Shown piece by piece: positions 1-64,000 of a stretch of 64,000 nt of DNA. Both the position numbers and the translations under genes were made by a program. How positions within the stretch are numbered: the stretch's first letter is position 1; each line of letters starts with the position of its first letter. The notes under the pieces are model-generated. The model had not been told where the DNA came from. It searched no databases and saw nothing but the letters and a program-made list of their open reading frames with translations. Origin of the DNA: a virus (lineage: Duplodnaviria; Caudoviricetes); the IMG/VR virus record IMGVR_UViG_2806310702_000003, positions 25,379 to 89,378 of that record, one strand, 5' to 3'.

Positions 1-169
1 TTACATCTAAATCTTTCTTAAAGTCTTCTAAGCTTTTGTTATTGTTAAAGCTAACTTCCATGTTGTTTTTCACATTTCTATTAACTTTTTTTATTTCTTT
101 AGTTATTACTGCTCCAGTTGTAACTATTGCTGCTGCATTTACTAATAATGCAATTGCTACTATGTTCAT

Positions 170-418
170 TTATATTTCCTCCTTTAATTTTTGTAAACAT
201 TCCTTACAAATGTTCTTGCCTTTATAGTTAATTACATCTCTAGCATTTCCACAGAATATACAAGCTGGCTGATACTTCTTTAAAATTATCTGTTCTCCTT
301 CAATAAAAATTTCCATGCTTGTTTCATTTTCAGCAATATCTAAAGTTCTTCTTAATTCTTTTGGTAAAACAACCCTGCCTAGCTGGTCCACTTTTCTAAC
401 TACTCCTGTATTTTTCAT
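170..418 (-). CDS. abrB: AbrB-family transition-state regulator
   Basis: MKNTGVVRKVDQLGRVVLPKELRRTLDI...LKKYQPACIFCG matches the AbrB signature. Confidence 0.9.
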   Translation of the reverse strand: MKNTGVVRKVDQLGRVVLPKELRRTLDIAENETSMEIFIEGEQIILKKYQPACIFCGNARDVINYKGKNICKECLQKLKEEI

Positions 419-484
419 TTTTAATCCTCCTATTTACATTTTTATATTAAATTTTAGGCTATCGTACTAAACATATAATTTTTA

Positions 485-655
485 TTAGTCTACTTCCTCA
501 TTTAACCATTCCAATTGTGCTTTATGTCTTTCTTTCCACCATGCTAAATCAATATCATAATTTTCTTGTATATATGCAATTATCATTTTGAGAGATTGTT
601 CTTCAGCACCTTCTTGTACATTAAGCTCTTTATTAAACCACTCATATCTTTTCAT
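485..655 (-). CDS. Small hypothetical phage protein (56 aa, not in ORF track)
   Basis: MKRYEWFNKELNVQEG... read by eye, RBS GAGGG upstream. Confidence 0.55.
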   Translation of the reverse strand: MKRYEWFNKELNVQEGAEEQSLKMIIAYIQENYDIDLAWWKERHKAQLEWLNEEVD

Positions 656-666
656 ATTTTACCCTC

Positions 667-1017
667 TTATTTTGCATAAAGTATGCCACCCATACATGTC
701 TTTACAATCTCCATATTCTCATAACCTTCTTTTTTCCAATTTAAATTTCTAACAAGATTATCTACATCTTCTCTATCTATTCTTAAAAGTTGTTCTATCT
801 CATCCTTGTGATAATATTTCTTGCTAAATAATTTAAATAGCTTCTTTTGCAAATACAGCTTAGATCTAACATCTAGTGCATATCTACTATGTTTAGAGCA
901 TAAACATACTTTATTTATTGGTGCTTGTGACATTACACTGCATTGATTTCTTTTTATTATGTCATGTACCTTTATGTCTAAATTTTTTCCACAAACCTTA
1001 CACTGTTCCATTATCAA
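667..1017 (-). CDS. Hypothetical protein with CxxC, HNH-like
   Basis: CKVC...VHDI...CLCSKH pattern. Confidence 0.5.
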   Translation of the reverse strand: MIMEQCKVCGKNLDIKVHDIIKRNQCSVMSQAPINKVCLCSKHSRYALDVRSKLYLQKKLFKLFSKKYYHKDEIEQLLRIDREDVDNLVRNLNWKKEGYENMEIVKTCMGGILYAK

Positions 1018-1028
1018 ATTTCACCTTC

Positions 1029-1531
1029 CTTTATTTTTGCGAATTAAATTTCATGAAAACTAACCAATGCGTCTTTGCTCTTTTATTTCCCAATAAAGGT
1101 TTATGATCTATAACCTTTAAAATTTCTTTTAGCTTTATTTGTTCCTCATTCCACTTAAAAATTAATACTCCATAGTTGTCTAAAACTCTCATGCATTCTT
1201 CAAACCCTTTTTTAATATCTATTGGCCAATCATTATTTAACTTTCCATATTTCTTGGCCAACCAAGAATTTTCTCCAACTTTAATTAAATGTGGTGGATC
1301 AAAAACTACTAGCTTGAAAGTATTATCTTTATATGGAATATGTCTAAAATCTCCTACCACATCTGGTTTAATTATTAATTTTCTTCCGTCACATAATGTA
1401 TCTTCCAATTCTCTATTATCCATAAAAATTGCATCTTTATTTTCTTTATCAAACCAAAACATTCTGCTTCCACAACATACATCTAATATAGGCTTTTCCA
1501 AACTCTCACCCCTTCACAATCTACTATTTTT
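1029..1531. repeat. 503-bp direct repeat, copy 1 (methyltransferase cassette)
   Basis: Matches 47555-48057 by eye; identical 156-aa translation; identity stops at both ends inside conserved short motifs. Confidence 0.93.
1031..1501 (-). CDS. SAM-dependent (probably DNA amino-) methyltransferase, copy 1
   Basis: ILDVCCGSRMFW SAM-binding motif and VVFDPPH catalytic-like motif. Confidence 0.8.
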   Translation of the reverse strand: MEKPILDVCCGSRMFWFDKENKDAIFMDNRELEDTLCDGRKLIIKPDVVGDFRHIPYKDNTFKLVVFDPPHLIKVGENSWLAKKYGKLNNDWPIDIKKGFEECMRVLDNYGVLIFKWNEEQIKLKEILKVIDHKPLLGNKRAKTHWLVFMKFNSQK

Positions 1532-2120
1532 GTACATGTTTATTTACTTCTGATATCTTCTTATATATATCTGCTATAAGAATTCCTGTTCTTGTTAAAT
1601 TAGCATCGTTTTTTATTAACTTCTTTTTATTCAATATTAATAACTGGTGTTTTGACACTAATATTAAATTATTAATATTAAAATTAGCTCTGTTACCATC
1701 TCCAAATATGATCATATGTCCTTTGGGAATTGGACCATTATGTTTTTCCCAAATTAGATGGTGTTTTAATCTCCATTTATTTGGTTCTTTTATTTTAATT
1801 TCTGTATATCCATCTGCTGTTATTCTTTCACTTCCTACTTCTTTGTGGTTATGGGGTTTATGTCCATTTTTAAACCATGTTTTTTCGCAGCCTTTGTTGT
1901 ATACACCCTTAATTCCTTTATTCCATGGTTTATAACCTTTTGGGAATTGCCCAGTTAATCCACTTTTAAGTTTATGTCTTTTTTTAAAAGCTTCTATCTG
2001 GTTAATTGTTAAATTCAATAAAAAATGTTTGTTAAATTTAGCAGTAAGTTCCTTGGTGCTTATACCTTTAACATTGTTTTTTATAAAATCCGACTGTTCT
2101 GCTGTAAATACATGAGCCAC
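1524..2120 (-). CDS. HNH endonuclease
   Basis: KHHLIWEKHNGPIPKGHMIIFGDGNRANFNINNL, plus FxKGxxPWN/PHN repeats. Confidence 0.8.
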   Translation of the reverse strand: MAHVFTAEQSDFIKNNVKGISTKELTAKFNKHFLLNLTINQIEAFKKRHKLKSGLTGQFPKGYKPWNKGIKGVYNKGCEKTWFKNGHKPHNHKEVGSERITADGYTEIKIKEPNKWRLKHHLIWEKHNGPIPKGHMIIFGDGNRANFNINNLILVSKHQLLILNKKKLIKNDANLTRTGILIADIYKKISEVNKHVQK

Positions 2121-2122
2121 TT

Positions 2123-2356
2123 TTATCCCTCCAGCATTTTAGGTAATTCTGTAGTTTCTCTTCCTAATGTTTCAGCTTGTACTTTTTTAGCGTTTAAAAT
2201 TAATACTCCATTACTTATTATCTTATTAGCTACATCTGTAACTGCTTTTGCTCTGTTTATCTCTTGTTTTAATTCTTCTCCTGTTAAATCTTCATCACTC
2301 AATCTTTCTAATTGAGCAAATAAATGATTATTTAAATCACCAAGTGTGTTTCTCAT
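2123..2356 (-). CDS. Conserved phage protein preceding the HNH gene
   Basis: MRNTLGDLNNHLFAQLERL, good RBS. Confidence 0.7.
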   Translation of the reverse strand: MRNTLGDLNNHLFAQLERLSDEDLTGEELKQEINRAKAVTDVANKIISNGVLILNAKKVQAETLGRETTELPKMLEG

Positions 2357-2730
2357 AATACCTCCTATAACTATTTTAGTTTCTTTTTGTGCGAAATTAC
2401 TTGTTTTTGTAAGTAAAAAATTTGCTATTTTTTAAGCATTCTTTCTTAGTTGTTACAGAAATGTTTAACTGCTTTCGAATAGCTTGTACTACAAGTATAA
2501 CAAACTATATTGTCTTTGTTAAATGCTATTTAAGCATTTTGAAGGTATTAATACATTAAAAAGAGTTATTTGAACTAAATAGCTTGTATTTTCTTTTAAT
2601 ATAGCGAAATTACTTTCTTTTTTTATTGAATTGGTGTTTATAGGTATGATATAATGTTCTTGCGGCATACTTTATAATAAAGTATACTGATTTATAAAAT
2701 AATTTGATATAAAGAAAAGAGAGGGTTACA

Positions 2731-3144
2731 ATGGCAATTTTAAAGAAGGAAAGTAAAAAAAGTGAAATGAAAACATTAGGACAGAAAATAAGGGAACAGA
2801 GAAAATCAAAGGGTTTGACAATAAGAGATTTAGCACAACTTTGTGAAGTATCATCTTCATTTATAGGTTCTATAGAACGAGGTGATAATATGCCTAGCAT
2901 GATAAGAATTAAGCAATTAGCACACATACTAGGTCTAAGCATAACTTATTTACTAGGTGAAAAAGAAATGGAGATAAATGAAAAAGAAGTGCTTGATCGT
3001 TTAAAAGATGGAAATGACAATTATGAAAATTTCTTAAAAAATCATGTATTTCCTAACGGATTAACTTATGACCAAATGTGTGATAAAATAAAAACATTTG
3101 AGCAGTTCCAAATTTTACTTGAAAATGCAAATAAAAAGAAATAA
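2731..3144 (+). CDS. XRE-family HTH repressor (CI-like, phage X)
   Basis: LGQKIREQRKSKGLTIRDLAQLCEVSSSFIGSIERG HTH; divergent from early genes. Confidence 0.85.
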   Translation: MAILKKESKKSEMKTLGQKIREQRKSKGLTIRDLAQLCEVSSSFIGSIERGDNMPSMIRIKQLAHILGLSITYLLGEKEMEINEKEVLDRLKDGNDNYENFLKNHVFPNGLTYDQMCDKIKTFEQFQILLENANKKK

Positions 3145-3215
3145 TATATAAAATTAAACATACAGAAATAGGACAAGTTGAAAAATAACTTTATCCTATT
3201 TCTTTTTTTATTAAA

Positions 3216-4175
3216 TTATTTTTTATTATCATACCATCCTAATAATTTTTTTTCTAAATCATTATAATCATAAGAACGCTGCTCGTAGTTATTAAATGAA
3301 TCAACATTATTTTCTTTTTTATCTTCAACAATTATATTGGTTGTATTTTGCTTATCGATATTATTTAATGTCGCAAGTAAATAGGTATCATAATTTTTTA
3401 TATCCGTAGAAACTGTAGAAGCAGTTATTATTGCTTTTGCTATATTCATATAATCATATACTAATAGTAATTTTTCTATAGTAGTACGTTTAACTTTATA
3501 ATTACATTTTTGAGCAATACATAAAATGTATTTAATCTTTTCTTCTTCATCTGTAGAAGAAGAAGATTTATTATCAGTATTTGTTATATTTTTAGTATTA
3601 GTATTAATAAGTATTTGTTGTCCTTCCTTTTCTATATATAGTTTTTCTACTTGTACCTTTTGGGAAAGTAGTTCAAACGCAGATGTTTCCTTGCTTTCTT
3701 CTAGTTTTCCCTTTTGGCAAAGTAGTATTTCTTCTCTTTCAAGCACAATAGGAATTTGTCTTGTAAATTTACCTACAGTTATTTTTTTAGTTACTATGTT
3801 TCCAGTTTCATCTTTTAGATACTTTTCTTTTACAGAAGCAATAATAAGATGATCCTCAAAAGGTTCTTCTGATACTAGAGTTTCCCAATGATGAACCTTG
3901 CCTGTTTCCATATCGTACACTCTATACCTTTGCATATATTTGTTTTCTATTAATTCATTTATTCCACTTCTAACTGATTTTTCTTTATCTCCAAAACGGA
4001 TTAAGTCTGATATATACACTTGCCAATCATTCGGTTTTGAAAGAATATATGTAGCTATTCCAAGTGCTTTATATGATAAATTTTTATTATTTATTAGATT
4101 ATTTGAGATTTGAGCGAATTTATCTTCCTTTTTTGCTTTTCTAAAGATGCTTTGATTTAAATTGTTTATTGACAT
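3216..4175 (-). CDS. Replication initiator (plasmid-state Rep candidate)
   Basis: N-terminal FAQISNNLINNKNLSYKALG winged-helix type; C-terminal FNNYEQRSYDYNDLEKKLLGW; internal repeats CCTTTTGGNAAAGTAGT; next to ParMR. Confidence 0.7.
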   Translation of the reverse strand: MSINNLNQSIFRKAKKEDKFAQISNNLINNKNLSYKALGIATYILSKPNDWQVYISDLIRFGDKEKSVRSGINELIENKYMQRYRVYDMETGKVHHWETLVSEEPFEDHLIIASVKEKYLKDETGNIVTKKITVGKFTRQIPIVLEREEILLCQKGKLEESKETSAFELLSQKVQVEKLYIEKEGQQILINTNTKNITNTDNKSSSSTDEEEKIKYILCIAQKCNYKVKRTTIEKLLLVYDYMNIAKAIITASTVSTDIKNYDTYLLATLNNIDKQNTTNIIVEDKKENNVDSFNNYEQRSYDYNDLEKKLLGWYDNKK

Positions 4176-4274
4176 AAAAAGTCCTCCTATTATGTATCTA
4201 AAAAAGCTTACACAAATAAGAGGTTTTTACCTAAAATCTATTGACTATTATATATACATATAATATAATTATGT

Positions 4275-4372
4275 ATATAATAAGTATATAGAAAAAGGTT
4301 AAACCTTTATTGTGCATCCGTATCAATTTTAGCGGTCAAACTAATGGATTGATACGGGTTTGTTCTTTTTTG
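4275..4372 (+). ncRNA. Putative antisense (counter-transcript) RNA in the rep leader
   Basis: TTGACT-17-TATAAT at 4241-4269; long hairpin 4316-4359 followed by T-tract; homologous layout at 54540-54670. Confidence 0.55.
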
Positions 4373-4792
4373 ATATTTATTTTTTATTTTCGATTATTTT
4401 TGTATTTATATTGTAATTTTACAACATAATATAATAGTTTGTAAAGCGCTAGTTAAAAAACTGGTGCTTTTATTTTTATTTTACTTTTTATGGGATTTAT
4501 TATAACATAGTAGATATAGATGTTATTAATATTCTATTATAAATCTATTAGGAAAATATCAAGCACACATTTTATAAAAACTTAATATTATAATTATTAT
4601 AAATCTATCAGAAAGCTATCATATTTATACTTGGAATTAGTTATAAATATGATACAAACTTTATTTTAATAGAAAAACAATGAAAATATATTAGAAATAT
4701 GTTGAATAAGTAGCATAAAAAATATATACTATAAGTATTATTAGAATAAAAATAGTTTTCTAATAGAAATATATTAAATTGGGGGAAGTAAT

Positions 4793-5716
4793 ATGGGAAT
4801 TGAAAAAGAAATACAAATTATAGGATTGGACATAGGAAGAGGATATGTCAAGGGGTATTCTGAAATAAACGAAATGAAGAAAGAAGTACTTTTTAAATCT
4901 ATAATAAGTGAAGGAAGATCACTTAATTTTGATGAATTTGAAAATCCAATATATGTAGAAGCAGTTGGAGAAAAATATTTTGCAGGATTATTAGCTGAAA
5001 AGGAAGGGTATACACCTATTAGAAATAGTAAAGACAGCAAAGTATCTGATACAGTTGAAAAACTTGTTTACGCTGCATTAAATTCATTAGCAGTTAAAGA
5101 AAAAGTAAGTATAATGTTTGGTGTTCCTTATAAGCTTTTTAAAAAAAGTACATTAGAAGAAGTTGTATCAAAATATTCTAATAAAAATATTAAAATAAAA
5201 GATAATATAACTGGAGCATATAAAAATATAACAATATGTAATGTAAGTATATTTAGAGAAGCTGATGCAGCAGCTATGTGGGAAGTTAGAAATAACATGG
5301 AAAATGCTAAACCTATTGGAATTGCAAATATAGGATTTAGAACAACAGAACTAAGTTATTTTGACAAAGGATTGAGGTTTAACGATAAATATTCTAAGAC
5401 AATAGAACTGGGAAATAGAACTGCTTTAAAGATGATACAAGACCACCTCGAAAGTAATAATATAATGAAAGAATTACAAGAAATAGATAGTTCTGATGAT
5501 TATGAAAATTTGAAAAGAAAAGCTTATAAAGTACTATCTGAAAGAGTTAGCCAAGATATTGAAGATAACTGGATTAACTTAGACGAAATGGAGATATTAA
5601 TAGCAGGTGGAACTGCTAAACACATGAAATTTGATGAAGGATTTAGAATAATAGATGAACCTCAAATGGCAACTGCTAAAGGGTTGTACTTAGTAGGTAC
5701 TAGAGTTTTTAAATAG
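4793..5716 (+). CDS. parM: ParM/StbA actin-like partition ATPase
   Basis: GLDIGRGYVK, NIGFRTT and LIAGGTA actin-fold motifs. Confidence 0.88.
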   Translation: MGIEKEIQIIGLDIGRGYVKGYSEINEMKKEVLFKSIISEGRSLNFDEFENPIYVEAVGEKYFAGLLAEKEGYTPIRNSKDSKVSDTVEKLVYAALNSLAVKEKVSIMFGVPYKLFKKSTLEEVVSKYSNKNIKIKDNITGAYKNITICNVSIFREADAAAMWEVRNNMENAKPIGIANIGFRTTELSYFDKGLRFNDKYSKTIELGNRTALKMIQDHLESNNIMKELQEIDSSDDYENLKRKAYKVLSERVSQDIEDNWINLDEMEILIAGGTAKHMKFDEGFRIIDEPQMATAKGLYLVGTRVFK

Positions 5717-5724
5717 GTGATATT

Positions 5725-6024
5725 ATGAAAAAAAGTATAAGTTTTAATTTAGAAGAAGATATTATAGAAAAGATAGAGCAATATCAAAAAGAAAAAAGGC
5801 TAAGTTCCAGAAGTGCTGCTCTTGAAAGAATAATTTTATCTATGGATCATATTAATATTAATAACATGTTAGAGATTTTCAAAAATACATTACAAAATAA
5901 TAATATAGATACACAAGTAAAAAAAGAAGATGTAATAGTAGAAGAACCTTTAAAAGAAGAAATAAAAAACAACAAAATAGAAAATAGTGTAAATGATATA
6001 TTTAGTAGTATGCCCCAAGATTAA
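5725..6024 (+). CDS. ParR-like RHH adaptor
   Basis: KKSISFNLEEDIIEKI...SRSAALERII RHH pattern, directly after parM. Confidence 0.7.
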   Translation: MKKSISFNLEEDIIEKIEQYQKEKRLSSRSAALERIILSMDHININNMLEIFKNTLQNNNIDTQVKKEDVIVEEPLKEEIKNNKIENSVNDIFSSMPQD

Positions 6025-6126
6025 CTTGGGGTTTTGTTTTGAAAAAGTATAGGTATTTGATAATTTTAACTAGTTTATTTATATGTAAAAAAATGCTCTG
6101 GAGTATATTCCAGAGCATTCAAAATA

Positions 6127-8481
6127 TCATCTTATTGGTGCTGGTAATTTAGTTATAAATCTAGCATATCCATTTGTTGTTTTTATAAGATTTAAACTAC
6201 TATACCTTTTCAAATTAAGCAAATCTTCTAATTGAAACGGTTGTAATTCTTCTTCTAATTCTTTATAATTTTTCTTATCTGTACCTTGCAATAACATATA
6301 AGATGCTCCAGAAGCTTTTAAAGATTCTCTAATAGTTTCTATTTGACTTAAATAATGTGCTGATATAATAAATTTAAGTTGGAATTTACGACATTGAGGT
6401 AATATATCTTTAAGCATATTTTCGCTTGTAGGTGCTTGAAATATTTCATCTAATAATACATGAGTTCTCAATGGCTTATCATGTATTTTACCTCTAATTT
6501 GAGAAGCTAACCAAATTTTTGTTGTGAAATAAGTTACTATTACATTTTTAACATATTTAAGTGGATATTTATGTTCTGGAATTTTAATTAAGATTACTTT
6601 CCCTTGTTCTAGTTGTTCTACAAAATCTATATTATTTTCTAAGGATTTATTAAACATAAATTTTAATTTGAAATCTTCTTTTAATAAATTTATTCTATCT
6701 AATATGTGTTCTATTTTACTATCTTTATTACTAAATCTTAGTGTTTTTACTTCTTTTGTTGTAGGGTCCTTAATTTCTTTTACTTCATTTAATTCATCTA
6801 GTGCTTTTATTTCATCTTCCAAAAACTTTTTTAAATTTTCTGGAGTTTCTTCATATAATTTATCTCTAGTAGCAGGATATTGTAATGCATTTATAACATC
6901 TCTAAGACTTTTATTTTCTTTTAAATGCACTATATTAGCTGCTGCACTTAAATACCTTCTCATTCTAGAAGTTAAAGGAGCACCATCACTGTTTATTGCA
7001 TCTATTAAAGCCATATCTTGTTGTGCTATTAAATTAGCAGTTTCTAAAATTTCAAACTCTGTCATATTCTCCTTAAATTTAATTTCGTTGTAACCAAACC
7101 CTTGTAGGTCCTGTTCTTTTGACATATCTATAATTAGTAGCTTTTCTTTAGGTACTACTGTTTCAATATCACTAGACAACTCACAGTTTTTAATAAAATC
7201 TAAAACTATAAGGTTTTCTCCAGCTTTAATTACATCACTTGCATAATTTTTGAAGTATTCGGACTTTCCAGAACCCTGTGGACCCATAACTACTAATCCT
7301 AAATTTGCTAAGTTTTTATCACTGCTCATATACGCTAGTTTCTTATTGCCTTTATAATCATTTTCTCCTAGTTTTATATATCCATTTTGCAATTCTTGTG
7401 AAAGTTGATTTTCCAGTATATTTCTATGTTGAATACAACTATATTTTTCTAGTAAATCTCTAGCTGGTAACTGGATAAAATTATGACATTCCTCTGTGCT
7501 TATTCTGTTTTCTTCAACTCTTGCAATTTTAAAATCAGTTGCATTAAATATATGTTTTTTAGAAATTTTTCTATATGAAAGTTCATTATCTTCTGAAATA
7601 GAGTTATAAGATTCCATAATTGAAATGATATTATTACGTTTCCTAATAATTTCTGTACTATCTGATAAAACTAAAATTTGAGTATTTAAGATAGTAGCTT
7701 CTTTTTTATTTAGTGTATGTGTAGAAAGTTTTTTATTAGAATTTAACAAACATGTTGCAAGTTCAAGCAAAGTTTCCTTATTATCTTTTTTTATTTCACC
7801 TCCTATAAAATCCAGAATGCTTTCTGTAAGCATCTGCATAAATTCTAATGCATAAGTGAATATAGTTTTTATTATAAATGCACTACTTCTTTTTTCCCGT
7901 TCTAGAGGTAAATTTCTTTTGAATTTATTTAGAGTTTCATTATAATTCTTTTTCCATGACAATTGACAACAAGGCATGAAATTATAAAATATTCCTATAC
8001 GATCATCATCTTTTAATATATCCAATACATTTAAAATTTGATTAAGAGGTGTATTAGATTTTTTATTGATATTTAAAGATAAAGCATCTTCTTTTTTATA
8101 ATTTAATTGATATTTAAGAACATCTTGAGAAAAGGATTTAACTTCCTTTACTTCTTCTATAGTTATTTGTGACCAAGTTTGAAGAATTTTATCTTTTATA
8201 AGAGTTGCATATTGTTCTGGAACTATAAAATAAAAACTAGTATTATCTTTTGTTATATCTATAAAATAACTGCACTTTACTTGTGTTTCTATAAAATATT
8301 TTTTTTCAACCTTTTTAATTCTCTGATTAATGGTTTTATACATACTTTGAATTGATTTTGCTATATTGGAACTATCATAATTTCTTATAGATGAATGTGG
8401 AATAAGTTTTAAATAAATATACTTTGGTTTAATTATTTCAAAGTAGTTAGATATTTTAATACTAACTTTTTTCTTAAACAT
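6127..8481 (-). CDS. VirB4/TraG-like (FtsK-HerA superfamily) P-loop ATPase, copy 1
   Basis: Walker A GPQGSGKS, Walker B LLDE, CRKFQLKFIISAHYLSQ; clear paralogue of 54812-57136. Confidence 0.75.
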   Translation of the reverse strand: MFKKKVSIKISNYFEIIKPKYIYLKLIPHSSIRNYDSSNIAKSIQSMYKTINQRIKKVEKKYFIETQVKCSYFIDITKDNTSFYFIVPEQYATLIKDKILQTWSQITIEEVKEVKSFSQDVLKYQLNYKKEDALSLNINKKSNTPLNQILNVLDILKDDDRIGIFYNFMPCCQLSWKKNYNETLNKFKRNLPLEREKRSSAFIIKTIFTYALEFMQMLTESILDFIGGEIKKDNKETLLELATCLLNSNKKLSTHTLNKKEATILNTQILVLSDSTEIIRKRNNIISIMESYNSISEDNELSYRKISKKHIFNATDFKIARVEENRISTEECHNFIQLPARDLLEKYSCIQHRNILENQLSQELQNGYIKLGENDYKGNKKLAYMSSDKNLANLGLVVMGPQGSGKSEYFKNYASDVIKAGENLIVLDFIKNCELSSDIETVVPKEKLLIIDMSKEQDLQGFGYNEIKFKENMTEFEILETANLIAQQDMALIDAINSDGAPLTSRMRRYLSAAANIVHLKENKSLRDVINALQYPATRDKLYEETPENLKKFLEDEIKALDELNEVKEIKDPTTKEVKTLRFSNKDSKIEHILDRINLLKEDFKLKFMFNKSLENNIDFVEQLEQGKVILIKIPEHKYPLKYVKNVIVTYFTTKIWLASQIRGKIHDKPLRTHVLLDEIFQAPTSENMLKDILPQCRKFQLKFIISAHYLSQIETIRESLKASGASYMLLQGTDKKNYKELEEELQPFQLEDLLNLKRYSSLNLIKTTNGYARFITKLPAPIR

Positions 8482-8482
8482 A

Positions 8483-8761
8483 TTACACCTCCATAAAACT
8501 TGCTATTGCTTGTATTAATGCGTATCCAGTAATACTAATAGGTATTAACTTTCTTCCTTTTTTGCTACCACACATATATAAAAAGATTGAACCAAAACAT
8601 ATTACCAAAGCTATGTTGTAAGAAGCTCCTGCACCTTTTAAAAATAAGACCTTACAACCTTTAATTGGATGAAACATATAATAAAATCCATTTACAAGTG
8701 TATCTAAACTATTTTTTATTTGATTTAAAGTTTCTAACACATAAACTCCTCCCTTAAGCAA
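8483..8761 (-). CDS. Small membrane protein
   Basis: Two hydrophobic segments; counterpart at 57133-57468. Confidence 0.65.
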   Translation of the reverse strand: MLKGGVYVLETLNQIKNSLDTLVNGFYYMFHPIKGCKVLFLKGAGASYNIALVICFGSIFLYMCGSKKGRKLIPISITGYALIQAIASFMEV

Positions 8762-9164
8762 ATATATCCTTTATAATATCGAGAATCCAAGGCAATAGGT
8801 AAAGACTACTAAAAGCCAAAGCGTATTTTGTAATTATTTTAGCAATACTTTTTGTATCTCCTTGAAGCAATTCTTTTATAATGCTAGTAATACACATAAT
8901 AATACAAGTCCAGTAACCAATAGTTCTACAAATTCCCAAAATAGTATTTCCAGCTTGATCTATTTTTGCAACGCTAGCAGTTGATTTTGCTAATGCATTC
9001 TTGCAATATAACATATTTGCTAATACGAAAATACTTAGCTTTTTTAATTTTGAATTATTATTAATTTCTTTTGCTATTAGCTCCAAATTATTTAATTTCT
9101 TTTGTTCCTTTCTATCTTTTAAATTCTGTAAAAAACTAGAATGGTAAACACAAATTATCTGCAT
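8754..9164 (-). CDS. Membrane protein, TrbC/VirB2 pilin-like topology
   Basis: Start MQIICVY after GGAGG; ALA-type processing site followed by two TM helices; counterpart at 57479-57856. Confidence 0.55.
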   Translation of the reverse strand: MQIICVYHSSFLQNLKDRKEQKKLNNLELIAKEINNNSKLKKLSIFVLANMLYCKNALAKSTASVAKIDQAGNTILGICRTIGYWTCIIMCITSIIKELLQGDTKSIAKIITKYALAFSSLYLLPWILDIIKDIFA

Positions 9165-9222
9165 AAAAACCTCCTTATTGTAAATAATAAAAATAAATTG
9201 ATTCGGAAACGAGGGATATAAA

Positions 9223-9306
9223 ATGGATGTATTTTTTGCAATTACATTATTCATGGGTGGTATTCAAGTTGGAGCAGAAACAGTTTGTAAATTTTTAGGA
9301 ATGTAA
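9223..9306 (+). CDS. 27-aa hydrophobic micropeptide MDVFFAITLFMGGIQVGAETVCKFLGM
   Basis: RBS GAGGG; SigF/G-like promoter at 9161-9189; positional counterpart at 57928-57990. Confidence 0.55.
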   Translation: MDVFFAITLFMGGIQVGAETVCKFLGM

Positions 9307-9455
9307 ACAATATGTTAATAATTACAAAGTAAGTCGCAAAAGAGTAAACTTTTAGAAAGTTATAACATACGCTAGGAGTATACGAGGAAGCGTAGCAAGG
9401 AGTAACTCATAGCTTTCCTAGGCAAAGCCTAACCATTAATGGAAGGCTTTGTTTT
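9302..9455. other. Conserved non-coding element, copy 1
   Basis: Blocks TGTAAACAATATGTTAAT, AGTAAGTCGCAAAA, AGTAAACTTTTA, CATACGCTAG, AAGCGTAGCA, CTAACCAT shared with 57993-58150. Confidence 0.75.
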
Positions 9456-9497
9456 TATATATTTTTGATTAATGTTGGAGCAATTTTTATATAAAAT

Positions 9498-9650
9498 TTA
9501 CTCCTTATTTTCTTTTTGCTTTTTTAAATACTTTATATAGTATTCTATTGCATTTTTAATAAAGTTACTTTTTTCTTCCTGCCCCTGTACTTCTAAATAT
9601 AAATTCATATCTCTAGTAGTTTGTTTAAAGCTAACAGGTATTTTAGGCAT
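9498..9650 (-). CDS. 50-aa RHH-like DNA-binding protein
   Basis: MPKIPVSFKQTTRDMNLYLEV...KSNFIKNAIEYY; RBS AGGAGG; counterpart at 58178-58339. Confidence 0.65.
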   Translation of the reverse strand: MPKIPVSFKQTTRDMNLYLEVQGQEEKSNFIKNAIEYYIKYLKKQKENKE

Positions 9651-9893
9651 ATATTTTAATACCTCCTTACATCTTATTTAATACTAATGTATACAAAAAG
9701 GGTTCAAATTGTTACTAATTTCATTGACAAATTAAATAAAAATATTTAATATTTATATATAATTAACTATGTGGTATGTAAATTATGTTTATTATTATAT
9801 TTACAATGAACTTTTATATTAACTATGTGAGAAGTTATTTTCTATAAAAAAAACAAGGATACCTAAAATATAGTATCCTTAAAAATTATTATT

Positions 9894-11042
9894 TTAAATA
9901 AGTTTTATATAATCTGCGCTTACATATCCTCCGTGTGATCCATAATAAATTTCATACCAATTTCCAACCTTTTTAAAAATCTTAACAGTATCATTTTTAT
10001 TTAAAATTCCTAAAATATTATTATTAGTTGTAGTGTCCATAGCACTTCTTATTCTTACTCCGTTTCCTGTGCAAGAACCTATGCGGCTATCTAAAGAACC
10101 ACTAGAGTTATTGCTAGTTGTTGTAGCTTTACCATTTTTGAAATTATTTAATGGGAAATACTTCCCTGGGCAATTAGAACTTCCAACCTCTCTATGTCCA
10201 TATATACCCATGTTTCCATATTTATTTTTGAGATAAGATATTAATTGTAATCCAGCATTAAATTGTGTATCAGGCATGCTTTTATCCGTATTATGATAAT
10301 CACCCTCGAATGCAATACCAATAGAATTTTTATTAAATCCCTTGCAGTGTGAACCTAGTGTCCACTCTGGTCTACCTCTATAAATAGAACCGTCTTTCCT
10401 AATATAAAAATGATAGCCTATACCTACCCAGCCATTTCCTAAATGTAATTGATGTAGCCTTTCTATGTTCCAGCCAGTACATTCAGTATGATGTAGTACA
10501 ATATTTCTCGGACTATTATTGTTAGGTAATCCATTTCTAAAATTTAAATTTGTATCTATAATATTCATAAAATTACTTCCCTTCATATCATATTGATTTA
10601 AATTATAATAGTTTATTAATTTTAAAATCTTATCTATATAATTAGGATCACTTGTATATCCTCCATTAAAAATTGCTTGTATTTGCTCCTTATAGTCTTT
10701 AGCCGTAAAAACACTTGCTTCTACATACCATTTCTTTTTCAAAAACAAAGCATGATCAAGTATACTTTCTGACCAACTATTATAAATCCTAAAAGGTTGT
10801 TTAACAGTAATTATTCCACTGCGTGTGTATTCTCTAGTATCTATATTAGCAATAGGTCCACTCCAATCTCTTAACGCTTTAATTCCAAAAAGGTTATTAT
10901 ATTTTTTAGCTAAGACACTTGAACCCCAGCCACTCTCTAATATTGCTTGTGCTATAGATACACTAGCAAATATTTTATATTTAATTTGTGTATCTATAGC
11001 ACTATCTTTTATTTTATTTATAAATTCTAGCTGTTCACACAT
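9894..11042 (-). CDS. Endolysin: GH73 glucosaminidase + Amidase_2 + SH3b
   Basis: AQAILESGWG, NNLFGIK, GYTSDPNY; IVLHHT, GIGYHFYI, SNCPG; C-terminal WYEIYYG SH3. Confidence 0.9.
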   Translation of the reverse strand: MCEQLEFINKIKDSAIDTQIKYKIFASVSIAQAILESGWGSSVLAKKYNNLFGIKALRDWSGPIANIDTREYTRSGIITVKQPFRIYNSWSESILDHALFLKKKWYVEASVFTAKDYKEQIQAIFNGGYTSDPNYIDKILKLINYYNLNQYDMKGSNFMNIIDTNLNFRNGLPNNNSPRNIVLHHTECTGWNIERLHQLHLGNGWVGIGYHFYIRKDGSIYRGRPEWTLGSHCKGFNKNSIGIAFEGDYHNTDKSMPDTQFNAGLQLISYLKNKYGNMGIYGHREVGSSNCPGKYFPLNNFKNGKATTTSNNSSGSLDSRIGSCTGNGVRIRSAMDTTTNNNILGILNKNDTVKIFKKVGNWYEIYYGSHGGYVSADYIKLI

Positions 11043-11059
11043 ACATTACTCCTTTGAAT

Positions 11060-11317
11060 TTATTTTTTATTTGTACTTTGTTTTACAAGTTGATTAGCAT
11101 AAACAGTTACACCTGTTACTAAAACACCTTGAATAATAGCACTTGCATTAAAGCCCATCAATGCAGTAGCCCCAATAACCCCAAATATAAGAAGCAGCCA
11201 TGGTATTACCCAATCTTTAATTTTTTCTGTTGATTTAAGCATTATACCTAGTATGTATAAAACAGGTATTAGTATAAAAGATTGTTGTACTATGTAATTC
11301 ATAATATTTACTTCCAA
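11060..11317 (-). CDS. Holin
   Basis: Hydrophobic; ILIPVLYILG...IQGVLVTGVTVYANQLVKQ; adjacent to endolysin. Confidence 0.85.
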   Translation of the reverse strand: MEVNIMNYIVQQSFILIPVLYILGIMLKSTEKIKDWVIPWLLLIFGVIGATALMGFNASAIIQGVLVTGVTVYANQLVKQSTNKK

Positions 11318-11327
11318 AATATCACCT

Positions 11328-11549
11328 CTATTTTATTTTTTCTTTAATATCCTCAACATCTTTTTTTATTTCCTCAACCACATTGAATTTATCAGTTAAT
11401 TTTCTTATGATGCCTTGATAGTTTTCCTCTCTTTGTTCTTGCTTAGCATCTCTTTTCTCTTGCGCTCTTAAAATATAAAATATTAAAGCTACACTAAGCG
11501 CTGCCCATACACCTTGTGATGATGCAAGTTTTAAGATCTCATTATCCAT
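11328..11549 (-). CDS. BhlA/UviB-family holin-like protein
   Basis: SQGVWAALSVALIFYILR...REENYQGIIRKL. Confidence 0.85.
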   Translation of the reverse strand: MDNEILKLASSQGVWAALSVALIFYILRAQEKRDAKQEQREENYQGIIRKLTDKFNVVEEIKKDVEDIKEKIK

Positions 11550-11691
11550 TCGTCACCTCCATATTTTTGTATTGAACGAAATTAGTTGTTATTTAAATTA
11601 TATCATTTTTAGAAAAAACATAAGATAATTGGTAATTCACACTAGAATTTCTCTATAAATATGATAATATAATTAATAGGAGGGATAGATT

Positions 11692-12297
11692 ATGGAAATT
11701 AAATCTAAAGAAAATTTAAAGGGAAAAAAGGTTTATGGGAAAATATGGTTTATAGTGCTTATGTTAATTTTTTTCTTCCCAGTTGGAATATATTTAATGT
11801 ATAAATATAAAAAGTTTTCATCTAAAACAAGAGGATGTATTGTTACTATTATAGTTATACTAGGTATAATAGGGGTGTTTACAGAAGATAAACAAAAGGT
11901 ATTTGATAAAGAATCTAAGCAAATAACGCAAGAATATAAAGAAGAAACTGGAGAAGAAGATATTCAAGATTGGCAAAAAAATATATCTCTTTATGGAAAT
12001 ATATTATCTAAAAAATTTAATAGTTTTAGTGATGCAGCAAATAAACTTGATATTGAAAAAATGAATGTCTATTCAAAAAGTATAGTTGAATACTCTTATA
12101 AGTTAAAAGAAGTAAAATTACCAGTTGAATATAGAAATGCTAAAAATAAAATAAATGAAGCTTGTGATATATACATTGAAATATATGGAGAAATGCCAAA
12201 GAAATGCATGGATATAGAATGGGTTAATAAAAGTGAACCTAGATTAAATAAAGCAAATGATTTAATTAGAGAAGCTTCAAAAGAGTTTAAAAGCTAG
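11692..12297 (+). CDS. Membrane-anchored moron protein (possible superinfection exclusion)
   Basis: Opposite strand, own promoter and terminator, WFIVLMLIFFFPVGIYLM N-terminus. Confidence 0.65.
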   Translation: MEIKSKENLKGKKVYGKIWFIVLMLIFFFPVGIYLMYKYKKFSSKTRGCIVTIIVILGIIGVFTEDKQKVFDKESKQITQEYKEETGEEDIQDWQKNISLYGNILSKKFNSFSDAANKLDIEKMNVYSKSIVEYSYKLKEVKLPVEYRNAKNKINEACDIYIEIYGEMPKKCMDIEWVNKSEPRLNKANDLIREASKEFKS

Positions 12298-12374
12298 TAG
12301 AAATTAATCTACTAGCTTATTTTTATGTATTAATTGTTTTATTGTTTACTTCGTAATATTTTTCTATTACGCAA

Positions 12375-12509
12375 TTAATCTTCTGTGTATTCTTGTCCTG
12401 TTATCTTTTTGAATTCTTCTTTAGTTATACAATTCCACTTACACGCTTCTTTCACTAATTCAAATTTTAACATTCCTTGTTTATAAAAAACATTATAAAA
12501 ATCAAACAT
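12375..12509 (-). CDS. XkdX-family small protein (44 aa)
   Basis: MFDFYNVFYKQG...CITKEEFKKITGQEY read by eye. Confidence 0.8.
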   Translation of the reverse strand: MFDFYNVFYKQGMLKFELVKEACKWNCITKEEFKKITGQEYTED

Positions 12510-12928
12510 TATTTAACACCTTCCTTAATTTTATTTATTTCTATATTCATTGTTGCTACTGTACTAGCTAATTGAGTAGCTAACATATCTTTTTTCTTAC
12601 TGTCTATAGTAAGTTTTGCTATCGTTTCTGTTAAAACTTCATTATTTTTCTTTAAATTTTCTAATTCTATTTCTTGTAGTTCTTCTTTTGTTTTTGGAAT
12701 ATATTTATATTCATAGAAAATTTCTTTTTTGATAGGATTCCAATACATTATTGGTTGTTTACACTCTATTTGTTTAGATTTCGGAATACTTTCTATAAGT
12801 ACACCTTCTTGTTCTAATTGCTCTTTTGATTTATTCAATCCATTTTCTTTATCAAATGGTATATAATGTATAAACCCTATGCTATATTTTTCATCTGTTA
12901 TTTTATTTAAATTACCTAAAAATATCAT
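12509..12928 (-). CDS. Tail-fibre-associated chaperone
   Basis: IHYIPFDKENGLNKSKEQLEQEG; position between fibre gene and XkdX. Confidence 0.65.
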   Translation of the reverse strand: MIFLGNLNKITDEKYSIGFIHYIPFDKENGLNKSKEQLEQEGVLIESIPKSKQIECKQPIMYWNPIKKEIFYEYKYIPKTKEELQEIELENLKKNNEVLTETIAKLTIDSKKKDMLATQLASTVATMNIEINKIKEGVK

Positions 12929-12938
12929 TTCATCACCT

Positions 12939-14408
12939 CTATATTTCTATTTCACATTTGTATTTGTTTAAAACCTGTCTATGATATGACCCTGCTGTTT
13001 CATATTCTAGTCTATATATATACCCATCATTAGATATATCCCAATTTATCGTAGTATAATCCTCTGGATAAGAACTACTATAAGTAAAATTGCCTAGAGA
13101 AATACTTAAATTAGAATTTACGATATAAACTATTTCATTTTTATTTAAATTTAATCTATTATTTTTATGTTTTTTATCTATATATCCATATTCACCTTCG
13201 TGATTAGATTTTAAATTAAAATCTTTATCGAAAATATAAGTGTAAAAAGTAGAATCACTTGTACTTCCAGTTGAAAACAGACCAATTGCACATATATAGT
13301 TATCATTTACATTTATTTTTTGAAGATAAATACTACTTCTATCATCAATATTTGTTTTTACAGTTTTTTGGAGTGTGCCATCTATGCTATATATATCAAT
13401 TTCGTTACTATAATATTTTATATAATACGCTAGATTATCATATACATCTAAAAATGTATAATTCTTTTCATTTTTAAATTTTTTTATATATTTATCAGCT
13501 TTTAAATCATATATGGATTTCGTAGTAAACAAAGTATCATTTTTAGAAATACTAGGTGACTCACCTGCAACACAACATAAAAATTTTAAAGTATCTTTAT
13601 TAAAAACAAAGCAATAATCTTCTCTGTTCACCTCCCCTTCTACGACTAAATATTTATTGAATTGAGAAATTGTACCTAATTTAGATCCGCTATCAACACA
13701 TTCAGTTTTTATTGTTTGAAAATCATTTGCGGATACTATATTTATATAATTAGAATTAGTCGTTGTATAAATTTTAGAACTATCTGTGTTATCACATGAA
13801 AAACTTGCTAGATGTTCAACTTTATCGTATAAAGATGAAATTTTTTTTATATCTACTTTAGGGTTTAAAGTGTTTAAATTTGCAAAATTATATATTTTTT
13901 TTGTTTCTACTGTTTCTATACCGTTTTTCAATTCTTCAAAGCTTGCTATGTCTTTACTTTTAGAAACTTTTCCACCTCTGTCAATAATGGTTGTTTCTAA
14001 AAGTTTTTTTCCATTACTGACATAGGTAAAATTTTCCTTAATATCTTTCTTAAAATCTTCATATTGCGAATTAACTTCTTGCTTAAAATCTTTAATTTCT
14101 TGTGTAGTTTTTCTTTCTAAATTTGTAATTTTACTATCTGTATCCTTCTTATTTTCTTCGAGTGTAGCTTTAGTGTTATTTTTAAATTCTTCAATTTCTT
14201 GTGTGTTTTTTATTTTTAATGTTTCTATATCTTTGCTATTTTGAAAAATCCCTTCCTCGAGGTGATTAAGATTTTCAGCGTTGAGGTTCGATCCTTCTTC
14301 TTTAACGCCTGTATTATCTTTTTCTATAATTGTCGGTTTACCATCAACTAAATAAGTAGTTGGCTTTGTATCTATTCTATCTTTAAAATTTATTTTTTTA
14401 TAAACCAC
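12939..14408 (-). CDS. Tail fibre / receptor-binding protein
   Basis: N-terminal EEGSNLNAENLNHLEEGI, coiled coil, beta-rich C-terminal domain; follows baseplate genes. Confidence 0.7.
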   Translation of the reverse strand: MVYKKINFKDRIDTKPTTYLVDGKPTIIEKDNTGVKEEGSNLNAENLNHLEEGIFQNSKDIETLKIKNTQEIEEFKNNTKATLEENKKDTDSKITNLERKTTQEIKDFKQEVNSQYEDFKKDIKENFTYVSNGKKLLETTIIDRGGKVSKSKDIASFEELKNGIETVETKKIYNFANLNTLNPKVDIKKISSLYDKVEHLASFSCDNTDSSKIYTTTNSNYINIVSANDFQTIKTECVDSGSKLGTISQFNKYLVVEGEVNREDYCFVFNKDTLKFLCCVAGESPSISKNDTLFTTKSIYDLKADKYIKKFKNEKNYTFLDVYDNLAYYIKYYSNEIDIYSIDGTLQKTVKTNIDDRSSIYLQKINVNDNYICAIGLFSTGSTSDSTFYTYIFDKDFNLKSNHEGEYGYIDKKHKNNRLNLNKNEIVYIVNSNLSISLGNFTYSSSYPEDYTTINWDISNDGYIYRLEYETAGSYHRQVLNKYKCEIEI

Positions 14409-14704
14409 TATTTTTCACCTTCTTTCATGAATAAAAATGGAAATTCTATTATAATTTCATCATTAGTTTTTTGAAAATTTAAAATTTTTGTGGCATAAAC
14501 AGTTTTGTTCTTACCTATCAATTTAAAATTATCAAATGTACCAATTTCCGAACTATCTATTTTAAATAAAATCTCAACATTACCATTTTTAACATATGAT
14601 TTAAATATTTTTTTCTCTTTAGGAGAATCATTAACTGTATAAGTTAACTTTTCTATATCATTTAAAAATAAATTTGCTATTCTTTCTATTGCTTCTTCTG
14701 TCAT
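14408..14704 (-). CDS. Baseplate/tail protein
   Basis: Position in tail operon. Confidence 0.55.
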   Translation of the reverse strand: MTEEAIERIANLFLNDIEKLTYTVNDSPKEKKIFKSYVKNGNVEILFKIDSSEIGTFDNFKLIGKNKTVYATKILNFQKTNDEIIIEFPFLFMKEGEK

Positions 14705-14729
14705 TAAATATCACCTCCTTATATATATT

Positions 14730-15545
14730 TTATAATAAAATTCCCATCTTTGCAGAAATTGAAGTTATTCCACATTTTAAGAAATTTTGCTTGAAATAAA
14801 ATGGATTACTTTTGATTTTTATAATTTCAATTGGATTTTTAAAAGTAATTTTATAAGGATTTTTAGTCATCTTTATTTTTTTAACAGTATCTTTAAAAGT
14901 AATGTTGGGCTTTAACTTTATTTTTACAGTTTCTTTATTGTTGTTAATTCTGTACTGGAGTCTTACTCCAGAACTAACTGCTGATTGAAGTTCTGGAATA
15001 AATATGGGTTTATATTTTTTTATTGTTTGTTTAGTTAAAGGAATAGATTGCATTCCATTACCTAAACAAGAAACTCCAGTGTTAACTGTCCCGCATTTTA
15101 AAGTGTGATAAGCATTATCTAATATATAATTTTTTAATTTATTAGAGCTTAAATTTACTTCTAACATAGCTGGCTCATGGGCTAAATCTTTAAATTGATA
15201 CCCTTGTCTTATTCCTATAAAATTTTCTCCTAAAAAAGCACTAGCTAAATTATTTACATCTTCTATATATCCCCTAGAATTATTTTGCATTATTCTAGTT
15301 TTAATTCTATTTCTATATTTTTCATCATCTTTATATTTTTCAGTTCTTTTTTGTCCTACAATATCCCCTATAATATCAAGCCCATATAATTCAGCGTTGT
15401 TTATATCTCGATTATCAATAATTTCATTAAATACATCTATAAGTTCATCATAGAAAAATGATAAAACTTCATAGTATTTATTTATATTTTCTCCATTTTC
15501 AAGGTAATAAGGTAATAAACTTATTAATCTTTCTTTTGTATGCAT
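14730..15545 (-). CDS. Baseplate wedge protein (DUF2612-like)
   Basis: LDIIGDIVGQKR...DDEKYRNRIK motif after baseplate J. Confidence 0.7.
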   Translation of the reverse strand: MHTKERLISLLPYYLENGENINKYYEVLSFFYDELIDVFNEIIDNRDINNAELYGLDIIGDIVGQKRTEKYKDDEKYRNRIKTRIMQNNSRGYIEDVNNLASAFLGENFIGIRQGYQFKDLAHEPAMLEVNLSSNKLKNYILDNAYHTLKCGTVNTGVSCLGNGMQSIPLTKQTIKKYKPIFIPELQSAVSSGVRLQYRINNNKETVKIKLKPNITFKDTVKKIKMTKNPYKITFKNPIEIIKIKSNPFYFKQNFLKCGITSISAKMGILL

Positions 15546-16708
15546 TATTTCACCTCGATTTTTTCTAATTCCGTTGTAGCAACCTCTAAATCTTTAACGG
15601 TTATATTTTTATTGTTATAAGTTTTTCCATCTATGCTTACTTCAATATCTATATCTTCTATACCATCTATGTTTGCTTTATCTATGATGGAAATAATTTT
15701 ATAAAGTATGATATTTTGACCTATTTTAAAGCTATCAAAATAAGCTTTAACAATATTTTTTATAGATTTATCACCATCTTCTGGATAATTAGTTCCTTTA
15801 GTTATTTTCAATTTAATCCATATATTTTTAAATTTAGGTCTACTAAATCCTATTAAATGCTTTTGTTTTTGGCTATCTTTTATTTCAACTATAGTAGTTC
15901 CATATGGTTGTATTCCTCCGGCGTATTTTTCAAATATTGCTTGTGCTATAGCTTTATCTTCTCCACCAAAAACAACTACATGAAATGACTTAGGTGGTAC
16001 ATCTCCTTTCTTTTCCATAGTGTAATTAACATCAACAAATACATCTTTAACTCCTGTTACTTCACTTATTCTTGCTTTTATGCTATCAAATATATTAGTA
16101 GCACGTAAACTTACACTTTTATCATATCTTTCTCTAAATTCTGGATCACTTTCTCTATATTCTCCATTTTCAGTTTTAGATTTATTAGTAACACTTTTAA
16201 CTCCTAAAATTGGTTTAATAATTTCTGTAATAGTTCCTTCTGGAACGTTACTTTGTTCGCCTATTTCTTCAGCTATAATATTTATATCAACTGTACCACC
16301 TTCAGGTATAATTTTTGTTTCTATTGTGGTAAATAAGATGTTATCTTTTGTACCAATAATAAACCCTTTTGGTACTTCTATATCTTTATCTCCTGTAACT
16401 GTAATAATCCCTGTAGCCTTATTACCTTGTTTTCTTGCTATTCCTATGTAATTACCTTTGCTGCTTAAAATATTGCCTTCAGCCATCTTAGGAGAAGCAC
16501 TATAAAAACTATGTTCAGCCACTTCCCATAATTCACTTAATAAATAAATATAAGGTAATGAGAATTGATACAAAGGGTCTTGTTCTGTAAAATCTATATT
16601 TTCTCCAAAACTATCTTGACTTTTTAATCTATCTCTAAATTCTTCTATAAGTTCAACAAAACTTTTCTTTTTAAAACCATTTTTAGTTATTCCATATCCA
16701 TTAATCAA
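15545..16708 (-). CDS. Baseplate J/gp47 protein
   Basis: YGITKNGFKKK, ATGIITVTG, ESDPEFRER, PPKSFHVVVFGG. Confidence 0.88.
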   Translation of the reverse strand: MINGYGITKNGFKKKSFVELIEEFRDRLKSQDSFGENIDFTEQDPLYQFSLPYIYLLSELWEVAEHSFYSASPKMAEGNILSSKGNYIGIARKQGNKATGIITVTGDKDIEVPKGFIIGTKDNILFTTIETKIIPEGGTVDINIIAEEIGEQSNVPEGTITEIIKPILGVKSVTNKSKTENGEYRESDPEFRERYDKSVSLRATNIFDSIKARISEVTGVKDVFVDVNYTMEKKGDVPPKSFHVVVFGGEDKAIAQAIFEKYAGGIQPYGTTIVEIKDSQKQKHLIGFSRPKFKNIWIKLKITKGTNYPEDGDKSIKNIVKAYFDSFKIGQNIILYKIISIIDKANIDGIEDIDIEVSIDGKTYNNKNITVKDLEVATTELEKIEVK

Positions 16709-17069
16709 ATTGAATACCTCCTACATCTATTATTTCATCATATCCTTTATATTTAATTTTTAAATTTATAGTGTCTTTTCTTGTTTTTTTATTAGTTTTT
16801 ATATCTACAAGCTTAATTTTTTCTATATTATCATCTTTAGATAAACATTCTCTTATAGCCATTCTTTTTCTATCTTCACTTATTACTTTATCTTCTATGC
16901 TTAATACTTCTTTCATATTTAATCCTATATCGGCATTGTAAAATAACTCACCTAAACTAATTTGTAATAAACCTTTTGTTCTTTGTATTTTCTGTTCTAG
17001 TTCATCAACCAGTGTTAATCTTTTAGATGTAAAAACTATATCACCGTTTTCTATTTTTATAGATTTCAT
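16701..17069 (-). CDS. Baseplate/sheath initiator (DUF2634-like)
   Basis: LGELFYNADIGL motif, position. Confidence 0.65.
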   Translation of the reverse strand: MKSIKIENGDIVFTSKRLTLVDELEQKIQRTKGLLQISLGELFYNADIGLNMKEVLSIEDKVISEDRKRMAIRECLSKDDNIEKIKLVDIKTNKKTRKDTINLKIKYKGYDEIIDVGGIQFD

Positions 17070-17108
17070 TTAATCACTCCTTTCTAAACCCATTCGACGG
17101 GTTTGAAA

Positions 17109-17666
17109 TTATTCAGCGTATACTTTACTAGAAGTTGTATAGCTATTCCCATTTTCAAGCATTACTCTTTTAGTAGCATTTTCTCCTAATTTTATAGTGC
17201 TAGAATTTAATATAATATCACCATTGCTTTTTATTTTTACATAAGTATTAGTACCTTCTTTAGCTATTGTTAAATCCTCTGTAGCATTAAAAGAATTGTT
17301 TAAAAAATTAATACTTAATGGTAATGCAATAGCATCTTCTAATGCATGTGTTCTGCTTGTATTAGGTTTTTTTGTTTTACTATCAATTAATAAATTATCT
17401 ATATCATAATCAGTAAACATAATAAGCATTATGTCGTTAATTTTAGGCTTGATTTTAATGTTATATCCTCCAATATTAAAACAGCCTATAGGCACATTTA
17501 TAAGTGGAGTATAAGGCTTTTCAGTAGTAGGAAAATAATGCATAGGTTCAATAGTAGCAGTGTTATTTGTAGCATTATAAGACGTTATTTTACCTATCAT
17601 AAGTACATTTAAATTATTGTTCATATTAATTTGAAAATTATGAAATAAATTAGCAATATTTTTCAT
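17109..17666 (-). CDS. Baseplate spike (gp138-like)
   Basis: LINVPI...FTDYDID...RTHALEDAIAL. Confidence 0.75.
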   Translation of the reverse strand: MKNIANLFHNFQINMNNNLNVLMIGKITSYNATNNTATIEPMHYFPTTEKPYTPLINVPIGCFNIGGYNIKIKPKINDIMLIMFTDYDIDNLLIDSKTKKPNTSRTHALEDAIALPLSINFLNNSFNATEDLTIAKEGTNTYVKIKSNGDIILNSSTIKLGENATKRVMLENGNSYTTSSKVYAE

Positions 17667-18448
17667 AGTGCCATGACCTCCACTTCTGTTGTAAAATCGC
17701 TTTTATGTTCTCCTTCAATAACCATTACCGTTCCATTTAAATTAGTAGACTCTACTTGTATTAAACTGTATGGAGCAATAGCATGATTAAGCAACATTTC
17801 TATTTTATGTGTAGCAACGCTATCATTTTTATCTATCTTTTCAACTTTTATAAGTCCTGTTTTAGAATTTAATAAAAATCCTAAAGTTATTCCCTGTTTT
17901 TTAGGTATAACACTTATAGAAGGACCATGCACAAGCAATCTAGAGTCACTTTCTATTACAACACGCCTCAATACATCTATTATTTTTCCATATGCTTGAA
18001 ATCCTCGTGAATAAGTTAGATTGTTAGTAGGATTATTTATATTAGCTTTTAAATTTCCAGCTGATTGTAATAAATCTTTAACTAAATAAGTTGTAGTTGC
18101 ACCTGGAGCATATGTATAACTTATGGGTTTATTTAGATATTCCCAAGTTATATTTAAAGCTTTTATTTTAGTTACTGTATCTACTCCTTCTCGATAAGTT
18201 TCTACATCTGTTATAACCCCATCTAATATACTTCCTAAATCATCACCATACCCAGCGTTTAATACTATTCCGTTTTTTTTATTGATCCTTGCAATACTAT
18301 CTGGACTAAGATTATATATAGATACTTCCCCTTCGTCTGGGATAGTATCAGAATCAAATTTAATATTAAATTCCATATGTAAATCTGGAAAATTATATTT
18401 CCTAGTTGCAATTATAGCTTCAGCTTTTCTTTTAAATTGTTCATTCAT
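17663..18448 (-). CDS. Baseplate hub protein
   Basis: SIYNLS, LNAGYGDD, LLNSKTGLI motifs. Confidence 0.7.
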   Translation of the reverse strand: MNEQFKRKAEAIIATRKYNFPDLHMEFNIKFDSDTIPDEGEVSIYNLSPDSIARINKKNGIVLNAGYGDDLGSILDGVITDVETYREGVDTVTKIKALNITWEYLNKPISYTYAPGATTTYLVKDLLQSAGNLKANINNPTNNLTYSRGFQAYGKIIDVLRRVVIESDSRLLVHGPSISVIPKKQGITLGFLLNSKTGLIKVEKIDKNDSVATHKIEMLLNHAIAPYSLIQVESTNLNGTVMVIEGEHKSDFTTEVEVMAL

Positions 18449-18803
18449 TTAAATCACCTTCTAATTCTATAGGATTTATACAATATAAGTTTACTTCTTC
18501 TCCTAAATTATCAAATGTTAAACGTATTACATTGTTATCATTACTTCCAAAATATAAAAGTTCCTTTGGAAATTCTTCATTAAAATTATGTTCTTTATCT
18601 ATATAAAATTCTTTAAATAATATTTCATTTAATACTGCTTTTTCTGTTGCTAATACTTTATCATTTAATTTCAAAGTAACAGTTAGAAAATCAAACATAA
18701 AATTATAATCTATTTCAAAAGTATATATTCTATTAGATAATTCTAGTTCAAATTCATAGGGTATCATGTTTTTATCTATATCTATAATTTCTATAGTAGT
18801 CAC
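18441..18803 (-). CDS. Baseplate plug-type protein
   Basis: IDKNMIPYEFELEL...YNFMFDF, position. Confidence 0.6.
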   Translation of the reverse strand: MTTIEIIDIDKNMIPYEFELELSNRIYTFEIDYNFMFDFLTVTLKLNDKVLATEKAVLNEILFKEFYIDKEHNFNEEFPKELLYFGSNDNNVIRLTFDNLGEEVNLYCINPIELEGDLNE

Positions 18804-18806
18804 CTC

Positions 18807-19472
18807 CTAAAATCTATTTCTTATTTTTTGCAATACACTTTTCTTACCTTTAGAACTATTTTTAACTGCTTTTTTCGCTTGCCTTCCTTTTTTAGTTTTC
18901 TTTTTCACTTTAGTTTGTGCTTTTTTCTTTTCTTGTTCTTTAGCTTTTGCGGCTTTTTCTGCTGCTTTCTTTTTATCTTTTTCAGCTTGTTTAATTGCTT
19001 GTTTAGCTTCTCGTTTTGCATCTTTTTTATCTTGCTTAGCATCTTGAATTTGCTCTTTTAATTTTTCTATATCCGGAATAGTGAATCCACCTGTATTTAT
19101 ATTTACATAACTTTTTTTAGTTACTTGTATTTGCTGTAGTGTCATTTCAAATTCAATACCGTTTCTAAGAGTATTTGTATAAGTGTTTCTAAAACTTGTA
19201 ACTACAACATTTCCCCAGTGTTCCATGCCTATGTATGTTACTACTTGCTTATCTTTCCATATCTTCCTAAGTTCATTTATATGCCAATCTGGTAAAACTT
19301 TTCTATGAAATATTGCACCTTTTATATTTAAAATTATTGGTTTATTTTGAATATGATCTGTAATAGTAGAACCATCCTCAACGGGTTTATCAGTTACTTC
19401 ATTCTCGAAATTCACTTGTTCTTCTTCTACTAAGTTGAAATAAATATCTCCGAGTTTACACCATGAATCCAT
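18807..19472 (-). CDS. Tail tube initiator/baseplate protein with Lys/Ala-rich C-terminus
   Basis: VTDKPVEDGSTITDHIQNKP motif after tape measure. Confidence 0.7.
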   Translation of the reverse strand: MDSWCKLGDIYFNLVEEEQVNFENEVTDKPVEDGSTITDHIQNKPIILNIKGAIFHRKVLPDWHINELRKIWKDKQVVTYIGMEHWGNVVVTSFRNTYTNTLRNGIEFEMTLQQIQVTKKSYVNINTGGFTIPDIEKLKEQIQDAKQDKKDAKREAKQAIKQAEKDKKKAAEKAAKAKEQEKKKAQTKVKKKTKKGRQAKKAVKNSSKGKKSVLQKIRNRF

Positions 19473-19531
19473 GTTTTCACCTCCTATCTTTATTATACTA
19501 AAAATAAAGAAAACCCTCTTAAAATGAGGGT

Positions 19532-22030
19532 TTATATACTTCCATAACCTAATTGTAAATTTACAGTTGAAAATATACTTTCTATTTGTTTTCTTACTTC
19601 TCGTGCTACTTGTTTAGGATCGTTAGTACCATTTATATTTATAGTTAAATTTACATTAGCTGGTGTTTCTGGTTTAGCTTCTTTCCTGCCTTGTTCTCTA
19701 GCCATGGAAACACTTTTATCATGTGGAAATACTCTTGAACCTCCTGGAAGGTCTATTATTTCTCCACCTTTTTCATGTACTTGAACTATACCACCTTGCC
19801 AATTATTTGTACCCTTTGCCAAACGTGGTATTTTGGGGATATTTAAGCCATCAAATCCCTTACCACCTAAACCTGGAACCCAATCGGGTACTTTAAAATG
19901 AATTCCATTTATAGCACCTATTAAGGTATTAATTCCACTTGTAATAAAATTAATTACACCTTTAAATACACCTTTTATACTTTCACATATTCCAGAAAAA
20001 ATTTCTTTTATTCCATTCCACGCCCTTGACCAATTGCCTGTAAATACTCCAATTATAAAATCTATAACACCATTAAGTACCGTTATAAGTCCTCCTATAA
20101 CTTGAATTATATTGTTAAATATTGCTTTAGCACTTTCAAACAAAGAACTAAAAGCACCACTTATAACAGGCACTACATAAGACATAATAAAACTAGCTAT
20201 TTCTTGCAATTTACTCCATAATTTTTGCACTTGCGCTCTAAATTTTTCTGAATGCTTATATGCATATATTAATCCAGCTACAAGTGCTGCAATAGCTATA
20301 ACAGCTAAACCAATTGGACTGGTTAATAACGTAGCTGCTGCTTTTATTCCAGTTAAAGCTATTTTAAATCCATTTATAATAGCTATAACTTTTTTTATTG
20401 CTTTAAAAGCTACAAAAGAACCTACAATAGCCATTATAGCTGGAACAACTATTTTCTTATGTTTAGAAAGAAAACTAAAAGTTTTACCTATACCATTAGC
20501 AAAATTCGTTAAAACTTTTTTAACTTGTGGAATATGTGCTGTTATCCATCTTATAGCTTTTTGTAATCCCTTTCCATTGCCCTTAGTGCTAAATAATTCT
20601 ATTTGAACATCTTGTATAGCACTTTGAAGTTCTAGTAAAGCACCTTTAACTGTACTATTCTGTGTATCAGCCATTTGTTTAGATGCTCCGGTACTATCTA
20701 ATATTTTCTTCTTTAAATTATCATACTCTTTACCAGAACTTTTTAATAAGATATTTAATGCTCTAACATTTTCTTTTCCACCTATTGTTGCTAAAATTGC
20801 TTGTTGTTCAGCTTCTGTATAGTTGCCTAATTTCCCTTTTAAGTCAACTAAAATACTATTTAAAGGCCTTATTTTGCCATGTGTAGCTATATGTACTCCC
20901 ATTTCTTTAAATAATTGTGCAACTTTGTCTTGTGGTGCAGTTAAGTTTAATAATACGTTTCTTAAAGCGGTTCCTCCTTCTGCACCTTTTAATCCGGAAT
21001 TTGCTAGTATTCCTAACTCTGTATCTAATTCCGCAGTTGACATTTTAGCTTGTTTTGCTATTGCCCCAACAGTGAGTATTCCTTCTCCTAATTGTTCTAT
21101 ATTAGTATTAGTTTTTTGAGAAGTTTTTGCCATCTGATCCGAAAACATATTTAAATCTTTAAATTCTAGTCCCAGTGCTGACATTGCATCTGTTACTAAA
21201 TCTGAACTTTTTTGAATTTGCATATTTCCTGCTGCTGCTAAATTTAATATTGATGGAAGTGCTTCTGTAGATTGTTTTACATTCCAACCAGCCAACGCTT
21301 CATAGTTAAGGGCTTCTGCCGCATCAGCAGCCGTATATTTCGTAGTACGACCTGCTTCCCTTGCTGCATTAGTTAAATTTTGCATATCTTTATCTGTTAA
21401 ATTGCCCATCGTTGCGTGAACATTTGCCATACTTTGTTCAAAATCCATAAAAGTTTTAGCTGAAGCTTTTCCAAAATCAATAGCTTTTTTTATTACAAAT
21501 GCTCCAGCCATAGCCTTTGCGACTTTTTTAAATGTACTTTCTGTTTGACTTGCAGTTCTATTTAAATCCTCTGTACTTCCACGGGTTCTTCGTACTGTAT
21601 CATCTACACCTCTAGCACTTTCATTTATTCTAACAAATCTTCCACGAGCATCTCTAAGCCTACCATTTATATCTCTATAAGTACCATTTAAATTCCTAGT
21701 AGCACTATTTACGCCTTCCGTGCTTCCAGATATATTTCTTATATTATTATCAGTTTCTCTAGCATTATTGCTAGTTTCCCTTAAATTATTTTGAACATTA
21801 TTTACATTGTTAGAAACTTCTCTAGCACTATTACTAGCATTTCTTAAGTTATTATCTGTATTATTTACACCACTAGCTACATCTCTAATACTACTATTTA
21901 CATTTCTAGAGTTATTATTTAGTTCATTCATATTTCTATCTATGTTTTGTGTAGCCTGTTCAATACTGTTTAATTGTCCTAAATCGCTTTGAAAATTAAT
22001 TGAATACACTAAATCTGTTAAACTATCCAT
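19532..22030 (-). CDS. Tail tape measure protein (TP901-type core)
   Basis: FEQSMANV, TKYTAADAAEAL, GLKGAEGGTALR, IPRLAKGT. Confidence 0.92.
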   Translation of the reverse strand: MDSLTDLVYSINFQSDLGQLNSIEQATQNIDRNMNELNNNSRNVNSSIRDVASGVNNTDNNLRNASNSAREVSNNVNNVQNNLRETSNNARETDNNIRNISGSTEGVNSATRNLNGTYRDINGRLRDARGRFVRINESARGVDDTVRRTRGSTEDLNRTASQTESTFKKVAKAMAGAFVIKKAIDFGKASAKTFMDFEQSMANVHATMGNLTDKDMQNLTNAAREAGRTTKYTAADAAEALNYEALAGWNVKQSTEALPSILNLAAAGNMQIQKSSDLVTDAMSALGLEFKDLNMFSDQMAKTSQKTNTNIEQLGEGILTVGAIAKQAKMSTAELDTELGILANSGLKGAEGGTALRNVLLNLTAPQDKVAQLFKEMGVHIATHGKIRPLNSILVDLKGKLGNYTEAEQQAILATIGGKENVRALNILLKSSGKEYDNLKKKILDSTGASKQMADTQNSTVKGALLELQSAIQDVQIELFSTKGNGKGLQKAIRWITAHIPQVKKVLTNFANGIGKTFSFLSKHKKIVVPAIMAIVGSFVAFKAIKKVIAIINGFKIALTGIKAAATLLTSPIGLAVIAIAALVAGLIYAYKHSEKFRAQVQKLWSKLQEIASFIMSYVVPVISGAFSSLFESAKAIFNNIIQVIGGLITVLNGVIDFIIGVFTGNWSRAWNGIKEIFSGICESIKGVFKGVINFITSGINTLIGAINGIHFKVPDWVPGLGGKGFDGLNIPKIPRLAKGTNNWQGGIVQVHEKGGEIIDLPGGSRVFPHDKSVSMAREQGRKEAKPETPANVNLTININGTNDPKQVAREVRKQIESIFSTVNLQLGYGSI

Positions 22031-22142
22031 TCATAAACCACCTCCTATGTCAAGTGATAAATAACAGTATATTCTACTATAATTTTATCACAAACAAAAA
22101 AAAAGACGAGGTTTTCTCGTCTTTTGGTGATTATTTGTCGTT

Positions 22143-22394
22143 TTAATTAAAAAGTTCTTTTATTTTATTAGAATCTTCTATTCCGCATATATAAAGAGTA
22201 TGATTTCTTTCCCAATCCATTGCTGTTTCAACTTCCTCTAATTCGTTTAATAATTCACAATCTTTGGGTAAAAGTTTTCCTATTTCATCTAATATCTGCT
22301 TATGTTCTTCTAATAATTCATTTTTTTGTTCCAATTCAAATAATATTTCGTTGACACGTTCATTTATTATTTCTAATGCTGAATTTTTTACCAT
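22143..22394 (-). CDS. Hypothetical moron protein
   Basis: RBS GGGGGAG, own terminator at 22101-22124. Confidence 0.55.
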   Translation of the reverse strand: MVKNSALEIINERVNEILFELEQKNELLEEHKQILDEIGKLLPKDCELLNELEEVETAMDWERNHTLYICGIEDSNKIKELFN

Positions 22395-22602
22395 TTTATC
22401 TCCCCCATTTGTAAAATTATACTTTATTTTTAAAATTCAATAAGGTATAATATAAATTGTAAATTGTAAATTGTTCCAAAAAAAATAACATGTGTTCAGA
22501 TTACGAACCTATAGAATATTATATTATAGAAAATATTTTGTGTCAAGTTTAGGAATCATAAGTTTTTTTTTCTATTTTATAGTATATTTAGGGGGAATAA
22601 AA

Positions 22603-23115
22603 ATGAATTTGAATAAAAAAATAAGATACTTACGAGAAAAAAACAGTCTTGCGCAATCCCAAATTGCTGACCTGCTTAATAAGAGTAGACCAACTGTTGC
22701 TGGTTATGAATCTGGAGATAGAGAACCAGACCTAGAAACGTTAAAAAAAATAGCTGTATTTTTTAATGTTTCTACAGACTATTTATTATTTGATGAAAGA
22801 GATATTGAAATAGAAGGTGGATATATCTCTGAAAATACAGTAGAATATTCTAATGATGTTTTAGATGAGATAGATAATAAAAGAATTCTTGAAAAACACA
22901 GCATATTAACTTCTAACGTTGATAAAGCAAGAAGAAAAATGAACAAGGCTATTAAAAATAATGATGATGAAAAAAGAAGAAAATGGAATAAAAAATATAG
23001 AGAAGCTTTGATTGAACGTAAGCTTTTTGAGCAAAGTGAAGAATATCAAGCTTTTTATAAAATCTTTCTTGAAGAAATCAGAAGAGAAGCACTTAAAAAA
23101 ATAATAGAACAGTAG
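22603..23115 (+). CDS. XRE-family HTH regulator inserted in the tail operon
   Basis: KIRYLREKNSLAQSQIADLLNKSRPTVAGYESGDREP; ATG at 22603 after GGGGG. Confidence 0.85.
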   Translation: MNLNKKIRYLREKNSLAQSQIADLLNKSRPTVAGYESGDREPDLETLKKIAVFFNVSTDYLLFDERDIEIEGGYISENTVEYSNDVLDEIDNKRILEKHSILTSNVDKARRKMNKAIKNNDDEKRRKWNKKYREALIERKLFEQSEEYQAFYKIFLEEIRREALKKIIEQ

Positions 23116-23121
23116 TTAATT

Positions 23122-23605
23122 CTACTGTTCTTCTTTTTCTCTCTGTTTTTCTTCTATGAGATAACTTGCTTCAAGCATCTCATAATATTCTTCCTTACTC
23201 ATTTGTTTAACTTCTGTCAATGTTATGTTTGGAAGTATTAAACTCCATATTCTCAACTTTTTCTTTGCATTCTCTCTCAACCTTTTTAAGGTGATAGCAT
23301 CTGGGATTGTCACAAAAGTTCCTTAATTCTGTACTAACTTTAGTTATTAATTCTGTAGCATTCTCAGCCTTTTCTATTTGTTCTTTTAAATTTTTAGGAC
23401 TAATAACTAATTCATCTATAAGCATTTCTGTAAGCATACCTACTTTATAAGCACCATTTTCCAAATTCAAAGCACTAGAAAGTATATCTGTAACTCTAAA
23501 AGGACTTATTTCTTGTACTACTACATTAACTTTCTTTTTTTCTTCCTTTCCTTCTTTATTTGTTATTATTTCTATATCAAAATTACTTTGTACCATATTA
23601 TTCAT
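23122..23605 (-). CDS. Tail assembly chaperone pair (overlapping ORFs 23207-23605 and 23122-23313)
   Basis: Two overlapping ORFs between tail tube and tape measure genes. Confidence 0.65.
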
Positions 23606-24011
23606 CTCCCATTTCTAAATTAGGTACTAATATTACCCATTTTCTATCTTTTATTTCGTTACTTCTTGACCAATCAGCTTGTTTGTTAATAACACAATCT
23701 TTTCCATTAGCTTCACCCTTAGTTGTATCATTACCATCAACAACTTCTATATCAAAGGTTTCATCCTCTTTACAAATTCTATCAAATAAAGCATTTGAAG
23801 GACTATCTGTTTTCAATGAAAGTTCTATTTTACCAGAATCATCGTTTGTTGCCGCAAAAGTAGTATCTCCTTTCATTCCTGTATGTCCTTTATATTTATC
23901 GCTATTTTTACTACACTTTATCTCAGAACCTTTAGAAAAGCCTGTTACAAAGTGTTTTTCACCTTTATATGTAACTATAACATTAACTAACTTAGCATTA
24001 TAAGCTTTCAT
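23598..24011 (-). CDS. Tail tube protein (DUF3277-like)
   Basis: YNAKLVNVIV...VTGFSKGS...SLKTDSPSN. Confidence 0.75.
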   Translation of the reverse strand: MKAYNAKLVNVIVTYKGEKHFVTGFSKGSEIKCSKNSDKYKGHTGMKGDTTFAATNDDSGKIELSLKTDSPSNALFDRICKEDETFDIEVVDGNDTTKGEANGKDCVINKQADWSRSNEIKDRKWVILVPNLEMGDE

Positions 24012-24022
24012 TTAACCACCTC

Positions 24023-25045
24023 CTATAAATTCATGACAACAGAACCATTCACAACAGTTCCATGTATTGCTCCAGCTTCAACATACTTAAATGTAATTCC
24101 AGTTAAAATTCTTGCTTTTCTATTCTGTTCTGATATTTTATCTACTGTTTTATAATCTATTTTAAAATCACCTGTTCCCTCAGAAGTTTCTGCAATTATG
24201 CCTTTATCAAAGGCTCTATTCAAAGCAGTTTTTACTGCACTAACTATTTTTTGTATTCCATTATCTGTATAAGGGATTTTATCACTATTCATGAGTACAT
24301 TTGCAATTTCATATTCAATTTGATTTTTAATATAATCTCTACTTTCAATTTGGTCTATATATATACCACTAGCCATTTTCCCATCATCTAATTGTGCAAT
24401 CCCATATTTTTTTACATATGCATTCATATTAGATTTTCTAATTTTAGTTAATTCAGTATTTGTTAAAACATCAGCAGTAATATTATTAAGATGTTTAAAT
24501 TTAAAAGTAAAACTTCCAGCAGTTCTAGTTGTTGCATATCCTACTGTTGCTGCATCTAATCTTTCATCACTTTTATCTTTTTTAAATTGTATACAGGTTC
24601 TGTTTTTACCAGAAAAATCTCCTTTTAAATTTTCTTTAACTACTGTATAAAATGTTTTCTCATTACCTTCTGCAAAATCACTTACAACTTTTATTAACTC
24701 TTCTGTTTTATCATCTAAAAGTATTCTGTAGAAATCATTATGTTCTGCAATAAGCGTATTTAATGCATCTTTTAGATCAGTAGCTTTTTTCATACTACTG
24801 CTTAAATTTTTACCAAAAATAGCAACCGTGTCCGGTCTAGGTTCTTGGCTTGCTAAAGTTTCTACTATTTTATAAATTTCAGTTTCAGTATCAAAATCTT
24901 TTTTTACTTCTGATATATCCTCACTTATATCAAATTCTTTATATTTATAATCTTTATTTGTAGCTATCACTAAAGTAAGACCAAAGCCAGCTATACTAAT
25001 AGCTTTACTTGCATCAGTAATATCTACTTTTATATCACTACTCAT
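24023..25045 (-). CDS. Tail sheath protein (DUF3383-like)
   Basis: GSFTFKFKHL, GKMASGIYID, KIPYTDNGI, AGAIH. Confidence 0.85.
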   Translation of the reverse strand: MSSDIKVDITDASKAISIAGFGLTLVIATNKDYKYKEFDISEDISEVKKDFDTETEIYKIVETLASQEPRPDTVAIFGKNLSSSMKKATDLKDALNTLIAEHNDFYRILLDDKTEELIKVVSDFAEGNEKTFYTVVKENLKGDFSGKNRTCIQFKKDKSDERLDAATVGYATTRTAGSFTFKFKHLNNITADVLTNTELTKIRKSNMNAYVKKYGIAQLDDGKMASGIYIDQIESRDYIKNQIEYEIANVLMNSDKIPYTDNGIQKIVSAVKTALNRAFDKGIIAETSEGTGDFKIDYKTVDKISEQNRKARILTGITFKYVEAGAIHGTVVNGSVVMNL

Positions 25046-25066
25046 TTATACAACCTCCTTTAAGTG

Positions 25067-25570
25067 TTACTGCAATTCTATTTCTTCTATTGTATCTACT
25101 TGTGTTTCTACAATATCTCCAACTCTTAATCTTATATCGAACCCCCATTTATACACATAACCTGTTTCTAAAATAGAAGTTTTATCAACTAATTTCGTAC
25201 AATCTAATAGTATTATATCACATTTGTACGAAATTAGTTGTTTTTGAGTTTGTAAAAAAGACATAGTGTTTGTAGCAAATATCATAGCTTCTTCTTGTTT
25301 ATCTGAATAAAAAGTTAAGGAGAAAGTCATTTGAGGTTCTGTAAATCTAGTTATCTTTACACCATTTTTAGTAGAAGTTTCTATAATAGTGCCTTCAAAA
25401 GTATCATTGTCTTGTATATATCCTACAAGAACATTAGTTATGCAATAAGGATAAGACGGTAAATTATGAATACTATTTCCTTTTATAAATTTATAATTTT
25501 TATTTATTTCTTTCATGTTTTTATTAAGGTATGCATTTATCTCAGTCCATACTTCAAATAAATTAACCAT
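25067..25570 (-). CDS. Neck/tail terminator protein
   Basis: PSYPY and GFDIRLR motifs, position. Confidence 0.65.
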   Translation of the reverse strand: MVNLFEVWTEINAYLNKNMKEINKNYKFIKGNSIHNLPSYPYCITNVLVGYIQDNDTFEGTIIETSTKNGVKITRFTEPQMTFSLTFYSDKQEEAMIFATNTMSFLQTQKQLISYKCDIILLDCTKLVDKTSILETGYVYKWGFDIRLRVGDIVETQVDTIEEIELQ

Positions 25571-25901
25571 TTATATTTTCAATCCTTTTCATAAAATATC
25601 TCTTAAAATCTGATATAATATCATATTTTCTAGCACCATATATTTTATATTTAATCCCTTTTACAGTTTCAATAACTGTGTTACTTTGTAAATCTTCATC
25701 AGTATATAATTTCATATCCTCTATGTCATATGTTCCTTCCGGAAGATATTGCATATCTCTTTCACTTAAAGGAAGTATAGCACCTGTAAAAGTAATTTCC
25801 TTTTCTTCTCCTTCTATATAATCTCCACCATCATTATAACTTCCTTCTGTAGCTAATTTATATTTTAATTTTTGCTTAATGCTATCTGGTATTAAATTCA
25901 T
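25563..25901 (-). CDS. Head closure protein
   Basis: GAILPLSERDMQYLPEG, position. Confidence 0.6.
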   Translation of the reverse strand: MNLIPDSIKQKLKYKLATEGSYNDGGDYIEGEEKEITFTGAILPLSERDMQYLPEGTYDIEDMKLYTDEDLQSNTVIETVKGIKYKIYGARKYDIISDFKRYFMKRIENING

Positions 25902-26168
25902 TTAATCAACCCTTTCATATGTTTTCTCAAATATATCTGGTTTACAAGGGTAAAACTCTCCATTAACCCCTTTTATAATATAATCACCTGTATTTGCTAA
26001 CATATCTCCTTCTAAGGTTTTAATAATTAATGCTATAGGTCCTGTTGTTCCCATGCCTTTAATCTCAATGTTTTCCTTCGCAAACTCTTTTATCTTGTTA
26101 TAACTAGCAAAATCACCTACAAATTGCATTGCTTCAATTTCCACTGGTTTCTTTCTATATTTACTCAT
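25902..26168 (-). CDS. Conserved small phage protein
   Basis: [14 protein letters not shown]...[24 protein letters not shown] is a widespread phage family. Confidence 0.75.
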
Positions 26169-26255
26169 TTATCCAACCTCTTTCTATTAAAATTTTTATT
26201 TTTAAAATATTTTTAAATTTATAATTGTACCTTTAATTAATTTTAAAATTTGTTT

Positions 26256-26768
26256 TTATTCTACTTTCCAAGTTATGCTTTCTCTTAATCTCCCACTATC
26301 AATAAGAGGATTTGATTTACCTTTTTTTCTTTCTATAGTAAAAGGGTGATTGGGTGGAGAAGATACTTCTGTTAGGACCTCTTGTGTAAGTCCAGCCAAA
26401 AACTGTCCTACTCTATCACAGAATATATTTACATCTATTCTAAAAGTTAATAATTCCGTTAATCCTTCTTTTATGATCTTATTCAATTCATCTTTTCTTT
26501 CCTGTGTGGTCCTTCTAATAAAACTTCTTTCTGGTATATGTATTTGAGAAGTACTCTTGTTAACATGTAATCCATTATAGTGTAACCATGCCCTCATCTT
26601 AGGTGTTATATTTATATCACAACCAAATTCTTGTACCCTTGCAACCATAAGAATGTGGCTATCATCTGCACCAAATATACCTATCTTTATTTTCTTAGAC
26701 TTCAATTCTTCTATAGTTTGTTTTAATCTAGGTAAATCATCTTTTCTTACTGTTTTAGTAACTCTCAT
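26256..26768 (-). CDS. Neck/virion morphogenesis protein
   Basis: IPERSFIR, PLIDSGRLRESITW. Confidence 0.75.
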   Translation of the reverse strand: MRVTKTVRKDDLPRLKQTIEELKSKKIKIGIFGADDSHILMVARVQEFGCDINITPKMRAWLHYNGLHVNKSTSQIHIPERSFIRRTTQERKDELNKIIKEGLTELLTFRIDVNIFCDRVGQFLAGLTQEVLTEVSSPPNHPFTIERKKGKSNPLIDSGRLRESITWKVE

Positions 26769-27379
26769 TAAATCCTAATGCTCCTGTATTTTTTAATAGT
26801 TGCCAGTTGCATTTCTGATAATCTAATATTACTTTTCCACTCTAGTTTTACATCTGAAATAGAATAAGACCTTAATCCTTTATTAACTGCTTCTGAATTA
26901 TCTAGTCCCATCTGTTCCTTTAATAACTGGAGAAGCAATAATTTTAAATCTCCTGGTATTTCCTTATATCCAGCATTGTATTCAACCCTTATATACCTTT
27001 GTGGAAAATTAATTCTACCACTCATTAAATTACTGCTACCTACTTGCCACCAAGCTAAGTCCCTATACAGTATTCCAGCCTTTGTATTTATATCGTACTC
27101 ATGTTCTTCTAATGATTTTTCTATAGAACCATTGCAAATATACTTAATGCTATTAATAGAATTTATAGGGTATTGTTTTAAAATTAAAGAGTTTGAATTT
27201 GTTCCAGGATATTTTTCTACATAGTCTTTAGCCAGAATATCTCTGCCTATTTCTCCTTCGATTATTTCTGTTATTCCTTCCATATATAGTTTCAAAATTA
27301 AATCTTTACTTGTATCTTCTTTATCTATATTTAAGAACTGTTTAACTTCTTCTAATGTACATAAATTCAATATTTGCAC
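26768..27379 (-). CDS. Head-tail connector
   Basis: LCTLEEVKQFL, VEYNAGY..IPGDL. Confidence 0.8.
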   Translation of the reverse strand: MQILNLCTLEEVKQFLNIDKEDTSKDLILKLYMEGITEIIEGEIGRDILAKDYVEKYPGTNSNSLILKQYPINSINSIKYICNGSIEKSLEEHEYDINTKAGILYRDLAWWQVGSSNLMSGRINFPQRYIRVEYNAGYKEIPGDLKLLLLQLLKEQMGLDNSEAVNKGLRSYSISDVKLEWKSNIRLSEMQLATIKKYRSIRI

Positions 27380-27447
27380 CTCCTATAAACTAATTTTATC
27401 ATAAATAAAAAAGAGGGTGTGTTTTCCCTCTTTTTCTTAATAGTTCT

Positions 27448-27810
27448 TTATTTTTGCGAATTAATTTCTAAATCTTCTTTATTGAAATATAACTGCTCAT
27501 AATATTCATCATGACTAATTATTTCTAAGAATAAACTAAATACTGCAGCACACGTTCCTATAAACAGTAACCCCAACATAACAACCCACGCTATAGGATT
27601 AAGTTTATTAAAACCTATCTCATATTCAACTCTAGCTAAGTTTATTGGTTCTTCTCTTTTTTTTAATAATGTTGTAATTTTAGTTATCTTAATGGTTGTA
27701 ATCTTAAAAATATTATCTAATTTCCCAATAAAACCATTATTGTGCTTTAGACGTATATCTTTTTTAAATTTTCTTTTAATTTTTTTATTCATAAACATTC
27801 CCTTTTTCAT
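27448..27810 (-). CDS. Membrane protein ending in site-encoded NSQK
   Basis: One TM segment; last codons come from the cassette end motif. Confidence 0.55.
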   Translation of the reverse strand: MKKGMFMNKKIKRKFKKDIRLKHNNGFIGKLDNIFKITTIKITKITTLLKKREEPINLARVEYEIGFNKLNPIAWVVMLGLLFIGTCAAVFSLFLEIISHDEYYEQLYFNKEDLEINSQK

Positions 27811-27997
27811 ACTCCTTTATTTCCTTTCCATCGGAATCTAAAGTTATCTCAAAACCACATTTACAACTTCTTTTGAAGATGTCACCATCAATTAGTATTT
27901 TACCTTCAATATCTCCAACTTTATAACTACCACAAACTGGACATTTTTCATATTTTCTTATTAAACTTACAACTTTAAATGCTTCCATCTTAATCAC
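27785..27997 (-). CDS. Small Zn-ribbon protein (DUF3797-like)
   Basis: CPVCGS...FKRSCKCGF. Confidence 0.65.
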   Translation of the reverse strand: MIKMEAFKVVSLIRKYEKCPVCGSYKVGDIEGKILIDGDIFKRSCKCGFEITLDSDGKEIKEYEKGNVYE

Positions 27998-27999
27998 TC

Positions 28000-28155
28000 C
28001 TATATAATTTTAAATTTTCTTAACACTCTACCTAAAAAGGTTAAATTCTCTTTAAATGCTACTTTGCAATCCCAACACTCATACTCTTTGTGACCATCTT
28101 TAAATTCAATTTCTATCATTTCTTCTTTACAATTAGGGCACTTTATTGTTAACAC
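28000..28155 (-). CDS. 51-aa Zn-ribbon protein (not in ORF track)
   Basis: CPNC...CWDC, GTG start after GGGAAGTAG. Confidence 0.5.
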   Translation of the reverse strand: MLTIKCPNCKEEMIEIEFKDGHKEYECWDCKVAFKENLTFLGRVLRKFKII

Positions 28156-28164
28156 CTACTTCCC

Positions 28165-28389
28165 TTACTTCATGCATATACCTGTTAGTTGTCCGTACTT
28201 TTCGTATAATCTTTTAAGATTATCAATTTCTAAATCCATAATGAATATATCTTCTCCACATTCGTTGCAAACGCCTATATTTTCTATTACATTTACTTTT
28301 ACACCTTTGTATTCTGCCATAAGTTCTTTTCTTATCGTATAATTAACTTCTTTATTGCATTTAGCACAAAAAATTCTATCTTCTTTCAT
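28165..28389 (-). CDS. YgiT/MqsA-type zinc-finger protein
   Basis: FCAKC...YKGVKVNV...CNECGEDIF. Confidence 0.7.
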   Translation of the reverse strand: MKEDRIFCAKCNKEVNYTIRKELMAEYKGVKVNVIENIGVCNECGEDIFIMDLEIDNLKRLYEKYGQLTGICMK

Positions 28390-28426
28390 ATATCAATGCC
28401 CCTTCACAATCTACTATTTTTCTTTA

Positions 28427-29223
28427 CTTTATTTTTGCGAAACTAATCTAATTCATTTCTTACAATTTCTTTTACTATTTTTAATAGAAATTGATTAGTT
28501 TTTTCATTTGGTTTTTGTGTTTTATATTTTTCTTCATGTTCTTTAGCAATACTTAACATATATTCCGCCATGCTTTCAAAATCTGATTTAGAATATACTC
28601 CATTTTTTATATTTAACAGCCATTTTCTATTACATTCATCTTTTTCATACCATATTGCTTTTTTAAAATCTGTAAAATTATTATTAGCAAATCTTATTAA
28701 AAAATCTAATATCCTTATACTATGCATAGCTTGTTTGGTATCATATCCATATTTATTAACTAAATGTTGTGTTCCCTGTGTCCCTTTATCTACTTGCTTC
28801 TTTTTATTAATGTGCATACCAATACAAGCATTATATAAATAAGGTAGATTCATTTTTACAATTTCATTTCTCATATTATAAATTTCAGTTATTAAAAACT
28901 TTGTTTTTATATCAATATTGTCAGGTATTAAAAATTTTTTACTAAACAATACTTCGAGAAAATTTACATTAGACTTCCACCACAAACTTGATATTTTCCT
29001 TATATCATGTACATCATAATCCTCTGTTTCTCCTATATAGGATTTACTAAATTGATTATTGAAATATAAATCATTAAATGTTGGAGCTACAAATAATTTA
29101 TAATCCTTATCACTTGTCTCTGTATTAAGATTATAATTATGAGAACCTACTAAAACCCTAAATAATTCTTTTCTTCCTTCAAAATCCATTTTGCCTTCTC
29201 TCCTTCACAATCTACTATTTTTT
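28427..29223 (-). mobile_element. Putative gene cassette carrying a nucleotidyltransferase
   Basis: Same conserved ends as the MTase cassette, at 29202-29223 and 28427-28441. Confidence 0.65.
28443..29189 (-). CDS. Pol-beta superfamily nucleotidyltransferase (RlaP/YcgL-like)
   Basis: GSHNYNLNTETSDKD (GS...DxD); KYGYDTKQAMH. Confidence 0.75.
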   Translation of the reverse strand: MDFEGRKELFRVLVGSHNYNLNTETSDKDYKLFVAPTFNDLYFNNQFSKSYIGETEDYDVHDIRKISSLWWKSNVNFLEVLFSKKFLIPDNIDIKTKFLITEIYNMRNEIVKMNLPYLYNACIGMHINKKKQVDKGTQGTQHLVNKYGYDTKQAMHSIRILDFLIRFANNNFTDFKKAIWYEKDECNRKWLLNIKNGVYSKSDFESMAEYMLSIAKEHEEKYKTQKPNEKTNQFLLKIVKEIVRNELD

Positions 29224-29239
29224 GTACATGTATTGAAGC

Positions 29240-30490
29240 TTAAAATATTGATTTAATTTCTTGCAATTCTTTAATGAATAAATCTAATTTAGATTTTTCT
29301 ATAGCAATAGCACCTATTTTTTTTACATTTTTATCTTCTATACAAATAACTTCATCATCTTTTATATACTTCATTAATCCTTCTACTGTTGTAGGTTTAA
29401 GAAGTGGTTTCTGTTCTTCAATATCTTTTTCTAATGTTTTATGTACATATTCTGTTACTTCTTTACAATTTATATTATCAGTGTTAATTACTTTATTTTC
29501 ATTTTTTTTAGGTTCTTGAGCATATATTTTAGTTCCTTTTGGAATTTCTATTTCTTCTATTTCTTTTGGTTTAAATGATATATTTTTTTTATTATAATAA
29601 CTTCTATACGTTGTTACAGTAGACATTGTTATTCCTAATGTCTTTACTACTTCTGTGTTTGTAAGTCCTTTCTTAAATAGTTCAAAAGCTTTTTCTTTCT
29701 TTGACATTTCTCCTTCTCTCCTTCTATATCTTTTATTTTCTTTATATTCTTTTACACTTAGTATTTCTCTAAGTTTATTAAGTGCTTTCTTTTCTTGTCT
29801 TGAAACATGTACTTGAGTAATCCCAAGCAATTTGGCTGTTTCTACTTGTGTCTTATCTTTAAAATATCTTAATTCAATAATTGCTCTAAGTTGAGGGTTT
29901 AGTTGTTTTATAGCTTCTTGTACTAGGATATTATTCAATACAGTATCTTCTTTAAATACATTTCCTTCAATATTATCAGCTAATGTTATAAAAGTAGAGC
30001 CATCACTATGTATGATTTTTTCTATACTCTGTACTAAGTTAGTATTTGATAATTTCAAGCCTTCTTGAACTTCTTCTACTGTAAACCCTGTTTCCTTTAC
30101 TATTTCTTCTATAGTTGGACTTCTATTAAATTTTCTTTCCAATAAATATTCTATATATTTAATTTTATTTCTTATATCTAAAAGTGGTCTTGGAATTTTT
30201 ATAGGGTTTGTATCTCTTAAAAATCTTTGTACTTCTCCCATAATCATAGGAACTGCATAACTCGAAAATTTAACATCGTATTCTTTAGGATTGAAATTCT
30301 TAATTGCTTTAACAAGTCCAATATTGCCCATTTGTATTATATCCTCAGCTTCATGTTCTTTATTAAAGAACTTTTTACATGTACTTATCACTAACGGCTT
30401 ATTAAGTTCAAAACTTAATTCAAATGCATTCTTATCACCTTTTTGAGCTTTTTCAATTAATGCATTATTATCATTATATGTTAATTCCAT
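29240..30490 (-). CDS. SigF/SigG-like sigma factor with long C-terminal extension
   Basis: AQKGDKNA, GNIGLVKAIKNF, KFSSYAVPMIMGEVQRFLRD, RYFKDKTQVETAKLLGITQVHVSRQEKK. Confidence 0.88.
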   Translation of the reverse strand: MELTYNDNNALIEKAQKGDKNAFELSFELNKPLVISTCKKFFNKEHEAEDIIQMGNIGLVKAIKNFNPKEYDVKFSSYAVPMIMGEVQRFLRDTNPIKIPRPLLDIRNKIKYIEYLLERKFNRSPTIEEIVKETGFTVEEVQEGLKLSNTNLVQSIEKIIHSDGSTFITLADNIEGNVFKEDTVLNNILVQEAIKQLNPQLRAIIELRYFKDKTQVETAKLLGITQVHVSRQEKKALNKLREILSVKEYKENKRYRRREGEMSKKEKAFELFKKGLTNTEVVKTLGITMSTVTTYRSYYNKKNISFKPKEIEEIEIPKGTKIYAQEPKKNENKVINTDNINCKEVTEYVHKTLEKDIEEQKPLLKPTTVEGLMKYIKDDEVICIEDKNVKKIGAIAIEKSKLDLFIKELQEIKSIF

Positions 30491-30607
30491 TTATACCTCC
30501 TAGAATTTTACTATATAATTAATATATCATTTTACGAATAAAAAACAAGTAATTTCGTACAAACTACTTGTTTTTTTACGAAATTACTTGTTTGAAAAGC
30601 TAAATTT

Positions 30608-30934
30608 TTATTTAACTGGTTCTGAATGTGCATGACCTAAAATAGCTATTGCAGTAGTTCCAACTCCTGTTAGTTTTACTGCTACATATCTTTTAGTTCC
30701 TCTATAACCTACCTTATACACTCCGTTTTCTTTTATGTCTAATTCTGTTCCTAAATAATCTTCTGCCGAAATTTCTTTAAGAGATTTTGAAGTATCTCCC
30801 TCATATATTTTTGCAGTTGCTGTACTAGTTGCAGTTACCGCAAACACGATACTTCCGAATCCAGCTGTATCTATTGCCGTATCCGTTTTAGCTTCTACTA
30901 CTTTAATTGAATTATATAAATCTTTATTAATCAT
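30608..30934 (-). CDS. Probable capsid decoration/accessory protein
   Basis: Follows capsid gene; IDTAGF, GYRGTKRYV. Confidence 0.55.
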   Translation of the reverse strand: MINKDLYNSIKVVEAKTDTAIDTAGFGSIVFAVTATSTATAKIYEGDTSKSLKEISAEDYLGTELDIKENGVYKVGYRGTKRYVAVKLTGVGTTAIAILGHAHSEPVK

Positions 30935-30944
30935 TTGAATCCTC

Positions 30945-32054
30945 CTATTTGTTTTGTTTCAACACTTTAATAGCTTCTGGTCTTATTACTCCACCACCAA
31001 CTCTTTTTGTTGTATAAAATAAAATATTAGGTTTTGCAGTTAAATTATCTCTTATGAAGTTAATTCCAGCTTTATCTACTATTAAATATCCATCTTTAAA
31101 ATTACCAAATGCAATTGGTGTATTTCCTACCTTACTTTCTGGCATATCATCTGCTTCTACTACTTTATATCCTAAAATTGTTGCTGGTTCTCCTATCTGT
31201 GTAGAAGGTTGCCATAAATAATGTCCGTCATTGTCTTTAAGCAATCTTAAATCCCTTACTGATGTTCTTTTTGCTAGTAATACTGCTCCATTACTAAACT
31301 TTGCATCAAGAGAATAAATAAGATTCATTATTCCATCAAAATCTAGTTTCCCAGAAATCTGCTCTATTTCTTTATTATTTAAAAATCCTTCTGGTTGTTT
31401 TACTCCATCTCCACTTATAAACGCTGAACCTTCAACTTGTGCAAATCTATTAGCTACTCTTTCTTTTATATATCCTTCAATATTAAATGCTGCATCATCT
31501 ATTAAAATTTGAGTTGCTGAAGGTTGAGCATACATTTCATGAACTGGTATTCTAATGCTTTCAAAAGTATCTGTTGCAGTTTCTTTTCTTGGTTGTCTTT
31601 CTCCTACCCAACCATATTCATAGGCGTTATTTGCTTCCCTAACTGCTTGATAATCATTTCCTTTACTAATAGTAACTGTACTACAAATTTGACGCATAGG
31701 ACTTATTTTTCTTACTCTAGTTATAATTCCACTAGCCATATTTTGAGGTAAGAAAATACCTCCATTTGGAGAAGAATCTGAACTCATAGCCTTTTTATTT
31801 AACTCGTTAAGTCCTTCTCCTATAACTCCACTTCTAGCATAGTCCTTAAACTCTGACATTTCTTTTTTTTCTATTTCTGATAATTCGCCTTCTTGTGATC
31901 CTGTTCCAAATTTTACTCTTTGTGATTTTGCTTCTAACTCATCTAATCTTTTCTGTATTCTTTCTACAACTTCCGGATCTGCTTTTTTATCTACTGCTTC
32001 TTTCAAATCAGCAAATGTTTTGTTCATTTCTTCAATCATTGATTTTATTTCCAT
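30945..32054 (-). CDS. HK97-fold major capsid protein
   Basis: GGIFLPQ, FISGDGVKQPEGFL, YLWQP, IAFGNF, FYTTKRVGG. Confidence 0.93.
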   Translation of the reverse strand: MEIKSMIEEMNKTFADLKEAVDKKADPEVVERIQKRLDELEAKSQRVKFGTGSQEGELSEIEKKEMSEFKDYARSGVIGEGLNELNKKAMSSDSSPNGGIFLPQNMASGIITRVRKISPMRQICSTVTISKGNDYQAVREANNAYEYGWVGERQPRKETATDTFESIRIPVHEMYAQPSATQILIDDAAFNIEGYIKERVANRFAQVEGSAFISGDGVKQPEGFLNNKEIEQISGKLDFDGIMNLIYSLDAKFSNGAVLLAKRTSVRDLRLLKDNDGHYLWQPSTQIGEPATILGYKVVEADDMPESKVGNTPIAFGNFKDGYLIVDKAGINFIRDNLTAKPNILFYTTKRVGGGVIRPEAIKVLKQNK

Positions 32055-32070
32055 CTATTCATCTTCCCTT

Positions 32071-32397
32071 CTATTTTAAATTTTTTCCTTGAACATCTCT
32101 TAAATATCTTTCATATTGTCTTGCTCTAGTTGTTGCTAGTGCATCATTTAAATGTCTTAATGTAGCTTCATTTTCTTTACATTTAAACTGACTAGCTTGA
32201 AAATGTTCTAATTGATCTATGCAAATTAAAAGTAAATCTTCAATAAAAATTCCATTAAGCCCGTTTTCCTTTACTGGTCCTTTCTGAATATTTATTGTTT
32301 GTGCTACTTCTCCAGTAGTTTTATGTATTACTTTATAAGATGAAGGAGAATTAAAATTGATTTCTCCTGAAATTATTTTAGTATGTAATGTTTGCAT
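32071..32397 (-). CDS. Tad1-like (Acb2/Tad1 fold) anti-defence sponge protein
   Basis: IQKGPVKENGLNGIFIEDLLLICIDQLEHFQASQFKCKENEATLRHLNDAL...R..ER..RDVQG resembles the Tad1 pattern as I recall it. Confidence 0.65.
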   Translation of the reverse strand: MQTLHTKIISGEINFNSPSSYKVIHKTTGEVAQTINIQKGPVKENGLNGIFIEDLLLICIDQLEHFQASQFKCKENEATLRHLNDALATTRARQYERYLRDVQGKNLK

Positions 32398-33188
32398 TAA
32401 TTATTTACCTCCTTGGTTTTCATGTTTTTATATAATTTTTGTAATGCTTTTATTTCATCTTTTCCAAGTTCTTCCTTTGTTTCTGGCTCTTCCTCAATTC
32501 CAAAACTTTTCTTGAAAATATCTTTAATTTCTTCTAAAGTTTTTTCATCTTTTATAGAAGATATAAACACTTTCATTTCTTCTATCTTGTTTTTAGTTTC
32601 TTTTTCTTCTTTTGTAGGTTGTAGAAGTGTTTTTAATTCCTCTATTTCCTTCTCCATGCCTTCTATTCTCTTTTGCCAATCTTCTTTTATTTGTTGTTCT
32701 TTAACATCTGTTATTTGTGCTTTTGGGTTCATGGGAAAAGTAACGCAACTAACTTCTACTATATCTATATCTTTTAGATCACGAACAGTCTGTTTTTCTT
32801 CTTTGACATATTCATACTCTTTTATGTAATAGCCTATAGAAAGCTTTAAAATTCCTTTCTTGGCAAGTAAATAAGCTTCTGCTGCCTTTGGTAACATATA
32901 ATTACCATCTGTATCTTTATCTAAAAAGAATTTAGCTTCACATTCTACACCTTTGGTCCCATTGCTCAGTATCATCTCTCCAATAGGCTGATGCGTATCA
33001 TGTTGATAAAGCATAGGTACTCTTTTGCCATCGTTTTTCTTACCAACAGAAGGTAAAACTCTGTCATTCCCTAAATCTATATTATTATAAGGACTTGCAA
33101 TGCCTTTAAAAGTACCTGTTTCATCAACAGCTTTTACTTCTATTTGCTTAAATTCTAAATCCATTTTTTCACCACCTTCAATAGTCAA
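32397..33188 (-). CDS. HK97-type prohead protease
   Basis: GTFKGIAS, MLYQHD, LSIGY, EVSCVTFPMN. Confidence 0.9.
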   Translation of the reverse strand: MTIEGGEKMDLEFKQIEVKAVDETGTFKGIASPYNNIDLGNDRVLPSVGKKNDGKRVPMLYQHDTHQPIGEMILSNGTKGVECEAKFFLDKDTDGNYMLPKAAEAYLLAKKGILKLSIGYYIKEYEYVKEEKQTVRDLKDIDIVEVSCVTFPMNPKAQITDVKEQQIKEDWQKRIEGMEKEIEELKTLLQPTKEEKETKNKIEEMKVFISSIKDEKTLEEIKDIFKKSFGIEEEPETKEELGKDEIKALQKLYKNMKTKEVNN

Positions 33189-33279
33189 AACTAATTTCGT
33201 TCAATCTACATTAGTTATTATATCACAAAATTAAATTACTTGTTTTTTTACAATAAAAAAGCTGACAATTAGTCAGCTT

Positions 33280-33510
33280 TTAAACTTTCAATCCACATTC
33301 TCTAGCTATATGTATAAGATCATTGCAAGTTATATTATCGCACCAGTTTTTACGTTGTATCTGTAATCTTGCAAACCAATCTATTAACTGTCTTTTATTA
33401 ATATTTCTATTTATCTCATTAAGCATTAACCCAAGCCTTATTTCTTTTATTACTTCCATTTCTTCTCCATCGGTGTATTTAACTTCTTCTAAGTCATATT
33501 CTAAATCCAT
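33280..33510 (-). CDS. Hypothetical protein
   Basis: Shares a domain with the N-terminus of 34763-35284. Confidence 0.55.
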   Translation of the reverse strand: MDLEYDLEEVKYTDGEEMEVIKEIRLGLMLNEINRNINKRQLIDWFARLQIQRKNWCDNITCNDLIHIARECGLKV

Positions 33511-33742
33511 TAAATTCTAATCACCTCACTTCTAATTTTAATTGGGAAATGCTCTATGTAAAAACAATTCCCAAGATCGCTAACCTTTTTAAATTTATTT
33601 TGTTTTCTTTCTTTTTCTAATGTTTTAGCTAATTCATGTCTTTCATCTAATCTTTTATAAGGTATTACTTCAACTCTAATCATTTTAAACTCCCCTTTTT
33701 TGTACGAAATTAGTTGTTTTTTTACAAGTAAAAAACTTTAAA

Positions 33743-34141
33743 TTAAAATGGTATATCAGAAGTATCTACTTCTTTAAAATCTTCTTCATATTCTTTTGAA
33801 TTATGTTCTGGAGAAGCACTATTTTTCTTACTATCTAAAAACTGTACTTCATCAGCATTTATTTCAGTAACATATCTTTTAGTTCCATCTTTAGCTTCAT
33901 AGCTTCTTGTTTGTATTGAACCACTTATTCCAACTTGACTTCCTTTTCCAACATAAGTTGCTACATTCTCAGCTTGTTTTCCCCACACTACTATAGGTAA
34001 AAAATCAGCTTCTGGTTGACCTTCGCTTTTAAATCTTCTATTTACTGCTAAAGTAAATGTAGCAACTGCTGTTCCTTTTCCGGCTGTAAATTTCAAATCT
34101 GCATCTTTTGTTAATCTTCCAACTAAAACAACTCTATTCAT
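33743..34141 (-). CDS. ssb: Single-stranded DNA-binding protein
   Basis: [21 protein letters not shown]-terminal DIPF. Confidence 0.95.
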
Positions 34142-34353
34142 TTATTTTCTCCTATTCCCCATTTATTTTTTGAAACTATTTTTATTATTTTCTCTTTATA
34201 TTTTTTCGTTATACCCTCGTTAATATCTTCTAATATTAGTATGTTTAAAAGTTCAAATGAAAAAACCTCTCTATGATTAATTACAATATATTTATCTTTA
34301 TCCGTTATAATTAAATCTCCTTTAGTCATTTTTACTCTACCTCTATATACCAT
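34138..34353 (-). CDS. Hypothetical protein
   Basis: ORF in operon with overlapping neighbours. Confidence 0.5.
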
Positions 34354-34751
34354 TTGCCATTTTTGATTATGTCTTTAAAAAACCCACTCGCACAGTGGCA
34401 ACTCAATACCCTTAAGATTTCATATATATCAATTGCTTCTTTTTTTAATAATTTTTCGGTGTTTTTTTTTATGGTTGAATCAATATCTTTGCATAGTTTC
34501 AAGTATTTAAAATCTCTGTGTTCAACCCAACACTTTTTGCCACTTTCTAATGCTTCCATAAAGCTAACAGGTTGCTGCACTAATTCCCATTCCATTCCAA
34601 TTATTAACCCGCACATTGGTGCATATTCGCCATTTTCAACAAATAAAAATTCCCCATTTACGTTTTCTATGCCAAAATTTTTACACTTGAATTCTTTTGC
34701 TTTCTCTTCTTCTAACATTTTAATTACTTCCCAAGTTTTATACTTTCTCAT
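34332..34751 (-). CDS. Hypothetical phage protein
   Basis: KTWEVIKML, WELVQQPVSFMEA pattern common in Bacillota phages. Confidence 0.65.
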   Translation of the reverse strand: MRKYKTWEVIKMLEEEKAKEFKCKNFGIENVNGEFLFVENGEYAPMCGLIIGMEWELVQQPVSFMEALESGKKCWVEHRDFKYLKLCKDIDSTIKKNTEKLLKKEAIDIYEILRVLSCHCASGFFKDIIKNGKWYIEVE

Positions 34752-34762
34752 CTAATCCCCTC

Positions 34763-35284
34763 CTAAGCTATTCTTCTCTTTTTTTTATTTTTTCTTTTTA
34801 TATTGTAGCTATCTAGTATTCTATATATTTTTTGCACTGACATATTTAACAAACTTGCTATTTCATCTATCATGTAGTTATTGTATAAGTGTTCCATTTC
34901 TTTTCTGCTAGGTATAGACTTCTTTGGAACTTTTAATCTATATTCATTTATTAATCTCATTATTGTTTTATAGTCTACACCCTTTATTGTTGCTATTGCA
35001 TTTACTGTATTGTTTTTTAGAAGTATTTCAAGTTCTTCTTTAGTACAACATTCTGATGTTTTTATTTTTTCTCTTTTATTCATGTATCCTTTAATTTTAA
35101 ATCCTTCTTCTTTAGCAATCTGTATAAGTTCATTTATTTGTACTTCTGCACAAAAGTGCATGTTGTAATTTTGTTTTTTAATGAACCAATTACAAAGTTT
35201 ATCTTTAGTTAAAACCTCATTTTTGTTTAATTCTTCTTGCATTAAACTTATTAATTTTTTCTTTCTTTTAAACTTATCATACAT
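34763..35284 (-). CDS. Tandem-HTH hypothetical protein
   Basis: IATIKGVDYKTIMR and IASLLNMSVQKIYR HTH-like segments. Confidence 0.6.
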   Translation of the reverse strand: MYDKFKRKKKLISLMQEELNKNEVLTKDKLCNWFIKKQNYNMHFCAEVQINELIQIAKEEGFKIKGYMNKREKIKTSECCTKEELEILLKNNTVNAIATIKGVDYKTIMRLINEYRLKVPKKSIPSRKEMEHLYNNYMIDEIASLLNMSVQKIYRILDSYNIKRKNKKKRRIA

Positions 35285-35387
35285 TCACCTCGAACGAAAT
35301 TACTTTTTATTAATTTAATTTTACACTATTAAATGGTAATTTTCAATAGTTTTGTACGAAATTAGTTATAAAAAACAAGAGAAGGAC

Positions 35388-36152
35388 TTATTCTTCCTTC
35401 TCCATTAAATATCTCACTATACATCTACATCTTATAGTTTCTCTTTTATCGGCCCTAGGATCACCTGGATAACTTAGACCTGGTTTAAAATCTTCATTAA
35501 TTCCAACTACTTTCCCATCTAATGTTTGGTGTGTAGACCTAACTGCATTATCTCTACAAGTAATCCACTTCTTATATTTAAATCCAGAAGCATTAGCACT
35601 AAACATATTTGCTCTCATAAACGTATTATGCATTTCTGTATTAGCTATTCTTAATGCTCTATGCTTACTGTAATCTTCTATTAAACTACTTAATGTATTT
35701 GCTATCTTATCCGTACTATCTCCAGCTAATAAGCCTTTTTTTAGTATCTGTCTTGTTATTTCTTTTGTTGTTCTACTTACCATAACTATTCTTTCGCAAC
35801 CATATGTATTTAGCCAGTTCATATAATCATCTCGAATTATATTATATATAGTGCCTTCTTGGTTTGTTACATGTATATTTTCAAAAAATTCTGCCCCAAG
35901 TTTTCCAGCTTCTATATAGAAGGGTAATAGTGCAGCTAATGTAGTTTGCACTCCTTCATCTTCTTTGAATATCTTATCTGATATTTCTTCTGCTTTCTTC
36001 TCCGCTTCTTCTTCTGTTATATCTTCATTATCTTTATTTTCTTTTACATACTTTAGATAAGCTTGTGCTATAGCTTCACCTTGTGCTATTAATATCTTTT
36101 TTATTTTATTTTCAAATTTCTTCTCTAAAGGTCCTATCATTTTTTCATACAT
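35388..36152 (-). CDS. Minor head protein (Mu gpF/SPP1 gp7-like)
   Basis: RALRIANTE, KKWIT..D..VRSTH, YPGDP, CRC. Confidence 0.88.
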   Translation of the reverse strand: MYEKMIGPLEKKFENKIKKILIAQGEAIAQAYLKYVKENKDNEDITEEEAEKKAEEISDKIFKEDEGVQTTLAALLPFYIEAGKLGAEFFENIHVTNQEGTIYNIIRDDYMNWLNTYGCERIVMVSRTTKEITRQILKKGLLAGDSTDKIANTLSSLIEDYSKHRALRIANTEMHNTFMRANMFSANASGFKYKKWITCRDNAVRSTHQTLDGKVVGINEDFKPGLSYPGDPRADKRETIRCRCIVRYLMEKEE

Positions 36153-36193
36153 CTGAAGAAGTTTTTGCTTTTCTTTATCAACCTCCTTCCTTT

Positions 36194-37465
36194 TTAATAA
36201 AGAAAATCCAGGCTTTTTTCTTCTCCCTCAGACGTTATATTTTTCCCAACAACTTCTTTTTCTTCTCCAAATTCAACTAAATTCATTGGCAACATTATTT
36301 TATCACCATTTTTTATAGGTTCTAGTCCTACTTTTTCTCTTTTCTCATTAATAGTCATAAATGTACTGTTATTAACCCTATCAAACATTTCTTTTATATC
36401 TTCTTGCAAACAGGGAATATGACTATAATCTATTTCTAAATACTCATTTTCTTGTAATTCTAAAAAGTTTTGAAGATGCTGTGCAAGGTCTTGCATTAAA
36501 GGTATAACAGTTTTAGTGTAAAGTCCTTTTTCAGCTTCATTTTTGTTATTATAAGAAGATTGTTCGTTAAATCCTATAACTATAGGATCAACCCCCATGC
36601 CTATGCATATATCCAACATAGTATTTCTTTTACCCTCGTTCCAATCCATGTCTTTAGGATTAACACCTGTTGAAATATAAGACATTCCACCCTCTAATAA
36701 CATAAATTTACCAACGTTTCTACTACCTTGGTGACTATTTCTTAATTCTGTTTTAGTTCTTTCATACTCTGCATCTCCTAACGTATCTGGAGTAGTAAAA
36801 ACACCACTTAAATTACCACCATTTTGGAGAAGAGATACGTTCCAATTGACTAATTCGTTAAGTAAATCTCCATTTTTTAGCACGGGCTCCAGCATACTCA
36901 TACCATGGCCTAAACCGTCCAGGTAATCTGTTGGATTAAATTCTTTCCACAACATAAAATCTTTTGCTTCTATAGGAATTTCATTATATTTTATTTCTAT
37001 ATAAGGCTTTTCAGTATCTCCTGTAGGCGTAAATTTGACCATGTCCGGTCTATATACATATAATTCTTTTACTTTTCCACTTGCTTTAACTCTATGAAAT
37101 GGTACTTCTCCACCTATATATTTATAAGCTATTGCTCTTTTAATTAATTCAGAACGACTATATAAGGGATTGGGTTTTTCTAATACACTTAATGCTGGAT
37201 GTCCTTTTATTTCTTCTTTTTCGCCATTCTGGTTAACTTTAACGACTTTAAAATGTAATTGTATTGCTCCTTTTATAATCTCTTGCATACATCTAAATAT
37301 AATCCAGTTACGTCTATATCCCTCTGTTGCTATTGCTTTGTAATTTACATCTGTATAAACTGCCGACTTTCCCATTTGTTGCACTATCTTAGAATATATT
37401 GTCTTATCTTTACTTGCTTTAAGTTCAAATATGTTTTTTAATCTCATGTTATCACTTCCTTTCAA
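36194..37465 (-). CDS. Portal protein (HK97-like)
   Basis: HPALSVLEKPNP, NGGNLSGV, LLEGG, MTINEKRE. Confidence 0.92.
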   Translation of the reverse strand: MKGSDNMRLKNIFELKASKDKTIYSKIVQQMGKSAVYTDVNYKAIATEGYRRNWIIFRCMQEIIKGAIQLHFKVVKVNQNGEKEEIKGHPALSVLEKPNPLYSRSELIKRAIAYKYIGGEVPFHRVKASGKVKELYVYRPDMVKFTPTGDTEKPYIEIKYNEIPIEAKDFMLWKEFNPTDYLDGLGHGMSMLEPVLKNGDLLNELVNWNVSLLQNGGNLSGVFTTPDTLGDAEYERTKTELRNSHQGSRNVGKFMLLEGGMSYISTGVNPKDMDWNEGKRNTMLDICIGMGVDPIVIGFNEQSSYNNKNEAEKGLYTKTVIPLMQDLAQHLQNFLELQENEYLEIDYSHIPCLQEDIKEMFDRVNNSTFMTINEKREKVGLEPIKNGDKIMLPMNLVEFGEEKEVVGKNITSEGEEKSLDFLY

Positions 37466-37703
37466 TTATAATTATTTTTCCATTGTCATACTTAACATTA
37501 TAGAAAGGTATTTTTTCTCCTTCTTGTATATTTTTAAATTCTTTACATAAACATTTGTATGTTAATATTCCATTTCCCATATCTTTCACATCTAAAATAA
37601 TCAATTCCCTATAAATTTTTAATAATTCTTTTGAATTATTTCGGATTAAATCTTTAGTTATTTGTATAAAGCCGACTTGATTCATACCTATATATGCTTT
37701 CAT
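37452..37703 (-). CDS. Hypothetical protein
   Basis: ORF with RBS; FKNIQEGEKIPFY. Confidence 0.55.
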   Translation of the reverse strand: MKAYIGMNQVGFIQITKDLIRNNSKELLKIYRELIILDVKDMGNGILTYKCLCKEFKNIQEGEKIPFYNVKYDNGKIIIIERK

Positions 37704-37897
37704 TCTTCCATTACTCCCTTTTTAATTTTTTCAGCTAATAATAAAGGAATCCAGAACATTCCATAGTATATTCCTAATACTAATCCCATTATTATTTTTC
37801 CAGACAAGTGTTTTAATAAACTGTAACTTATCTTAATTCCTAAGAATACACCTGTCATTATGTATATATATAATAAAAATGCTAGTAAATATTTCAT
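37700..37897 (-). CDS. Small membrane protein
   Basis: Two hydrophobic helices, RBS GAGGTG. Confidence 0.55.
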   Translation of the reverse strand: MKYLLAFLLYIYIMTGVFLGIKISYSLLKHLSGKIIMGLVLGIYYGMFWIPLLLAEKIKKGVMEE

Positions 37898-38054
37898 TAT
37901 TTATCACCTCAATATTATTATACTGTTTTCGGCGTAACCTCGCTTAAATCAACACTTTATAAAAATGTTTAAGACATAAGAATTGTTATGTCTTGTATAT
38001 GGAGATGGTAAGGGCTGAAAGTGGCTATTCTCAACGCTTTACGGTTTAAATATA

Positions 38055-38087
38055 AAAAAATAAAGCAGTGTGGTAACTGCTTTATTG
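38055..38087 (-). terminator. Intrinsic terminator closing the non-coding unit
   Basis: AATAAAGCAGT-loop-ACTGCTTTATT followed by T-run on the minus strand. Confidence 0.75.
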
Positions 38088-38224
38088 ATAGATTATTTAA
38101 TTATGGAATAATATCTTACGATCTAAATCGTATATGAATGGAAAGTACAATATGTTGTAAGGTTAGGAGGATACACCTCCTTTATAATTTTATTTTTTAA
38201 ACTAGATTAGTAACAATATTATTG

Positions 38225-38460
38225 ATTCACTGCTTAAAGCAAAGTTGCGACCTTACACTTTAAGTCTTACCGTAAAGAGCAATAATGGTAGATAATCAAC
38301 AATAAATCTGGTCACTGTTAACGTACAGTTAAACGTTTCTTTATACTCGAAAGACCAGTGCTTATTTCGAGTTATGTTATACGGGTATCTACACCCCAAG
38401 CTTACCGACCAATTTGGTAGCATTTATAGCGTTAAGCTAACGGTCATTATTTTTTTAGTA
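38225..38460 (-). ncRNA. Structured RNA domain with several predicted pseudoknots
   Basis: GC-richer, ORF-free; closing helix 38281-87/38445-51, helix 38288-94/38386-92, hairpin 38346-71 whose loop matches 38308-13. Confidence 0.55.
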
Positions 38461-38487
38461 TTGTCCCACACGTGAACAATATAATTG

Positions 38488-38547
38488 TTATTGCATACTG
38501 GCTTCGAACCAGTAACCCGCGCGTTTCTTCCTTGAGTTAATGCAATA
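38488..38547 (-). ncRNA. tRNA-like element lacking the anticodon arm
   Basis: Acceptor ATTGCAT/ATGCAAT, T-arm ACTGG-TTCGAAG-CCAGT, D-like TAACTCAAGGAAGA. Confidence 0.7.
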
Positions 38548-38620
38548 TTTACGTAAAATATAAGTTGGCGTAAATTTATATTTTACAACTTTTGTTGTTG
38601 TCAATTTTGTCTTATTTTTT

Positions 38621-38672
38621 AGGGAATAGAAGGAATTGAACCTCCTCACTTATAAGTGTAACCATATTTCCC
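38621..38672 (-). ncRNA. tRNA-like minihelix
   Basis: GGGAAATA/TATTCCC stem, T-arm GGAGG-TTCAATT-CCTTC, short CACTTATAAGTG hairpin. Confidence 0.65.
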
Positions 38673-38728
38673 ATATTAAAATAAGCAGTTTATACACTTG
38701 CTTAGGTGTTAAATTCTAAAGAAAGAAA

Positions 38729-38777
38729 GGTGGAACTTGAAGGAATTGAACCTTCTACCATGCCTACCAAAGTTCCA
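38729..38777 (-). ncRNA. tRNA-like minihelix
   Basis: Perfect GGAACTT/AAGTTCC acceptor, T-arm GAAGG-TTCAATT-CCTTC, 14-nt linker, 3' ACC. Confidence 0.7.
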
Positions 38778-38874
38778 TATAGTTGTTTTTTAGTTTTACA
38801 TGAAGAACAACTAAACTTCATAATCTAATTGAAATATATTATTTAAAGGGGATATTATGTATCTCACAATTATT

Positions 38875-38902
38875 ATTATACTCTTATTTTGAATTTTGTC
38901 AA
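38875..38902 (-). promoter_or_regulatory. Consensus SigA promoter
   Basis: TTGACA-16 nt-TATAAT on the minus strand. Confidence 0.8.
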
Positions 38903-38960
38903 CACTAATTTCGCACAAAAGAATTAAATTATATATATATTGTACTAAATCAGTTGTTTT

Positions 38961-40205
38961 CTAACATCTAGTAATACGTATTCTTCTTTCATTTTGTAGT
39001 GCTTCCATAGCGTATCTAAAAGCATCTAGTAAATGATTATAATCATCTATGGGTTTATTAAGTTGTTTACCTTCTTTATTACTATCCCAAACATAATTAT
39101 ATAACTCCACTTGAGTATTTTGACATTTAGGATGTATATATATTTTATATTGTAATATGTGTTGAATGCCATTAATTATACTGTCTTTACCTTTTCTAGC
39201 TTCTTTAATTCTGCTTATGCCTGCTCTGCGAATTTCTTCTATACTTTTAGGCTCTGCACTATCTGCAATTATGCTTTCCTTAGCAAATCCTTTATATTTA
39301 ATCATATCTGCTATTTGATTATTCAACATTCCCTTTTCATAATGCTCATCATAGATATATATTTCCTTATTTTCTTTATCTACTAATAAACAAATAAACG
39401 CAGTTGGGTCTGCTTTATAACCAAAATCTAATCCATTAGTAGGAATAACTCCAGGTCTTTTAGCAATTTCCCTGTAATCGAACTCCTTCTCCACCCAGTT
39501 ATCATATATAACGCCTTCTGCTATTCCCCATTCCCCTAAACCTTCTATAGCATATCTTCTAGGAGAAGTTTTTTTCATTTTCTCAAATATTTTTATATCA
39601 TCTTTTCCTAAAAATTCATTGCATTTGTAGTTGGTGGTCATAGCAAGTATATCATCGTCTTTAACATCAAAGAAACGTTTCTTTAACCAATGTTTTTCAT
39701 TCCAGGGGTTAAATGATAAAGTTATTTGTTTAAATAACCCTGGTGGCAACTCACCTCTTATAGACATATCAACCTTATTAAAATCATCTTCATTTGTAAC
39801 TTGATACGCTTCCTCAAACCAGCAAAAACATAGATAGCCAACCTCAACAGTTATAGAAGTAATAGACATAGGATCATCTAATCCTCTAAATAATATCTTC
39901 TGGCCAGTAGGTTTATAAATAATTTCCATAGGTGACTTTTTACATTGCCATAAATGTGATACTTTAAGCTGATGTATTGCCCATTTTAATTGTGCGTATG
40001 TACTATCCTTGTGAGTATTAAATACTTTCCTTATAACCAAAGTATTAGTTTCAGGGTATTTCATCATCCTATAAATTATATTTAAGGCGGTAGTTGTGGA
40101 CTTCTTGCTCCCTCTACCGCCTTTTACTACTCTATATCTGCCTTTGTAGTGCCAAAATTCAGAATATCCGCCACCAATTATTTTACTTAACTTTACAATT
40201 GCCAT
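38961..40205 (-). CDS. terL: Terminase large subunit (PBSX family)
   Basis: VKGGRGSKKS, WFEEA, SFNP, GLDFG, NHLLDAFRYA. Confidence 0.95.
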   Translation of the reverse strand: MAIVKLSKIIGGGYSEFWHYKGRYRVVKGGRGSKKSTTTALNIIYRMMKYPETNTLVIRKVFNTHKDSTYAQLKWAIHQLKVSHLWQCKKSPMEIIYKPTGQKILFRGLDDPMSITSITVEVGYLCFCWFEEAYQVTNEDDFNKVDMSIRGELPPGLFKQITLSFNPWNEKHWLKKRFFDVKDDDILAMTTNYKCNEFLGKDDIKIFEKMKKTSPRRYAIEGLGEWGIAEGVIYDNWVEKEFDYREIAKRPGVIPTNGLDFGYKADPTAFICLLVDKENKEIYIYDEHYEKGMLNNQIADMIKYKGFAKESIIADSAEPKSIEEIRRAGISRIKEARKGKDSIINGIQHILQYKIYIHPKCQNTQVELYNYVWDSNKEGKQLNKPIDDYNHLLDAFRYAMEALQNERRIRITRC

Positions 40206-40615
40206 TATTCTCTTTCCTCTTCCTCTAGATCATCTACAAATTGTATTGTTTCGTTTATATCTGCTTTTACCTCTTGCTTATCTACAAATAACCTATATCT
40301 TTTCCCTAGTAACTCTGCTGCTTTTGTCCTATCTTGTAAAGATGCATCTAATCCCAGTTGATCCTTTTCTTCTCCACGCATTACTTTAGTTAGATATTGT
40401 AATACCTCCTCTGCATCAGCTATCCTTTTATCCTCTAATTGCTTCATTCTTTTCTCGACGTATTGCTTTATATCTAGTTTTGTCAAGTTTTCGCTTGCTA
40501 TCTTATTCAAATTTTTGCCTTTATATCCCGCCATCTTTGCTGCTTCTGTAGCATTCCCTGTTTGTATATAATAATCACAAAATGCCTTTTGCTTAGGAGT
40601 TAATTTATTATCCAT
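40205..40615 (-). CDS. terS: Terminase small subunit
   Basis: LTPKQKAFCDYYIQTGNATEAAKMAGY, KAAELLGKRY. Confidence 0.93.
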   Translation of the reverse strand: MDNKLTPKQKAFCDYYIQTGNATEAAKMAGYKGKNLNKIASENLTKLDIKQYVEKRMKQLEDKRIADAEEVLQYLTKVMRGEEKDQLGLDASLQDRTKAAELLGKRYRLFVDKQEVKADINETIQFVDDLEEEERE

Positions 40616-40904
40616 TCATTTCACCTACTTTCTTGTATATCTCAACTAACTTCAATAATATTTCTGGTTTCTTAAATGTACTTAAGACCTCAACTTTTAC
40701 AAATTTATATTTATCTGGATTTTTCTTATTATCTGGATTTAATTTATTGTATTCCTCAATAGGCATTAAATAAAATAATTTATTTATATTTAATATCCTT
40801 CCAATTTTATTACTATAAATCTGTTCTCTATTCATTAAATATTTATATCCTTTGATTTCTAATGCTTTTAATAGTTTGAATATTTTCCCTTGAATATTTC
40901 TCAA
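40608..40904 (-). CDS. Hypothetical protein
   Basis: Overlaps terS start, RBS present. Confidence 0.6.
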   Translation of the reverse strand: MRNIQGKIFKLLKALEIKGYKYLMNREQIYSNKIGRILNINKLFYLMPIEEYNKLNPDNKKNPDKYKFVKVEVLSTFKKPEILLKLVEIYKKVGEMNG

Positions 40905-41011
40905 ATAATCACCTCAATACATATAAAATATTTCTTAATTATATTTTATCAAATAAAAAGAAACCTCGCATAAATCAAGATTTCAAGCACTTTTATTCTA
41001 TTAAAAAATTT

Positions 41012-41215
41012 TCATGTGAAATTTCTTTTTTTAACAACTTTTGATAAATGCTCCATCGTTTCTTTAGTTATAAGCCAGCTTCTGCCGCTCTTACGATAAT
41101 CCTTTTCCAATATTAAATCGTGGCTTCCTTTTTGACATATACTTTTTAAAGTCCATATGTTTATATTGTATTTTTCTGATGCTTCTTTCAAATCCATTAC
41201 GTCCGATATTTTCAT
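41012..41215 (-). CDS. Small winged-HTH (excisionase-like) protein
   Basis: VMDLKEASEKYNI...DYRKSGRSWLITKE. Confidence 0.7.
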   Translation of the reverse strand: MKISDVMDLKEASEKYNINIWTLKSICQKGSHDLILEKDYRKSGRSWLITKETMEHLSKVVKKRNFT

Positions 41216-41344
41216 TTTTTATTAACCCTCCTTATTCTCCTCTAAAATATTCACTAAAAATTTTTTAAATTCTTCTTTACATTTTTCATAGTCCCAATAT
41301 GGAATTTTAAAACCTTTCATTTTTAACCCCTCCTGTTTCCCTTT

Positions 41345-42004
41345 TTAATTATTAGCTAGGCTTTTACAGCCAATTATTCTTCCAACTTCATCTCTTACCA
41401 TATCATTAGGAACCAATAAATCCTGTCTGTCAGGTAATGCTTGACGCATTAATCTACTTACGATATAGTAAGTACCTTCTTGTTCTTCTGGAAGTCCTGT
41501 AACTTCTCCAAAAGTAGTAGAAGTAATTGGAACGTTCCCTATAATTCCTACATCTTTTGTAGTTTGTTGGCATCTTGCCTCCCCTTGTGAAGGAAAATCT
41601 TGCATCTTATTTCCTTCTGAGTCTATTATGTTGACAGTATGAGGCGTATAGTTTAAAATCACACCTTGTTTTTCTAAAGCAACTTGTGGCTTTTCTACAA
41701 TTACCCTTATATCGTCGTCGCTTATCCAACTATTATCGATATTTCTAATATCGATATGAGCTACTTGGTCAGCTACATCTTGCCAACCATGATTCCATAT
41801 TTGGAATCCTTTAACTAAACCATTTATATCTTTTATTTCCGTTATGTATTTATATTCGTTTATTTGTCCTGTTTTTAATTCTACTTTTTGTCCCTTGTAT
41901 AAAACTTTAATTTTCATCATTTTTAATTTCCCCTTTTCTTTTTTATTTAAGTTGATTTCCTCAACCTCTAATGAGAGTATATCACCTTTTAAGGTGTATG
42001 TCAA
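41345..42004 (-). CDS. Moron protein with conserved C-terminal phage domain (true start probably near MMKIKV)
   Basis: NYTPH...GLPE...YIVS...VRDEVGRIIGC. Confidence 0.65.
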   Translation of the reverse strand: MTYTLKGDILSLEVEEINLNKKEKGKLKMMKIKVLYKGQKVELKTGQINEYKYITEIKDINGLVKGFQIWNHGWQDVADQVAHIDIRNIDNSWISDDDIRVIVEKPQVALEKQGVILNYTPHTVNIIDSEGNKMQDFPSQGEARCQQTTKDVGIIGNVPITSTTFGEVTGLPEEQEGTYYIVSRLMRQALPDRQDLLVPNDMVRDEVGRIIGCKSLANN

Positions 42005-42267
42005 CAGTTTTTTAAAATTAATTTTAATTCTTTTTTTTCTAAATTTAAAAAGGCACTTTTTATATATTCGCCCTCAATCTTTAAATCTTTTAAAGCAATT
42101 TCATTTAGTGGTTTAACTTCATAATCAACATTTTTAACGTTTTTTATAACAAACTTAATTAATTGATTAGCTTTTAAAATTCCTTTTTCACCGCGTTTTA
42201 CTATCTGGTTTGAAACTTTAATTTTAATTGTTTTCATTTTACACACTCTTTTCTTTTCAATGTTCAA
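42001..42267 (-). CDS. Hypothetical protein
   Basis: ORF downstream of a promoter at ~42275-42305. Confidence 0.45.
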   Translation of the reverse strand: MNIEKKRVCKMKTIKIKVSNQIVKRGEKGILKANQLIKFVIKNVKNVDYEVKPLNEIALKDLKIEGEYIKSAFLNLEKKELKLILKNC

Positions 42268-42334
42268 TCTTTAATTATATATTACCACCTTTAAAGGTGT
42301 GTCAATGTTTTTTTATAAAAAGATAAAGAGAAAT

Positions 42335-42532
42335 TTAATTCTCTTTATCTCCTTTAAGCAACTTAATATCATAGACATTTATTCTATATTTAGTTGTCTT
42401 TTCCACTTTACTTTTTTTAATTTTATAATCATATTCTTCTACCCTTACAAATACATCTGTAGGACTTAAAAACCCTTCTATAATACCTTTTTTATTGTAA
42501 GGACATATAACTCTATCACCTAATTTAATCAT
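42335..42532 (-). CDS. Hypothetical protein
   Basis: IKLGDRV SH3/KOW-like start. Confidence 0.5.
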   Translation of the reverse strand: MIKLGDRVICPYNKKGIIEGFLSPTDVFVRVEEYDYKIKKSKVEKTTKYRINVYDIKLLKGDKEN

Positions 42533-42674
42533 TTAACACACTCAAAACAAGTTATTCCACATTTATCACCTATTTAGTTTTTTTGAACTAAATTAGTTGT
42601 TTTTTTAATTAAAAAAATATAAACCTTTTATATAATTATAACTTGAAACAACTAATTTAGCTTAATGTTACTTT

Positions 42675-43190
42675 TTAATATCCTTGATCCTGTCTTTTAA
42701 AATTAATAGCATTCTTTTTATAGTAAGCCATTTCTATTTCTTTATCCGTAAAACCTAATTTATATCCAAAACCCAAAAGTGCTTGAACCATTTCTATATA
42801 TAAGTATTCAGTTAAATCTTTATGTTTTTTATTTCTAGCACTTTTTAAAGAACATAATGAATTAGTTATATAAATAAAATCCTCACACAAATCCCCTAAT
42901 TCCATTCTGGCTATATAATTATGTTCTTTTATTAAATCTCCTCCTATCATATTTCCTATGCTTAATGCAAAATGTAATACATCTGCATATTCTTCTGCAA
43001 TAACTTCTTTTGGAGAAGAACCTTTATTACTCCAATATTTAAAAAATCTAACCTCATTGCTGCATTCTCCAAGTTCTACTATTAGAGATACAACTGTATT
43101 ATTAAATAAATCTTTCCCTTCTAAGTCATGTTCTCTTATAATTCTTTTATCTAATTTTGCCTGTTGATTAAACATCTCTCTTAAAATCAT
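42675..43190 (-). CDS. Dimeric dUTPase
   Basis: LIVELGECSNE..FKYWS, EEYADVLHF, YYKKNAINFKRQ. Confidence 0.9.
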   Translation of the reverse strand: MILREMFNQQAKLDKRIIREHDLEGKDLFNNTVVSLIVELGECSNEVRFFKYWSNKGSSPKEVIAEEYADVLHFALSIGNMIGGDLIKEHNYIARMELGDLCEDFIYITNSLCSLKSARNKKHKDLTEYLYIEMVQALLGFGYKLGFTDKEIEMAYYKKNAINFKRQDQGY

Positions 43191-43394
43191 TTTATTAACC
43201 TCCGTTATTTTATAACATTATATATTAAAACAGTAAAAAACATTAGTACTATAGCTACCGAACCTTTTTTATTTTTGTTTACTGCATCAACTGTTAACCC
43301 TAATAAAGCAAATGTTGCTGCAAATGCTATAATTCCCTTAAACATAATCCCCAACATTTTTATATCTCCTTTTTATTTTTTACAATAAATCATA

Positions 43395-44696
43395 CTAATG
43401 AGTAAAATCCAACTCTCCAACTAATTGATACTGTTCCAAGTATGCTAATTTTACGGTACCTAATTGCCCATCTCTGTTTTTCCTTATTAGCACTTCCATA
43501 ATTCCCTTATCTTCACTTTCTTTTTTATAATACTCATCTCTATAAAGCATGATGACTGTATCTGCATCTTGTTCTATATTTCCACTTTCTCTTAAATCTG
43601 CAAGAATAGGTCTATGATCTCCTCTATTTTCACAGGTCCTATTTAATTGAGATAAAAATATTACAGTACAATCTAATTCCTTTGCTAAAATCTTCCCCAT
43701 TCTACTCATGTCACCAACTTCTAAATCTCTAGTTGCTCTTTTAGTATGAGGTTTTAAAAGTCCTATGTGATCTATAAAAATTATATCAAGTTTATGTTGC
43801 ATTTTAAGCTTTTTACATCTTGCTTTTATATCTATCATACTAAGTTCAGAACTATCATCAATAAAAAGCTTATTAGTTGCTAATAACGAACTATCTTTTG
43901 CAATTTTGCTCCAATTATCATCTGTTATTTTCCCTGTGCTTATTTGCAAACTATTTATTTTACTTTTAGCTGCTAATAACCTTGTACCTAATTTTTCTTT
44001 TCGCATTTCTAAACTTGCATAGTAAACAACATTATTTCTACTTAATCTTTCAGCTAAATTTAAACTCAATACTGTTTTACCCATAGAAGGTCTACCAGCA
44101 ATTATAACTACATCTCCCTTTTGAAAACCGTTTAACGCTATATCTAACGCTTTTATTCCCGTTTCCATACCAACTACTTTCCCACCATTGTTATAGCTAT
44201 TTTCAACTGTTTCTATTGTAGCTGACATAGTTTGTTCCATTGTCCATATATTGCTTTTATCTTCTGCAAATGTTATTTCATTTTCAAAGGTCCCAAGAAG
44301 CTGTGACAAATCATTTTTGGTATCATATGCCTGCTGGAGAAGCAGCTGACTTTGTTCAATTATCTTTCTCCTTCTACTTAATTCTTTTATAACTTTAGCT
44401 GATGCTATTGCTTGTTGCTCTATAGCTATAGTATATCCTGCTAGTTCTGCAATGTAAGTTATAGATATTTCTTTTATGTTGCTACCTAATTTTGTGATTA
44501 TTGTAGTAGAACTTATTTTTATATCTTCTTTAAATAAATCTATTACAGTTTCATATATTACTTTGTTTTTAATAGAGTAGAAATCTTCTGGAGTTAACAT
44601 TTCTGCTATGTCACATAAAATTTTTTCATTTTGAATTATACTTGATAATACTTCCTTTTCTGCTTCTATGTTTTGTGGAAGTGGTCTATTATCCAT
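43395..44696 (-). CDS. dnaB: Replicative DNA helicase
   Basis: PQNIEAE, AGRPSMGKT, LSQLNR, DLRESGNIEQDAD, KNRDG. Confidence 0.95.
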   Translation of the reverse strand: MDNRPLPQNIEAEKEVLSSIIQNEKILCDIAEMLTPEDFYSIKNKVIYETVIDLFKEDIKISSTTIITKLGSNIKEISITYIAELAGYTIAIEQQAIASAKVIKELSRRRKIIEQSQLLLQQAYDTKNDLSQLLGTFENEITFAEDKSNIWTMEQTMSATIETVENSYNNGGKVVGMETGIKALDIALNGFQKGDVVIIAGRPSMGKTVLSLNLAERLSRNNVVYYASLEMRKEKLGTRLLAAKSKINSLQISTGKITDDNWSKIAKDSSLLATNKLFIDDSSELSMIDIKARCKKLKMQHKLDIIFIDHIGLLKPHTKRATRDLEVGDMSRMGKILAKELDCTVIFLSQLNRTCENRGDHRPILADLRESGNIEQDADTVIMLYRDEYYKKESEDKGIMEVLIRKNRDGQLGTVKLAYLEQYQLVGELDFTH

Positions 44697-45474
44697 TTAT
44701 ATCATTACCTCCCTGCTCCCAAAAACTAAAATCAAATTCTGTTGTTTTCTCTTTTTTCTTTTGTATATTTTCTTCAATTTCACACACATCATCTAAATAG
44801 TCCATATATCCACTTGTAAAGAAAGTATCTGCGTTTTGATACTTTAGGTCTTTAAAGTCTGTTTTTCGCTTTAAATCAACATATTTAACGTATCTAGCAA
44901 TACATCTCATCATTTGTTCATATCCATGTTCTTTTATAAGCTTAGGTATTTTTTTCATTGCCCTTGCTTTACCCTTTTTTAAAGGATATTGTTTCCAAAG
45001 TAAATCAGCTTGTTCATTTTGTGCATTGCTAAATGCACTATTATTAATATTGTTATTATTAATATTGTTATTATTAATATTGTTATTATTAGTGTCCGGT
45101 TTTATCGTATCCGGTTTTATCGTATCCGAAGATACCGTATCCGATAATTTAGGACATGGTGGATTTTTTAAATAATAAACATTATGTGTAAATTTCCCTT
45201 TATCCCTCTCTTTAGTTATCTCTATATACCCTTTTTCTTTAAGTTCTTTAAGATATTTATAAAAAGTGTCTTTGCTTATTCCCAATTCAAATTTTATTAA
45301 TTCAGCACCTGGAAAGGCACTTCCTTTATTTCCAGCATATACACACAAATATGCATATATTGCTTTTGCTTGAATATTTAAATTTGGATTTTTCATAATA
45401 TTTTTGGGTAATATACCATATCCAAATTCAAAATCACTTTGTATTCTATCAGCCATTTTTATCCCTCCTAACAA
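44689..45474 (-). CDS. Phage replication initiator (HTH) with internal iterons
   Basis: AKAIYAYLC, AFPG, LWKQYPLKKGK; DTIKP repeats. Confidence 0.8.
   Translation of the reverse strand: MLGGIKMADRIQSDFEFGYGILPKNIMKNPNLNIQAKAIYAYLCVYAGNKGSAFPGAELIKFELGISKDTFYKYLKELKEKGYIEITKERDKGKFTHNVYYLKNPPCPKLSDTVSSDTIKPDTIKPDTNNNNINNNNINNNNINNSAFSNAQNEQADLLWKQYPLKKGKARAMKKIPKLIKEHGYEQMMRCIARYVKYVDLKRKTDFKDLKYQNADTFFTSGYMDYLDDVCEIEENIQKKKEKTTEFDFSFWEQGGNDING
45038..45146. repeat. Tandem 15-bp repeats: likely lytic origin (iterons plus AT-rich tract)
   Basis: TTATTAATATTGTTA-type x3, then CGTATCCG-containing units at 15-bp spacing. Confidence 0.65.
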
Positions 45475-45534
45475 CTAATTCAACGATTTAGCTTTCTTTT
45501 TGTGCTGAATTAGTTGTTTTTTTGTTTTAAAAAA

Positions 45535-45780
45535 TTAACAATAATATCTTCTTCTAGTAGATTCTCCACCTCTGATGTGCCTTACTTTTAAGTTGTAATC
45601 TAATACTTTTCTAACTTCTTTTGCTAATTTGGGATTTACTAACTCTAATCTTTTTGTTGCATCCTTATGAATAGTGCTTTGACTAACGCCAAAAACTTTC
45701 GCTGCTTTTCTGATAGTAGCTTTAGTTTTTAAAAGATAAGCTCCAACCTCTCTTGACCTATTTGCTACATAATCTTTCAC
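45535..45780 (-). CDS. spoIIID: Sporulation regulator SpoIIID homologue
   Basis: KATIRKAAKVFGVSQSTIHKDATKRL...RHIRGGESTRRRY. Confidence 0.9.
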   Translation of the reverse strand: MKDYVANRSREVGAYLLKTKATIRKAAKVFGVSQSTIHKDATKRLELVNPKLAKEVRKVLDYNLKVRHIRGGESTRRRYYC

Positions 45781-46145
45781 TATAATACACCTACCTTTGC
45801 ATTATAGGTAACTCTTTTAAGTCTTTCTCCAGCCTCAATCCATAAATCTTTCGCAATATCAAATTCACTAAAACAACAAGCTTCTACATCATATTGTTCA
45901 CTAGCGTTGCTATATAATTTTATAAGTTTTAACATATGTTTTGCAATAACCGGATCACTGTATCTTGTAATTTCAACTTCATTATTTCCAAGATTGTGGC
46001 ATATTGCATAACCATTTATTTCTTCTATCCCATAGACTGGTTTAATATATAAATCTTCCTTAGCAGCAATGTGTAATTTCCCATTTAAATCTCTTATTTT
46101 CATATTTTCCTCCCAATTTATAATTATTTTTATGATACTATACAA
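45780..46145 (-). CDS. Hypothetical protein
   Basis: ORF in early operon. Confidence 0.55.
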   Translation of the reverse strand: MYSIIKIIINWEENMKIRDLNGKLHIAAKEDLYIKPVYGIEEINGYAICHNLGNNEVEITRYSDPVIAKHMLKLIKLYSNASEQYDVEACCFSEFDIAKDLWIEAGERLKRVTYNAKVGVL

Positions 46146-46312
46146 TGTTTCAAAAATTTATAGTTTACTTCTGCTTTAGCCATTTTTTCAGTAAGCATAT
46201 TCTCTAATTCAACTAGTTGTTCATATATCTTCATTCTTTTTTTAAAATTATCTTCTAATACAATTTTAGAAGTAAGCATAATAATCTTAGTCTTTATATC
46301 CCAAATACTCAT
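46130..46312 (-). CDS. Hypothetical protein
   Basis: RBS GGAGG. Confidence 0.5.
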   Translation of the reverse strand: MSIWDIKTKIIMLTSKIVLEDNFKKRMKIYEQLVELENMLTEKMAKAEVNYKFLKHCIVS

Positions 46313-46330
46313 TATAAATCCCTCCTGTAA

Positions 46331-46939
46331 TTATTTTTTAAGCTTCTCATATCCAGCACATAGCTCATCATATTGCGCTTTTGTCATTTCGTGTAAATGT
46401 TGAACATTATACTTTTTCATTGCTTGTGCTTTAATAACATCTGGACCATATCCGGCATTTTTTGCAATTGCATATAATCTTTTTATTTGTGCATCACTTA
46501 AATTACCTTTATTTGCACTTGTTTTGCTCTTATTTGCGCTCGTATTGCCAGTATTTGTTGTATCACTGTCTTTAGTATCGTCAATGCAAAACAAACCATT
46601 TAAAGCATATTTACGAGCGTAGGAAGATGTACTTCCTGTAAGCTGACTTGCATCCATACCCTTTTTGTTTTCTTCTTCTCTAGCAAATGCACTTACACTT
46701 TCTTTATCTCCTGTTTCGACATCTGTAACAGTTGCAGTTGCTTTAATGTAATATCTATCCCCTATAAGCGTTATTTCATCTGCTATTGTTAAAGAAAGCT
46801 TATTATCTAACAATAGTGGTTTAACTGCTTCTAAAATATCTTCGCAATTTCTATAAGAATATTTTCCAAAGTTGTTGTATTGGCTTTTAGGTGCTTTTAA
46901 TTCGCTTTGCACCTTCATTAATTTTTCGTATATTCCCAC
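46331..46939 (-). CDS. ERF-family ssDNA annealing protein
   Basis: LKAPKSQYNNFGKYSYR, GSTSSYARKYAL. Confidence 0.9.
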   Translation of the reverse strand: MGIYEKLMKVQSELKAPKSQYNNFGKYSYRNCEDILEAVKPLLLDNKLSLTIADEITLIGDRYYIKATATVTDVETGDKESVSAFAREEENKKGMDASQLTGSTSSYARKYALNGLFCIDDTKDSDTTNTGNTSANKSKTSANKGNLSDAQIKRLYAIAKNAGYGPDVIKAQAMKKYNVQHLHEMTKAQYDELCAGYEKLKK

Positions 46940-46950
46940 TTAAATCCCCC

Positions 46951-47487
46951 CTATTCAACTTTTATTGATACTGTTTCAACTTCCTCTACATCTACACCTG
47001 GAAGTATTTCTCCAGTTTCTGCATTAACTCCATCTTTAAATGCCTTTTTTAATTCTGCTTTATTTAACTCTTGCTTAATTTTTATTAAGTTGTTATATCC
47101 ATTACTGTTAAGATAATTAAGCGTTTCTACTTCATCTCTATAATTCCATTTTGTACTTTTTCTAGCACTTACTTTTCCATATGGTGTTGATAATTTGAAT
47201 TTCTTATCTTGTTGTTTTTGTTCAACGTAGTAATTTTGTAGCAACACTTCAAAATATTCTATGCTATTCTTTGCACTTTCGTTTTCTTTCTTTTCCCACT
47301 CATCAATTCTAAATTTTTCGGCATCTGCTAATGCTTTGTTTTCCGCTATTTGTTCTTTTAATGCTCTTATTTTTCTGAAACACCAGTTAGCACTTTCCAA
47401 ACTATCTACTTTAAATCCTGTTACTTCTTCTTGCATAACATGATTCATTTCTTGTATTTCACTTTCAATAAATTTATTCAATTTCAA
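46951..47487 (-). CDS. Mu Gam-like host-nuclease inhibitor
   Basis: ANWCFRKI, KLSTPYGKV, GEILPGV. Confidence 0.75.
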   Translation of the reverse strand: MKLNKFIESEIQEMNHVMQEEVTGFKVDSLESANWCFRKIRALKEQIAENKALADAEKFRIDEWEKKENESAKNSIEYFEVLLQNYYVEQKQQDKKFKLSTPYGKVSARKSTKWNYRDEVETLNYLNSNGYNNLIKIKQELNKAELKKAFKDGVNAETGEILPGVDVEEVETVSIKVE

Positions 47488-47554
47488 CCCTCCTATTTAC
47501 ATTTTAATTACATTTACATAATATTGTATATGTAAACTTATTATTTTCACTTTA

Positions 47555-48057
47555 CTTTATTTTTGCGAATTAAATTTCATGAAAACTAACCAATGCGTCT
47601 TTGCTCTTTTATTTCCCAATAAAGGTTTATGATCTATAACCTTTAAAATTTCTTTTAGCTTTATTTGTTCCTCATTCCACTTAAAAATTAATACTCCATA
47701 GTTGTCTAAAACTCTCATGCATTCTTCAAACCCTTTTTTAATATCTATTGGCCAATCATTATTTAACTTTCCATATTTCTTGGCCAACCAAGAATTTTCT
47801 CCAACTTTAATTAAATGTGGTGGATCAAAAACTACTAGCTTGAAAGTATTATCTTTATATGGAATATGTCTAAAATCTCCTACCACATCTGGTTTAATTA
47901 TTAATTTTCTTCCGTCACATAATGTATCTTCCAATTCTCTATTATCCATAAAAATTGCATCTTTATTTTCTTTATCAAACCAAAACATTCTGCTTCCACA
48001 ACATACATCTAATATAGGCTTTTCCAAACTCTCACCCCTTCACAATCTACTATTTTT
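47555..48057. repeat. 503-bp direct repeat, copy 2
   Basis: Matches 1029-1531, offset 46,526 bp. Confidence 0.93.
47557..48027 (-). CDS. SAM-dependent methyltransferase, copy 2
   Basis: Translation identical to 1031-1501. Confidence 0.8.
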   Translation of the reverse strand: MEKPILDVCCGSRMFWFDKENKDAIFMDNRELEDTLCDGRKLIIKPDVVGDFRHIPYKDNTFKLVVFDPPHLIKVGENSWLAKKYGKLNNDWPIDIKKGFEECMRVLDNYGVLIFKWNEEQIKLKEILKVIDHKPLLGNKRAKTHWLVFMKFNSQK

Positions 48058-48062
48058 ACGTA

Positions 48063-48338
48063 TTAGCCAACATTCTTTAAATCAATATTTATTATCTCAT
48101 TCTCATTGTCTTTGTCTGTATATACTGCTTCAATTTCATAATCTCCATAGTCTCTAAACATAGTGTCATTTTCTCTTTCATCTACATCATTAACTTGTCT
48201 ATATTCAGCTAATCCTTTATGATCCACATCAAATATTTCAAATCTAATTGGCTTAGCAACTTCTAATAGTAAATCTACTCTTTGTGCTCTTAAAATTGGT
48301 CTTAGCTCTCTTAATTTCATGTTATAATTTCCTTTCAA
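48063..48338 (-). CDS. Hypothetical protein
   Basis: ORF with RBS. Confidence 0.55.
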   Translation of the reverse strand: MKGNYNMKLRELRPILRAQRVDLLLEVAKPIRFEIFDVDHKGLAEYRQVNDVDERENDTMFRDYGDYEIEAVYTDKDNENEIINIDLKNVG

Positions 48339-48343
48339 TTTTT

Positions 48344-48823
48344 TTATATATTAAATCTTTTTATTGCATCAAACTTATTGTATCTTTCTCCAGTAAGCTT
48401 TTTATATAAATAAGGGTTTTTAAATACCGCTACTTCTGGTAGTAACCCTTCTCTTTTATCTTTTGATGTATCCCAAGCTACACAATTTCTTGCTATAGTC
48501 TCTATTATTTCTTCAAGTGTTACTTCTCCTAACTTTTCTTCATAGTATTTTAATTTTTCTCTCACTTCTGCAAATCCAACTAAAGCATGATACATTGTGC
48601 AAGTAAATCTATCCTGATCCATAAATTCACCAAATTCTTCAGCATTACAGTAGCTATCATCATGTTCTATTCCATATAGCTTCTTATCTATTTTTCTTAT
48701 ATAATCTACTAAAGACATTTCTTCATCTTCTAGTCTTACATAAACTTCTTTGTTTTTAACAAACACACAATTATGCATATTTTCAATCACGCTTTGTGGC
48801 TTTTCAGTTATAATTTTTTTCAT
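48344..48823 (-). CDS. Hypothetical protein
   Basis: FAEVREKLKYYEE motif common in phage early proteins. Confidence 0.6.
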   Translation of the reverse strand: MKKIITEKPQSVIENMHNCVFVKNKEVYVRLEDEEMSLVDYIRKIDKKLYGIEHDDSYCNAEEFGEFMDQDRFTCTMYHALVGFAEVREKLKYYEEKLGEVTLEEIIETIARNCVAWDTSKDKREGLLPEVAVFKNPYLYKKLTGERYNKFDAIKRFNI

Positions 48824-49151
48824 TTTAATCTTTCACCTCATTTTTATTTATTCTAAAAACCTTATTATCAAAATTGTAACTATTAAATACTGAATGTAAA
48901 AATAAATTTATAAGACATAGACTCACTCCTTTTTTAAAATACCCTAATTGTTAGCAAGCAACCGGATCTAGCTTATATTATTCTATATACTATTTTGAAT
49001 TTTTAGTTTTCATCCTTTCTGCAATTTTGCTATTTAAAGTTTTTAAAAGTTCTTTCATTACTTCTTCTATACTTTCATTTTTCTGTTCATTCATTTTACT
49101 CACTTCCTTTTTTTAAATTACCCTAATTGTTAGTTTAGTGAGCAAATGGAT

Positions 49152-49982
49152 CTAGCTTATAAACTTCTGCATTCTATAATTATATTTTTCACCTTTAAAT
49201 ACTGTTATATTATCTCCACATCTTTCAACTATTCTACCTCCTTGCGCTTCATCAAATTGTTGTAATAATTCAGGAGTACATTCTGAACTGATTAATATTG
49301 GAAGATTATTTAAATATCTGTAATTAATTATTGGATAAAGATGTTTTATATCTGCTTCTTTTAATTCTCCTACTACTTCACCATTTCTTAATTTGTCTTT
49401 AAACAGATCATCAATTATTAATACTTTTGCTTTCATATATCCTCGTGAAATTTTCATATAATATTCATTGTCCATAGTTGTAGCTTTTAACTCTCTCATT
49501 ACTTCCACGTATGGCATGTAAAGCACTTGAATACCTTGCGAAATTAGAGCTGCTCCCATAGCTAAAAGTATATGTGTCTTTCCCGCACCTGGTTGGCCAA
49601 ACAATCCAAAACTATTTTCTTTAGTGTTCTTTATTTGTTCAAAATTCTTTATATATTTTATAGCCTTATCTTTAGCTATCTTTTGTAAATCATTTGTACA
49701 TATAAACTCATTTAATTTTTTTATATCTTTAGGATCAACTCCATATCTTTTCCAAAGATCTTTTAAATTTTGTCTTTTTATACATTCACATTGCCTGTAT
49801 GCTCCAGTAGATTTATTTAGTACCATTCCTACATTTTTACATATAGGACATACAGTTGTATTATTAAAAATCAATTTCTTCTTCACTATAGTCTGGTCCT
49901 TTGTATGGTCGATTGAAATTGTATTTGGATTTCTTACTTGTTGCATTATCCTTTCTAATGCTTCCATCTTTATCTTTTCCAT
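49152..49982 (-). CDS. DnaC/IstB-like helicase loader ATPase
   Basis: CPIC...CEC, GQPGAGKTH, LIIDDLFK, INYRYLN. Confidence 0.9.
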   Translation of the reverse strand: MEKIKMEALERIMQQVRNPNTISIDHTKDQTIVKKKLIFNNTTVCPICKNVGMVLNKSTGAYRQCECIKRQNLKDLWKRYGVDPKDIKKLNEFICTNDLQKIAKDKAIKYIKNFEQIKNTKENSFGLFGQPGAGKTHILLAMGAALISQGIQVLYMPYVEVMRELKATTMDNEYYMKISRGYMKAKVLIIDDLFKDKLRNGEVVGELKEADIKHLYPIINYRYLNNLPILISSECTPELLQQFDEAQGGRIVERCGDNITVFKGEKYNYRMQKFIS

Positions 49983-50751
49983 TCAACACAACCCCTTTCT
50001 TTTTTCTTTTCCATTCTTCTTCTAGTGCTTGTACGTCTTTAACAGTTTTAATATTATTCTTTAACCAGTTATTTAATATTCCTTTAACGTATTCTATGTT
50101 TCTTTTGTTTTTACTTACGGCTTTTTGTAGAGCCAACACTATTGCACTGGCTTCTATGCCGTCTTTTTCATAATTTTCCAGTATATCTTTTTCAAAAGGA
50201 GATATAAGATGAAAATTATTATTAAAAAAACTTAAATACTTACTATTTATCTTTGTATCTTTCTTTGTATCTTTATCTAATTCTATATCTATCTCTGTAT
50301 CTAACTCTATCTCTGGTGTACTTTCGTTGTACATTTGTACAACATTTGTACTAGTACCTTCTAATCGTTTTTTTTCCTCTTCTATTTTTCTTCTGAAATC
50401 CCTTACTCTATCTGCTTCTGTACTGGATTTCCCTATGAAATTTTGGATATCAAGCATATAAATTGTTCCATTATTTAGTATGTCTATTAATTTCAGTTGC
50501 TTAAATACTGCGATTGCTGTTCTTACAGTATCCACATCATGATTTGTTACAGCTGCAATCATCTCTTCATTATACGGAATGTATTCGTTAACTCGTAATG
50601 CTCCATTAAATTTCAATGACTTTAAATATAACTTCAATAAAATATTTGAATACTTATATCCATTTGTCATTTGTTCAAGAATTTTAATTTCTTCTGTATC
50701 AAAGAAATTTTCTTTTAACTTTAGATAATAATATTTTCTATTATCACTCAA
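49864..50751 (-). CDS. Phage replisome organizer with DnaD-like domain
   Basis: YYYLKLKENFFD, YVKGILNNW; internal repeats at 50250-50350. Confidence 0.88.
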   Translation of the reverse strand: MSDNRKYYYLKLKENFFDTEEIKILEQMTNGYKYSNILLKLYLKSLKFNGALRVNEYIPYNEEMIAAVTNHDVDTVRTAIAVFKQLKLIDILNNGTIYMLDIQNFIGKSSTEADRVRDFRRKIEEEKKRLEGTSTNVVQMYNESTPEIELDTEIDIELDKDTKKDTKINSKYLSFFNNNFHLISPFEKDILENYEKDGIEASAIVLALQKAVSKNKRNIEYVKGILNNWLKNNIKTVKDVQALEEEWKRKKKGVVLNGKDKDGSIRKDNATSKKSKYNFNRPYKGPDYSEEEIDF

Positions 50752-51003
50752 TTTTATGCCTCCTTGAATTTATCTGATGTTTAATTATTATAGTCGTTTT
50801 TTACTAAAAAGTTTTTTTATACTAAATTTTTTTAGCTCTAAAGATGTGGAGCTACTGTTAATAGAAATGCTTTTATTTTTAGATATGCATTTTTACTTAG
50901 AAATGTAATATATATATTAGATATACACATTTGTTAAAAAATATAATTAATTACTTATCTTTTTTAACATTTTTTAATGCTTCTTCTAGTGCTTCTAAGA
51001 TTT

Positions 51004-51210
51004 CTAACATTTTATGCCTCCTAACTTTTTTATTTCTGAAATTGATACATTATATATTTCAGATAGCTTTTTAGCACGTTCCTTTGTAAGATATCCTTCT
51101 CCAGTTTCAATTCTTGTAAAATGTCTACAACTTATTCCTAGCTTTTTTGCTACAAAGGAAGGTAGTATACCCTTTGATATCCTCAATTCGCGTAATGTTT
51201 TTACTGCCAT
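51004..51210 (-). CDS. Cro-like XRE protein
   Basis: LRELRISKGI...VAKKLGIS...RIETG; divergent from 51436. Confidence 0.8.
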   Translation of the reverse strand: MAVKTLRELRISKGILPSFVAKKLGISCRHFTRIETGEGYLTKERAKKLSEIYNVSISEIKKLGGIKC

Positions 51211-51435
51211 GGTTTACCTCCTTGTCTTTCATTGTCTATATTATGACAGAATTATAGACAAAAAGCAAACAAAGATATTCCTTTTTAATACCTTGAATTA
51301 TCCATTTTAACCGTATGTAGTTAATTTATCTTTGTTTGTCTTGAATTTTGTCAGCTTTTTATATATAAACACAACGTATTTTGTCTTGATTTCTGACATA
51401 GTATAATGTATAATATTATGTAGTGAGGTGATTAT

Positions 51436-51807
51436 GTGGAGTTAAAAGACAAAGTAAAAAAATACAGAAAAGAAAATGGATTAACTCAAAAACAGTTATC
51501 TGAATTGCTAGGGGTTTCCAGAACAAATGTGGCCGAAATTGAAAATGGAAGAATAAAAGGTACTGTGAAATTTATAACTAAAATGTCTGAAATAAGTAAT
51601 ACTCCAATAGCATATTGGAGTGGTGAGGAAATTGAAAATAACTACAAAACTTATGAAGCATTAGATGTTTTAATTGAAGCTATGTTAGATACTGAAATGA
51701 TTAAAAATGATGGTAAGATAAATGAAGCAGCACAAAAGCTTATAATAGCAGTTCTGGAAAAGGAAGTTAAATACAAAATTAAAAAAAGAAAAGAAGAGCA
51801 GGATTAA
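51436..51807 (+). CDS. CI-like XRE repressor (phage Y)
   Basis: YRKENGLTQKQLSELLGVSRTNVAEIENG. Confidence 0.85.
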   Translation: MELKDKVKKYRKENGLTQKQLSELLGVSRTNVAEIENGRIKGTVKFITKMSEISNTPIAYWSGEEIENNYKTYEALDVLIEAMLDTEMIKNDGKINEAAQKLIIAVLEKEVKYKIKKRKEEQD

Positions 51808-52420
51808 TTCCTACTCTTCTTTTCTTTTTCTTCTTCTCTTATTTTATTTAAACACTCTTCAAGTTTTTCTAATATTTCTTTCATACGTACCCCTCCTGAA
51901 CTTTGTTATATATATTATAGAAGAATAACTAATTTTTTTAACAATCTTCTAAAATTTTATTTGGAGGACTAGTCCTTATCTTTTGCGCATCTTTAATATA
52001 CATCTTTCTAGAAATATCTTCAAATAGATCTATTTGATAATCTGTTAATTTCATACTTCTTAAATTACTTCGTAAAATGCTGCTAATATTAAGCACTTTT
52101 TTTATTTTTGCATGCTATAAAAAATTTTTTCCTTCATAATAGTTTGATTTTATGAAATAAAACATTATTAATAATTTTATTAATATTTAAGTATACTTAT
52201 GTGAATATTATCTAATATGCATTTTTTATTATTATATTTTACTAAGTTGTAAAAAAACTAGTTCTTATTACAAAATTATTATATCATAGCTAAATATTCC
52301 TAACGGGAATATTTTTAGATTTTTTACTACAAATTTCAACATTTTTTATATTGTAATTTAATTATTTTTGGGGTTAAGATTTAATAAAATTGAATTTTAC
52401 AAAATATTTAATGAGGTGTT

Positions 52421-52618
52421 ATGTATAAAGAATTAATTTTTAATTTGAAAGAGAAACGATTAGAAGCTAAAATGTCTCAGAAATATTTATCAAGATTGAG
52501 TGGCATAAGTCAAAGTTACATTTCAAAATTAGAACAAGGATTGAAAAGTCCCACATTGAGAACTGTAAATAGACTAGCTTATATTCTAGATATAAATCCA
52601 TTAGAATTATTTAAATAA
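52421..52618 (+). CDS. Small XRE HTH protein
   Basis: MSQKYLSRLSGISQSYISKLEQGLKSPT. Confidence 0.85.
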   Translation: MYKELIFNLKEKRLEAKMSQKYLSRLSGISQSYISKLEQGLKSPTLRTVNRLAYILDINPLELFK

Positions 52619-52701
52619 TACACTTTTAGTGCTGTACCGTACATCACCAAACTTACAAGTGTATCACTTTTATATATAATCTTTTTATGGAGGTGGTACG
52701 C

Positions 52702-52866
52702 TTGATAAAAAAAGAAAATGCTAGAGTTTCCGTTACTATTTCTAAAAAATTATTAGAGAAAATTAAATATACTGCTGAGTATGAAGATAGATCTGTAAGT
52801 TATATAATATCTAAAATATTAGAAAAATATTATAATGAAGAAAATACTATATATGAGGATGAATAA
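52702..52866 (+). CDS. CopG/RHH protein (54 aa, not in ORF track)
   Basis: RVSVTISKKLLEKI...EDRSVSYII; RBS GGAGGTG. Confidence 0.65.
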   Translation: MIKKENARVSVTISKKLLEKIKYTAEYEDRSVSYIISKILEKYYNEENTIYEDE

Positions 52867-52868
52867 TA

Positions 52869-53597
52869 ATGTTTAAATTTTTAAAAAAGCTATTTAATAA
52901 TAATATAAAAAATAATATTAAAACATATGAATATGCATTTGATACTACAAATATTCCTGAAAACTTTGAATTAAAATATGAATTTAAAAATGCAAAAGTT
53001 TATGGTGTCCAATATTGTAATCCGGATAAAAGTAAGTTAGAACATGATTTTGTAAATCTTATATTTGAAAAAAATAAATTTGATAAAATGGCGATTAAAG
53101 TTACTCAAAATAATATTAAATTAGGATACCTATCACGATATGACAGACCTAGACTGCTTACTCATACATTTTATAAAGAGCATGGTTTAGTAATAGCTAA
53201 GCTTAAAAGAATTAATAAAAAAACTATCTCTATTGATATGTTCTTTTATGATGATAAAAATAAAATATATAACGATATAGAAACTAAATTAATAAAAACA
53301 TATACTAAAGACAGACAAGCAGCTCTTGAATTTATGAATTCTGGCGACAGGTTAAATGTTCAATATAATTTTAATACTGAAGCTTATGATGTATTTAATG
53401 ATATTGGTGAATCATTAGGTGAATTAAACAAAGGTTTAAGTAAAAAGTTATACAGTCTAAATATATCTGATGATAATATATACTGTGATATTGCATATAA
53501 ACACAGTGATTTAAAAGATATTGATGATCCAGACTCAAAAGTATATGGTGCTGATTTAATTGTAAGCTATATATCCAAAACTAATACGCTAGATTAA
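52869..53597 (+). CDS. HIRAN-like domain protein
   Basis: VYGVQY...NKFDKMAIKV...LGYLSR; second similar half. Confidence 0.6.
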   Translation: MFKFLKKLFNNNIKNNIKTYEYAFDTTNIPENFELKYEFKNAKVYGVQYCNPDKSKLEHDFVNLIFEKNKFDKMAIKVTQNNIKLGYLSRYDRPRLLTHTFYKEHGLVIAKLKRINKKTISIDMFFYDDKNKIYNDIETKLIKTYTKDRQAALEFMNSGDRLNVQYNFNTEAYDVFNDIGESLGELNKGLSKKLYSLNISDDNIYCDIAYKHSDLKDIDDPDSKVYGADLIVSYISKTNTLD

Positions 53598-53615
53598 TTC
53601 TAGTGTTTTTTATTA

Positions 53616-54473
53616 TTACCATCCAAGCAGCTTATCTTCTAAGTCTTTTAAATCTTCTCTAGAATATTCTCTTTGAGGATAGTTATTAAAAGTATCTTCT
53701 TTACTGTACTGTTTAAATGCATTAACACGTTCTTTGTAATATCTTTCTCTAGCATTCTCTATAGCTTTAGCAACATAGTTATAAGCGTGTTTTTTAGATA
53801 CACTAGTAGCGTAGTTTAATACAGACATAACATATCCTTTTATTCTAGAACTTCTAACACGCATGATCTTAAACATCTTTTCTATTATTTTTAACATTTC
53901 TTCTGTAGTAGATATTTTTTCTTGCTCTTTTATATAGTTTTCATAAACAGTATTAGTCATTTCAGTTGCATCACAACTGTTTAAAGTATCTATATCTTTA
54001 ATAGTAGTGTTTATATTATAGTCTTTATGGACATTCTCAATTGTTTCTATTGTAGTCGTATCAATACTTTGAGATGTGTTTTTGATAGTGCATTTCTCAG
54101 TACATTTTTTTGATTTGAAAAAGTTAGGGCTTATGGATCCATCTTCATTTAATATATATTTATTTGCATTATTAGACTCTCTTTTAACTAATAATAATTT
54201 TGCTTCTTCTAATTTTAAAAGCCATCTTAATACAGTAGTTGATGAAACTTTTTTATAAGTAGTATTATTCTTACTAGCAGTTTTAGATTGCTTTCTATTC
54301 CACATTTTTGTTAAAGATTCTTTGCTTATATTTATTTCTTTTGATTTAGACATATTGATAAGATAAGCATAAAAGGACATTAACTGTAGTTTCTTTTTAC
54401 CATTTCTGAAATGCTTATTGAATTGATATTTAGTATATCTTTTGAATTGATATATGTATTGTTGTTTTTTCAT
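53616..54473 (-). CDS. Replication initiator (plasmid-state Rep candidate, phage Y)
   Basis: HTH-like region; C-terminal FNNYPQREY...LEDKLLGW as in 3216-4175; same leader architecture. Confidence 0.65.
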   Translation of the reverse strand: MKKQQYIYQFKRYTKYQFNKHFRNGKKKLQLMSFYAYLINMSKSKEINISKESLTKMWNRKQSKTASKNNTTYKKVSSTTVLRWLLKLEEAKLLLVKRESNNANKYILNEDGSISPNFFKSKKCTEKCTIKNTSQSIDTTTIETIENVHKDYNINTTIKDIDTLNSCDATEMTNTVYENYIKEQEKISTTEEMLKIIEKMFKIMRVRSSRIKGYVMSVLNYATSVSKKHAYNYVAKAIENARERYYKERVNAFKQYSKEDTFNNYPQREYSREDLKDLEDKLLGW

Positions 54474-54573
54474 AATAAAAACCTCCTAAGATTTGTACTA
54501 AAATAACTAGTAAAAATCCTAAAAGGTTTTTAAAAACTATTGCATTATATGAATACTTAATATATAATAATCA

Positions 54574-54670
54574 TATAATTTAGTTATGAAAACTTATTAG
54601 TTTTTACTTGGAATCCGTATCGATTAGATTGTTTGGCGACGGTTAAATCGATGCGGATGTGTTATTTTTT
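54574..54670 (+). ncRNA. Putative antisense RNA in the rep leader, copy 2
   Basis: TTGCAT-17-TATAAT at 54540-54568; hairpin 54613-54658 plus T-tract. Confidence 0.55.
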
Positions 54671-54811
54671 GTACATTTATTTAAATAACGCAACCGTTTT
54701 ATATTTGTTTTTATGTATTTATATTACATTATAAATACGAATATTGCAATATATTGTGGATAACTTTCTCATTTTTTTTAAAGATATAGAAAGTTATCTA
54801 CAAATTTTATT

Positions 54812-57136
54812 TTAATGTATTGAAGGTGGTAGTTGAGTTATAAATTTTGACCAACCATCTTCATACTTTATTAAATTTAAACTGTTATATCTTTTAAGAT
54901 TTAATAGATCTTCTAATTGATATGGATATAATTCTTCTTTAAGTTCGTTGTAGTTATCTTTATCACATCCAGATATAAGCATATAGGAACTGTTAGCTGC
55001 TTTAAGCTCATTTCTTATGTTTTTTATTTGACCCAAATAATGGCATGATATTATAGGTTTACATGAAAACTTTGCTATTTGACTTAATTTGCTTCTTAAA
55101 AAATTTTGACAATTAGGAACTTGATATAATTCATCAAACACTATATTAACTTTAATTCTATCGTTAGAATTGGGTATATTCCATTTTCTAACTTGTAAAG
55201 TTCCCCAGATTTTAGTTAACCAGTAAGTACAATATATATCTTTTTCCTGTTCAGTTGAAAACATTATTTCAGGCATACGAATACAAATTAATTGTGATTT
55301 TTGTATTTCATCTACTAAATTAATATTATTTTCGCAATCCTTTTTAAGCATAAGTTCCATATAGGTATTTTGTTTTAATTTAACAAATCTATTTAATATA
55401 CCTTGAATATAACTAATCTTAGTTCCAGTAATTTCCCTTGGACAGTCTTTTGTAGGTTTAGACCACTCATCTAGTTCTTTCAATGCTCTTATATATTCTT
55501 CTAAATTGTTTTCTTGATCTTTTGGAATATTATCTATAAAATTATGTCTTATTATATGATCTTGTAATACATCAAATACATTTTTAATGCTTCCATTTGA
55601 TATAAATACAACTAAAGCAGCAGCTTCTAAATACCTTTCCATTCTTGCTTTAAGATCTTCATTATCACTTAGTGCATTAATAAGTGTCATAAGTTGTACT
55701 GTTTTAGCTTTAGCACATCTATATATTTCAAATACATTTTTATTTAAAGGAGTTATTTCGTTATATCCTAAACCTTGTAGATTATCAAAATTACTGCAAT
55801 CTATATTTAAAACTTTATTTTTTTTTATAGATTTTGATACGTCATTAGATAAATCACAGTTACCACAAAAATCAAACAGTATAGTACATTCCCCTGCATT
55901 AATACTATCTTTAGATAAATTAGATATAAGAGTAGTTTTACCTGATCTAGTTGGCCCTATTAAACATAATGTTAAATTTTTAAATTCTTTATCATTAGAT
56001 AAATATGCTTTTTTCTTATTTCCTTTATATTCACTCACCCCTATACACATAGTACCTTGTTCTAATTCTTTAGGTATAGGACTTTCTAATACATCTATTT
56101 TAGAAATACATTTATGCTCATCTAATAATTCTCTTCCTGGAAGTTGTAAAAAATTTTGACATTCTTCAATACTTGTTTTATTTATAGCTGCATCAGATAA
56201 TTTAAAATTAGTATAATTAATATTAGTTTTAAACTTTTTATATGTTAATTCATTATCATCACTTATACTTTTAAAAGCTTCTGTTATGGCTAGTGCATTA
56301 TTATATTTTCTATTAATATCAGGACTATCGCTTTGAATAACTATTTGTGTATTTATAATATTAGTATCTTTTTTCTTTTGTGTGGACTTAGATATTTCTC
56401 TTTTATCATTTATTATTAGACTATTTAATATGTTTTCTATTAAATTTACTTTATCTTCTTTTTTGGTATTAAAAAGTTCTTCAAAACCTTCAGCAAATCC
56501 TTGTATTATCTCTAGTATTGTGGTTAATATAAGTTTTAATATATATAAAGGAGATACTATTTCATTTAAAACAGATTCACCATTTTTTATTTTTTGAATA
56601 GTGTGTTTATATCTTTTAGTCCAATTTTTTTCACTAGTTGGCATGAAATTATATAGAATACCAACCCTATCATCTGTATTTATTATATTTAAAGTATTAA
56701 GGATACTATTAAGAGGTTCATTAGATTTTTTATCTAGTTTTAAAGATAATGCATCTTCATATTTGTAATAAAGATAGTATCTCAAAGCATCTTTTGAAAA
56801 GTTGGGTATAGTATCTACTGTTTCAATTGTTATCTTAGACCATGTTTCTGTTAATTTTTCTTTAAATAATGATTGATATGCATCTGGAACAATAAAGTAA
56901 AAATCAACCTTATTTTTCATAATATCTATATAAAAGCTGCACTTTAAAGGTGCTTCTATATTCCATGTTTTTTTATCTTTACGTATTCTATTTTTCATAT
57001 CTTTATATAGTGAGTTAATTGTATTTGCAATATTGCTAGAATTGTAATTTCTTATAGATGTATCTGGAATTAATTTTAAGATTATATAAGTTGGATGAAT
57101 TATTTTAAAATATTGACTTAGTTTAATAGTTTTCAT
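54812..57136 (-). CDS. VirB4/TraG-like P-loop ATPase, copy 2
   Basis: Walker A GPTRSGKT, Walker B VFDE; shares EDLLNLKRYxSLNLIK with copy 1. Confidence 0.75.
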   Translation of the reverse strand: MKTIKLSQYFKIIHPTYIILKLIPDTSIRNYNSSNIANTINSLYKDMKNRIRKDKKTWNIEAPLKCSFYIDIMKNKVDFYFIVPDAYQSLFKEKLTETWSKITIETVDTIPNFSKDALRYYLYYKYEDALSLKLDKKSNEPLNSILNTLNIINTDDRVGILYNFMPTSEKNWTKRYKHTIQKIKNGESVLNEIVSPLYILKLILTTILEIIQGFAEGFEELFNTKKEDKVNLIENILNSLIINDKREISKSTQKKKDTNIINTQIVIQSDSPDINRKYNNALAITEAFKSISDDNELTYKKFKTNINYTNFKLSDAAINKTSIEECQNFLQLPGRELLDEHKCISKIDVLESPIPKELEQGTMCIGVSEYKGNKKKAYLSNDKEFKNLTLCLIGPTRSGKTTLISNLSKDSINAGECTILFDFCGNCDLSNDVSKSIKKNKVLNIDCSNFDNLQGLGYNEITPLNKNVFEIYRCAKAKTVQLMTLINALSDNEDLKARMERYLEAAALVVFISNGSIKNVFDVLQDHIIRHNFIDNIPKDQENNLEEYIRALKELDEWSKPTKDCPREITGTKISYIQGILNRFVKLKQNTYMELMLKKDCENNINLVDEIQKSQLICIRMPEIMFSTEQEKDIYCTYWLTKIWGTLQVRKWNIPNSNDRIKVNIVFDELYQVPNCQNFLRSKLSQIAKFSCKPIISCHYLGQIKNIRNELKAANSSYMLISGCDKDNYNELKEELYPYQLEDLLNLKRYNSLNLIKYEDGWSKFITQLPPSIH

Positions 57137-57468
57137 AATGCTACTCCTATTATATTAACTATGGCATATCCCATTAAAGTCCATCCAGATAATTTAAGAC
57201 CTTTTTTCCAACCAGAAGCCCACAATATTATACCTATACTTCCTACGCAAACTGCAACAGGATAACTTATTGTAAATAAGCCAATCCAAATATTTCTAGG
57301 GTGCAGTAAATAATGATTAATATTATCTATTATATTAAATAATTTTGTTAGCTTTTCATTAAGCTCTTTTAAAATTCCTATATGATTTATCAAAGGCTCT
57401 TTCAATGTATTGCTCGGAGTTACATATTTTCCTCTTTCAATTAATTCTTCTAAACAATTTATAAACAT
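57133..57468 (-). CDS. Small membrane protein
   Basis: HP..W...SY..A...G.KKG.K pattern shared with 8483-8761. Confidence 0.65.
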   Translation of the reverse strand: MFINCLEELIERGKYVTPSNTLKEPLINHIGILKELNEKLTKLFNIIDNINHYLLHPRNIWIGLFTISYPVAVCVGSIGIILWASGWKKGLKLSGWTLMGYAIVNIIGVAL

Positions 57469-57478
57469 TATATACCTC

Positions 57479-57856
57479 CTAGCCTAGTGATTTAATTAAA
57501 TCTAAAGCATGAAGAAATAAAACAAGACAAGCAAATCCTATGCCATATTTAGTTACTACTTTTATAACATCCTTAGTTTCCCCTTGTGTAACTTCTGTAA
57601 GTATATCTTTTCCTCCATAGATTGCAATTACCCAGTAGCCTATAAGCAATAATAATTTCCAAAATGCTTTTCCTATATTATCTGCTTTTTCTAATGCAGT
57701 AGCTAAATCATTTGCATAAACAGTTTGAGTGAATGCATCACATGTCATACCTAAGAAAAAAGTTTTATATAAAATATCTTTAATTATTTTTTTGAATTTT
57801 ATTTTTTTATTATCATAAGTTTTATTTTTTTTACAATACATAAAAATAATTTTCAT
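57479..57856 (-). CDS. Membrane protein, TrbC/VirB2 pilin-like topology
   Basis: VYA site, IGYW...QGETK...TKY shared with 8754-9164. Confidence 0.55.
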   Translation of the reverse strand: MKIIFMYCKKNKTYDNKKIKFKKIIKDILYKTFFLGMTCDAFTQTVYANDLATALEKADNIGKAFWKLLLLIGYWVIAIYGGKDILTEVTQGETKDVIKVVTKYGIGFACLVLFLHALDLIKSLG

Positions 57857-57866
57857 AAAATCCTCC

Positions 57867-57895
57867 GTATAAAATTATTAAAAAAGGTAAAACTA
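57867..57895 (+). promoter_or_regulatory. SigF/SigG-like promoter
   Basis: GTATA-14-GGTAAAACTA; equivalent GCATA-14-GTAAATAATA at 9161-9189. Confidence 0.55.
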
Positions 57896-57927
57896 ATATT
57901 AAGGATTAATTTAGAGAGGTGTTAAAC

Positions 57928-57990
57928 ATGTTTTGGGTTGGTATAGGATTAGTTGCTATTTCAAGTACAGTTTTAACTTTTTGCTATTAA
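57928..57990 (+). CDS. 20-aa hydrophobic micropeptide MFWVGIGLVAISSTVLTFCY
   Basis: RBS GAGGTG; positional counterpart of 9223-9306. Confidence 0.55.
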   Translation: MFWVGIGLVAISSTVLTFCY

Positions 57991-57992
57991 AT

Positions 57993-58150
57993 TGTAAACA
58001 ATATGTTAATTATCAAATAGTAAGTCGCAAAACAGTAAACTTTTAAAAGTCTATTGCATACGCTAGAAGTGTAAGCGAGTAAGCGTAGCACGAAGCACAC
58101 TTATAGCTTTTATGCCACAAGTCTAACCATCTGTGTTGGACTTATTTTTT
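57993..58150. other. Conserved non-coding element, copy 2
   Basis: Collinear blocks shared with 9302-9455. Confidence 0.75.
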
Positions 58151-58177
58151 ATGCTAAAATGCATAAATTAGCATAAA

Positions 58178-58339
58178 TTATATATCATTATTTTTAAATT
58201 TTTTCTCTTCATCTTCCATGTGTTTTTGAACTAAATTTTTAATAAAAATACTTTTACTTCTTTTTTGCTGTAGATAATTATATACTTTTATATCATCAAT
58301 ATTTCTTTCAGAAAATGATATTGAAATTCTAATGCTCAT
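58178..58339 (-). CDS. 53-aa RHH-like protein
   Basis: MSIRISISFSERNIDDIKVYNYL...KSIFIKNLV. Confidence 0.65.
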   Translation of the reverse strand: MSIRISISFSERNIDDIKVYNYLQQKRSKSIFIKNLVQKHMEDEEKKFKNNDI

Positions 58340-58408
58340 CTTTAACATTCCTTTCCGAATTGTTTATATTATATAATATGTTAAAGTATATAAAAATGTT
58401 ACTGTTTT

Positions 58409-58448
58409 ATATAAAAAGATATAAAAATATATAAAAAGATATAAAAAG
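58409..58448. repeat. Tandem ~10-bp ATATAAAAAG repeats (parC candidate; related repeats at 59690-59790)
   Basis: Four near-identical units flanking parR; similar motif upstream of parM. Confidence 0.5.
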
Positions 58449-58468
58449 AGCTGGCATAGTGCCAACTC

Positions 58469-58771
58469 TTATCTATTTAAACTATTTAGTACACCTTTTA
58501 TTGCTTTTTTCTTTTTCTTTGTAGTTTCAGTTTTTTCTACTTTAATAGGAGCATTAAAATTCATTTCTCCTAAAACTTCTTTAACTACATCTTTTATCAT
58601 ATTTTTATTTGATAAAAATTCAGATTCTTTCATGTCTTTTCTTATAAGGTCTTTAATGTAAGTTGCAAAAGGTTTGTCTTGATTTTCAGCCCATTCTAAT
58701 AATTGTTTTTCATTATCACTAAATGGTACTGGTTTACTTTTTCTTTTATTCATCATCCTCACCAAATTCAT
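58469..58771 (-). CDS. ParR-like RHH adaptor
   Basis: PVPFSDNEKQLLEWA...FATYIKDLIRKDM, after parM. Confidence 0.7.
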   Translation of the reverse strand: MNLVRMMNKRKSKPVPFSDNEKQLLEWAENQDKPFATYIKDLIRKDMKESEFLSNKNMIKDVVKEVLGEMNFNAPIKVEKTETTKKKKKAIKGVLNSLNR

Positions 58772-59645
58772 TATCAGCTACAGTTTGATATACTTTTTGA
58801 TTAATAGATTGACTTTCTGGAACTAGTTCTATTACTGGGAAGTGTTTTTTCCAGTAATTAATAGTATCAGCACCACCTCCACCGATTAAATAGATTTTAC
58901 TAGCATTTTTAACTTTAAAATCATTTTTAATAAATGATGCTATTTCAGTTATATGATTTTCAACAATTGGTCTTATATCAGTTATATCAGTTTCAACATT
59001 ATTTATAATTGCTGTCTTCTTGTTTAGTAATTTTTCAATATCAGTTGGTTTATAATCAGAACCTTTATTAAGATTTAAGTAACTAGATATGTCAGCATAC
59101 ATTTTATACATACTTTCATTATAAGTTGCAGAATTAAGAATGCTTAGTTCTTCCCACTGCGTTACATTTATTGTACCGGCACCATTATCAATTACAATTA
59201 CATTAGATTCATCTTCGGTTAAAATAGGATACGCAGCTTCTATAAAAACTATACAATCAGTTATTCTTATAGTGTATTCTTTATCATTAACAGTTATTTG
59301 TTGTTGTCCATAACCAATTATGTGTTTTTTTAGTTTATCACCTATTAGTTTATATTTCTTTTCTGGAACACCTACTACTACATTAGCATCTATAAAATCC
59401 TCATTGTTTTCACTAAGTGCAATTGAAGTTAAAAGGCACACTTTATAATATTCACTAAAATATCTTTCATCTCCAGTAAAAGGAGCCCCTTGTCCTATAA
59501 TATAATTTATATCATTATATTTAACATAATGTACTTCTTTTTTATGCTTGCCAAATCCAACCCTTTCACCTATTTTTACTCTACTTGCAAACTTGCCAAC
59601 CGGAAGTTTAGTATAACCATTTCCAACATCTATACCTATATTCAT
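58746..59645 (-). CDS. parM: ParM/StbA actin-like ATPase
   Basis: GIDVGNGYTK, IDNGAGTIN, LIGGGA. Confidence 0.88.
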   Translation of the reverse strand: MNIGIDVGNGYTKLPVGKFASRVKIGERVGFGKHKKEVHYVKYNDINYIIGQGAPFTGDERYFSEYYKVCLLTSIALSENNEDFIDANVVVGVPEKKYKLIGDKLKKHIIGYGQQQITVNDKEYTIRITDCIVFIEAAYPILTEDESNVIVIDNGAGTINVTQWEELSILNSATYNESMYKMYADISSYLNLNKGSDYKPTDIEKLLNKKTAIINNVETDITDIRPIVENHITEIASFIKNDFKVKNASKIYLIGGGGADTINYWKKHFPVIELVPESQSINQKVYQTVADNEFGEDDE

Positions 59646-60637
59646 TTTTATACCTCCAAATCGATTATTTGCTAATATTATATCACTATGTATATAAAAA
59701 GTACATACTTTTTATATACAATATATATTATTTTTAATTTTAAAAGATTTAAACGATACTTAGTATATACTTTTTGTATACAATATATATACTTGTCTAT
59801 TTGATATTAACAATAATTGTACTATAAAAAACGATATATGTAAATAAATAACAAATATGTTACAATTGTTACAAATGTGTTATGCTTATAACATAAATTT
59901 ATGGAGGATATGAATTATGGATAGAAAAAAATTTGATAAGATGAGCGTAAAAACACAGATAAATATAAATAAGATTTCTAATATCACATTTTTAAGAATT
60001 ACTAGTTTTACTTGTCCAATTGTTTATATCAAAATCTCTGAATTAAAATCTTATGTTTTCTAATTAAATTCCCTATATAAAAAAGTATAGGGGATTTTTC
60101 AAAATATACCATGTAAATTCCCTATATAGGAAATTGAATTGTCAAATACTGATTTTTACTATGTTTATAGCACTTTTTAACTCTTTAAATTTATATGGGG
60201 ATTTATCGAAGATTAGCACCCAAGTTAATAATTAAGCAGAAAAAAAACTAGCATTCTATTGAAATGCAAATACTTTATGAAAGCTTGAATACTATGCTAA
60301 AAAGTATAGGGAATTTTATAAATATAAAAAAGCTCTAGGGTTAACCTAGGGCTTTTGGTTTGCATTATTTATTTTACAAAATAATTTTTGATGTTTTTAA
60401 CGAAAAAGTTTCTATTAGTAAAATAAACCTAATAAATATTGTATTTATCAGGTTTATTTTATAGATCAAATTTACTTTTATAGTTTTTCAATAAATTTAA
60501 CAGTAACTATATTTTTTTTATCTTTTTTTCCCTTTATCAAAACTCTAGAATCTAAGTATTCTTTTATATCACTTGCTATGGCCTTATTTAATTTACATTT
60601 TATCTCATTAACATCAGCATCTTGTTCTAAGGCTAAA

Positions 60638-61873
60638 TTATCTTAAACAAGTAGCTTTCTTAGGTATCCATGCCTTTATACCTTCTATGTCTAATAAATA
60701 AAATTCTAATTTTTCATCTATAGCGGTTACTAATTGATCTCTATAGAAATATTTAGCTATATTCATGAATTCATCTCTTATAAATACAGCAGCTGTATCA
60801 TATTGCATTTTAAGTAGCAATGGTTTAAATTCTTTAACTTGTGCTTGTATACTAGAAATGCTGTGTCCTAAAATACCCTCTGCTATAGCCTTCCCTATTT
60901 TGTCGTAACCAATATTTTTATAAATTTCAATGTCCTTTGTAGCTTCTACGAAACATACTTCTACAATAATGGCACTCATGGACGTATGTTTTATCTCAAA
61001 CAAACCTCTTGTAATTCCATCTTTAACACCTCTGTTTTTAAATCCTAAGTTAGCAATATTATTCGTAATTGTTTGAGCTATATCCTTGCCAGTCGTATTG
61101 TTCGTGTTTGTCCAGGTTTCCGTGCCTAGTGCTCCATTATAACTATTATAAGCATTGTTAAAATGTATGGATACAAATAAATCAGCCCCCCAATTATTAG
61201 CCTTTGATACTCCATAATTCAAATCTGAATTACTATCCATATCTCCTGGAGTAACATCTATAACATTTTTTCCTGCTGCTTTTAAATATTTAATTACGGC
61301 ATCTTTTACTTTTCTATCTTCTATTGTTTCGCTAATAATTCCATTTGCTCCTAAGGCTTTAAAATTATGTCCTCCACGTACTGCTATATTATCTATTCTC
61401 ATGTTATTACTTCCTCTCACATCAAATTTGTTTAAATGATATTTGTCTATTAAATCTAAAATCTTATTAACATAGTTAGGATCTGTTGTATATCCTCCAT
61501 TAAAAAGCGCTTTTATTTGCTCAAAATAATTTGTAGCTTTAAATACTCCAGCTGATATATACCATTCAGCTTTTAAAAATTTAGCGTGGTCTAGTATGCT
61601 TTCTGTCCAGGAGGAATATATTCGGAAAGGTTGTTTAACAGTAATTATTCCATTTTCTGTCCATTCTTTAGTATATATATTGGCAACAGGTCCATCCCAA
61701 TCCCTAAGCGCTTTAATTCCAAAAAGATTGTTATAATTCTTTGCTAAACTGCTTTCTCCCCACCCGCTCTCCAGGATAGCTTGTGCAATAGTTACACTAG
61801 CAAAAATCTTATATTCTTTTTGAGTTTCTATTGCTGCATCTTTGATTTTATTAATAAATTCTATTTGGTCCAC
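60638..61873 (-). CDS. Endolysin: GH73 glucosaminidase + Amidase_3
   Basis: AQAILESGWG; VRGGH, FVSIHFN, IIVEVCFV. Confidence 0.9.
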   Translation of the reverse strand: MDQIEFINKIKDAAIETQKEYKIFASVTIAQAILESGWGESSLAKNYNNLFGIKALRDWDGPVANIYTKEWTENGIITVKQPFRIYSSWTESILDHAKFLKAEWYISAGVFKATNYFEQIKALFNGGYTTDPNYVNKILDLIDKYHLNKFDVRGSNNMRIDNIAVRGGHNFKALGANGIISETIEDRKVKDAVIKYLKAAGKNVIDVTPGDMDSNSDLNYGVSKANNWGADLFVSIHFNNAYNSYNGALGTETWTNTNNTTGKDIAQTITNNIANLGFKNRGVKDGITRGLFEIKHTSMSAIIVEVCFVEATKDIEIYKNIGYDKIGKAIAEGILGHSISSIQAQVKEFKPLLLKMQYDTAAVFIRDEFMNIAKYFYRDQLVTAIDEKLEFYLLDIEGIKAWIPKKATCLR

Positions 61874-62125
61874 TTAATCCTTCCCCTTCTTAGATTGCTT
61901 ATATAATTGATTGCTTCCTATTGCACAAAATGAGCATATAATACCTTCCAGTATACTTGTAGCATTTAAACCATCTACAATAAGACTAAATGCTATTCCA
62001 ACAACTAAAAGTATCCAGGGGATTATATTATCTTTAACTTTAGAGTTTTTTAAAAATATACCTATAACATAAAGAGCAGCCACTAATATAAGCAACTGCT
62101 CTGGAATAAATTTAATTAAATCCAT
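61874..62125 (-). CDS. Holin
   Basis: ILVAALYVIG...IPWILL...NQLYKQ. Confidence 0.85.
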   Translation of the reverse strand: MDLIKFIPEQLLILVAALYVIGIFLKNSKVKDNIIPWILLVVGIAFSLIVDGLNATSILEGIICSFCAIGSNQLYKQSKKGKD

Positions 62126-62138
62126 ACGAATATCTCCT

Positions 62139-62342
62139 TTATTTTTCTAATTTTTCTTCTATTTTATCTACTGTATTTTTTACATTTTCAAGCACATTAA
62201 ATTTTTCAGTCAACTTACTGATTATTTCTTGATATTTATTTTCTCTTTTACTGTTTTCCTTTAAAACATAAAAAAGTAAATAAGCGAAAAATACTGCAAA
62301 TACCCCTTGGGTAGCTACCATTTTTATAACTTCATTTTCCAT
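62139..62342 (-). CDS. BhlA/UviB holin-like protein
   Basis: [28 protein letters not shown]. Confidence 0.88.
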
Positions 62343-62384
62343 CTAATCCTCCTTAAATAAAAAGAAGCCCTAAAAAGGACTTCT

Positions 62385-63404
62385 TTAAGATAATTTTTTA
62401 TACTCTTGTTTTAATGTACTATTGTCTAGTTCTGCATAAATCATAGTTGTGTCTACACTAGTATGGCCCATAAGCTTTTGAATAACTGTAATAGGCATGT
62501 TATTGTTAAGCGCTAATGTTGCAAATGTATGTCTTAGCAAATGTGGATAGACAGATTTATTTAGACCTGCTCTAGTTGCTATTTTATTAATTTCTAATTG
62601 TATAGATCTTCCCCCAAGCTGTTTATGTGGTTTTCTGGTGGTAACAAATAAATATGGACAGTTATCATTTCTATTATTTAAATATTTTTCTAAAAAAATT
62701 TTTGCTTTAACAGTAAAATAAACTGTTCTTTGTTTATTTCCTTTTCCAATTACATTTAGATTAAGTTCATTCCAATTAATATCTCTAATTTTAATGTTTT
62801 TTACTTCTGATAATCTACAACCAGTTGCAAATATAAATTCTAGTAGTGCTTTTTCTCTAAGACTTTTGCATGCATTACGTAGTAACTCTAATTCTTCTAG
62901 TGTTAGAGAATTTCTTAGACGTTTTCCAACCTTAGGACTTTTAATTTTTTTAGTCGGATTTTTAATAATTAACTCTTCATCTTCTAACCATGCGAAAAAG
63001 CTTTTTAAGATAGCTATTTTATTCGCTAAAGTACTTTCTTTTTTATCTTTACAAATATAAGATAAGTATATTCTTATATCCATTGTAGTTACAGTATTTA
63101 CAGGTTTTATAATTGTTTGTGCAAATCTTTCAATTTCTCTTTTATAGTTTTTTAGTGTAAGTATACTTAATCCATCTAGCTTTTTTATAGCTAGATACAT
63201 CTTCAATTTATCTGTAATATCGCTTGCTACTATACTTGTTTCTTTTGGAATAACATCATAATCATATAGAACTTCTTCAATTATATTTCTAATCATAATT
63301 TGTTTTTGAAGGTCCATATCTAACTCAGGAAATTTTACAGTAAGTTTTCCTAATATTTTTATTACAGCTTCTTCATTATTATTTTTTTTAGTTTCTTCAA
63401 ACAT
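62385..63404 (-). CDS. XerD-like tyrosine recombinase
   Basis: ATGCRLSE, GKGNKQR, HLLRHTFAT, LMGH, TTMIY catalytic residues. Confidence 0.93.
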   Translation of the reverse strand: MFEETKKNNNEEAVIKILGKLTVKFPELDMDLQKQIMIRNIIEEVLYDYDVIPKETSIVASDITDKLKMYLAIKKLDGLSILTLKNYKREIERFAQTIIKPVNTVTTMDIRIYLSYICKDKKESTLANKIAILKSFFAWLEDEELIIKNPTKKIKSPKVGKRLRNSLTLEELELLRNACKSLREKALLEFIFATGCRLSEVKNIKIRDINWNELNLNVIGKGNKQRTVYFTVKAKIFLEKYLNNRNDNCPYLFVTTRKPHKQLGGRSIQLEINKIATRAGLNKSVYPHLLRHTFATLALNNNMPITVIQKLMGHTSVDTTMIYAELDNSTLKQEYKKLS

Positions 63405-63678
63405 TTTAATTTCCCCCTTGCCCACTACAAAAATAAAAATCCCTTGCAGCAGGCAAGGGATTTATTTACCCTTGCCTGGGTTTTGATTTAGTTACTCTAT
63501 AAGAGCATTAATTTATTTTTATAATTAATTATTATAGCTTGTTTTCTATAAAAAGATTAAAAATTAAAAATTTTATATAAAATTAATAATTAAATAAAAA
63601 AAGCAATAAAAAAAGACTTCTTAAAAGTCTAGATTTATTGCTTAATTATTTTATTGTTTACTTCGCATAATTTTTCTA

Positions 63679-63873
63679 TTATGCAGTATGCTCTGTTATT
63701 TCTTTTTTATCTTCTTTAAATCCTACATCTTCCAATACTTCTTTTACACATTCTTGTAAATTAAGTAAAGGTGGCACTTGATCATACGTATAAGTTCCGT
63801 TTAAAATTAAGCTAACCCAAACTTTTACACATCCTGAATTCTTGTTAAATTTAAAACTTGTCATATTTATCAA
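63679..63873 (-). CDS. Small tail-tip-associated protein (XkdX positional analogue)
   Basis: VWVSLILNGTYTYDQVP..L...VKEVL; same downstream site as XkdX at 12350. Confidence 0.6.
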   Translation of the reverse strand: MINMTSFKFNKNSGCVKVWVSLILNGTYTYDQVPPLLNLQECVKEVLEDVGFKEDKKEITEHTA

Positions 63874-64000
63874 CCGTTGCCAAAAATCTATAAATATCTA
63901 TAAACCTTGTTTAATTCCCTGTTCCACCTGTTCCATTTTGCCGAGGCTACTTTGGTTTGTATAACAGTCCAAGGGCTTAAATTCCCATACAACGAATGGT

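Follow-up and report, generated by a model that had tools for sequence, protein, structure and literature searches.

The 64,000-nt stretch of phage DNA analysed here (the window), part of a record of 89,378 bp, carries a short element that runs from the stop codon of one gene to the ribosome-binding site of the next. Another 20 IMG/VR phage records and a named plasmid of Clostridium botulinum group III (p6CSt) contain it too. It is found without exception on the gene strand, most often in arrays that separate small genes, and it coincides with the points at which homology between these genomes breaks. Its best explanation, which we hold to be probable, though with some reserve, is that it is a linker for the short-homology exchange of small accessory genes.

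The initial annotation had described the element as the two conserved ends of gene cassettes. As reported there, AAAAATAGTAGATTGTGAAGG (the left motif) and TTCGCAAAAATAAAG (the right motif) each have four exact matches in the window, all on the minus strand (Table 1), save that the third left motif, said to end at 29223, ends at 29222, its start at 29202 agreeing. Shuffled sequences are expected to hold 0.02 copies of the left motif even when up to three mismatches are allowed; for the right motif at up to two mismatches the expectation is 0.87, and 2 of 100 shuffles reach four. Neither motif has a copy in the remaining 25 kb of the record.

The two motifs had been read as distinct recombinase half-sites, a reading not borne out by the DNA methyltransferase (MTase) gene, which has the left motif upstream in the window and the short form at that same position in G008, with homology between the two resuming at AAGGGGTGAGAG. 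Both "ends" are the long (L) and short (R) forms of one intercistronic linker element, and they behave as alleles. Its layout is an upstream stop codon, TTCGCAAAAATA, an optional GTAGATTGTG, and then AAGG(A/G)G, the start of the Shine-Dalgarno region of the next gene, which forms the 3' part of the linker; the whole is 15-26 nt long, and half of it is ribosome-binding site. Hybrids of the two forms occur as TTCGTAAAAATAGTAGATTGTGAAGG in G002 and as ATACGCAAA[A/G]ATAAAG in G003 and p6CSt; these are similar to the junction and the empty site that had been predicted, although the exact empty-site string was not found between homologous flanks. Conservation falls to background immediately outside TTCGCAAAAATAAAG, and its most informative part, TTCGC, is not accounted for by ribosome binding; such sharp edges, together with TTCGC, would suit a site recognised by a protein or an RNA. 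No terminator and no Rfam family match was found at the linker elements.

Table 1. Linker elements, cassettes and associated features in the window
Feature	Position	Strand	Remarks
R (short) form of linker, then 116-aa ORF	1029..1043	-	exact match
DNA methyltransferase cassette, copy 1, 99.6% identical to copy 2	1031..1501	-	PHROG 954
L form upstream of MTase copy 1; its TAG is the HNH endonuclease stop	1511..1531	-	exact match
Intrinsic-terminator-like hairpin	27407..27436	-	closes sigma/NTase/small-ORF block
R form; its TAA is the stop of the 120-aa ORF	27446..27460	-	exact match
Multi-gene cassette: four small ORFs of 74, 51, 70 and 120 aa	27448..28389	-	third is DUF3797
Composite R (28427-28441) + 5 nt + L (28401-28421), joining two tandem cassettes	28401..28441	-	exact matches
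Nucleotidyltransferase (NTase) cassette, 248 aa	28443..29189	-	PHROG 388, Pfam RlaP
L form; sigma-factor gene/nucleotidyltransferase boundary	29202..29222	-	exact match
R form; its TAA is the stop of MTase copy 2	47555..47569	-	exact match
DNA methyltransferase cassette, copy 2, 156 aa	47557..48027	-	PHROG 954
L (long) form upstream of MTase copy 2	48037..48057	-	exact match
Tyrosine recombinase (integrase)	62385..63425	-	named in the initial annotation

The cassettes of the window carry unrelated cargo, as had been claimed, namely the MTase twice, the nucleotidyltransferase and the four small ORFs, and the motifs do supply stop codons and last residues to the genes they follow (..NSQK* for both the MTase and the 120-aa ORF, ..HVQK* for the HNH endonuclease). 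The MTase repeat, previously given as 503 bp of identity ending inside the motifs, spans 513 bp at 99.6% identity (1019-1531 versus 47545-48057); its start coincides exactly with the left motif, and its end lies about 10 nt past the right one. The L element of copy 2 lies 5 nt past the stop of a 91-aa ORF, Erf and Gam are encoded immediately downstream of this copy, and the 116-aa ORF beside copy 1 follows an R element also in G003, G016 and p6CSt. The composite layout recurs in G004, G012, G013, G014, G015 and p6CSt. There is no linker between the ORFs of the four-gene cassette, single members of which are found apart in G002, G006, G013, G016 and p6CSt. Individual cassettes, unlike a moron, have neither promoter nor terminator of their own; promoter-like sites in them show no excess over shuffles, in agreement with their earlier description as promoterless, and only the block of sigma factor, nucleotidyltransferase and small ORFs as a whole ends in a terminator, which sits directly ahead of a head-tail adaptor gene and has a counterpart resembling it at a related plasmid locus (L176).

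Over 17 whole records, 700,207 bases in all, we counted 32 exact copies of the 15-mer on the gene strand, with none on the opposite strand and none as the reversed pattern; the corresponding gene-strand and opposite-strand counts were 41 and 0 for R-type elements and 25 and 0 for strict L-type elements. Arrays are also present in four further records and in p6CSt, and hold up to 7 linker elements; G015 has up to 5 exact copies of one 15-mer within 2.5 kb, bounding single small genes. An ORF of at least 35 aa ends within -15 to +16 nt of 34 of the 41 R-type copies (1919 of 34000 random positions), an SD-like motif lies within 12 nt of 33 of them, and a start codon follows 38 of them at 8-30 nt. 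The scan for both motifs that had been proposed found pairs with different cargo and different neighbours: the exact left motif is present in only 3 other IMG/VR contigs, all with the right motif 245-427 bp downstream and different cargo in between. For the most part the arrays sit among the accessory genes that follow directly on the replication genes. Their carriers are temperate phages and phage-like plasmids of the Clostridium botulinum group III / C. novyi type that otherwise differ widely; the terminase and capsid genes of the records are unrelated.

We compared gene boundaries with and without the linker among these records. Fifty boundaries bear the element, and at all 35 that were informative homology breaks (73 boundary-by-partner pairs broken, 1 spanned), against 67 of 135 linker-free boundaries within 3 kb (101 pairs broken, 138 spanned) and 53 of 255 further off. 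A Fisher test gave p = 1.6e-9, although the records are not independent, and since they are related and the region is hypervariable these statistics do not separate cause from effect. At the joints both partners have the linker, and the upstream and downstream homologies end in an overlap inside it. G000, G004 and G013 share the 91-aa ORF at 95-100% identity, and past the linker each of them has a different gene, and the 116-aa ORF sits after the linker behind four different genes; likewise, the first cassette differs in all five groups that have the same gene upstream of L. In one occupied/empty pair, L242 reads geneX-linker-gene19 and G015 reads geneX-linker-Y-linker-Z-linker-gene19, with flanks 89-90% identical. 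Presence/absence and replacement breakpoints thus map to the motifs, as had been predicted, and the breaks at all 35 informative boundaries together with this pair support cassette-like shuffling at the linker, as judged from these alignments.

Given that the copies are nearly identical and co-oriented, the linker offers a short patch of identity at a safe place, the gap that separates a stop codon from the ribosome-binding site behind it. Through crossovers within this patch, small promoterless genes would be inserted, deleted, replaced or copied whole, and the two MTase copies of the window would represent one cassette copied between two co-resident phage genomes. Exchange would proceed by short-homology recombination with no dedicated site-specific recombinase, the candidate drivers being phage annealing proteins (such as the Erf/Gam encoded beside MTase copy 2), host RecA, or template switching, and the linker may be retained because it also serves translation initiation. 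Only a very short stretch is identical between copies, 15-17 nt in the case of R and about 10 nt (AAAAATAGTA) where L forms the joint, a length at or below the usual requirement of homologous recombination.

The initial annotation had instead proposed an integron-like system. In a system of that kind, a tyrosine recombinase acting in trans, phage-encoded or of the host Xer type, would have TTCRC-AAAAATA-N7-GTGAA as its core site and would excise cassettes as circles and insert them at other copies. The arrays are co-oriented and promoterless, the conservation limits are sharp with TTCGC informative, the L/R hybrids are what recombination of L with R would yield, and the change of first cassette behind a constant upstream gene would fit as well. 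The linker also has weak inverted arms (TTCRC ... GTGAA), and a variant in G005, CACAAAA-ATAGTA-TTTTGTG, is a perfect 7-6-7 palindrome with a fold z of -2.3. But the arms in the window, TTCGCAAAA and GATTGTGAA, complement each other at only 6 of their 9 positions, a weak version of the inverted 9-6-9 site that had been claimed; RNA folds of the four window contexts are no better than shuffles (z = 0.5, -1.0, -0.2 and 0.2), the arms do not covary over 19 L copies, and the right "arm" is the ribosome-binding site. A tblastn survey with five queries, by which other types may be missed, detected no recombinase common to the records; the kinds differ, or none is found, as in G002. Four records (G001, G005, G008, G011) have only end-of-prophage integrases in reverse orientation, three (G003, G006, G014) have a serine recombinase only, and none was adjacent upstream of any array. 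Co-oriented tyrosine-recombinase genes, small integrase-like (PHROG 216) or Xer-like, do lie 0.1-2.8 kb downstream of arrays in 8 of the 17 records (G004, G007, G009, G010, G012, G013, G015, G016) and in p6CSt. The recombinase that had been suggested to act in trans, then placed at 62385-63404, showed no link to the linker: it is an ordinary prophage-type integrase at 62388-63425, which lies next to the lysis genes of a neighbouring phage copy and is separated from every array by more than 14 kb. We therefore consider an integron-like mechanism unsupported, given the want of a common recombinase, an element of 15-26 nt that is half ribosome-binding site, and no significant fold, and we regard this reading as unlikely. 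Slightly more doubtful still is its most specific form, a phage-borne system without IntI in which the 26-nt site would be cut and rejoined in trans by the array-downstream integrase-like or Xer-like proteins, or by host Xer, so that co-resident phages and plasmids within a single host group would exchange individual accessory genes in circular form.

The linker might alternatively be an expression signal only, that is, a translation-initiation, RNA-processing or regulator-binding module of a small-gene regulon, with breaks falling there merely because every boundary in a hypervariable region breaks. Its constant strand and its place between stop codon and Shine-Dalgarno sequence, its 3' half matching an extended Shine-Dalgarno sequence, the composite R+L and the L forms at array heads, which suggest a signal with its own grammar, and the breaks at half of the nearby linker-free boundaries all fit such a role. 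The excess of breaks at linker boundaries over those nearby, the presence of the linker in both partners with overlapping homologies inside it, and the results for Rfam and for promoters speak against this being its whole function; an expression role is in any case compatible with a linker role, and we give the expression-only reading a small chance. The HNH endonuclease (PHROG 1891, Pfam HNH_3), whose gene ends inside the L of MTase copy 1, raised the further idea of collateral homing, in which it cuts nearby and repair copies the adjoining cassette. Its homologue occurs in 1 of 17 records, the window's own, and the other three cassette ends of the window and all arrays elsewhere do not have this HNH gene, which refutes collateral homing as a general mechanism and leaves it highly improbable overall.

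The linker for short-homology exchange would act as a translational linker analogous to the promoter-early stem-loops (PeSLs) of T4-type phages, short conserved regulatory sequences found on either side of small, non-essential genes of variable regions (Arbiol et al. 2010, PMC2839356; Comeau et al. 2014, PMC4122927). In the parts of these reports on which we draw, insertions, deletions and replacements between relatives map to PeSLs, and the authors propose homologous recombination between copies and liken the cassettes to integrons. The clostridial linker, too, is one short conserved sequence present at either end of variable genes, breakpoints map to it, and by this analogy it would work like a PeSL, but it is not one. 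A PeSL, as portrayed there, consists of a sigma70-like promoter and a terminator stem-loop, whereas the linker sits inside operons, has no promoter or terminator signal and holds the Shine-Dalgarno region in its 15-26 nt. PeSLs belong to lytic T4-like myoviruses of Gram-negative hosts, and the linker to a single clostridial host group, where temperate phages and plasmid-prophages that are unrelated have it in common. Mini-circles have been demonstrated experimentally for PeSLs, whereas the linker is described here from sequence comparison. A limited literature search found no description of the linker in clostridial phages. On the linker reading, modular shuffling at conserved regulatory linkers, known in lytic T4-type phages, would also take place in temperate phages and plasmid-prophages whose host is Gram-positive, and the linker there, reaching from stop codon to ribosome-binding site, is a translational one in place of a promoter-terminator. 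It would provide a simple sequence rule for locating boundaries and exchangeable accessory genes (for instance methyltransferases, nucleotidyltransferases and numerous small ORFs without known function), and would explain an identical gene in two co-resident phage genomes; as phages and plasmids carry the main disease traits in this host group, the routes of gene exchange between such elements are of practical interest.

The modular theory of Susskind and Botstein for lambdoid phages likewise invokes short conserved inter-module sequences at which homologous recombination joins unrelated segments (PMC2839356, PMC3029335). In the sections used here such linkers are reported as rare, most mosaic joints being without them (PMC3029335), and they part functional modules, whereas the clostridial linker recurs and bounds single small genes.

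Integron attC sites are imperfect palindromes of roughly 57-141 nt, conserved in structure and not in sequence, that fold as single strands; the linker, at 15-26 nt, is conserved in sequence and has no significant fold in the RNA predictions. It shares with integrons the co-oriented arrays of promoterless single-gene cassettes, a boundary that falls within a conserved site, which circularisation of the cassette would restore, and a distinct site form at the array head, but it has no IntI-type integrase beside the array.

Phage-encoded annealing proteins, through the relaxed homologous recombination that Rad52-like recombinases carry out, have been proposed to drive mosaicism between temperate phages (De Paepe et al. 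2014, PMC3945230, in the portion consulted). Candidates for such a part here would be Erf and Gam, encoded by the window phage, and RecT, which in G014 lies 1.3 kb downstream of the array.

The left motif, AAAAATAGTAGATTGTGAAGG, was recovered in the window as four exact copies (0.02 expected from shuffles) and the right motif, TTCGCAAAAATAAAG, also as four (shuffle expectation 0.87 at up to two mismatches), all on the minus strand and where the initial annotation had placed them; the window covers positions 25379-89378 of an IMG/VR virus record of 89,378 bp, and the remaining 25 kb of it held no additional copy of either. The identity between the two copies of the MTase repeat begins exactly at the left motif. 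As described, the MTase and HNH endonuclease genes and the 120-aa ORF all have their stop codons within the motifs. The sequence common to both is CGCAAAAATA, and they are the long (L) form, (T/A)ACG(C/T)AAAAATA-GTAGATTGTG-AAGG, and the short (R) form, TTCGCAAAAATA-AAGG, of one intercistronic linker, here called the element. Conservation drops to background directly outside TTCGCAAAAATAAAG. An MTase gene 97% identical to that of the window is preceded by R in another phage record (G008) and by L in the window, and homology between the two picks up again at AAGGGGTGAGAG.

Our sample consisted of 17 whole records (700,207 bases), the window's own (G000) and 16 other IMG/VR records with the right motif; they were picked by the motif itself, and their number says nothing on how common the element is. 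In other respects these phages differ greatly: most genes of the window, terminase and capsid included, have no or only distant homologues among them. Within these records the gene strand has 32 copies of the exact 15-mer and the opposite strand none, the reversed pattern being absent as well, and the ratio of gene strand to opposite strand is 41:0 for R-type and 25:0 for strict L-type copies. With ORFs called by a simple longest-ORF rule, 34 of the 41 R copies coincide with the end of an ORF of 35 aa or longer, compared with 5.6% of random positions; a start codon follows 8-30 nt downstream of 38, and a Shine-Dalgarno-like motif lies within 12 nt of 33. The 3' part of the element (AAAGGAG, GGTGA) matches the extended Shine-Dalgarno sequence of Firmicutes. 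A promoter reading of the L form was rejected, promoter-like sites being no commoner than in shuffles (TTAAAA-16-TAGTAT matches seen by eye were weak), as was a hairpin reading of the element, whose folds were not significant and whose arms do not covary.

The L form typically stands at the head of an array, directly after replication genes (DnaC/IstB-like, replisome organiser), and R follows each small gene; a Pfam scan covered 150 of the 191 array-region ORFs. The composite R + 5-9 nt + L occurs inside arrays of the window (28401-28441), of G004, G012, G013, G014 and G015, and of the C. botulinum group III plasmid p6CSt. In G015 an array runs to five exact copies and one variant inside 2.5 kb, and arrays were also found in four additional records and in p6CSt. 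The claim that the same ends enclose other cargo held: the exact left motif is present in just three other IMG/VR contigs, each with the right motif 245-427 bp downstream. The right motif has chance matches in many viral contigs, and in about 16 low-GC contigs it sits immediately downstream of a stop codon and immediately upstream of a ribosome-binding site, two copies often being found within 180-480 bp. Twelve left-motif matches in species-representative genomes were dismissed as chance, falling in unrelated taxa with Clostridium absent, and when the 61-nt composite was used as a short BLAST query on plasmids, just two of them, from C. botulinum C/D, were returned apart from chance matches. 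In a further record, G017 (185,683 bp), there is one L variant, AAAATAGTATTTTATGAA, at position 3001 of locus L228, and no R element; the variant precedes the same 174-aa gene that comes after the linker in G004.

We compared the 17 records by all-against-all BLAST (at least 85% identity over at least 100 bp) and scored every gene boundary as spanned or broken for each partner. Of 50 boundaries that carry the element, 35 were informative and all 35 showed a break (broken to spanned pairs, 73:1), against 67 of 135 informative boundaries that lack it within 3 kb (101:138) and 53 of 255 further away (75:325); the Fisher p of 1.6e-9 is not a true probability, the records being related. The sole spanned pair at an element boundary is a tandem duplication within G016. 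Upstream homology reaches 6-19 nt into the element, downstream homology sets in 9-17 nt ahead of its anchor, and the crossover falls inside the shared bases of the element. In G000, G004 and G013 a 91-aa ORF, 95-100% identical between them, precedes AAAAATAGTA, after which come three different genes, and a 116-aa ORF lies after R with four different genes preceding. One occupied/empty pair was found, in which geneX-linker-gene19 of locus L242 corresponds to geneX-linker-Y-linker-Z-linker-gene19 of G015, with flanks 89-90% identical. Presence/absence breakpoints map to the motifs, as had been proposed; the exact empty site that had been predicted did not materialise, its degenerate pattern giving 41 stretches, none of them flanked by homologues of the HNH, sigma, 116-aa, adaptor or Gam genes of the window. 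The predicted junction string gave one stretch, which is the L element of G002. As for the 419-bp duplication of G016 (loci L174-L175), its unit takes in the linker together with one gene's 3' end and 254 bp of the 116-aa ORF; we rejected it as evidence for duplication by the element, its junction lying away from the element.

The comparison shows that the element is the place where these genomes are joined; that it is an expression signal only is unlikely. As to the manner of joining, we infer that the joints probably arise by short-homology exchange at a translational linker. Site-specific recombination at the element by a recombinase, which the very short shared identity would suit, seems to us improbable. 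TTCGC is not accounted for by ribosome binding, and one variant of the element is a perfect 7-6-7 palindrome; however, the element folds no better than shuffles, its left and right arms do not covary, and of the inverted 9-6-9 site proposed for the window only six of nine arm positions are complementary. Several records have co-oriented small integrase-like (PHROG 216) or Xer-like genes 0.1-2.8 kb downstream of their arrays, but in tblastn searches with five recombinase queries the kinds of recombinase varied between records: G002 had no match, G001, G005, G008 and G011 had only reverse-oriented prophage-end integrases, and G003, G006 and G014 only serine recombinases. The window's own integrase is distant from every array. 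Copying of the cassette driven by an HNH endonuclease is very improbable.

The closest known systems are the promoter-early stem-loops (PeSLs) of T4-type phages, which bound small accessory genes, and the linker or boundary sequences of modular theory; the element works like these, although it has neither the promoter nor the terminator stem-loop by which PeSLs are defined. The integron likeness drawn by the initial annotation extends to the array layout, whereas the integrase and attC features of integrons are lacking. A limited literature search found no description of this element.

Locations and gene order of the features described
Feature	Location	Remarks
MTase repeat copies	window 1019-1531 and 47545-48057	99.6% identity over 513 bp
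Gene order, first block		repressors, DnaD/DnaC-like genes, 159-aa ORF, 91-aa ORF; minus strand
Gene order, second block		[L] MTase [R]; minus strand
Gene order, third block		Gam, Erf, DnaB, terminase, portal, SSB, protease, capsid, sigma factor; minus strand
Gene order, fourth block		[L] nucleotidyltransferase [R+L] four small ORFs [R] terminator; minus strand
Gene order, last block		head-tail adaptor, tail genes, lysis genes; minus strand
Early region of further copy	window 1-4.2 kb	replication initiator, HNH endonuclease, [L] MTase [R], 116-aa ORF
Right end of another copy, paralogous	window 54.8-63.7 kb	lysis genes, ParM-like gene, integrase 62388-63425
Paralogous segments	window 6100-12400 and 54800-63700	patches 71-85% identical
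Sigma/nucleotidyltransferase/small-ORF block	window 27407-30570	stem-loop at about 30573, terminator at 27407-27436
Spacer-matched stretch	window 29238-29274	minus strand
Second repeat	window 2386-2422, 11571, 25223-25259, 30573, 33699-33735, 35289-35367, 38939, 42582-42618, 45499-45535	inverted pair 25223/25258; 30573 then T-run
RAGATH-18 RNA	window 63915-63975	minus strand
Tandem duplication	G016 32026-32459	419 bp
Tyrosine-recombinase genes, early regions	G004 14869-15864; G009 6409-7437; G012 4180-4818; G007 6132-6758	co-oriented with arrays
Tyrosine-recombinase genes, early regions	G010 5178-5765; G013 9870-10382; G015 29555-30067; L177 7005-7940	co-oriented with arrays
Integrase-like or Xer-like genes downstream of arrays	G004, G007, G009, G010, G012, G013, G015, G016, p6CSt	co-oriented

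By PHROG and Pfam scans the window carries a low-GC (~27%), minus-strand myovirus-type temperate phage or plasmid-prophage running from ~51 kb down to 9.9 kb. Two or three related genomes, of phages or plasmids, appear to lie in tandem in the record. The paralogous segments contain lysis genes and the genes for a ParM-like partition protein and a PHROG 5156 protein. Relatives with names are C. botulinum plasmids, group III strains among them, and the host assignment is based on these matches and one spacer match; BLAST of the cassette regions against a phage collection gave no close relatives, only distant single-gene matches and one CRISPR-spacer match. Among the early-region tyrosine recombinases, whose genes lie 0.1-2.8 kb downstream of the arrays, there are small ones (PHROG 216, about 190-213 aa) and Xer-like ones.

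The gene for a sigma-70-family factor (416 aa, regions 2-4), the nucleotidyltransferase gene and the four small ORFs are placed between the genes for the capsid and the head-tail adaptor, within the structural operon. At the related plasmid locus L176 the order is capsid, 108-aa ORF, 65-aa ORF, terminator and adaptor, without the linker, and the 65-aa ORF occupies the position of the window's block. In a Clostridium phage D-1873 contig (L140), a CRISPR spacer located between cas5 and cas3, at about 3074-3110, matches the sigma-factor gene at its 3' end within a 47-bp, 91.5% BLAST match, and the window's phage therefore appears to be targeted by the CRISPR array of that contig.

A second repeat family, (C)AACTAATTTCGTACAAA, with the box CTAATTTCGTACAA, is mostly intergenic, just upstream of genes, and sometimes occurs in inverted pairs. 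The window's record has 8 + 4 copies of the box, and the 16 related records have stray matches at most; it is therefore a feature separate from the linker, and we rejected a tie between the two. The (C)AACTAATTTCGTACAAA repeat may be an operator or promoter box of the window's phage. Upstream of the integrase region lies the sole Rfam match in the window, to RAGATH-18 RNA, with 60 bits against a gathering score of 44.9.

Follow-up and report, generated by a model that had tools for sequence, protein, structure and literature searches.

The DNA analysed here carries, in duplicate, a cassette which, judged from its sequence, corresponds in a clostridial form to that of SPP1 (gp31-31.1-31.2-gp32) and SPO1 (gp27.4). 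It encodes a putative membrane DNA motor which, together with a partition system, may place non-integrated phage genomes in spores, a reading that we put forward tentatively and hold to be possible, though somewhat short of probable.

Organization of the two copies

The window, namely the whole stretch of 64,000 nt that was analysed, corresponds to positions 25,379 to 89,378 of the 89-kb record IMGVR_UViG_2806310702_000003. Both copies of the module lie on its minus strand and share an identical order: RHH gene, conserved element, opposing micro-ORF, two small membrane proteins (TM1 and TM2) and an ATPase of about 780 aa. Their features are as follows.

Copy A
4793..6024, plus strand: ParM-A (ALP_N) plus ParR-like A, in convergent orientation to ATPase A
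6127..8481, minus strand: ATPase A, 784 aa, phrog_5156, FtsK-HerA superfamily
8483..8761, minus strand: TM2-A, 92 aa, two hydrophobic segments
8754..9164, minus strand: TM1-A, 136 aa, ATG at 9164 preceded by an RBS
9161..9188, plus strand: SigF/G-type promoter-like motif of micro-gene A, -35 overlapping the start codon of TM1 on the opposite strand
9223..9306, plus strand: micropeptide A, 27 aa, hydrophobic, RBS ahead
9302..9436, plus strand: conserved '150-bp element' A, structured 3'UTR of the micro-gene RNA
9424..9460, plus strand: terminator of micro-gene A, hairpin plus T-run, 12-nt loop
9498..9650, minus strand: RHH-like protein A, 50 aa, phrog_18533
9686..9715, minus strand: SigK/E-like promoter motif upstream of RHH-A, GTAACA, 16 nt, TATACATT
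9762..9840, no strand: 23-nt direct repeat, twice, upstream of sense promoter A, perhaps an operator or a site resembling a centromere

Copy B
54812..57136, minus strand: ATPase B, 774 aa
57133..57468, minus strand: TM2-B, 111 aa, 4-nt overlap with the start of ATPase B
57479..57856, minus strand: TM1-B, 125 aa
57867..57894, plus strand: SigF/G-type promoter-like motif of micro-gene B
57928..57990, plus strand: micropeptide B, 20 aa, hydrophobic, RBS ahead
57993..58130, plus strand: conserved element B, structured 3'UTR
58119..58153, plus strand: terminator of micro-gene B
58178..58348, minus strand: RHH-like protein B, 56 aa, matching phrog_4223 and phrog_8966
58373..58402, minus strand: SigK-like promoter motif upstream of RHH-B, GTAACA, 16 nt, CATATTAT
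58409..58449, no strand: 11-nt direct repeat, three times, upstream of sense promoter B
58469..59645, minus strand: ParM-B plus ParR-like B, in the same orientation as cassette B and directly upstream

The ATPases of the two copies are 45% identical and the TM proteins 30-35% identical in their C-terminal parts, while comparison of RHH-A with RHH-B revealed no similarity. The listed ORF of TM1-A extends to 9254, its RBS and ATG sitting at 9164, and the TM2-A stop lies 1 nt away from the ATPase A start. Terminator A was not called by the scan because of its 12-nt loop. One of the two 23-nt repeats bears a likeness to a CRISPR repeat.

This layout bears out the original prediction of a module repeated in the same order next to Rep and ParMR, since ParM/ParR and Rep-like genes adjoin the cassettes; the interpretation given to it then is, as a whole, partly supported. 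The SpoIIID and SigF/G-like sigma genes attributed to both phages are present, but only in the first one, and the 'AbrB' corresponds to a MazE/AbrB-fold protein (window 170-418).

The ATPase and its membrane partners

The ATPase is a member of the FtsK-HerA superfamily. It matches phrog_5156 (E 4e-102), and its Walker A (G405 K406 in ATPase A), Walker B (D678 E679) and two arginines are invariant among 57 sequences. Profile matches cover the P-loop regions of HerA, TrwB, DotL, B204, and VirB4, and its full-length structural neighbours (TM-score 0.67-0.69) carry DUF87, TrwB_AAD_bind, and TraG-D_C. The C-terminal half is a T4CP/VirB4-like motor, preceded by a family-specific N-terminal domain. 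Of the former label 'VirB4/TraG-like', the FtsK-HerA/T4CP-like motor is retained, but not membership of the VirB4 family, AAA_10 being matched by 0/57 sequences. TM1 combines a signal-like N-terminus with two hydrophobic helices, and TM2 consists of two helices and is translationally coupled to the ATPase. A VirB2/TrbC-like topology of TM1 is a lead, and the term 'pilin-like' initially given to this protein could not be sustained beyond topology and weak language-model leads.

In this context, a minimal conjugation-like apparatus moving the prophage between cells was considered. The small-small-ATPase order matches TcpD-TcpE-TcpF of pCW3, the C-terminal domain of the ATPase aligns with TcpF over 334 columns (E 0.0077), and the TrbC/VirB2 leads for TM1 point in the same direction. 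Nevertheless, TcpF itself scores 6e-78 against the AAA_10 profile that no family member matches, TM1 and TM2 have no match to Pfam TrbC, T4SS_pilin, or TcpE, the cassette is found in lytic phages, and 0/55 carrier plasmids are typed as conjugative. Furthermore, neither the relaxase PF03432, whose absence was announced from the outset, nor AAA_10/VirB4 was matched in the 89-kb record. A search of this record for Replic_Relax was negative as well, but is weak because no control genome matched either. Such an apparatus is consequently very improbable, and cell-to-cell transfer by the cassette, which had been envisaged alongside transfer to spores, is disfavoured and unlikely.

An antisense micro-gene with a structured 3'UTR

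Between the RHH gene and TM1, the opposite strand carries a micro-gene made of a SigF/G-type promoter, an RBS, and a hydrophobic peptide of 19-30 aa, followed in the clostridial clade by a structured 3'UTR of about 135 nt and an intrinsic terminator. The '150-bp element' is this 3'UTR plus terminator of an antisense RNA, which is reported here as new. The non-coding element, singled out as conserved in the first place, is 82% identical over 140 nt between the two copies, and its conservation is real because this value exceeds the 63% of the ATPase genes at the DNA level. Regarding the RNA structure, 90.8% of cells are paired versus 77.1% in shuffles (0/500 reach this value), covariation amounts to 0.392 versus 0.147, and a U.G pair in 28/30 sequences fixes the strand of the element. 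No Rfam match was obtained.

The element was found in 50/72 testable loci, and the hydrophobic ORF in 46/47 distinct loci that bear it and still in 13/19 distinct loci that do not. A peptide-encoding antisense micro-gene occurs in 59/66 clostridial-type loci, and a micro-ORF in four of the seven distant Bacillus/Geobacillus loci, SPP1 included, for a background of 0.058 per kb per strand. Similar micro-ORFs are present in SPP1, GBK2, D6E, and TP-84; none was found by the criteria applied in SPO1, PBC1, and TPDSL_ph2. An opposing micro-ORF is present in both window copies, the conserved ORF of copy B being the 20-aa one at 57928-57990 instead of the listed 37-aa ORF (57933-58046).

Could the micro-gene stabilise a phage-plasmid as an addiction module akin to type I toxin-antitoxin, the ATPase cassette being separate and adjacent by chance? 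The hydrophobic peptide would then be the toxin, and the antitoxin either the sense operon's complementary leader or an sRNA that escaped notice. A small hydrophobic peptide preceded by an RBS, a long structured 3'UTR, a terminator, and convergent overlapping transcription all fit this idea, and type I modules are, in the part of PMC6563280 available, common in prophages and plasmids, whose maintenance they aid. On the other hand, the micro-ORF keeps a constant position within the cassette from the strictly lytic SPP1, where there is nothing to stabilise, through Clostridium, its promoter is of forespore type and not of SigA/SigB type, and Rfam gives no match. Moreover, the peptides of 17-30 aa mostly lack a charged C-terminus, whereas the known clostridial toxins described in that same portion of the source measure 34-59 aa (PMC6563280). 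No antitoxin RNA was identified, and an addiction module is regarded as unlikely.

Sporulation-type promoter motifs on both strands

All promoters considered here are motif matches. Both promoter-like motifs were recovered at their predicted positions, and the SigF/G-like antisense and SigK/E-like sense promoters proved to be kept across dozens of diverged loci. A pattern built on the SigF promoters that have been mapped in C. difficile (PMC7438776, Table S5) has exactly two matches in the window, which are the two micro-gene promoters; a count of two is in itself not rare, as 21/100 shuffled windows contain at least two. Across 46 loci, the strict pattern is matched in 24 and fails in 22, and the loose one is matched in 37. 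D6E, TP-84, and GBK2 display the same layout. On the sense strand, the motif AC-N16/17-CATAnnnT occurs in 21/64 upstream regions, compared to 0 in the reverse complement and to shuffles that average 1.2 and never exceed 5; the -10 of copy A departs from it and was scored as a non-match. By sequence, the antisense promoter matches mapped clostridial SigF/G promoters, and the strongly enriched sense promoter is SigK-like, both being reported as new; both also match promoters mapped by experiment in C. difficile. In C. perfringens and C. botulinum, SigK has an early role besides its late one, according to the accessible part of PMC3738446.

Relatives, partition genes, and hosts

Regarding the relationship with SPP1 and SPO1, the ATPase matches SPP1 gp32 in tblastn with E 4e-21 and 94% of the query covered, and also SPO1 gp27.4. 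The order RHH, TM, TM, ATPase recurs in SPP1, GBK2, phiCp-D, and TPDSL_ph2, and SPP1 gp31 matches the same RHH PHROGs as RHH-B of the window (phrog_4223, phrog_8966) and the ParR-like protein. For TM1 and TM2, no homology to SPP1 gp31.1 and gp31.2 could be detected (E 0.3 and 0.64).

A partition NTPase lies directly upstream of the cassette in 25/49 related loci, which is reported as new: the 49 distinct largest co-oriented upstream ORFs include 20 of ParM type, three of TubZ type, and two of ParA type. In the same line, SPO1 gp27.9 is an actin-like protein, and D6E has a partition protein upstream. These genes, together with the small, putatively DNA-binding RHH/ParR-like protein within the cassette, the Replic_Relax protein directly downstream in SPO1, and early expression in SPP1 (PMC6316719, in the part available), would also suit an accessory that handles DNA for the partition or replication machinery in vegetative cells, such as a membrane or pole anchor for replicating or segregating phage DNA, with no spore link. 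This is rather unlikely in the light of the conserved and enriched SigF/G- and SigK-type motifs, and of a restriction to endospore-formers although plasmids and phages with ParM are also widespread outside this group.

This restriction, also reported as new, is almost complete. The ATPase is matched by 107/50,697 phage records, all from Bacillus, Geobacillus (including D6E), Lysinibacillus, Clostridium, and Terrisporobacter phages, with no match in this set among phages of non-sporulating Firmicutes; a search started from SPP1 gp32 matches 107 records, of which 106 are endospore-former phages. Among 72,556 plasmids, 55 match (Clostridium 32, Bacillus 22, Alicyclobacillus 1). Co-occurrence with spore-forming hosts is observed, specificity to extrachromosomal prophages is not, as the cassette also resides in the strictly lytic SPP1 and SPO1 and in integrase-bearing phages. 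The host restriction could mirror boundaries of phage gene pools and not function.

A membrane-associated device for exclusion, defence, or counter-defence in vegetative cells, for instance blocking or expelling competitor phage or plasmid DNA, would leave this absence from phages of non-sporulating Firmicutes unexplained, as well as the sporulation-type promoters on both strands and the conserved association with partition NTPases of three unrelated kinds. Its probability is comparably low, yet it agrees with early expression and non-essentiality in SPP1 (from the available text of PMC6316719), with the resemblance of the ATPase motor to mad8 from MADS, a candidate defence system (E 5.8e-10 and 2.8e-5), and with a location in accessory regions with some defence-like neighbours, namely SIR2_2 (loci L038 and L041) and RelA_SpoT (L053).

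Proposed placement of phage genomes in spores

Since the predicted switches match the host sporulation programme, the cassette may help viral DNA to enter spores. In the model that we tentatively favour, the sense genes would be turned on when sporulation begins and within the mother cell; the RHH protein would mark the phage genome at the repeats upstream of its own gene before passing it to a membrane-anchored hexameric DNA motor. With the partition system, this motor might place or pump a copy of the non-integrated genome into the forespore, where SigF/G-driven antisense RNA and peptide could silence the cassette or serve as a label of the receiving side. Virospores would arise in this way, or phage-plasmids would be inherited through spores, and translocation across the sporulation septum is what we infer from this scheme. 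SPO1 does form virospores, and its ParM gene 27.9 is named as a candidate factor in the accessible portion of PMC12991052. Among the findings that speak against the spore reading, no channel component able to cross two membranes was found; the SPP1 cassette, in the part of PMC6316719 at hand, belongs to the early PE5 unit, is expressed in vegetative infection and is dispensable; and the motor matches mad8 of a candidate defence system at E 5.8e-10.

Comparison with known systems

SpoIIIE/FtsK are DNA pumps and SpoIIIA-SpoIIQ is a channel between mother cell and forespore. The former are putative relatives of the cassette motor within the same superfamily, and the latter, a compartment-split machine under mother-cell and forespore sigma factors, may serve as a working analogy. 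Compared to both, the membrane parts of the cassette are separate small proteins, and its forespore-side product would be merely a peptide of 17-30 aa or an RNA.

As in TcpD-TcpE-TcpF of C. perfringens pCW3 and VirB2-VirB3-VirB4, two small membrane proteins, the first of pilin-like topology, precede an ATPase of about 800 aa with a C-terminal motor. The cassette differs by the lack of an AAA_10 domain, of TcpE, TrbC, and T4SS_pilin matches, and of VirB6-, VirB8-, hydrolase-, or relaxase-type partners, and by its non-conjugative carriers. RHH accessory proteins have a role with type IV coupling proteins, and an RHH partner gene likewise adjoins the cassette ATPase, of which 11/57 family members show weak TrwB_AAD_bind matches and whose structural neighbours carry TraG-D_C and T4SS-DNA_transf. 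Unlike TrwB/VirD4/TraG, this ATPase has no N-terminal membrane helices but a large family-specific N-terminal domain, and no relaxase accompanies it.

With type I toxin-antitoxin loci of Firmicute prophages, the micro-gene shares a hydrophobic peptide, a structured mRNA, convergent overlap, and a mobile-element context, whereas its peptides are shorter and mostly without charged tail, its promoter is of forespore type, and its position within the ATPase cassette is fixed, lytic phages included.

Finally, the gp31/31.1/31.2/gp32 cassette of SPP1 was previously presented as a possible "translocon", and the part of Godinho et al. 2018 (PMC6316719) available makes no mention of the micro-ORF, promoters, partition linkage, or host restriction. 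The ATPases are homologous, the gene order is common, and an antisense hydrophobic micro-ORF exists in SPP1 too; in contrast, the clostridial form bears a long structured 3'UTR on its micro-gene, features a SigK-like sense promoter, and is directly linked to ParM, TubZ, or ParA.

Two Cassettes in One Record

The window forms the final 64 kb of an 89,378-bp IMG/VR virus record, has a G+C content of 24-32%, and carries 87 further ORFs whose PHROG annotations include the structural, lysis, and replication genes of a tailed phage. A 513-bp repeat of 99.6% identity (1019-1531 and 47545-48057), which lies in two methyltransferase genes, splits the record into a pair of related phage genomes, and the two copies of the cassette, A and B, therefore come from two different phages in one record. 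The 89-kb record may have arisen from two co-resident phage-plasmids, either as a cointegrate or as an assembly chimera. The same order is found in both copies on the minus strand, namely an RHH-like gene, a conserved element, an opposing micro-ORF, the genes of two small membrane proteins (TM1 and TM2), and the ATPase gene, with the following features:

6127-9716, minus strand: cassette copy A
9223-9306, plus strand: micro-ORF of copy A, 27 aa
9302-9436, plus strand: element of copy A
9881-9854: intrinsic terminator 3' of the endolysin gene, on the copy A side
54812-58402, minus strand: cassette copy B
57928-57990, plus strand: micro-ORF of copy B (the conserved one), 20 aa
57993-58130, plus strand: element of copy B
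58470-58446: intrinsic terminator 3' of ParR-B

The terminators located 3' of the endolysin gene and of ParR-B indicate that a new transcription unit starts at the RHH gene. Between the two copies, the ATPases share 45% identity and the C-terminal parts of TM1 and of TM2 30-35%, while comparison of RHH-A with RHH-B revealed no similarity. Identity between the two elements is 82% over 140 nt, whereas the ATPase genes reach only 63% at the DNA level. As for TM1-A, its start is most likely the ATG at 9164, which has an RBS and gives a protein of 136 aa.

Several other features of the record can be mentioned here. Two 23-nt direct repeats lie upstream of RHH-A (9762-9784 and 9818-9840), and one of them gives a sub-threshold match to CRISPR-DR14 (9752-9783, minus strand; 31.3 bits against a gathering score of 45, E 0.06); these repeats could be a solitary repeat or an operator- or centromere-like site. 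Beside an integrase gene, RAGATH-18 RNA is matched with a score exceeding the gathering one (63915-63975, minus strand; 60 bits, E 2e-9). Besides, the original prediction stated that the phages encode SpoIIID and a SigF/G-like sigma factor. This stands for the first phage, where a 416-aa SigF/G-like sigma factor (29240-30490, minus strand) and a SpoIIID homologue (45535-45780, minus strand) both score slightly below the NCBIfam cut-offs, and fails for the second, which has only a weak 179-aa sigma-like ORF beyond the window. A 67-nt repeat is found upstream of the sigma gene and upstream of the next downstream gene (28401-28467 and 29202-29268).

Relatives, Hosts, and Carriers

A tblastn search with the window ATPase retrieved 107 of 50,697 phage records, including phiCp-D (47% identity), the integrase-bearing Terrisporobacter phage TPDSL_ph2 (36%), SPP1 gene 32 (23%, E 4e-21, with 94% of the query covered), and SPO1 gp27.4. 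The ATPase gene is preceded by two small genes in SPP1, GBK2, phiCp-D, and TPDSL_ph2, and the RHH PHROGs matched by SPP1 gp31 are those matched by RHH-B and the ParR-like protein of the window.

The 107 records are assigned to Bacillus (99), Geobacillus (2), the deep-sea phage D6E (2), Lysinibacillus (2), Clostridium (1), and Terrisporobacter (1). With SPP1 gp32 as the query, 106 of 107 records came from phages of endospore formers, the exception being one Microcystis phage record. Phages of Staphylococcus, Streptococcus, Listeria, Lactococcus, and Enterococcus, which are heavily sampled in this collection, gave no match among the 50,697 records. A homologue was also present in 55 of 72,556 plasmids, from Clostridium (32), Bacillus (22), and Alicyclobacillus (1), of which 47 were typed as non-mobilizable, 8 as mobilizable, and none as conjugative. 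The expected co-occurrence with spore-forming hosts is thus borne out, for all 107 phage records with the window ATPase as for the plasmids. Since the carriers comprise lytic and integrating phages as well as plasmid-type elements, the family is not specific to extrachromosomal prophages. In six of the IMG/VR loci (L010, L014, L016, L024, L066, and L068), the contig ends 3-42 bases past the ATPase match, which probably reflects provirus-boundary trimming at gene edges and not real genome ends.

The ATPase Belongs to the FtsK-HerA Superfamily

Both ATPases match phrog_5156, to which no function is assigned (E 4e-102 for copy A and 2.6e-87 for copy B), and an exhaustive search of 1.84 billion proteins identified homologues in 573 cluster representatives at E <= 0.001. 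The P-loop matches obtained with Pfam and NCBIfam are all sub-threshold, the NCBIfam one being to the TraD P-loop and restricted to copy B. In an alignment of 57 sequences, the Walker A residues G405 and K406, the Walker B residues D678 and E679, and the arginines R539 and R596 are invariant. The profile of this alignment gave weak matches to solved structures, confined to the P-loop regions of HerA, DptH, TrwB, DotL, STIV B204, and VirB4. A single-sequence search of the PDB returned nothing. In addition, the full-length structural neighbours of the ESM Atlas model (TM-score 0.67-0.69) bear DUF8128, DUF87, TrwB_AAD_bind, and TraG-D_C domains. Judged from its P-loop residues, these profile matches, and these modelled neighbours, the ATPase is a distinct family within the FtsK-HerA superfamily.

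The name "VirB4/TraG-like" used in the original prediction is consequently correct at the level of this superfamily only. The C-terminal half of the ATPase aligns with TcpF of pCW3 over 334 columns (E 0.0077), and only 67 columns align with TcpA. AAA_10 (PF12846) was matched at E <= 1e-3 by none of the 57 family members, against 5.9e-78 for the TcpF control, and by nothing in the 89-kb record. A VirB4 of the Gram-positive T4SS (TcpF/AAA_10 type) was therefore ruled out, in view of this result, of the lack of T4SS partner genes, and of the 55 plasmids, none of which is typed as conjugative. Regarding coupling proteins, copy B scores 14.6 bits in the TrwB_AAD_bind/T4SS-DNA_transf test for a cut-off of 20.5, and 11 of the 57 members give weak TrwB_AAD_bind matches at E <= 1e-3 (best 4.9e-6). 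An N-terminal membrane anchor of the coupling-protein type was not detected by a hydropathy scan, ATPase A having no membrane segment and ATPase B a single internal one (193-215).

Conjugation, with which the resemblance to TcpF would be compatible, is highly improbable: the record has no match to relaxase PF03432, and no channel, hydrolase, or relaxase annotation exists among the 87 window ORFs, in agreement with the earlier observation that relaxase and other T4SS genes are missing. The motor also resembles mad8 of a candidate defence system, which would be consistent with a role of the cassette in defence or exclusion. We regard such a role as unlikely, the partition genes described below pointing to DNA segregation.

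The Small Membrane Proteins

The TM1 homologues have in common a C-terminal part made of two hydrophobic helices around a GD.K loop, preceded by a signal-like segment, and the TM2 homologues share a two-helix hairpin with a G.KK loop. None of 36 TM1 homologues matched the Pfam families TrbC or T4SS_pilin at E <= 0.05, and no member of the TM1 or TM2 families matched TrbC, T4SS_pilin, VirB3, or TcpE. ESM Atlas leads connect TM1 with TrbC/VirB2 pilin clusters (feature scores 0.88-0.90, TM-score 0.50-0.53), under the bar applied for naming. Taken together, these negative Pfam results and sub-bar leads make "pilin-like", the term originally proposed for TM1, a lead and not a membership.

Comparison of the TM1 and TM2 profiles by hhalign with SPP1 gp31.1, SPP1 gp31.2, TcpD, and TcpE was negative (E 0.3, 0.64, 0.011, and 0.14). 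The window TM2 reaches only E 0.002 against phrog_5422, the family of gp31.1, and the TM1 profile weakly matches SPO1 gp29.1 (E 0.0069, 79 columns).

Partition Genes and Other Neighbours

A closer alignment gave 75 related loci, where a single-protein query had given 1. For each of the 67 viral loci with enough upstream sequence, the 3.5 kb preceding the ATPase gene were searched for co-oriented ORFs and the largest was taken; 14 loci had no ORF of at least 200 aa and, once 4 duplicates were set aside, 49 distinct ORFs remained. According to a Pfam scan, 20 of them are ParM-type (ALP_N), 3 TubZ-type (Tubulin), and 2 ParA-type, the remainder comprising 2 integrases, 7 lysins, and ORFs of other families or without match. 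These counts are preferred to the 16 of 75 loci found with ParM by tblastn, which is an undercount. The fact that three unrelated partition NTPases adjoin one conserved cassette argues for a functional tie to DNA segregation. The TubZ-type genes occupy the place of ParM in L061, L076, and L078 (~3690-4780), and the ParA-type genes do so in L048 and L050 (~2813-3568).

A partition protein is likewise encoded upstream of the D6E cassette. In SPO1, gp27.9 is an actin-like protein (E 2e-27), its gene lying in one cluster with gp27.4, and the Replic_Relax protein gp27.3 is encoded directly downstream of gp27.4. These two genes flank that of the ATPase (SPO1 locus L006, features 1325-1771, 1872-2891, and 6558-7382, including gp29.1), and no relative of gp27.3 was found beside the clostridial cassettes.

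Other genes recur in the vicinity. SIR2-like or RelA/SpoT-domain genes lie just upstream in three loci (L038, 2597-3979; L041, 2506-4023; L053, 2548-3390) and are possibly defence or alarmone genes of a shared accessory region. In many related loci, a small Xre-type helix-turn-helix gene is present upstream of the RHH or ParM genes (L075, 4281-4523; L029, 4057-4293; L010, 4517-4717; L058, 3514-3765; L065, 3622-3822; L025, 4327-4527).

An Antisense Micro-Gene with a Structured 3'UTR

Of 72 testable viral loci, 50 contained the element in an nhmmer search seeded with the two window copies and run for one iteration, and phiCp-D has it as well; its distance upstream of the ATPase gene is always 0.8-1.1 kb, and its orientation does not vary. 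On the opposite strand to the cassette, a hydrophobic peptide (mean hydropathy 1.47) is encoded in 46 of 47 distinct loci by an ORF of 19-30 codons that has an RBS in front and a stop codon abutting the element. Among the 19 distinct loci in which the element was undetected, 13 still have the micro-ORF just upstream of TM1.

When read on the peptide strand, the alignment displays promoter-like blocks, the RBS, the ORF, an AT-rich inverted repeat, and conserved blocks, followed by a stem with compensatory changes, a hairpin, and a T-run. Two pairs of the closing stem predicted by RNAalifold illustrate these changes, one being GC in 17 sequences and AU in 12, the other CG in 12, GU in 7, UA in 5, and AU in 3. 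For the closing stem and the terminator together, 90.8% of the cells are paired compared to 77.1% in shuffles, and covariation amounts to 0.392 compared to 0.147, values that 0 of 500 shuffles reach in either case; slid controls gave 28-55% pairing. Moreover, one terminator pair is U.G in 28 of 30 sequences, whereas on the opposite strand this position pairs in 2 of 30 only. This strand asymmetry, along with the support for the structure, indicates that the functional RNA is that of the peptide strand, the plus strand of the window. From the sequence evidence, the conserved element of about 150 bp to which the original prediction had drawn attention is the structured 3'UTR and predicted terminator of the micro-gene. 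No Rfam 15 family matched it at the gathering threshold, the sole match being SpF56 (E 8, 9254-9333), and the combination of structured RNA and micropeptide motif is new and absent from Rfam.

A small hydrophobic peptide of less than 60 aa is also what a type I toxin-antitoxin system would encode, and the ORF of 19-30 aa present in 46 of 47 distinct loci agrees with this. No antitoxin promoter was identified. We regard such a system as quite unlikely.

The micro-gene extends beyond the clostridial loci. In SPP1, an unannotated antisense ORF for a hydrophobic 17-aa peptide, with a strong RBS (L005, 3098-3151, minus strand), overlaps the end of gene 31; a forespore-type -10-like motif lies before this ORF, and a hairpin and T-run come after it. 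By one fixed criterion, an antisense micro-ORF within 1.6 kb upstream of the ATPase gene exists in four of seven distant loci (SPP1, GBK2, D6E, and TP-84) and is absent from PBC1, SPO1, and TPDSL_ph2, for a background of 0.058 per kb per strand (15 in 258.7 kb). A hairpin and T-run lie 32-71 nt past its stop in SPP1, GBK2, and TP-84. Given its occurrence in distant loci, the long structured UTR is a clostridial elaboration of an older feature.

Sporulation-Type Promoter Motifs on Both Strands

Upstream of the micro-ORF, the promoter-like blocks make up a conserved motif, built like the forespore promoters that have been mapped in C. difficile (PMC7438776, Table S5; for context, PMC3789822). 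The SigF/G pattern taken from the same Table S5 (-35, -10, and spacing) matches exactly two sites in the window, 9161-9188 and 57867-57894, both at micro-gene promoter positions. Such a count is not rare by itself, 21 of 100 shuffles having at least two matches, and it is the placement that matters. Of 46 related loci, 24 contain the strict pattern and 37 a looser form; D6E, TP-84, and GBK2 have a similar antisense layout, and SPP1 only its -10 part. A scan of the record with a position weight matrix found no further copy above shuffles besides the two training sites. The motif was consequently no longer interpreted as a general (late) promoter served by the SigF/G-like sigma factor of the phage itself.

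On the sense strand, the survey covered 64 distinct loci and, in each, the 150 nt that precede the gene opening the co-oriented chain, be it the RHH gene or ParM-ParR. The motif AC-N16/17-CATAnnnT occurs in 21 of them, compared to a mean of 1.2 and a maximum of 5 in shuffles and to 0 in the reverse complement, and a tighter form in 28 of 64, compared to 0.54 in shuffles. This layout is that of the SigK-type promoters mapped in C. difficile, with AC at -35 and CATAnnnT at -10 (PMC7438776, Table S6). Copy B matches it, and in copy A the first C of the -10 is replaced by T. In C. perfringens and C. botulinum, SigK has both an early and a late activity (PMC3738446), so that a promoter of this type could fire at the onset of sporulation. 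SigA-type sites are not enriched (6 for 8.8 expected, and 9 for 8.9 expected), and a SigA promoter for the operon within the element was rejected, not being consistently present by eye. In SPP1, a terminator-like hairpin, then a palindrome and a mother-cell-type promoter-like motif, lie upstream of gene 31 (L005, ~2775-2815, plus strand), as seen in this single sequence.

Forespore-type motifs on one strand and mother-cell-type motifs on the other thus appear conserved, all these promoters being predicted from motif matches, and the comparative data lend support to the original guess about regulation. The neighbouring partition genes would also suit an accessory of vegetative partition, a reading that we consider improbable given the sporulation-type motifs and the restriction to endospore formers.

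Proposed Role and Comparison with SPP1 and SPO1

We propose, with less than even confidence, that the RHH protein would act as the adaptor of a membrane-anchored DNA motor which, together with the partition system, would secure a copy of the non-integrated phage genome in the forespore, where the antisense gene would switch the cassette off or mark it. More doubtful is the complete scheme of a dedicated, sporulation-wired machine bringing non-integrated genomes into the spore. In this scheme, ParM, TubZ, or ParA would be coupled with the RHH adaptor, the two small membrane proteins, and the FtsK/T4CP-like motor, which SigK/E-type promoters would turn on, and in the forespore the SigF/G-driven micro-gene would silence the machine or mark the receiving compartment; the whole would be conserved across a range that includes SPP1, Geobacillus phages, and Clostridium phage-plasmids. 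Against delivery into the spore stand the early vegetative expression of the cassette in SPP1 (PMC6316719), the lack of a channel protein, the likeness to mad8, the three distant loci devoid of the micro-ORF by the fixed criterion, and the status of every promoter as a motif match.

The core cassette was already described in SPP1, although it is uncharacterised. Godinho et al. 2018 (PMC6316719) linked the C-terminus of gp32 to TrwB, VirB4, and FtsK by HHpred, reported gp31.1 and gp31.2 as membrane proteins and the cassette genes as non-essential within the early PE5 unit, and suggested that their products might together form a translocon of unknown role. In the literature as far as it was covered, nothing on the function of the cassette or on spore entrapment factors was found past this genome paper and a study in ISME J 2026 (PMC12991052). 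Five features appear to be new, no description of them having been found in the literature covered: the restriction to endospore formers, the linkage to ParM, TubZ, or ParA, the antisense micropeptide gene (including in SPP1), its structured 3'UTR, and the paired sporulation-type promoters.

The route by which the DNA of lytic phages and plasmid prophages enters spores, be it as virospores, in the carrier state, or through phage-plasmid inheritance, has been an open question for decades, and explanations to date have mainly called on host Spo0A boxes and borrowed par sites. SPO1 forms virospores, and the ParM encoded by its gene 27.9, named as a possible factor, was up to then the sole named candidate from a phage, according to the ISME J 2026 paper (PMC12991052). 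In the light of the restriction to spore formers, the three kinds of partition genes, the flanking mother-cell- and forespore-type promoters, and the unreported antisense micro-gene, the orphan "putative translocon" of SPP1 becomes a concrete hypothesis that can be tested cheaply in Bacillus subtilis.

Follow-up and report, generated by a model that had tools for sequence, protein, structure and literature searches.

A putative non-coding unit between terL and portal of a phage carries three anticodon-less mini-tRNAs and a widespread predicted pseudoknot

What is a stretch of about 810 nt without a convincing gene doing between terL and portal of a phage, and what might an RNA made from it be for? 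The question is raised by an IMG/VR virus record of 89,378 bp, of which we studied a 64-kb part (64,000 nucleotides, hereafter the window). The genes around the unit lie on the minus strand, with terS (40205-40615) and terL (38961-40205; Terminase_3, E=1e-62) upstream and portal (36194-37465) downstream. The initial annotation had placed the unit in the gap between terL and portal. It does lie there, but two small ORFs also stand between its terminator and portal, one encoding a 65-aa two-helix membrane protein (37700-37897, minus strand) and the other 83 aa (37452-37703, minus strand), both without a family match.

A promoter-to-terminator unit between terL and portal

The unit is preceded by a sigma-70-type promoter (TTGACA-16 nt-TATAAT, 38875..38902, minus strand) that agrees with the consensus at 12/12 positions. 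Among the 24 promoter-like sites in 37500-39500, the one at 38902-38875(-) is the only 12/12 match; shuffled sequences gave 13.9 +/- 4.0 sites. At the other end, an intrinsic terminator (38049..38086, minus strand) is formed by an 11-bp stem with a 6-nt loop at 38086-38059, followed by a T run. Both signals are as the initial annotation described them, and they bracket about 810 nt of the minus strand. The whole unit folds better than its shuffles (z=-3.6, 20 shuffles).

A coding role was ruled out. Fifteen ORFs of 20-56 aa overlap 38000-38960, none of them convincing, in agreement with the earlier description of the region as ORF-poor. No Shine-Dalgarno sequence was seen at a working distance from these ORFs in a reading by eye, the two longest ORFs of the unit have no Pfam match, and the ORF over module Y (described below) is not conserved, being shortened to 14 codons in phage D-1873.

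Known RNA families were rejected as well. Using Rfam 15 over 37900-39000 at E<=10, we obtained the tRNA model and otherwise only chance-level matches. No covariance model, whether of GOLLD, ROOL, YrlA, tmRNA or another large or tRNA-like RNA, matches the unit end to end, which answers a check proposed in the initial annotation. For tmRNA in particular, ARAGORN made no call, and no clan match besides tRNA was kept in Rfam. A type III toxin-antitoxin RNA array or a CRISPR array was discarded based on the 0 rows returned by Tandem Repeats Finder, the sole noteworthy direct repeat in the unit being the T-arm pair of two mini-tRNAs, m1 and m2. A type I or III toxin-antitoxin locus was discarded based on the lack of repeats and of family matches for the downstream 65-aa and 83-aa ORFs.

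We compared the locus with 80 relatives of terL (57-72% identity), in which a crude script sought the next ORF of at least 300 aa. Such an ORF was located in 66 of the 80 relatives and in none of the other 14. It starts at most 32 nt after the terL stop in 46/66 relatives and after a longer gap in 20/66. The distance from terL to portal in the window is 1495 nt, and blastn of the unit against the 80 loci gave 0 matches. Because of this distance, set against mostly <=32 nt in relatives, and the lack of blastn matches, sequence comparison identifies the unit as a moron-type insertion of about 1.5 kb between terL and portal.

Three mini-tRNAs and their ancestry

Behind the promoter, a single strand carries three short tRNA-like elements, m1 to m3, in a span of no more than 290 nt. 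The first, m1 (38731..38776, minus strand), comprises the acceptor stem GGAACTT/AAGTTCC, a 14-nt connector (TGGTAGGCATGGTA) and the T-arm GAAGG-TTCAATT-CCTTC, with a discriminator A and then CC at its end. In m2 (38621..38672, minus strand), the acceptor GGGAA(A)TA/TATTCCC, with one bulge or mismatch, encloses a small hairpin (CACU-UAUA-AGUG) and the T-arm GGAGG-TTCAATT-CCTTC, and the minimum free energy fold consists of acceptor, hairpin and T-arm. Finally, m3 (38489..38546, minus strand) has the acceptor ATTGCAT/ATGCAAT and a 26-nt connector starting TAACTCAAGG, past which come GGGTT and the T-arm ACTGG-TTCGAAG-CCAGT.

The 7-bp acceptor stem, the 5-bp T stem and the UUCRANN loop of tRNA (RF00005) are present in all three elements, which also keep a D-loop-like GG. 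Pairing is complete in m1 and m3 (7/7 and 5/5 in each), while m2 reaches 6/7 pairs in the acceptor (or 7 with a bulge) and 5/5, including one G-U, in the T stem. The connectors (14, 19-20 and 26 nt) are too short to hold a D arm and an anticodon arm together, and an anticodon arm with a 7-nt loop is absent from m1, m2 and m3. Overall, 15-27 nt of the D/anticodon region are gone from these stumps, and all or nearly all of the 12 stacked pairs are kept. This anatomy, including the missing anticodon arm, had been recognized in the initial annotation, whose statement that no CCA is encoded needs amending for m1 alone, where A-CC makes a partial CCA.

No canonical tRNA call had been expected, and ARAGORN indeed made none (0 tRNAs), whether run on the window or on the full record. 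The Rfam tRNA model matched m1 (38731-38776(-)) with 28.0 bits (E=0.0019) and m2 (38621-38671(-)) with 21.9 bits, both under the gathering cut-off of 29, and deleted the D and anticodon arms in both alignments; m3 was unreported by this model at E<=10. These two are the only matches to the tRNA model in the 64-kb window (E<=10) and in the 89-kb record. A strict scanner, which accepts only complete pairing in the acceptor stem (7/7) and the T stem (5/5), a TTCRANN loop and at most 32 nt of connector, returned m1 and m3 and nothing else from both strands of the 89 kb. In 200 dinucleotide shuffles it gave a mean of 0.04 matches, with two or more in 1/200. When 6/7 acceptor pairs were allowed, m2 and one unrelated match with a 65-nt connector were added (50 shuffles: 1.34 +/- 1.46). 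Applied to 704 kb of other phage DNA, the strict scanner detected one mini element (locus L015) and otherwise normal tRNAs. Single stumps fold no better than shuffles (z -0.9 to -1.8). Each element was found by the tRNA model, the scanner or both, and the three mini-tRNAs are real and beyond chance.

Traces of their origin remain in the elements themselves. A common 25-nt T-arm/acceptor repeat, 84% identical, links m1 and m2, and between these paralogues two acceptor pairs differ on both sides with pairing kept. The initial annotation's view that the stems differ in sequence yet stay paired holds for these two pairs, but m2 has its one mismatch or bulge. The T-arm of m2 equals that of a metagenomic tRNA(UCA). 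The variable loop and T-arm of m3 are of the kind usual in tRNA-Asn genes of phages. For m3, a degenerate scan of IMG/VR with the 20-nt stretch leading from the variable loop into the T-arm (the GGGTTACTGGTTCGAAnCCA motif) returned 29 loci. In 17 of these the motif lies within ARAGORN-called tRNAs (11 Asn, 3 Lys, 2 Met, 1 Arg); another four represent module X in C. botulinum phages, and the remaining eight are uncalled, several of them being integration-type 3' fragments. Since m3 retains TA-ACTCA-AGG, the start of a D arm, behind its acceptor strand, it reads clearly as a tRNA from the middle of which about 15 nt have been removed, that is, as a deletion derivative of a tRNA-Asn-type gene. 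Its T-arm is one base off the common tRNA form, so m3 may simply be young.

Judged by sequence, all three elements derive from tRNAs and do not represent 3' fragments, both acceptor strands being kept. The T-arm plus acceptor pattern of m1 and m2 gave 0 matches in IMG/VR, and of its two matches in JGI metagenomes, one is a normal tRNA(UCA) and the other the 3' fragment of a tRNA, located behind a small ORF; with no m1/m2 homologue found in either collection, the stumps offer no between-genome covariation. The initial annotation had considered that relatives might hold intact tRNAs from which these elements are random deletions. The derivation of m3 from a tRNA-Asn-type gene, with a further decayed homologue in C. 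botulinum phages, goes some way in that direction; against it, intact tRNAs at this locus were not found in any relative, and all three deletions spare the 12-bp acceptor/T stack.

A conserved pseudoknot and the mosaic make-up of the unit

Between m1 and m2 lies a 28-nt element, Z (38682..38709, minus strand), that the initial annotation had missed. It is predicted to fold into an H-type pseudoknot with stem S1 ACAC/GUGU, loop L1 C, stem S2 UAAGCA/UGCUUA, loop L2 A and loop L3 AUAAAC, and the window copy pairs at 4/4 and 6/6 positions in the motif NNAC-C-UNNNNA-A/U-GUNN-NNAAAC-UNNNNA. The Z region matched C. tetani phages at 97%, and a scan with the exact 24-nt sequence returned 34 IMG/VR contigs with unrelated flanks and a G+C of 0.26 to 0.41. 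Keeping S1 and L3 fixed and leaving the six S2 letters free, we obtained at least 118 IMG/VR stretches holding 120 instances. Among the matches listed, 98/120 instances have at least five of the six S2 letters paired with the six that come behind AAAC, while about 3% would be expected at random for at least 5/6 pairs (6 of 16 letter combinations taken as pairs). The other 22 instances are unrelated sequences. The paired instances represent 77 distinct contexts and 33 distinct cores, again among the matches listed.

Stem 1 varies too. A BLAST search of GenBank phages located Z in Moraxella, Microcystis, Roseobacter, Planktothrix and Lentibacter phages, and in four of these five S1 is changed with all four pairs kept: AGAC/GUCU in Moraxella phage Mcat1, UGAC/GUCA in Microcystis phage MaMV-DC, AAAC/GUUU in Planktothrix phage PaV-LD and GCAC/GUGU in Roseobacter phage CRP-6. 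The Lentibacter copy keeps the ACAC/GUGU of the window and most copies. In an ungapped alignment of 84 rows (76 distinct), two-sided changes occur at 6/10 pairs and 96.2% of cells are paired, a percentage inflated by the selection of 77 rows with the S1-fixed pattern and the filter for at least 5/6 pairs, which does not inflate the number of pair types. These pair measures were reached by 0/500 shuffles, and slid controls gave 13-49% pairing. Because S1 and S2 interleave and covary, Z most probably acts as an RNA, in the form of an H-type pseudoknot. The same covariation excludes a promoter as its main reading, in spite of TATAAA inside Z and TTGACA 18 nt upstream in some copies, and rules out a Xer/dif-like site.

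By sequence matches, Z extends over more than 100 viral contigs, and the hosts of phages that carry it include Firmicutes, Proteobacteria and Cyanobacteria. In 5/5 annotated phages its orientation agrees with that of the genes. An ORF of 50 codons or more ends 4-9 nt before Z in 19/28 distinct contexts, 11 of the 19 belonging to one phage family. This position after stop codons, together with the next gene being in frame in CRP-6, would fit a stimulator of read-through or frameshifting, but that role was rejected based on a second in-frame stop in another RNR context and the lack of recurring slippery sites. A canonical tRNA lies 0-9 nt from Z in 5/157 IMG/VR loci: a tRNA-Trp ends at Z, and tRNA-Asn, Asp and Glu start 5-9 nt after it.

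One or two tRNA-like elements of about 50 nt were also found 100-400 nt upstream of the single Z of PaV-LD. One of them, a 50-nt element with acceptor, 4-bp arm and T-arm (UUCGAUU loop, z=-2.8), is located just past an ORF stop about 400 nt upstream of Z and gave sub-threshold matches to mascRNA, tRNA-Sec and others; the fold of the second, similar element is ambiguous. The C. botulinum and C. tetani records hold no sub-threshold tRNA-like matches beyond true tRNAs, so the mini form is so far confined to the lineage of the window and perhaps PaV-LD.

In topology and size, Z resembles the compact H-type pseudoknots of the preQ1-I aptamer, luteovirus frameshift knots and the T2/T4 gene 32 operator, with a 1-nt loop 1 over a stem 2 of 5-6 bp and an A-rich loop 3 (NNAAAC) beside stem 1. 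Unlike these, Z has no Rfam match and is not tied to one gene family or slippery site, and with only one base in loop 2 it shows no evident pocket of the preQ1 type. Rfam 15 gave 0 family matches in 20/20 Z loci tried, nor one in the window, and the Z sequence was not found in the searchable literature. Six supplement files of PMC10690425, on viral candidate RNAs, hold no Z match, and this set may list Z under a number. On the basis of Rfam 15, the literature sequence search and this part of the PMC10690425 supplements, Z appears to be undescribed.

The rest of the unit is, on sequence comparison, a mosaic of modules that adjoin real tRNA genes in other Clostridium phages. The 5' leader (38777..38868, minus strand) contains an 8-bp hairpin (TAGTTGTT...AACAACTA) that ends 4 nt before m1 and a UCCCCUUU stretch; in one relative, from sequencing run X5, it shows a single difference (T>C at 38835). 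The A/U-rich spacer (38547..38620, minus strand), for which no homologue was found, has two weak hairpins and an inverted repeat (38553-38566 / 38573-38586). Module X (38452..38531, minus strand) consists of the 3' two-thirds of m3 and a downstream hairpin (38459..38481, minus strand; UAUUGU-UCACGUGUGGG-ACAAUA). It is common to C. botulinum group III phage-plasmids and 63/80 (79%) identical to D-1873 (E=3e-14). The hairpin reads UAUUAC...GUAAUA in the botulinum-phage copies, two compensatory pair changes relative to the window; in these copies the 5' acceptor strand is lost and 2-4 T-arm substitutions break the stem.

Module Y (38380..38447, minus strand), a 68-nt element with three hairpins, recurs with 89-95% identity in records of C. 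botulinum group III phages and plasmids. RNAalifold on six variants predicted the three hairpins; one compensatory change (GC to AU) falls in hairpin 1, and hairpin 2 shows consistent changes. As judged by sequence comparison, both Y and the X hairpin are conserved with covariation. A scan of genome contigs with a Y word gave one chance match, in an acidobacterial MAG. Module W (38090..38379, minus strand) spans 290 nt with several hairpins, including AGGAGG-UGUAU-CCUCCU. Its folding z-score of only -1.4 is not significant, and no homologue was found in phage, plasmid and IMG/VR searches (0 matches for a W word in IMG/VR).

The order of the modules differs between phages: X precedes Y in the window, and C. 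botulinum phages carry the two the other way round. More tRNA debris and a drum RNA (47.7 bits) come after Y and X in D-1873. The array of plasmid p1BKT015925 runs from a tRNA-like gene through tRNA-Trp, Z and Y to a strong hairpin. The related islands of C. botulinum phages commonly contain decayed pieces of tRNA. Among assembled contigs of sequencing runs, 38419-39050 is held almost unchanged by X5 and 38737-39050 by X7, while X4 holds only Y. One assembled contig from an RNA library (X11) joins 38662-38593 to 38378-38095 via 61 other letters. It corresponds to a variant in which 38379-38592, with X and Y, is replaced, and its W part (38095-38378) has two differences. As a sign that the unit is transcribed, this single contig is weak evidence. 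The contigs of these four runs yielded no usable sequence variation within m1-m3.

Possible roles of the unit

The best explanation of the locus is a non-coding moron derived from a tRNA operon, carried by a phage of Clostridium type. As to its role, we tentatively favor a reading that falls somewhat short of probable, in which RNase P and RNase Z cut one transcript at the mini-tRNAs and release Z and other small RNAs. We infer from the strong housekeeping-type promoter that the unit would be transcribed as one RNA of about 810 nt. RNase P, RNase Z and the CCA-adding enzyme require no more than an acceptor/T minihelix as substrate, and each stump would still offer what tRNA-processing enzymes read, namely a 7-bp acceptor on a 5-bp T stem, the UUCRANN loop and the elbow GG. 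Decoding is beyond the stumps because they have no anticodon arm. At each stump, host RNase P would cut on the 5' side and either RNase Z or exonucleases on the 3' side. These cuts would free the stumps and the RNAs between them, a Z piece of about 50 nt and the A/U-rich spacer, as well as a 3' piece of about 400 nt with the X hairpin, Y and W. The stumps would thus set the boundaries of both the Z piece and the piece with the X hairpin, Y and W, and these payloads, rather than the stumps, are likely to be the effectors.

The main rival, which we consider somewhat unlikely, is neutral decay. The unit would then be the remnant of a phage tRNA cluster and the stumps internal-deletion pseudogenes without a role, any function resting on Z, Y or nothing. 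Several observations suit this explanation: m3 is a deletion derivative of a tRNA-Asn-type gene, its C. botulinum-phage homologue has the same truncated 5' region and is decayed further, related islands hold other tRNA fragments, m1 and m2 have no homologues in IMG/VR or among the JGI metagenome matches, and W has no significant structure. Yet in 3/3 elements the loss of the anticodon region has left the T loop canonical and the 12 pairs complete or nearly so, the acceptor changes between m1 and m2 are compensated, and the 12/12 promoter and the terminator are retained. In the available part of PMC9897764, tRNA fragments are described as common by-products of mobile-element integration. Like m1-m3, those fragments derive from tRNA genes and reside in mobile elements; as described there, however, they are 3' partial copies without the 5' acceptor strand, as are the integration-type fragments in our own searches (loci L096, L101 and L122), whereas m1-m3 keep both strands paired and have lost the middle.

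Two further explanations assign the tRNA-like pieces other roles. As decoys, the minihelices would themselves be the effectors, mimics of acceptor, T-arm and elbow that titrate a factor of the host or of a rival phage, candidates being toxins or defence enzymes modifying the 3' end of tRNA, and regulators that bind tRNA. The retained part is the part such factors read, all three elements keep the elbow-forming GG, a strong constitutive-type promoter suits a titrating RNA, and the moron architecture suggests expression from the prophage. Nevertheless, we regard decoys as improbable: the 96 ORFs scanned include no partner save a weak match to an RlaP-type nucleotidyltransferase 9 kb away, the differences among the three acceptor stems speak against one specific stem binder, and no recognizable identity set is present (acceptor pair 3 is A-U in m1, A.C/G-C in m2 and U-A in m3, with no G3:U70). 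RNase P/Z punctuation fits the context better than decoys because Z, X and Y lie between or behind the minihelices and the same modules lie directly beside canonical tRNAs in related Clostridium phages. This placement would make the window a tRNA-operon layout in which processing-competent stumps replace the tRNAs. Very improbable, in our view, is a feature acting at the level of DNA, with the tRNA-like pieces as recombination scars or attachment-site-like sequences in a hot spot of module exchange. The shuffled order of X and Y and their replacement by 61 nt in one contig would agree with it, and tRNA sequences are known recombination targets, as the available part of PMC9897764 describes. 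The integrase and a probable attP, however, lie 24 kb away (62385-63425), the unit is framed by a promoter and a terminator, and the interleaved covariation of S1 and S2 is readable only as an RNA pseudoknot.

The layout is most like that of the tRNA operons of bacteria and phages, whose transcripts RNase P and RNase Z process, with a promoter, a run of acceptor/T-arm elements with short spacers and a terminator; the spacer modules Z and Y flank canonical tRNAs in related phages. It differs from them in that its elements have no anticodon arm or full D arm, escape ARAGORN and score under the Rfam tRNA cut-off. Both tRNA-like processing marks and tRNA-like domains are already known kinds. In mascRNA/MEN-beta (RF01684) and mitochondrial tRNA punctuation, tRNA-like structures serve only as RNase P/Z cleavage marks that set the ends of their neighbours. 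Those systems are eukaryotic or organellar and keep the cloverleaf, whereas here a phage carries a three-element array of minihelices at which cleavage is putative. The tRNA-like domains of tmRNA and of bacterial Y RNA (YrlA) also combine an acceptor stem, a T-arm and a D-loop analogue without an anticodon arm; unlike them, the unit has no tag reading frame, G3:U70, Ro-binding helix, ARAGORN tmRNA call or Rfam match. In the portion of the literature covered by our search, we found no phage in which an array of anticodon-less minihelices has a promoter of its own. If the stumps are cut like tRNAs, they would be a bacterial-virus case of tRNA punctuation whose elements have given up decoding. 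Such a case would illustrate a route from tRNA genes to RNA-processing signals and explain how annotation pipelines miss these elements.

Going further, phages may have turned tRNA genes into pure processing handles, the mini-tRNAs being a natural counterpart of engineered tRNA-guide arrays that excise effector RNAs. The cargo Z, single-copy in phages of at least three bacterial phyla, would have as its partner either a small ligand or a host component that is universal, and might, for instance, act as a sensor or as a counter-measure at the RNA level. We hold this extended proposal to be doubtful, less likely than neutral decay. Excision of the tRNA type is not a need of Z as such, because in most phages it sits in ordinary mRNA just behind an ORF. 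A motif so small and so widespread usually marks an interaction with a universal partner. Independently of the stumps, Z is short, highly conserved and strongly covarying, with copies in phages of Clostridium, Moraxella, Roseobacter-group bacteria and cyanobacteria, and it is a more testable and more general by-product of this analysis than the mini-tRNA array. It is present once in this record and single-copy in 9/10 whole records searched; two IMG/VR contigs carry two copies, 221 nt apart.

tRNA-like elements in other phages

Two tRNA-like elements of ~50 nt were found in Planktothrix phage PaV-LD (L282 181-230 and 472-524, both on the plus strand), each positioned shortly 3' of the stop codon of an ORF. 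The connector CAGGTTAGCyCCT and the trailer ATTCCCGAAA are common to the two elements, which both lie upstream of the single copy of the 28-nt H-type pseudoknot Z in this phage (L282 602-629). A further minihelix, a tRNA-like fold lacking the anticodon arm, is present in the locus of a terL relative (L015 1076-1116, plus strand), where it comprises the acceptor stem GACACAT/GTGTGTC, a 10-nt connector and the T-arm AGCGG-TTCGATT-CCGCT. It is located ~2.9 kb upstream of terL.

The phage-plasmids of C. botulinum group III carry a tRNA-like gene on the minus strand (L082 4195-4284, L088 1722-1812 and L089 2739-2829; 48-51 bits with the Rfam tRNA model). Its anticodon stem extends to ~10 bp and is closed by a 16-nt loop containing CACCUCCCC, a sequence similar to the anti-Shine-Dalgarno terminus of 16S rRNA. 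In phage D-1873 (L082), this gene occupies the same non-coding island as a drum RNA (RF02958, 2544-2651, minus strand; 47.7 bits, cut-off 43).

The pseudoknot behind ribonucleotide reductase

In Roseobacter phage CRP-6, Z is placed between the stop codon of ribonucleotide reductase and the start of glutaredoxin (L281 592-642, plus strand). It begins 5 nt past the stop codon, and the glutaredoxin start follows 16 codons on, in the frame of ribonucleotide reductase and with no intervening stop, so that read-through would yield ribonucleotide reductase and glutaredoxin as one fused protein. A related context contains a second stop in frame.

Composition of the window

Several gene sets are duplicated within the window (1031-1501/47557-48027, 9894-11317/60638-62125, 4793-5716/58746-59645 and 6127-8481/54812-57136), namely DNA methyltransferases with identical scores and two each of the endolysin/holin pair, the partition ATPase and the phrog_5156 protein. 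In appearance, the record is a plasmid-type prophage accompanied by another, related element, or else a fusion of two elements.

The head/neck module carries, as insertions on the minus strand, an RNA-repair-associated RlaP-family nucleotidyltransferase (28443-29189; 24.4 bits, cut-off 23) together with a complete sigma-70-family factor (29240-30490). Opposite the non-coding unit between terL and portal, the plus strand displays a promoter-like site (38085-38112; 10/12, with TG) and a terminator-like hairpin (38165-38181), which could produce a short RNA antisense to the 3' part of the unit.

A RAGATH-18 RNA (63915-63975, minus strand; 60 bits, cut-off 44.9) adjoins the integrase gene (62385-63425). 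Finally, a lone CRISPR-DR14-like repeat (9752-9783, minus strand), which at 31.3 bits does not reach the cut-off of 45, may represent an isolated repeat unit or a chance match.
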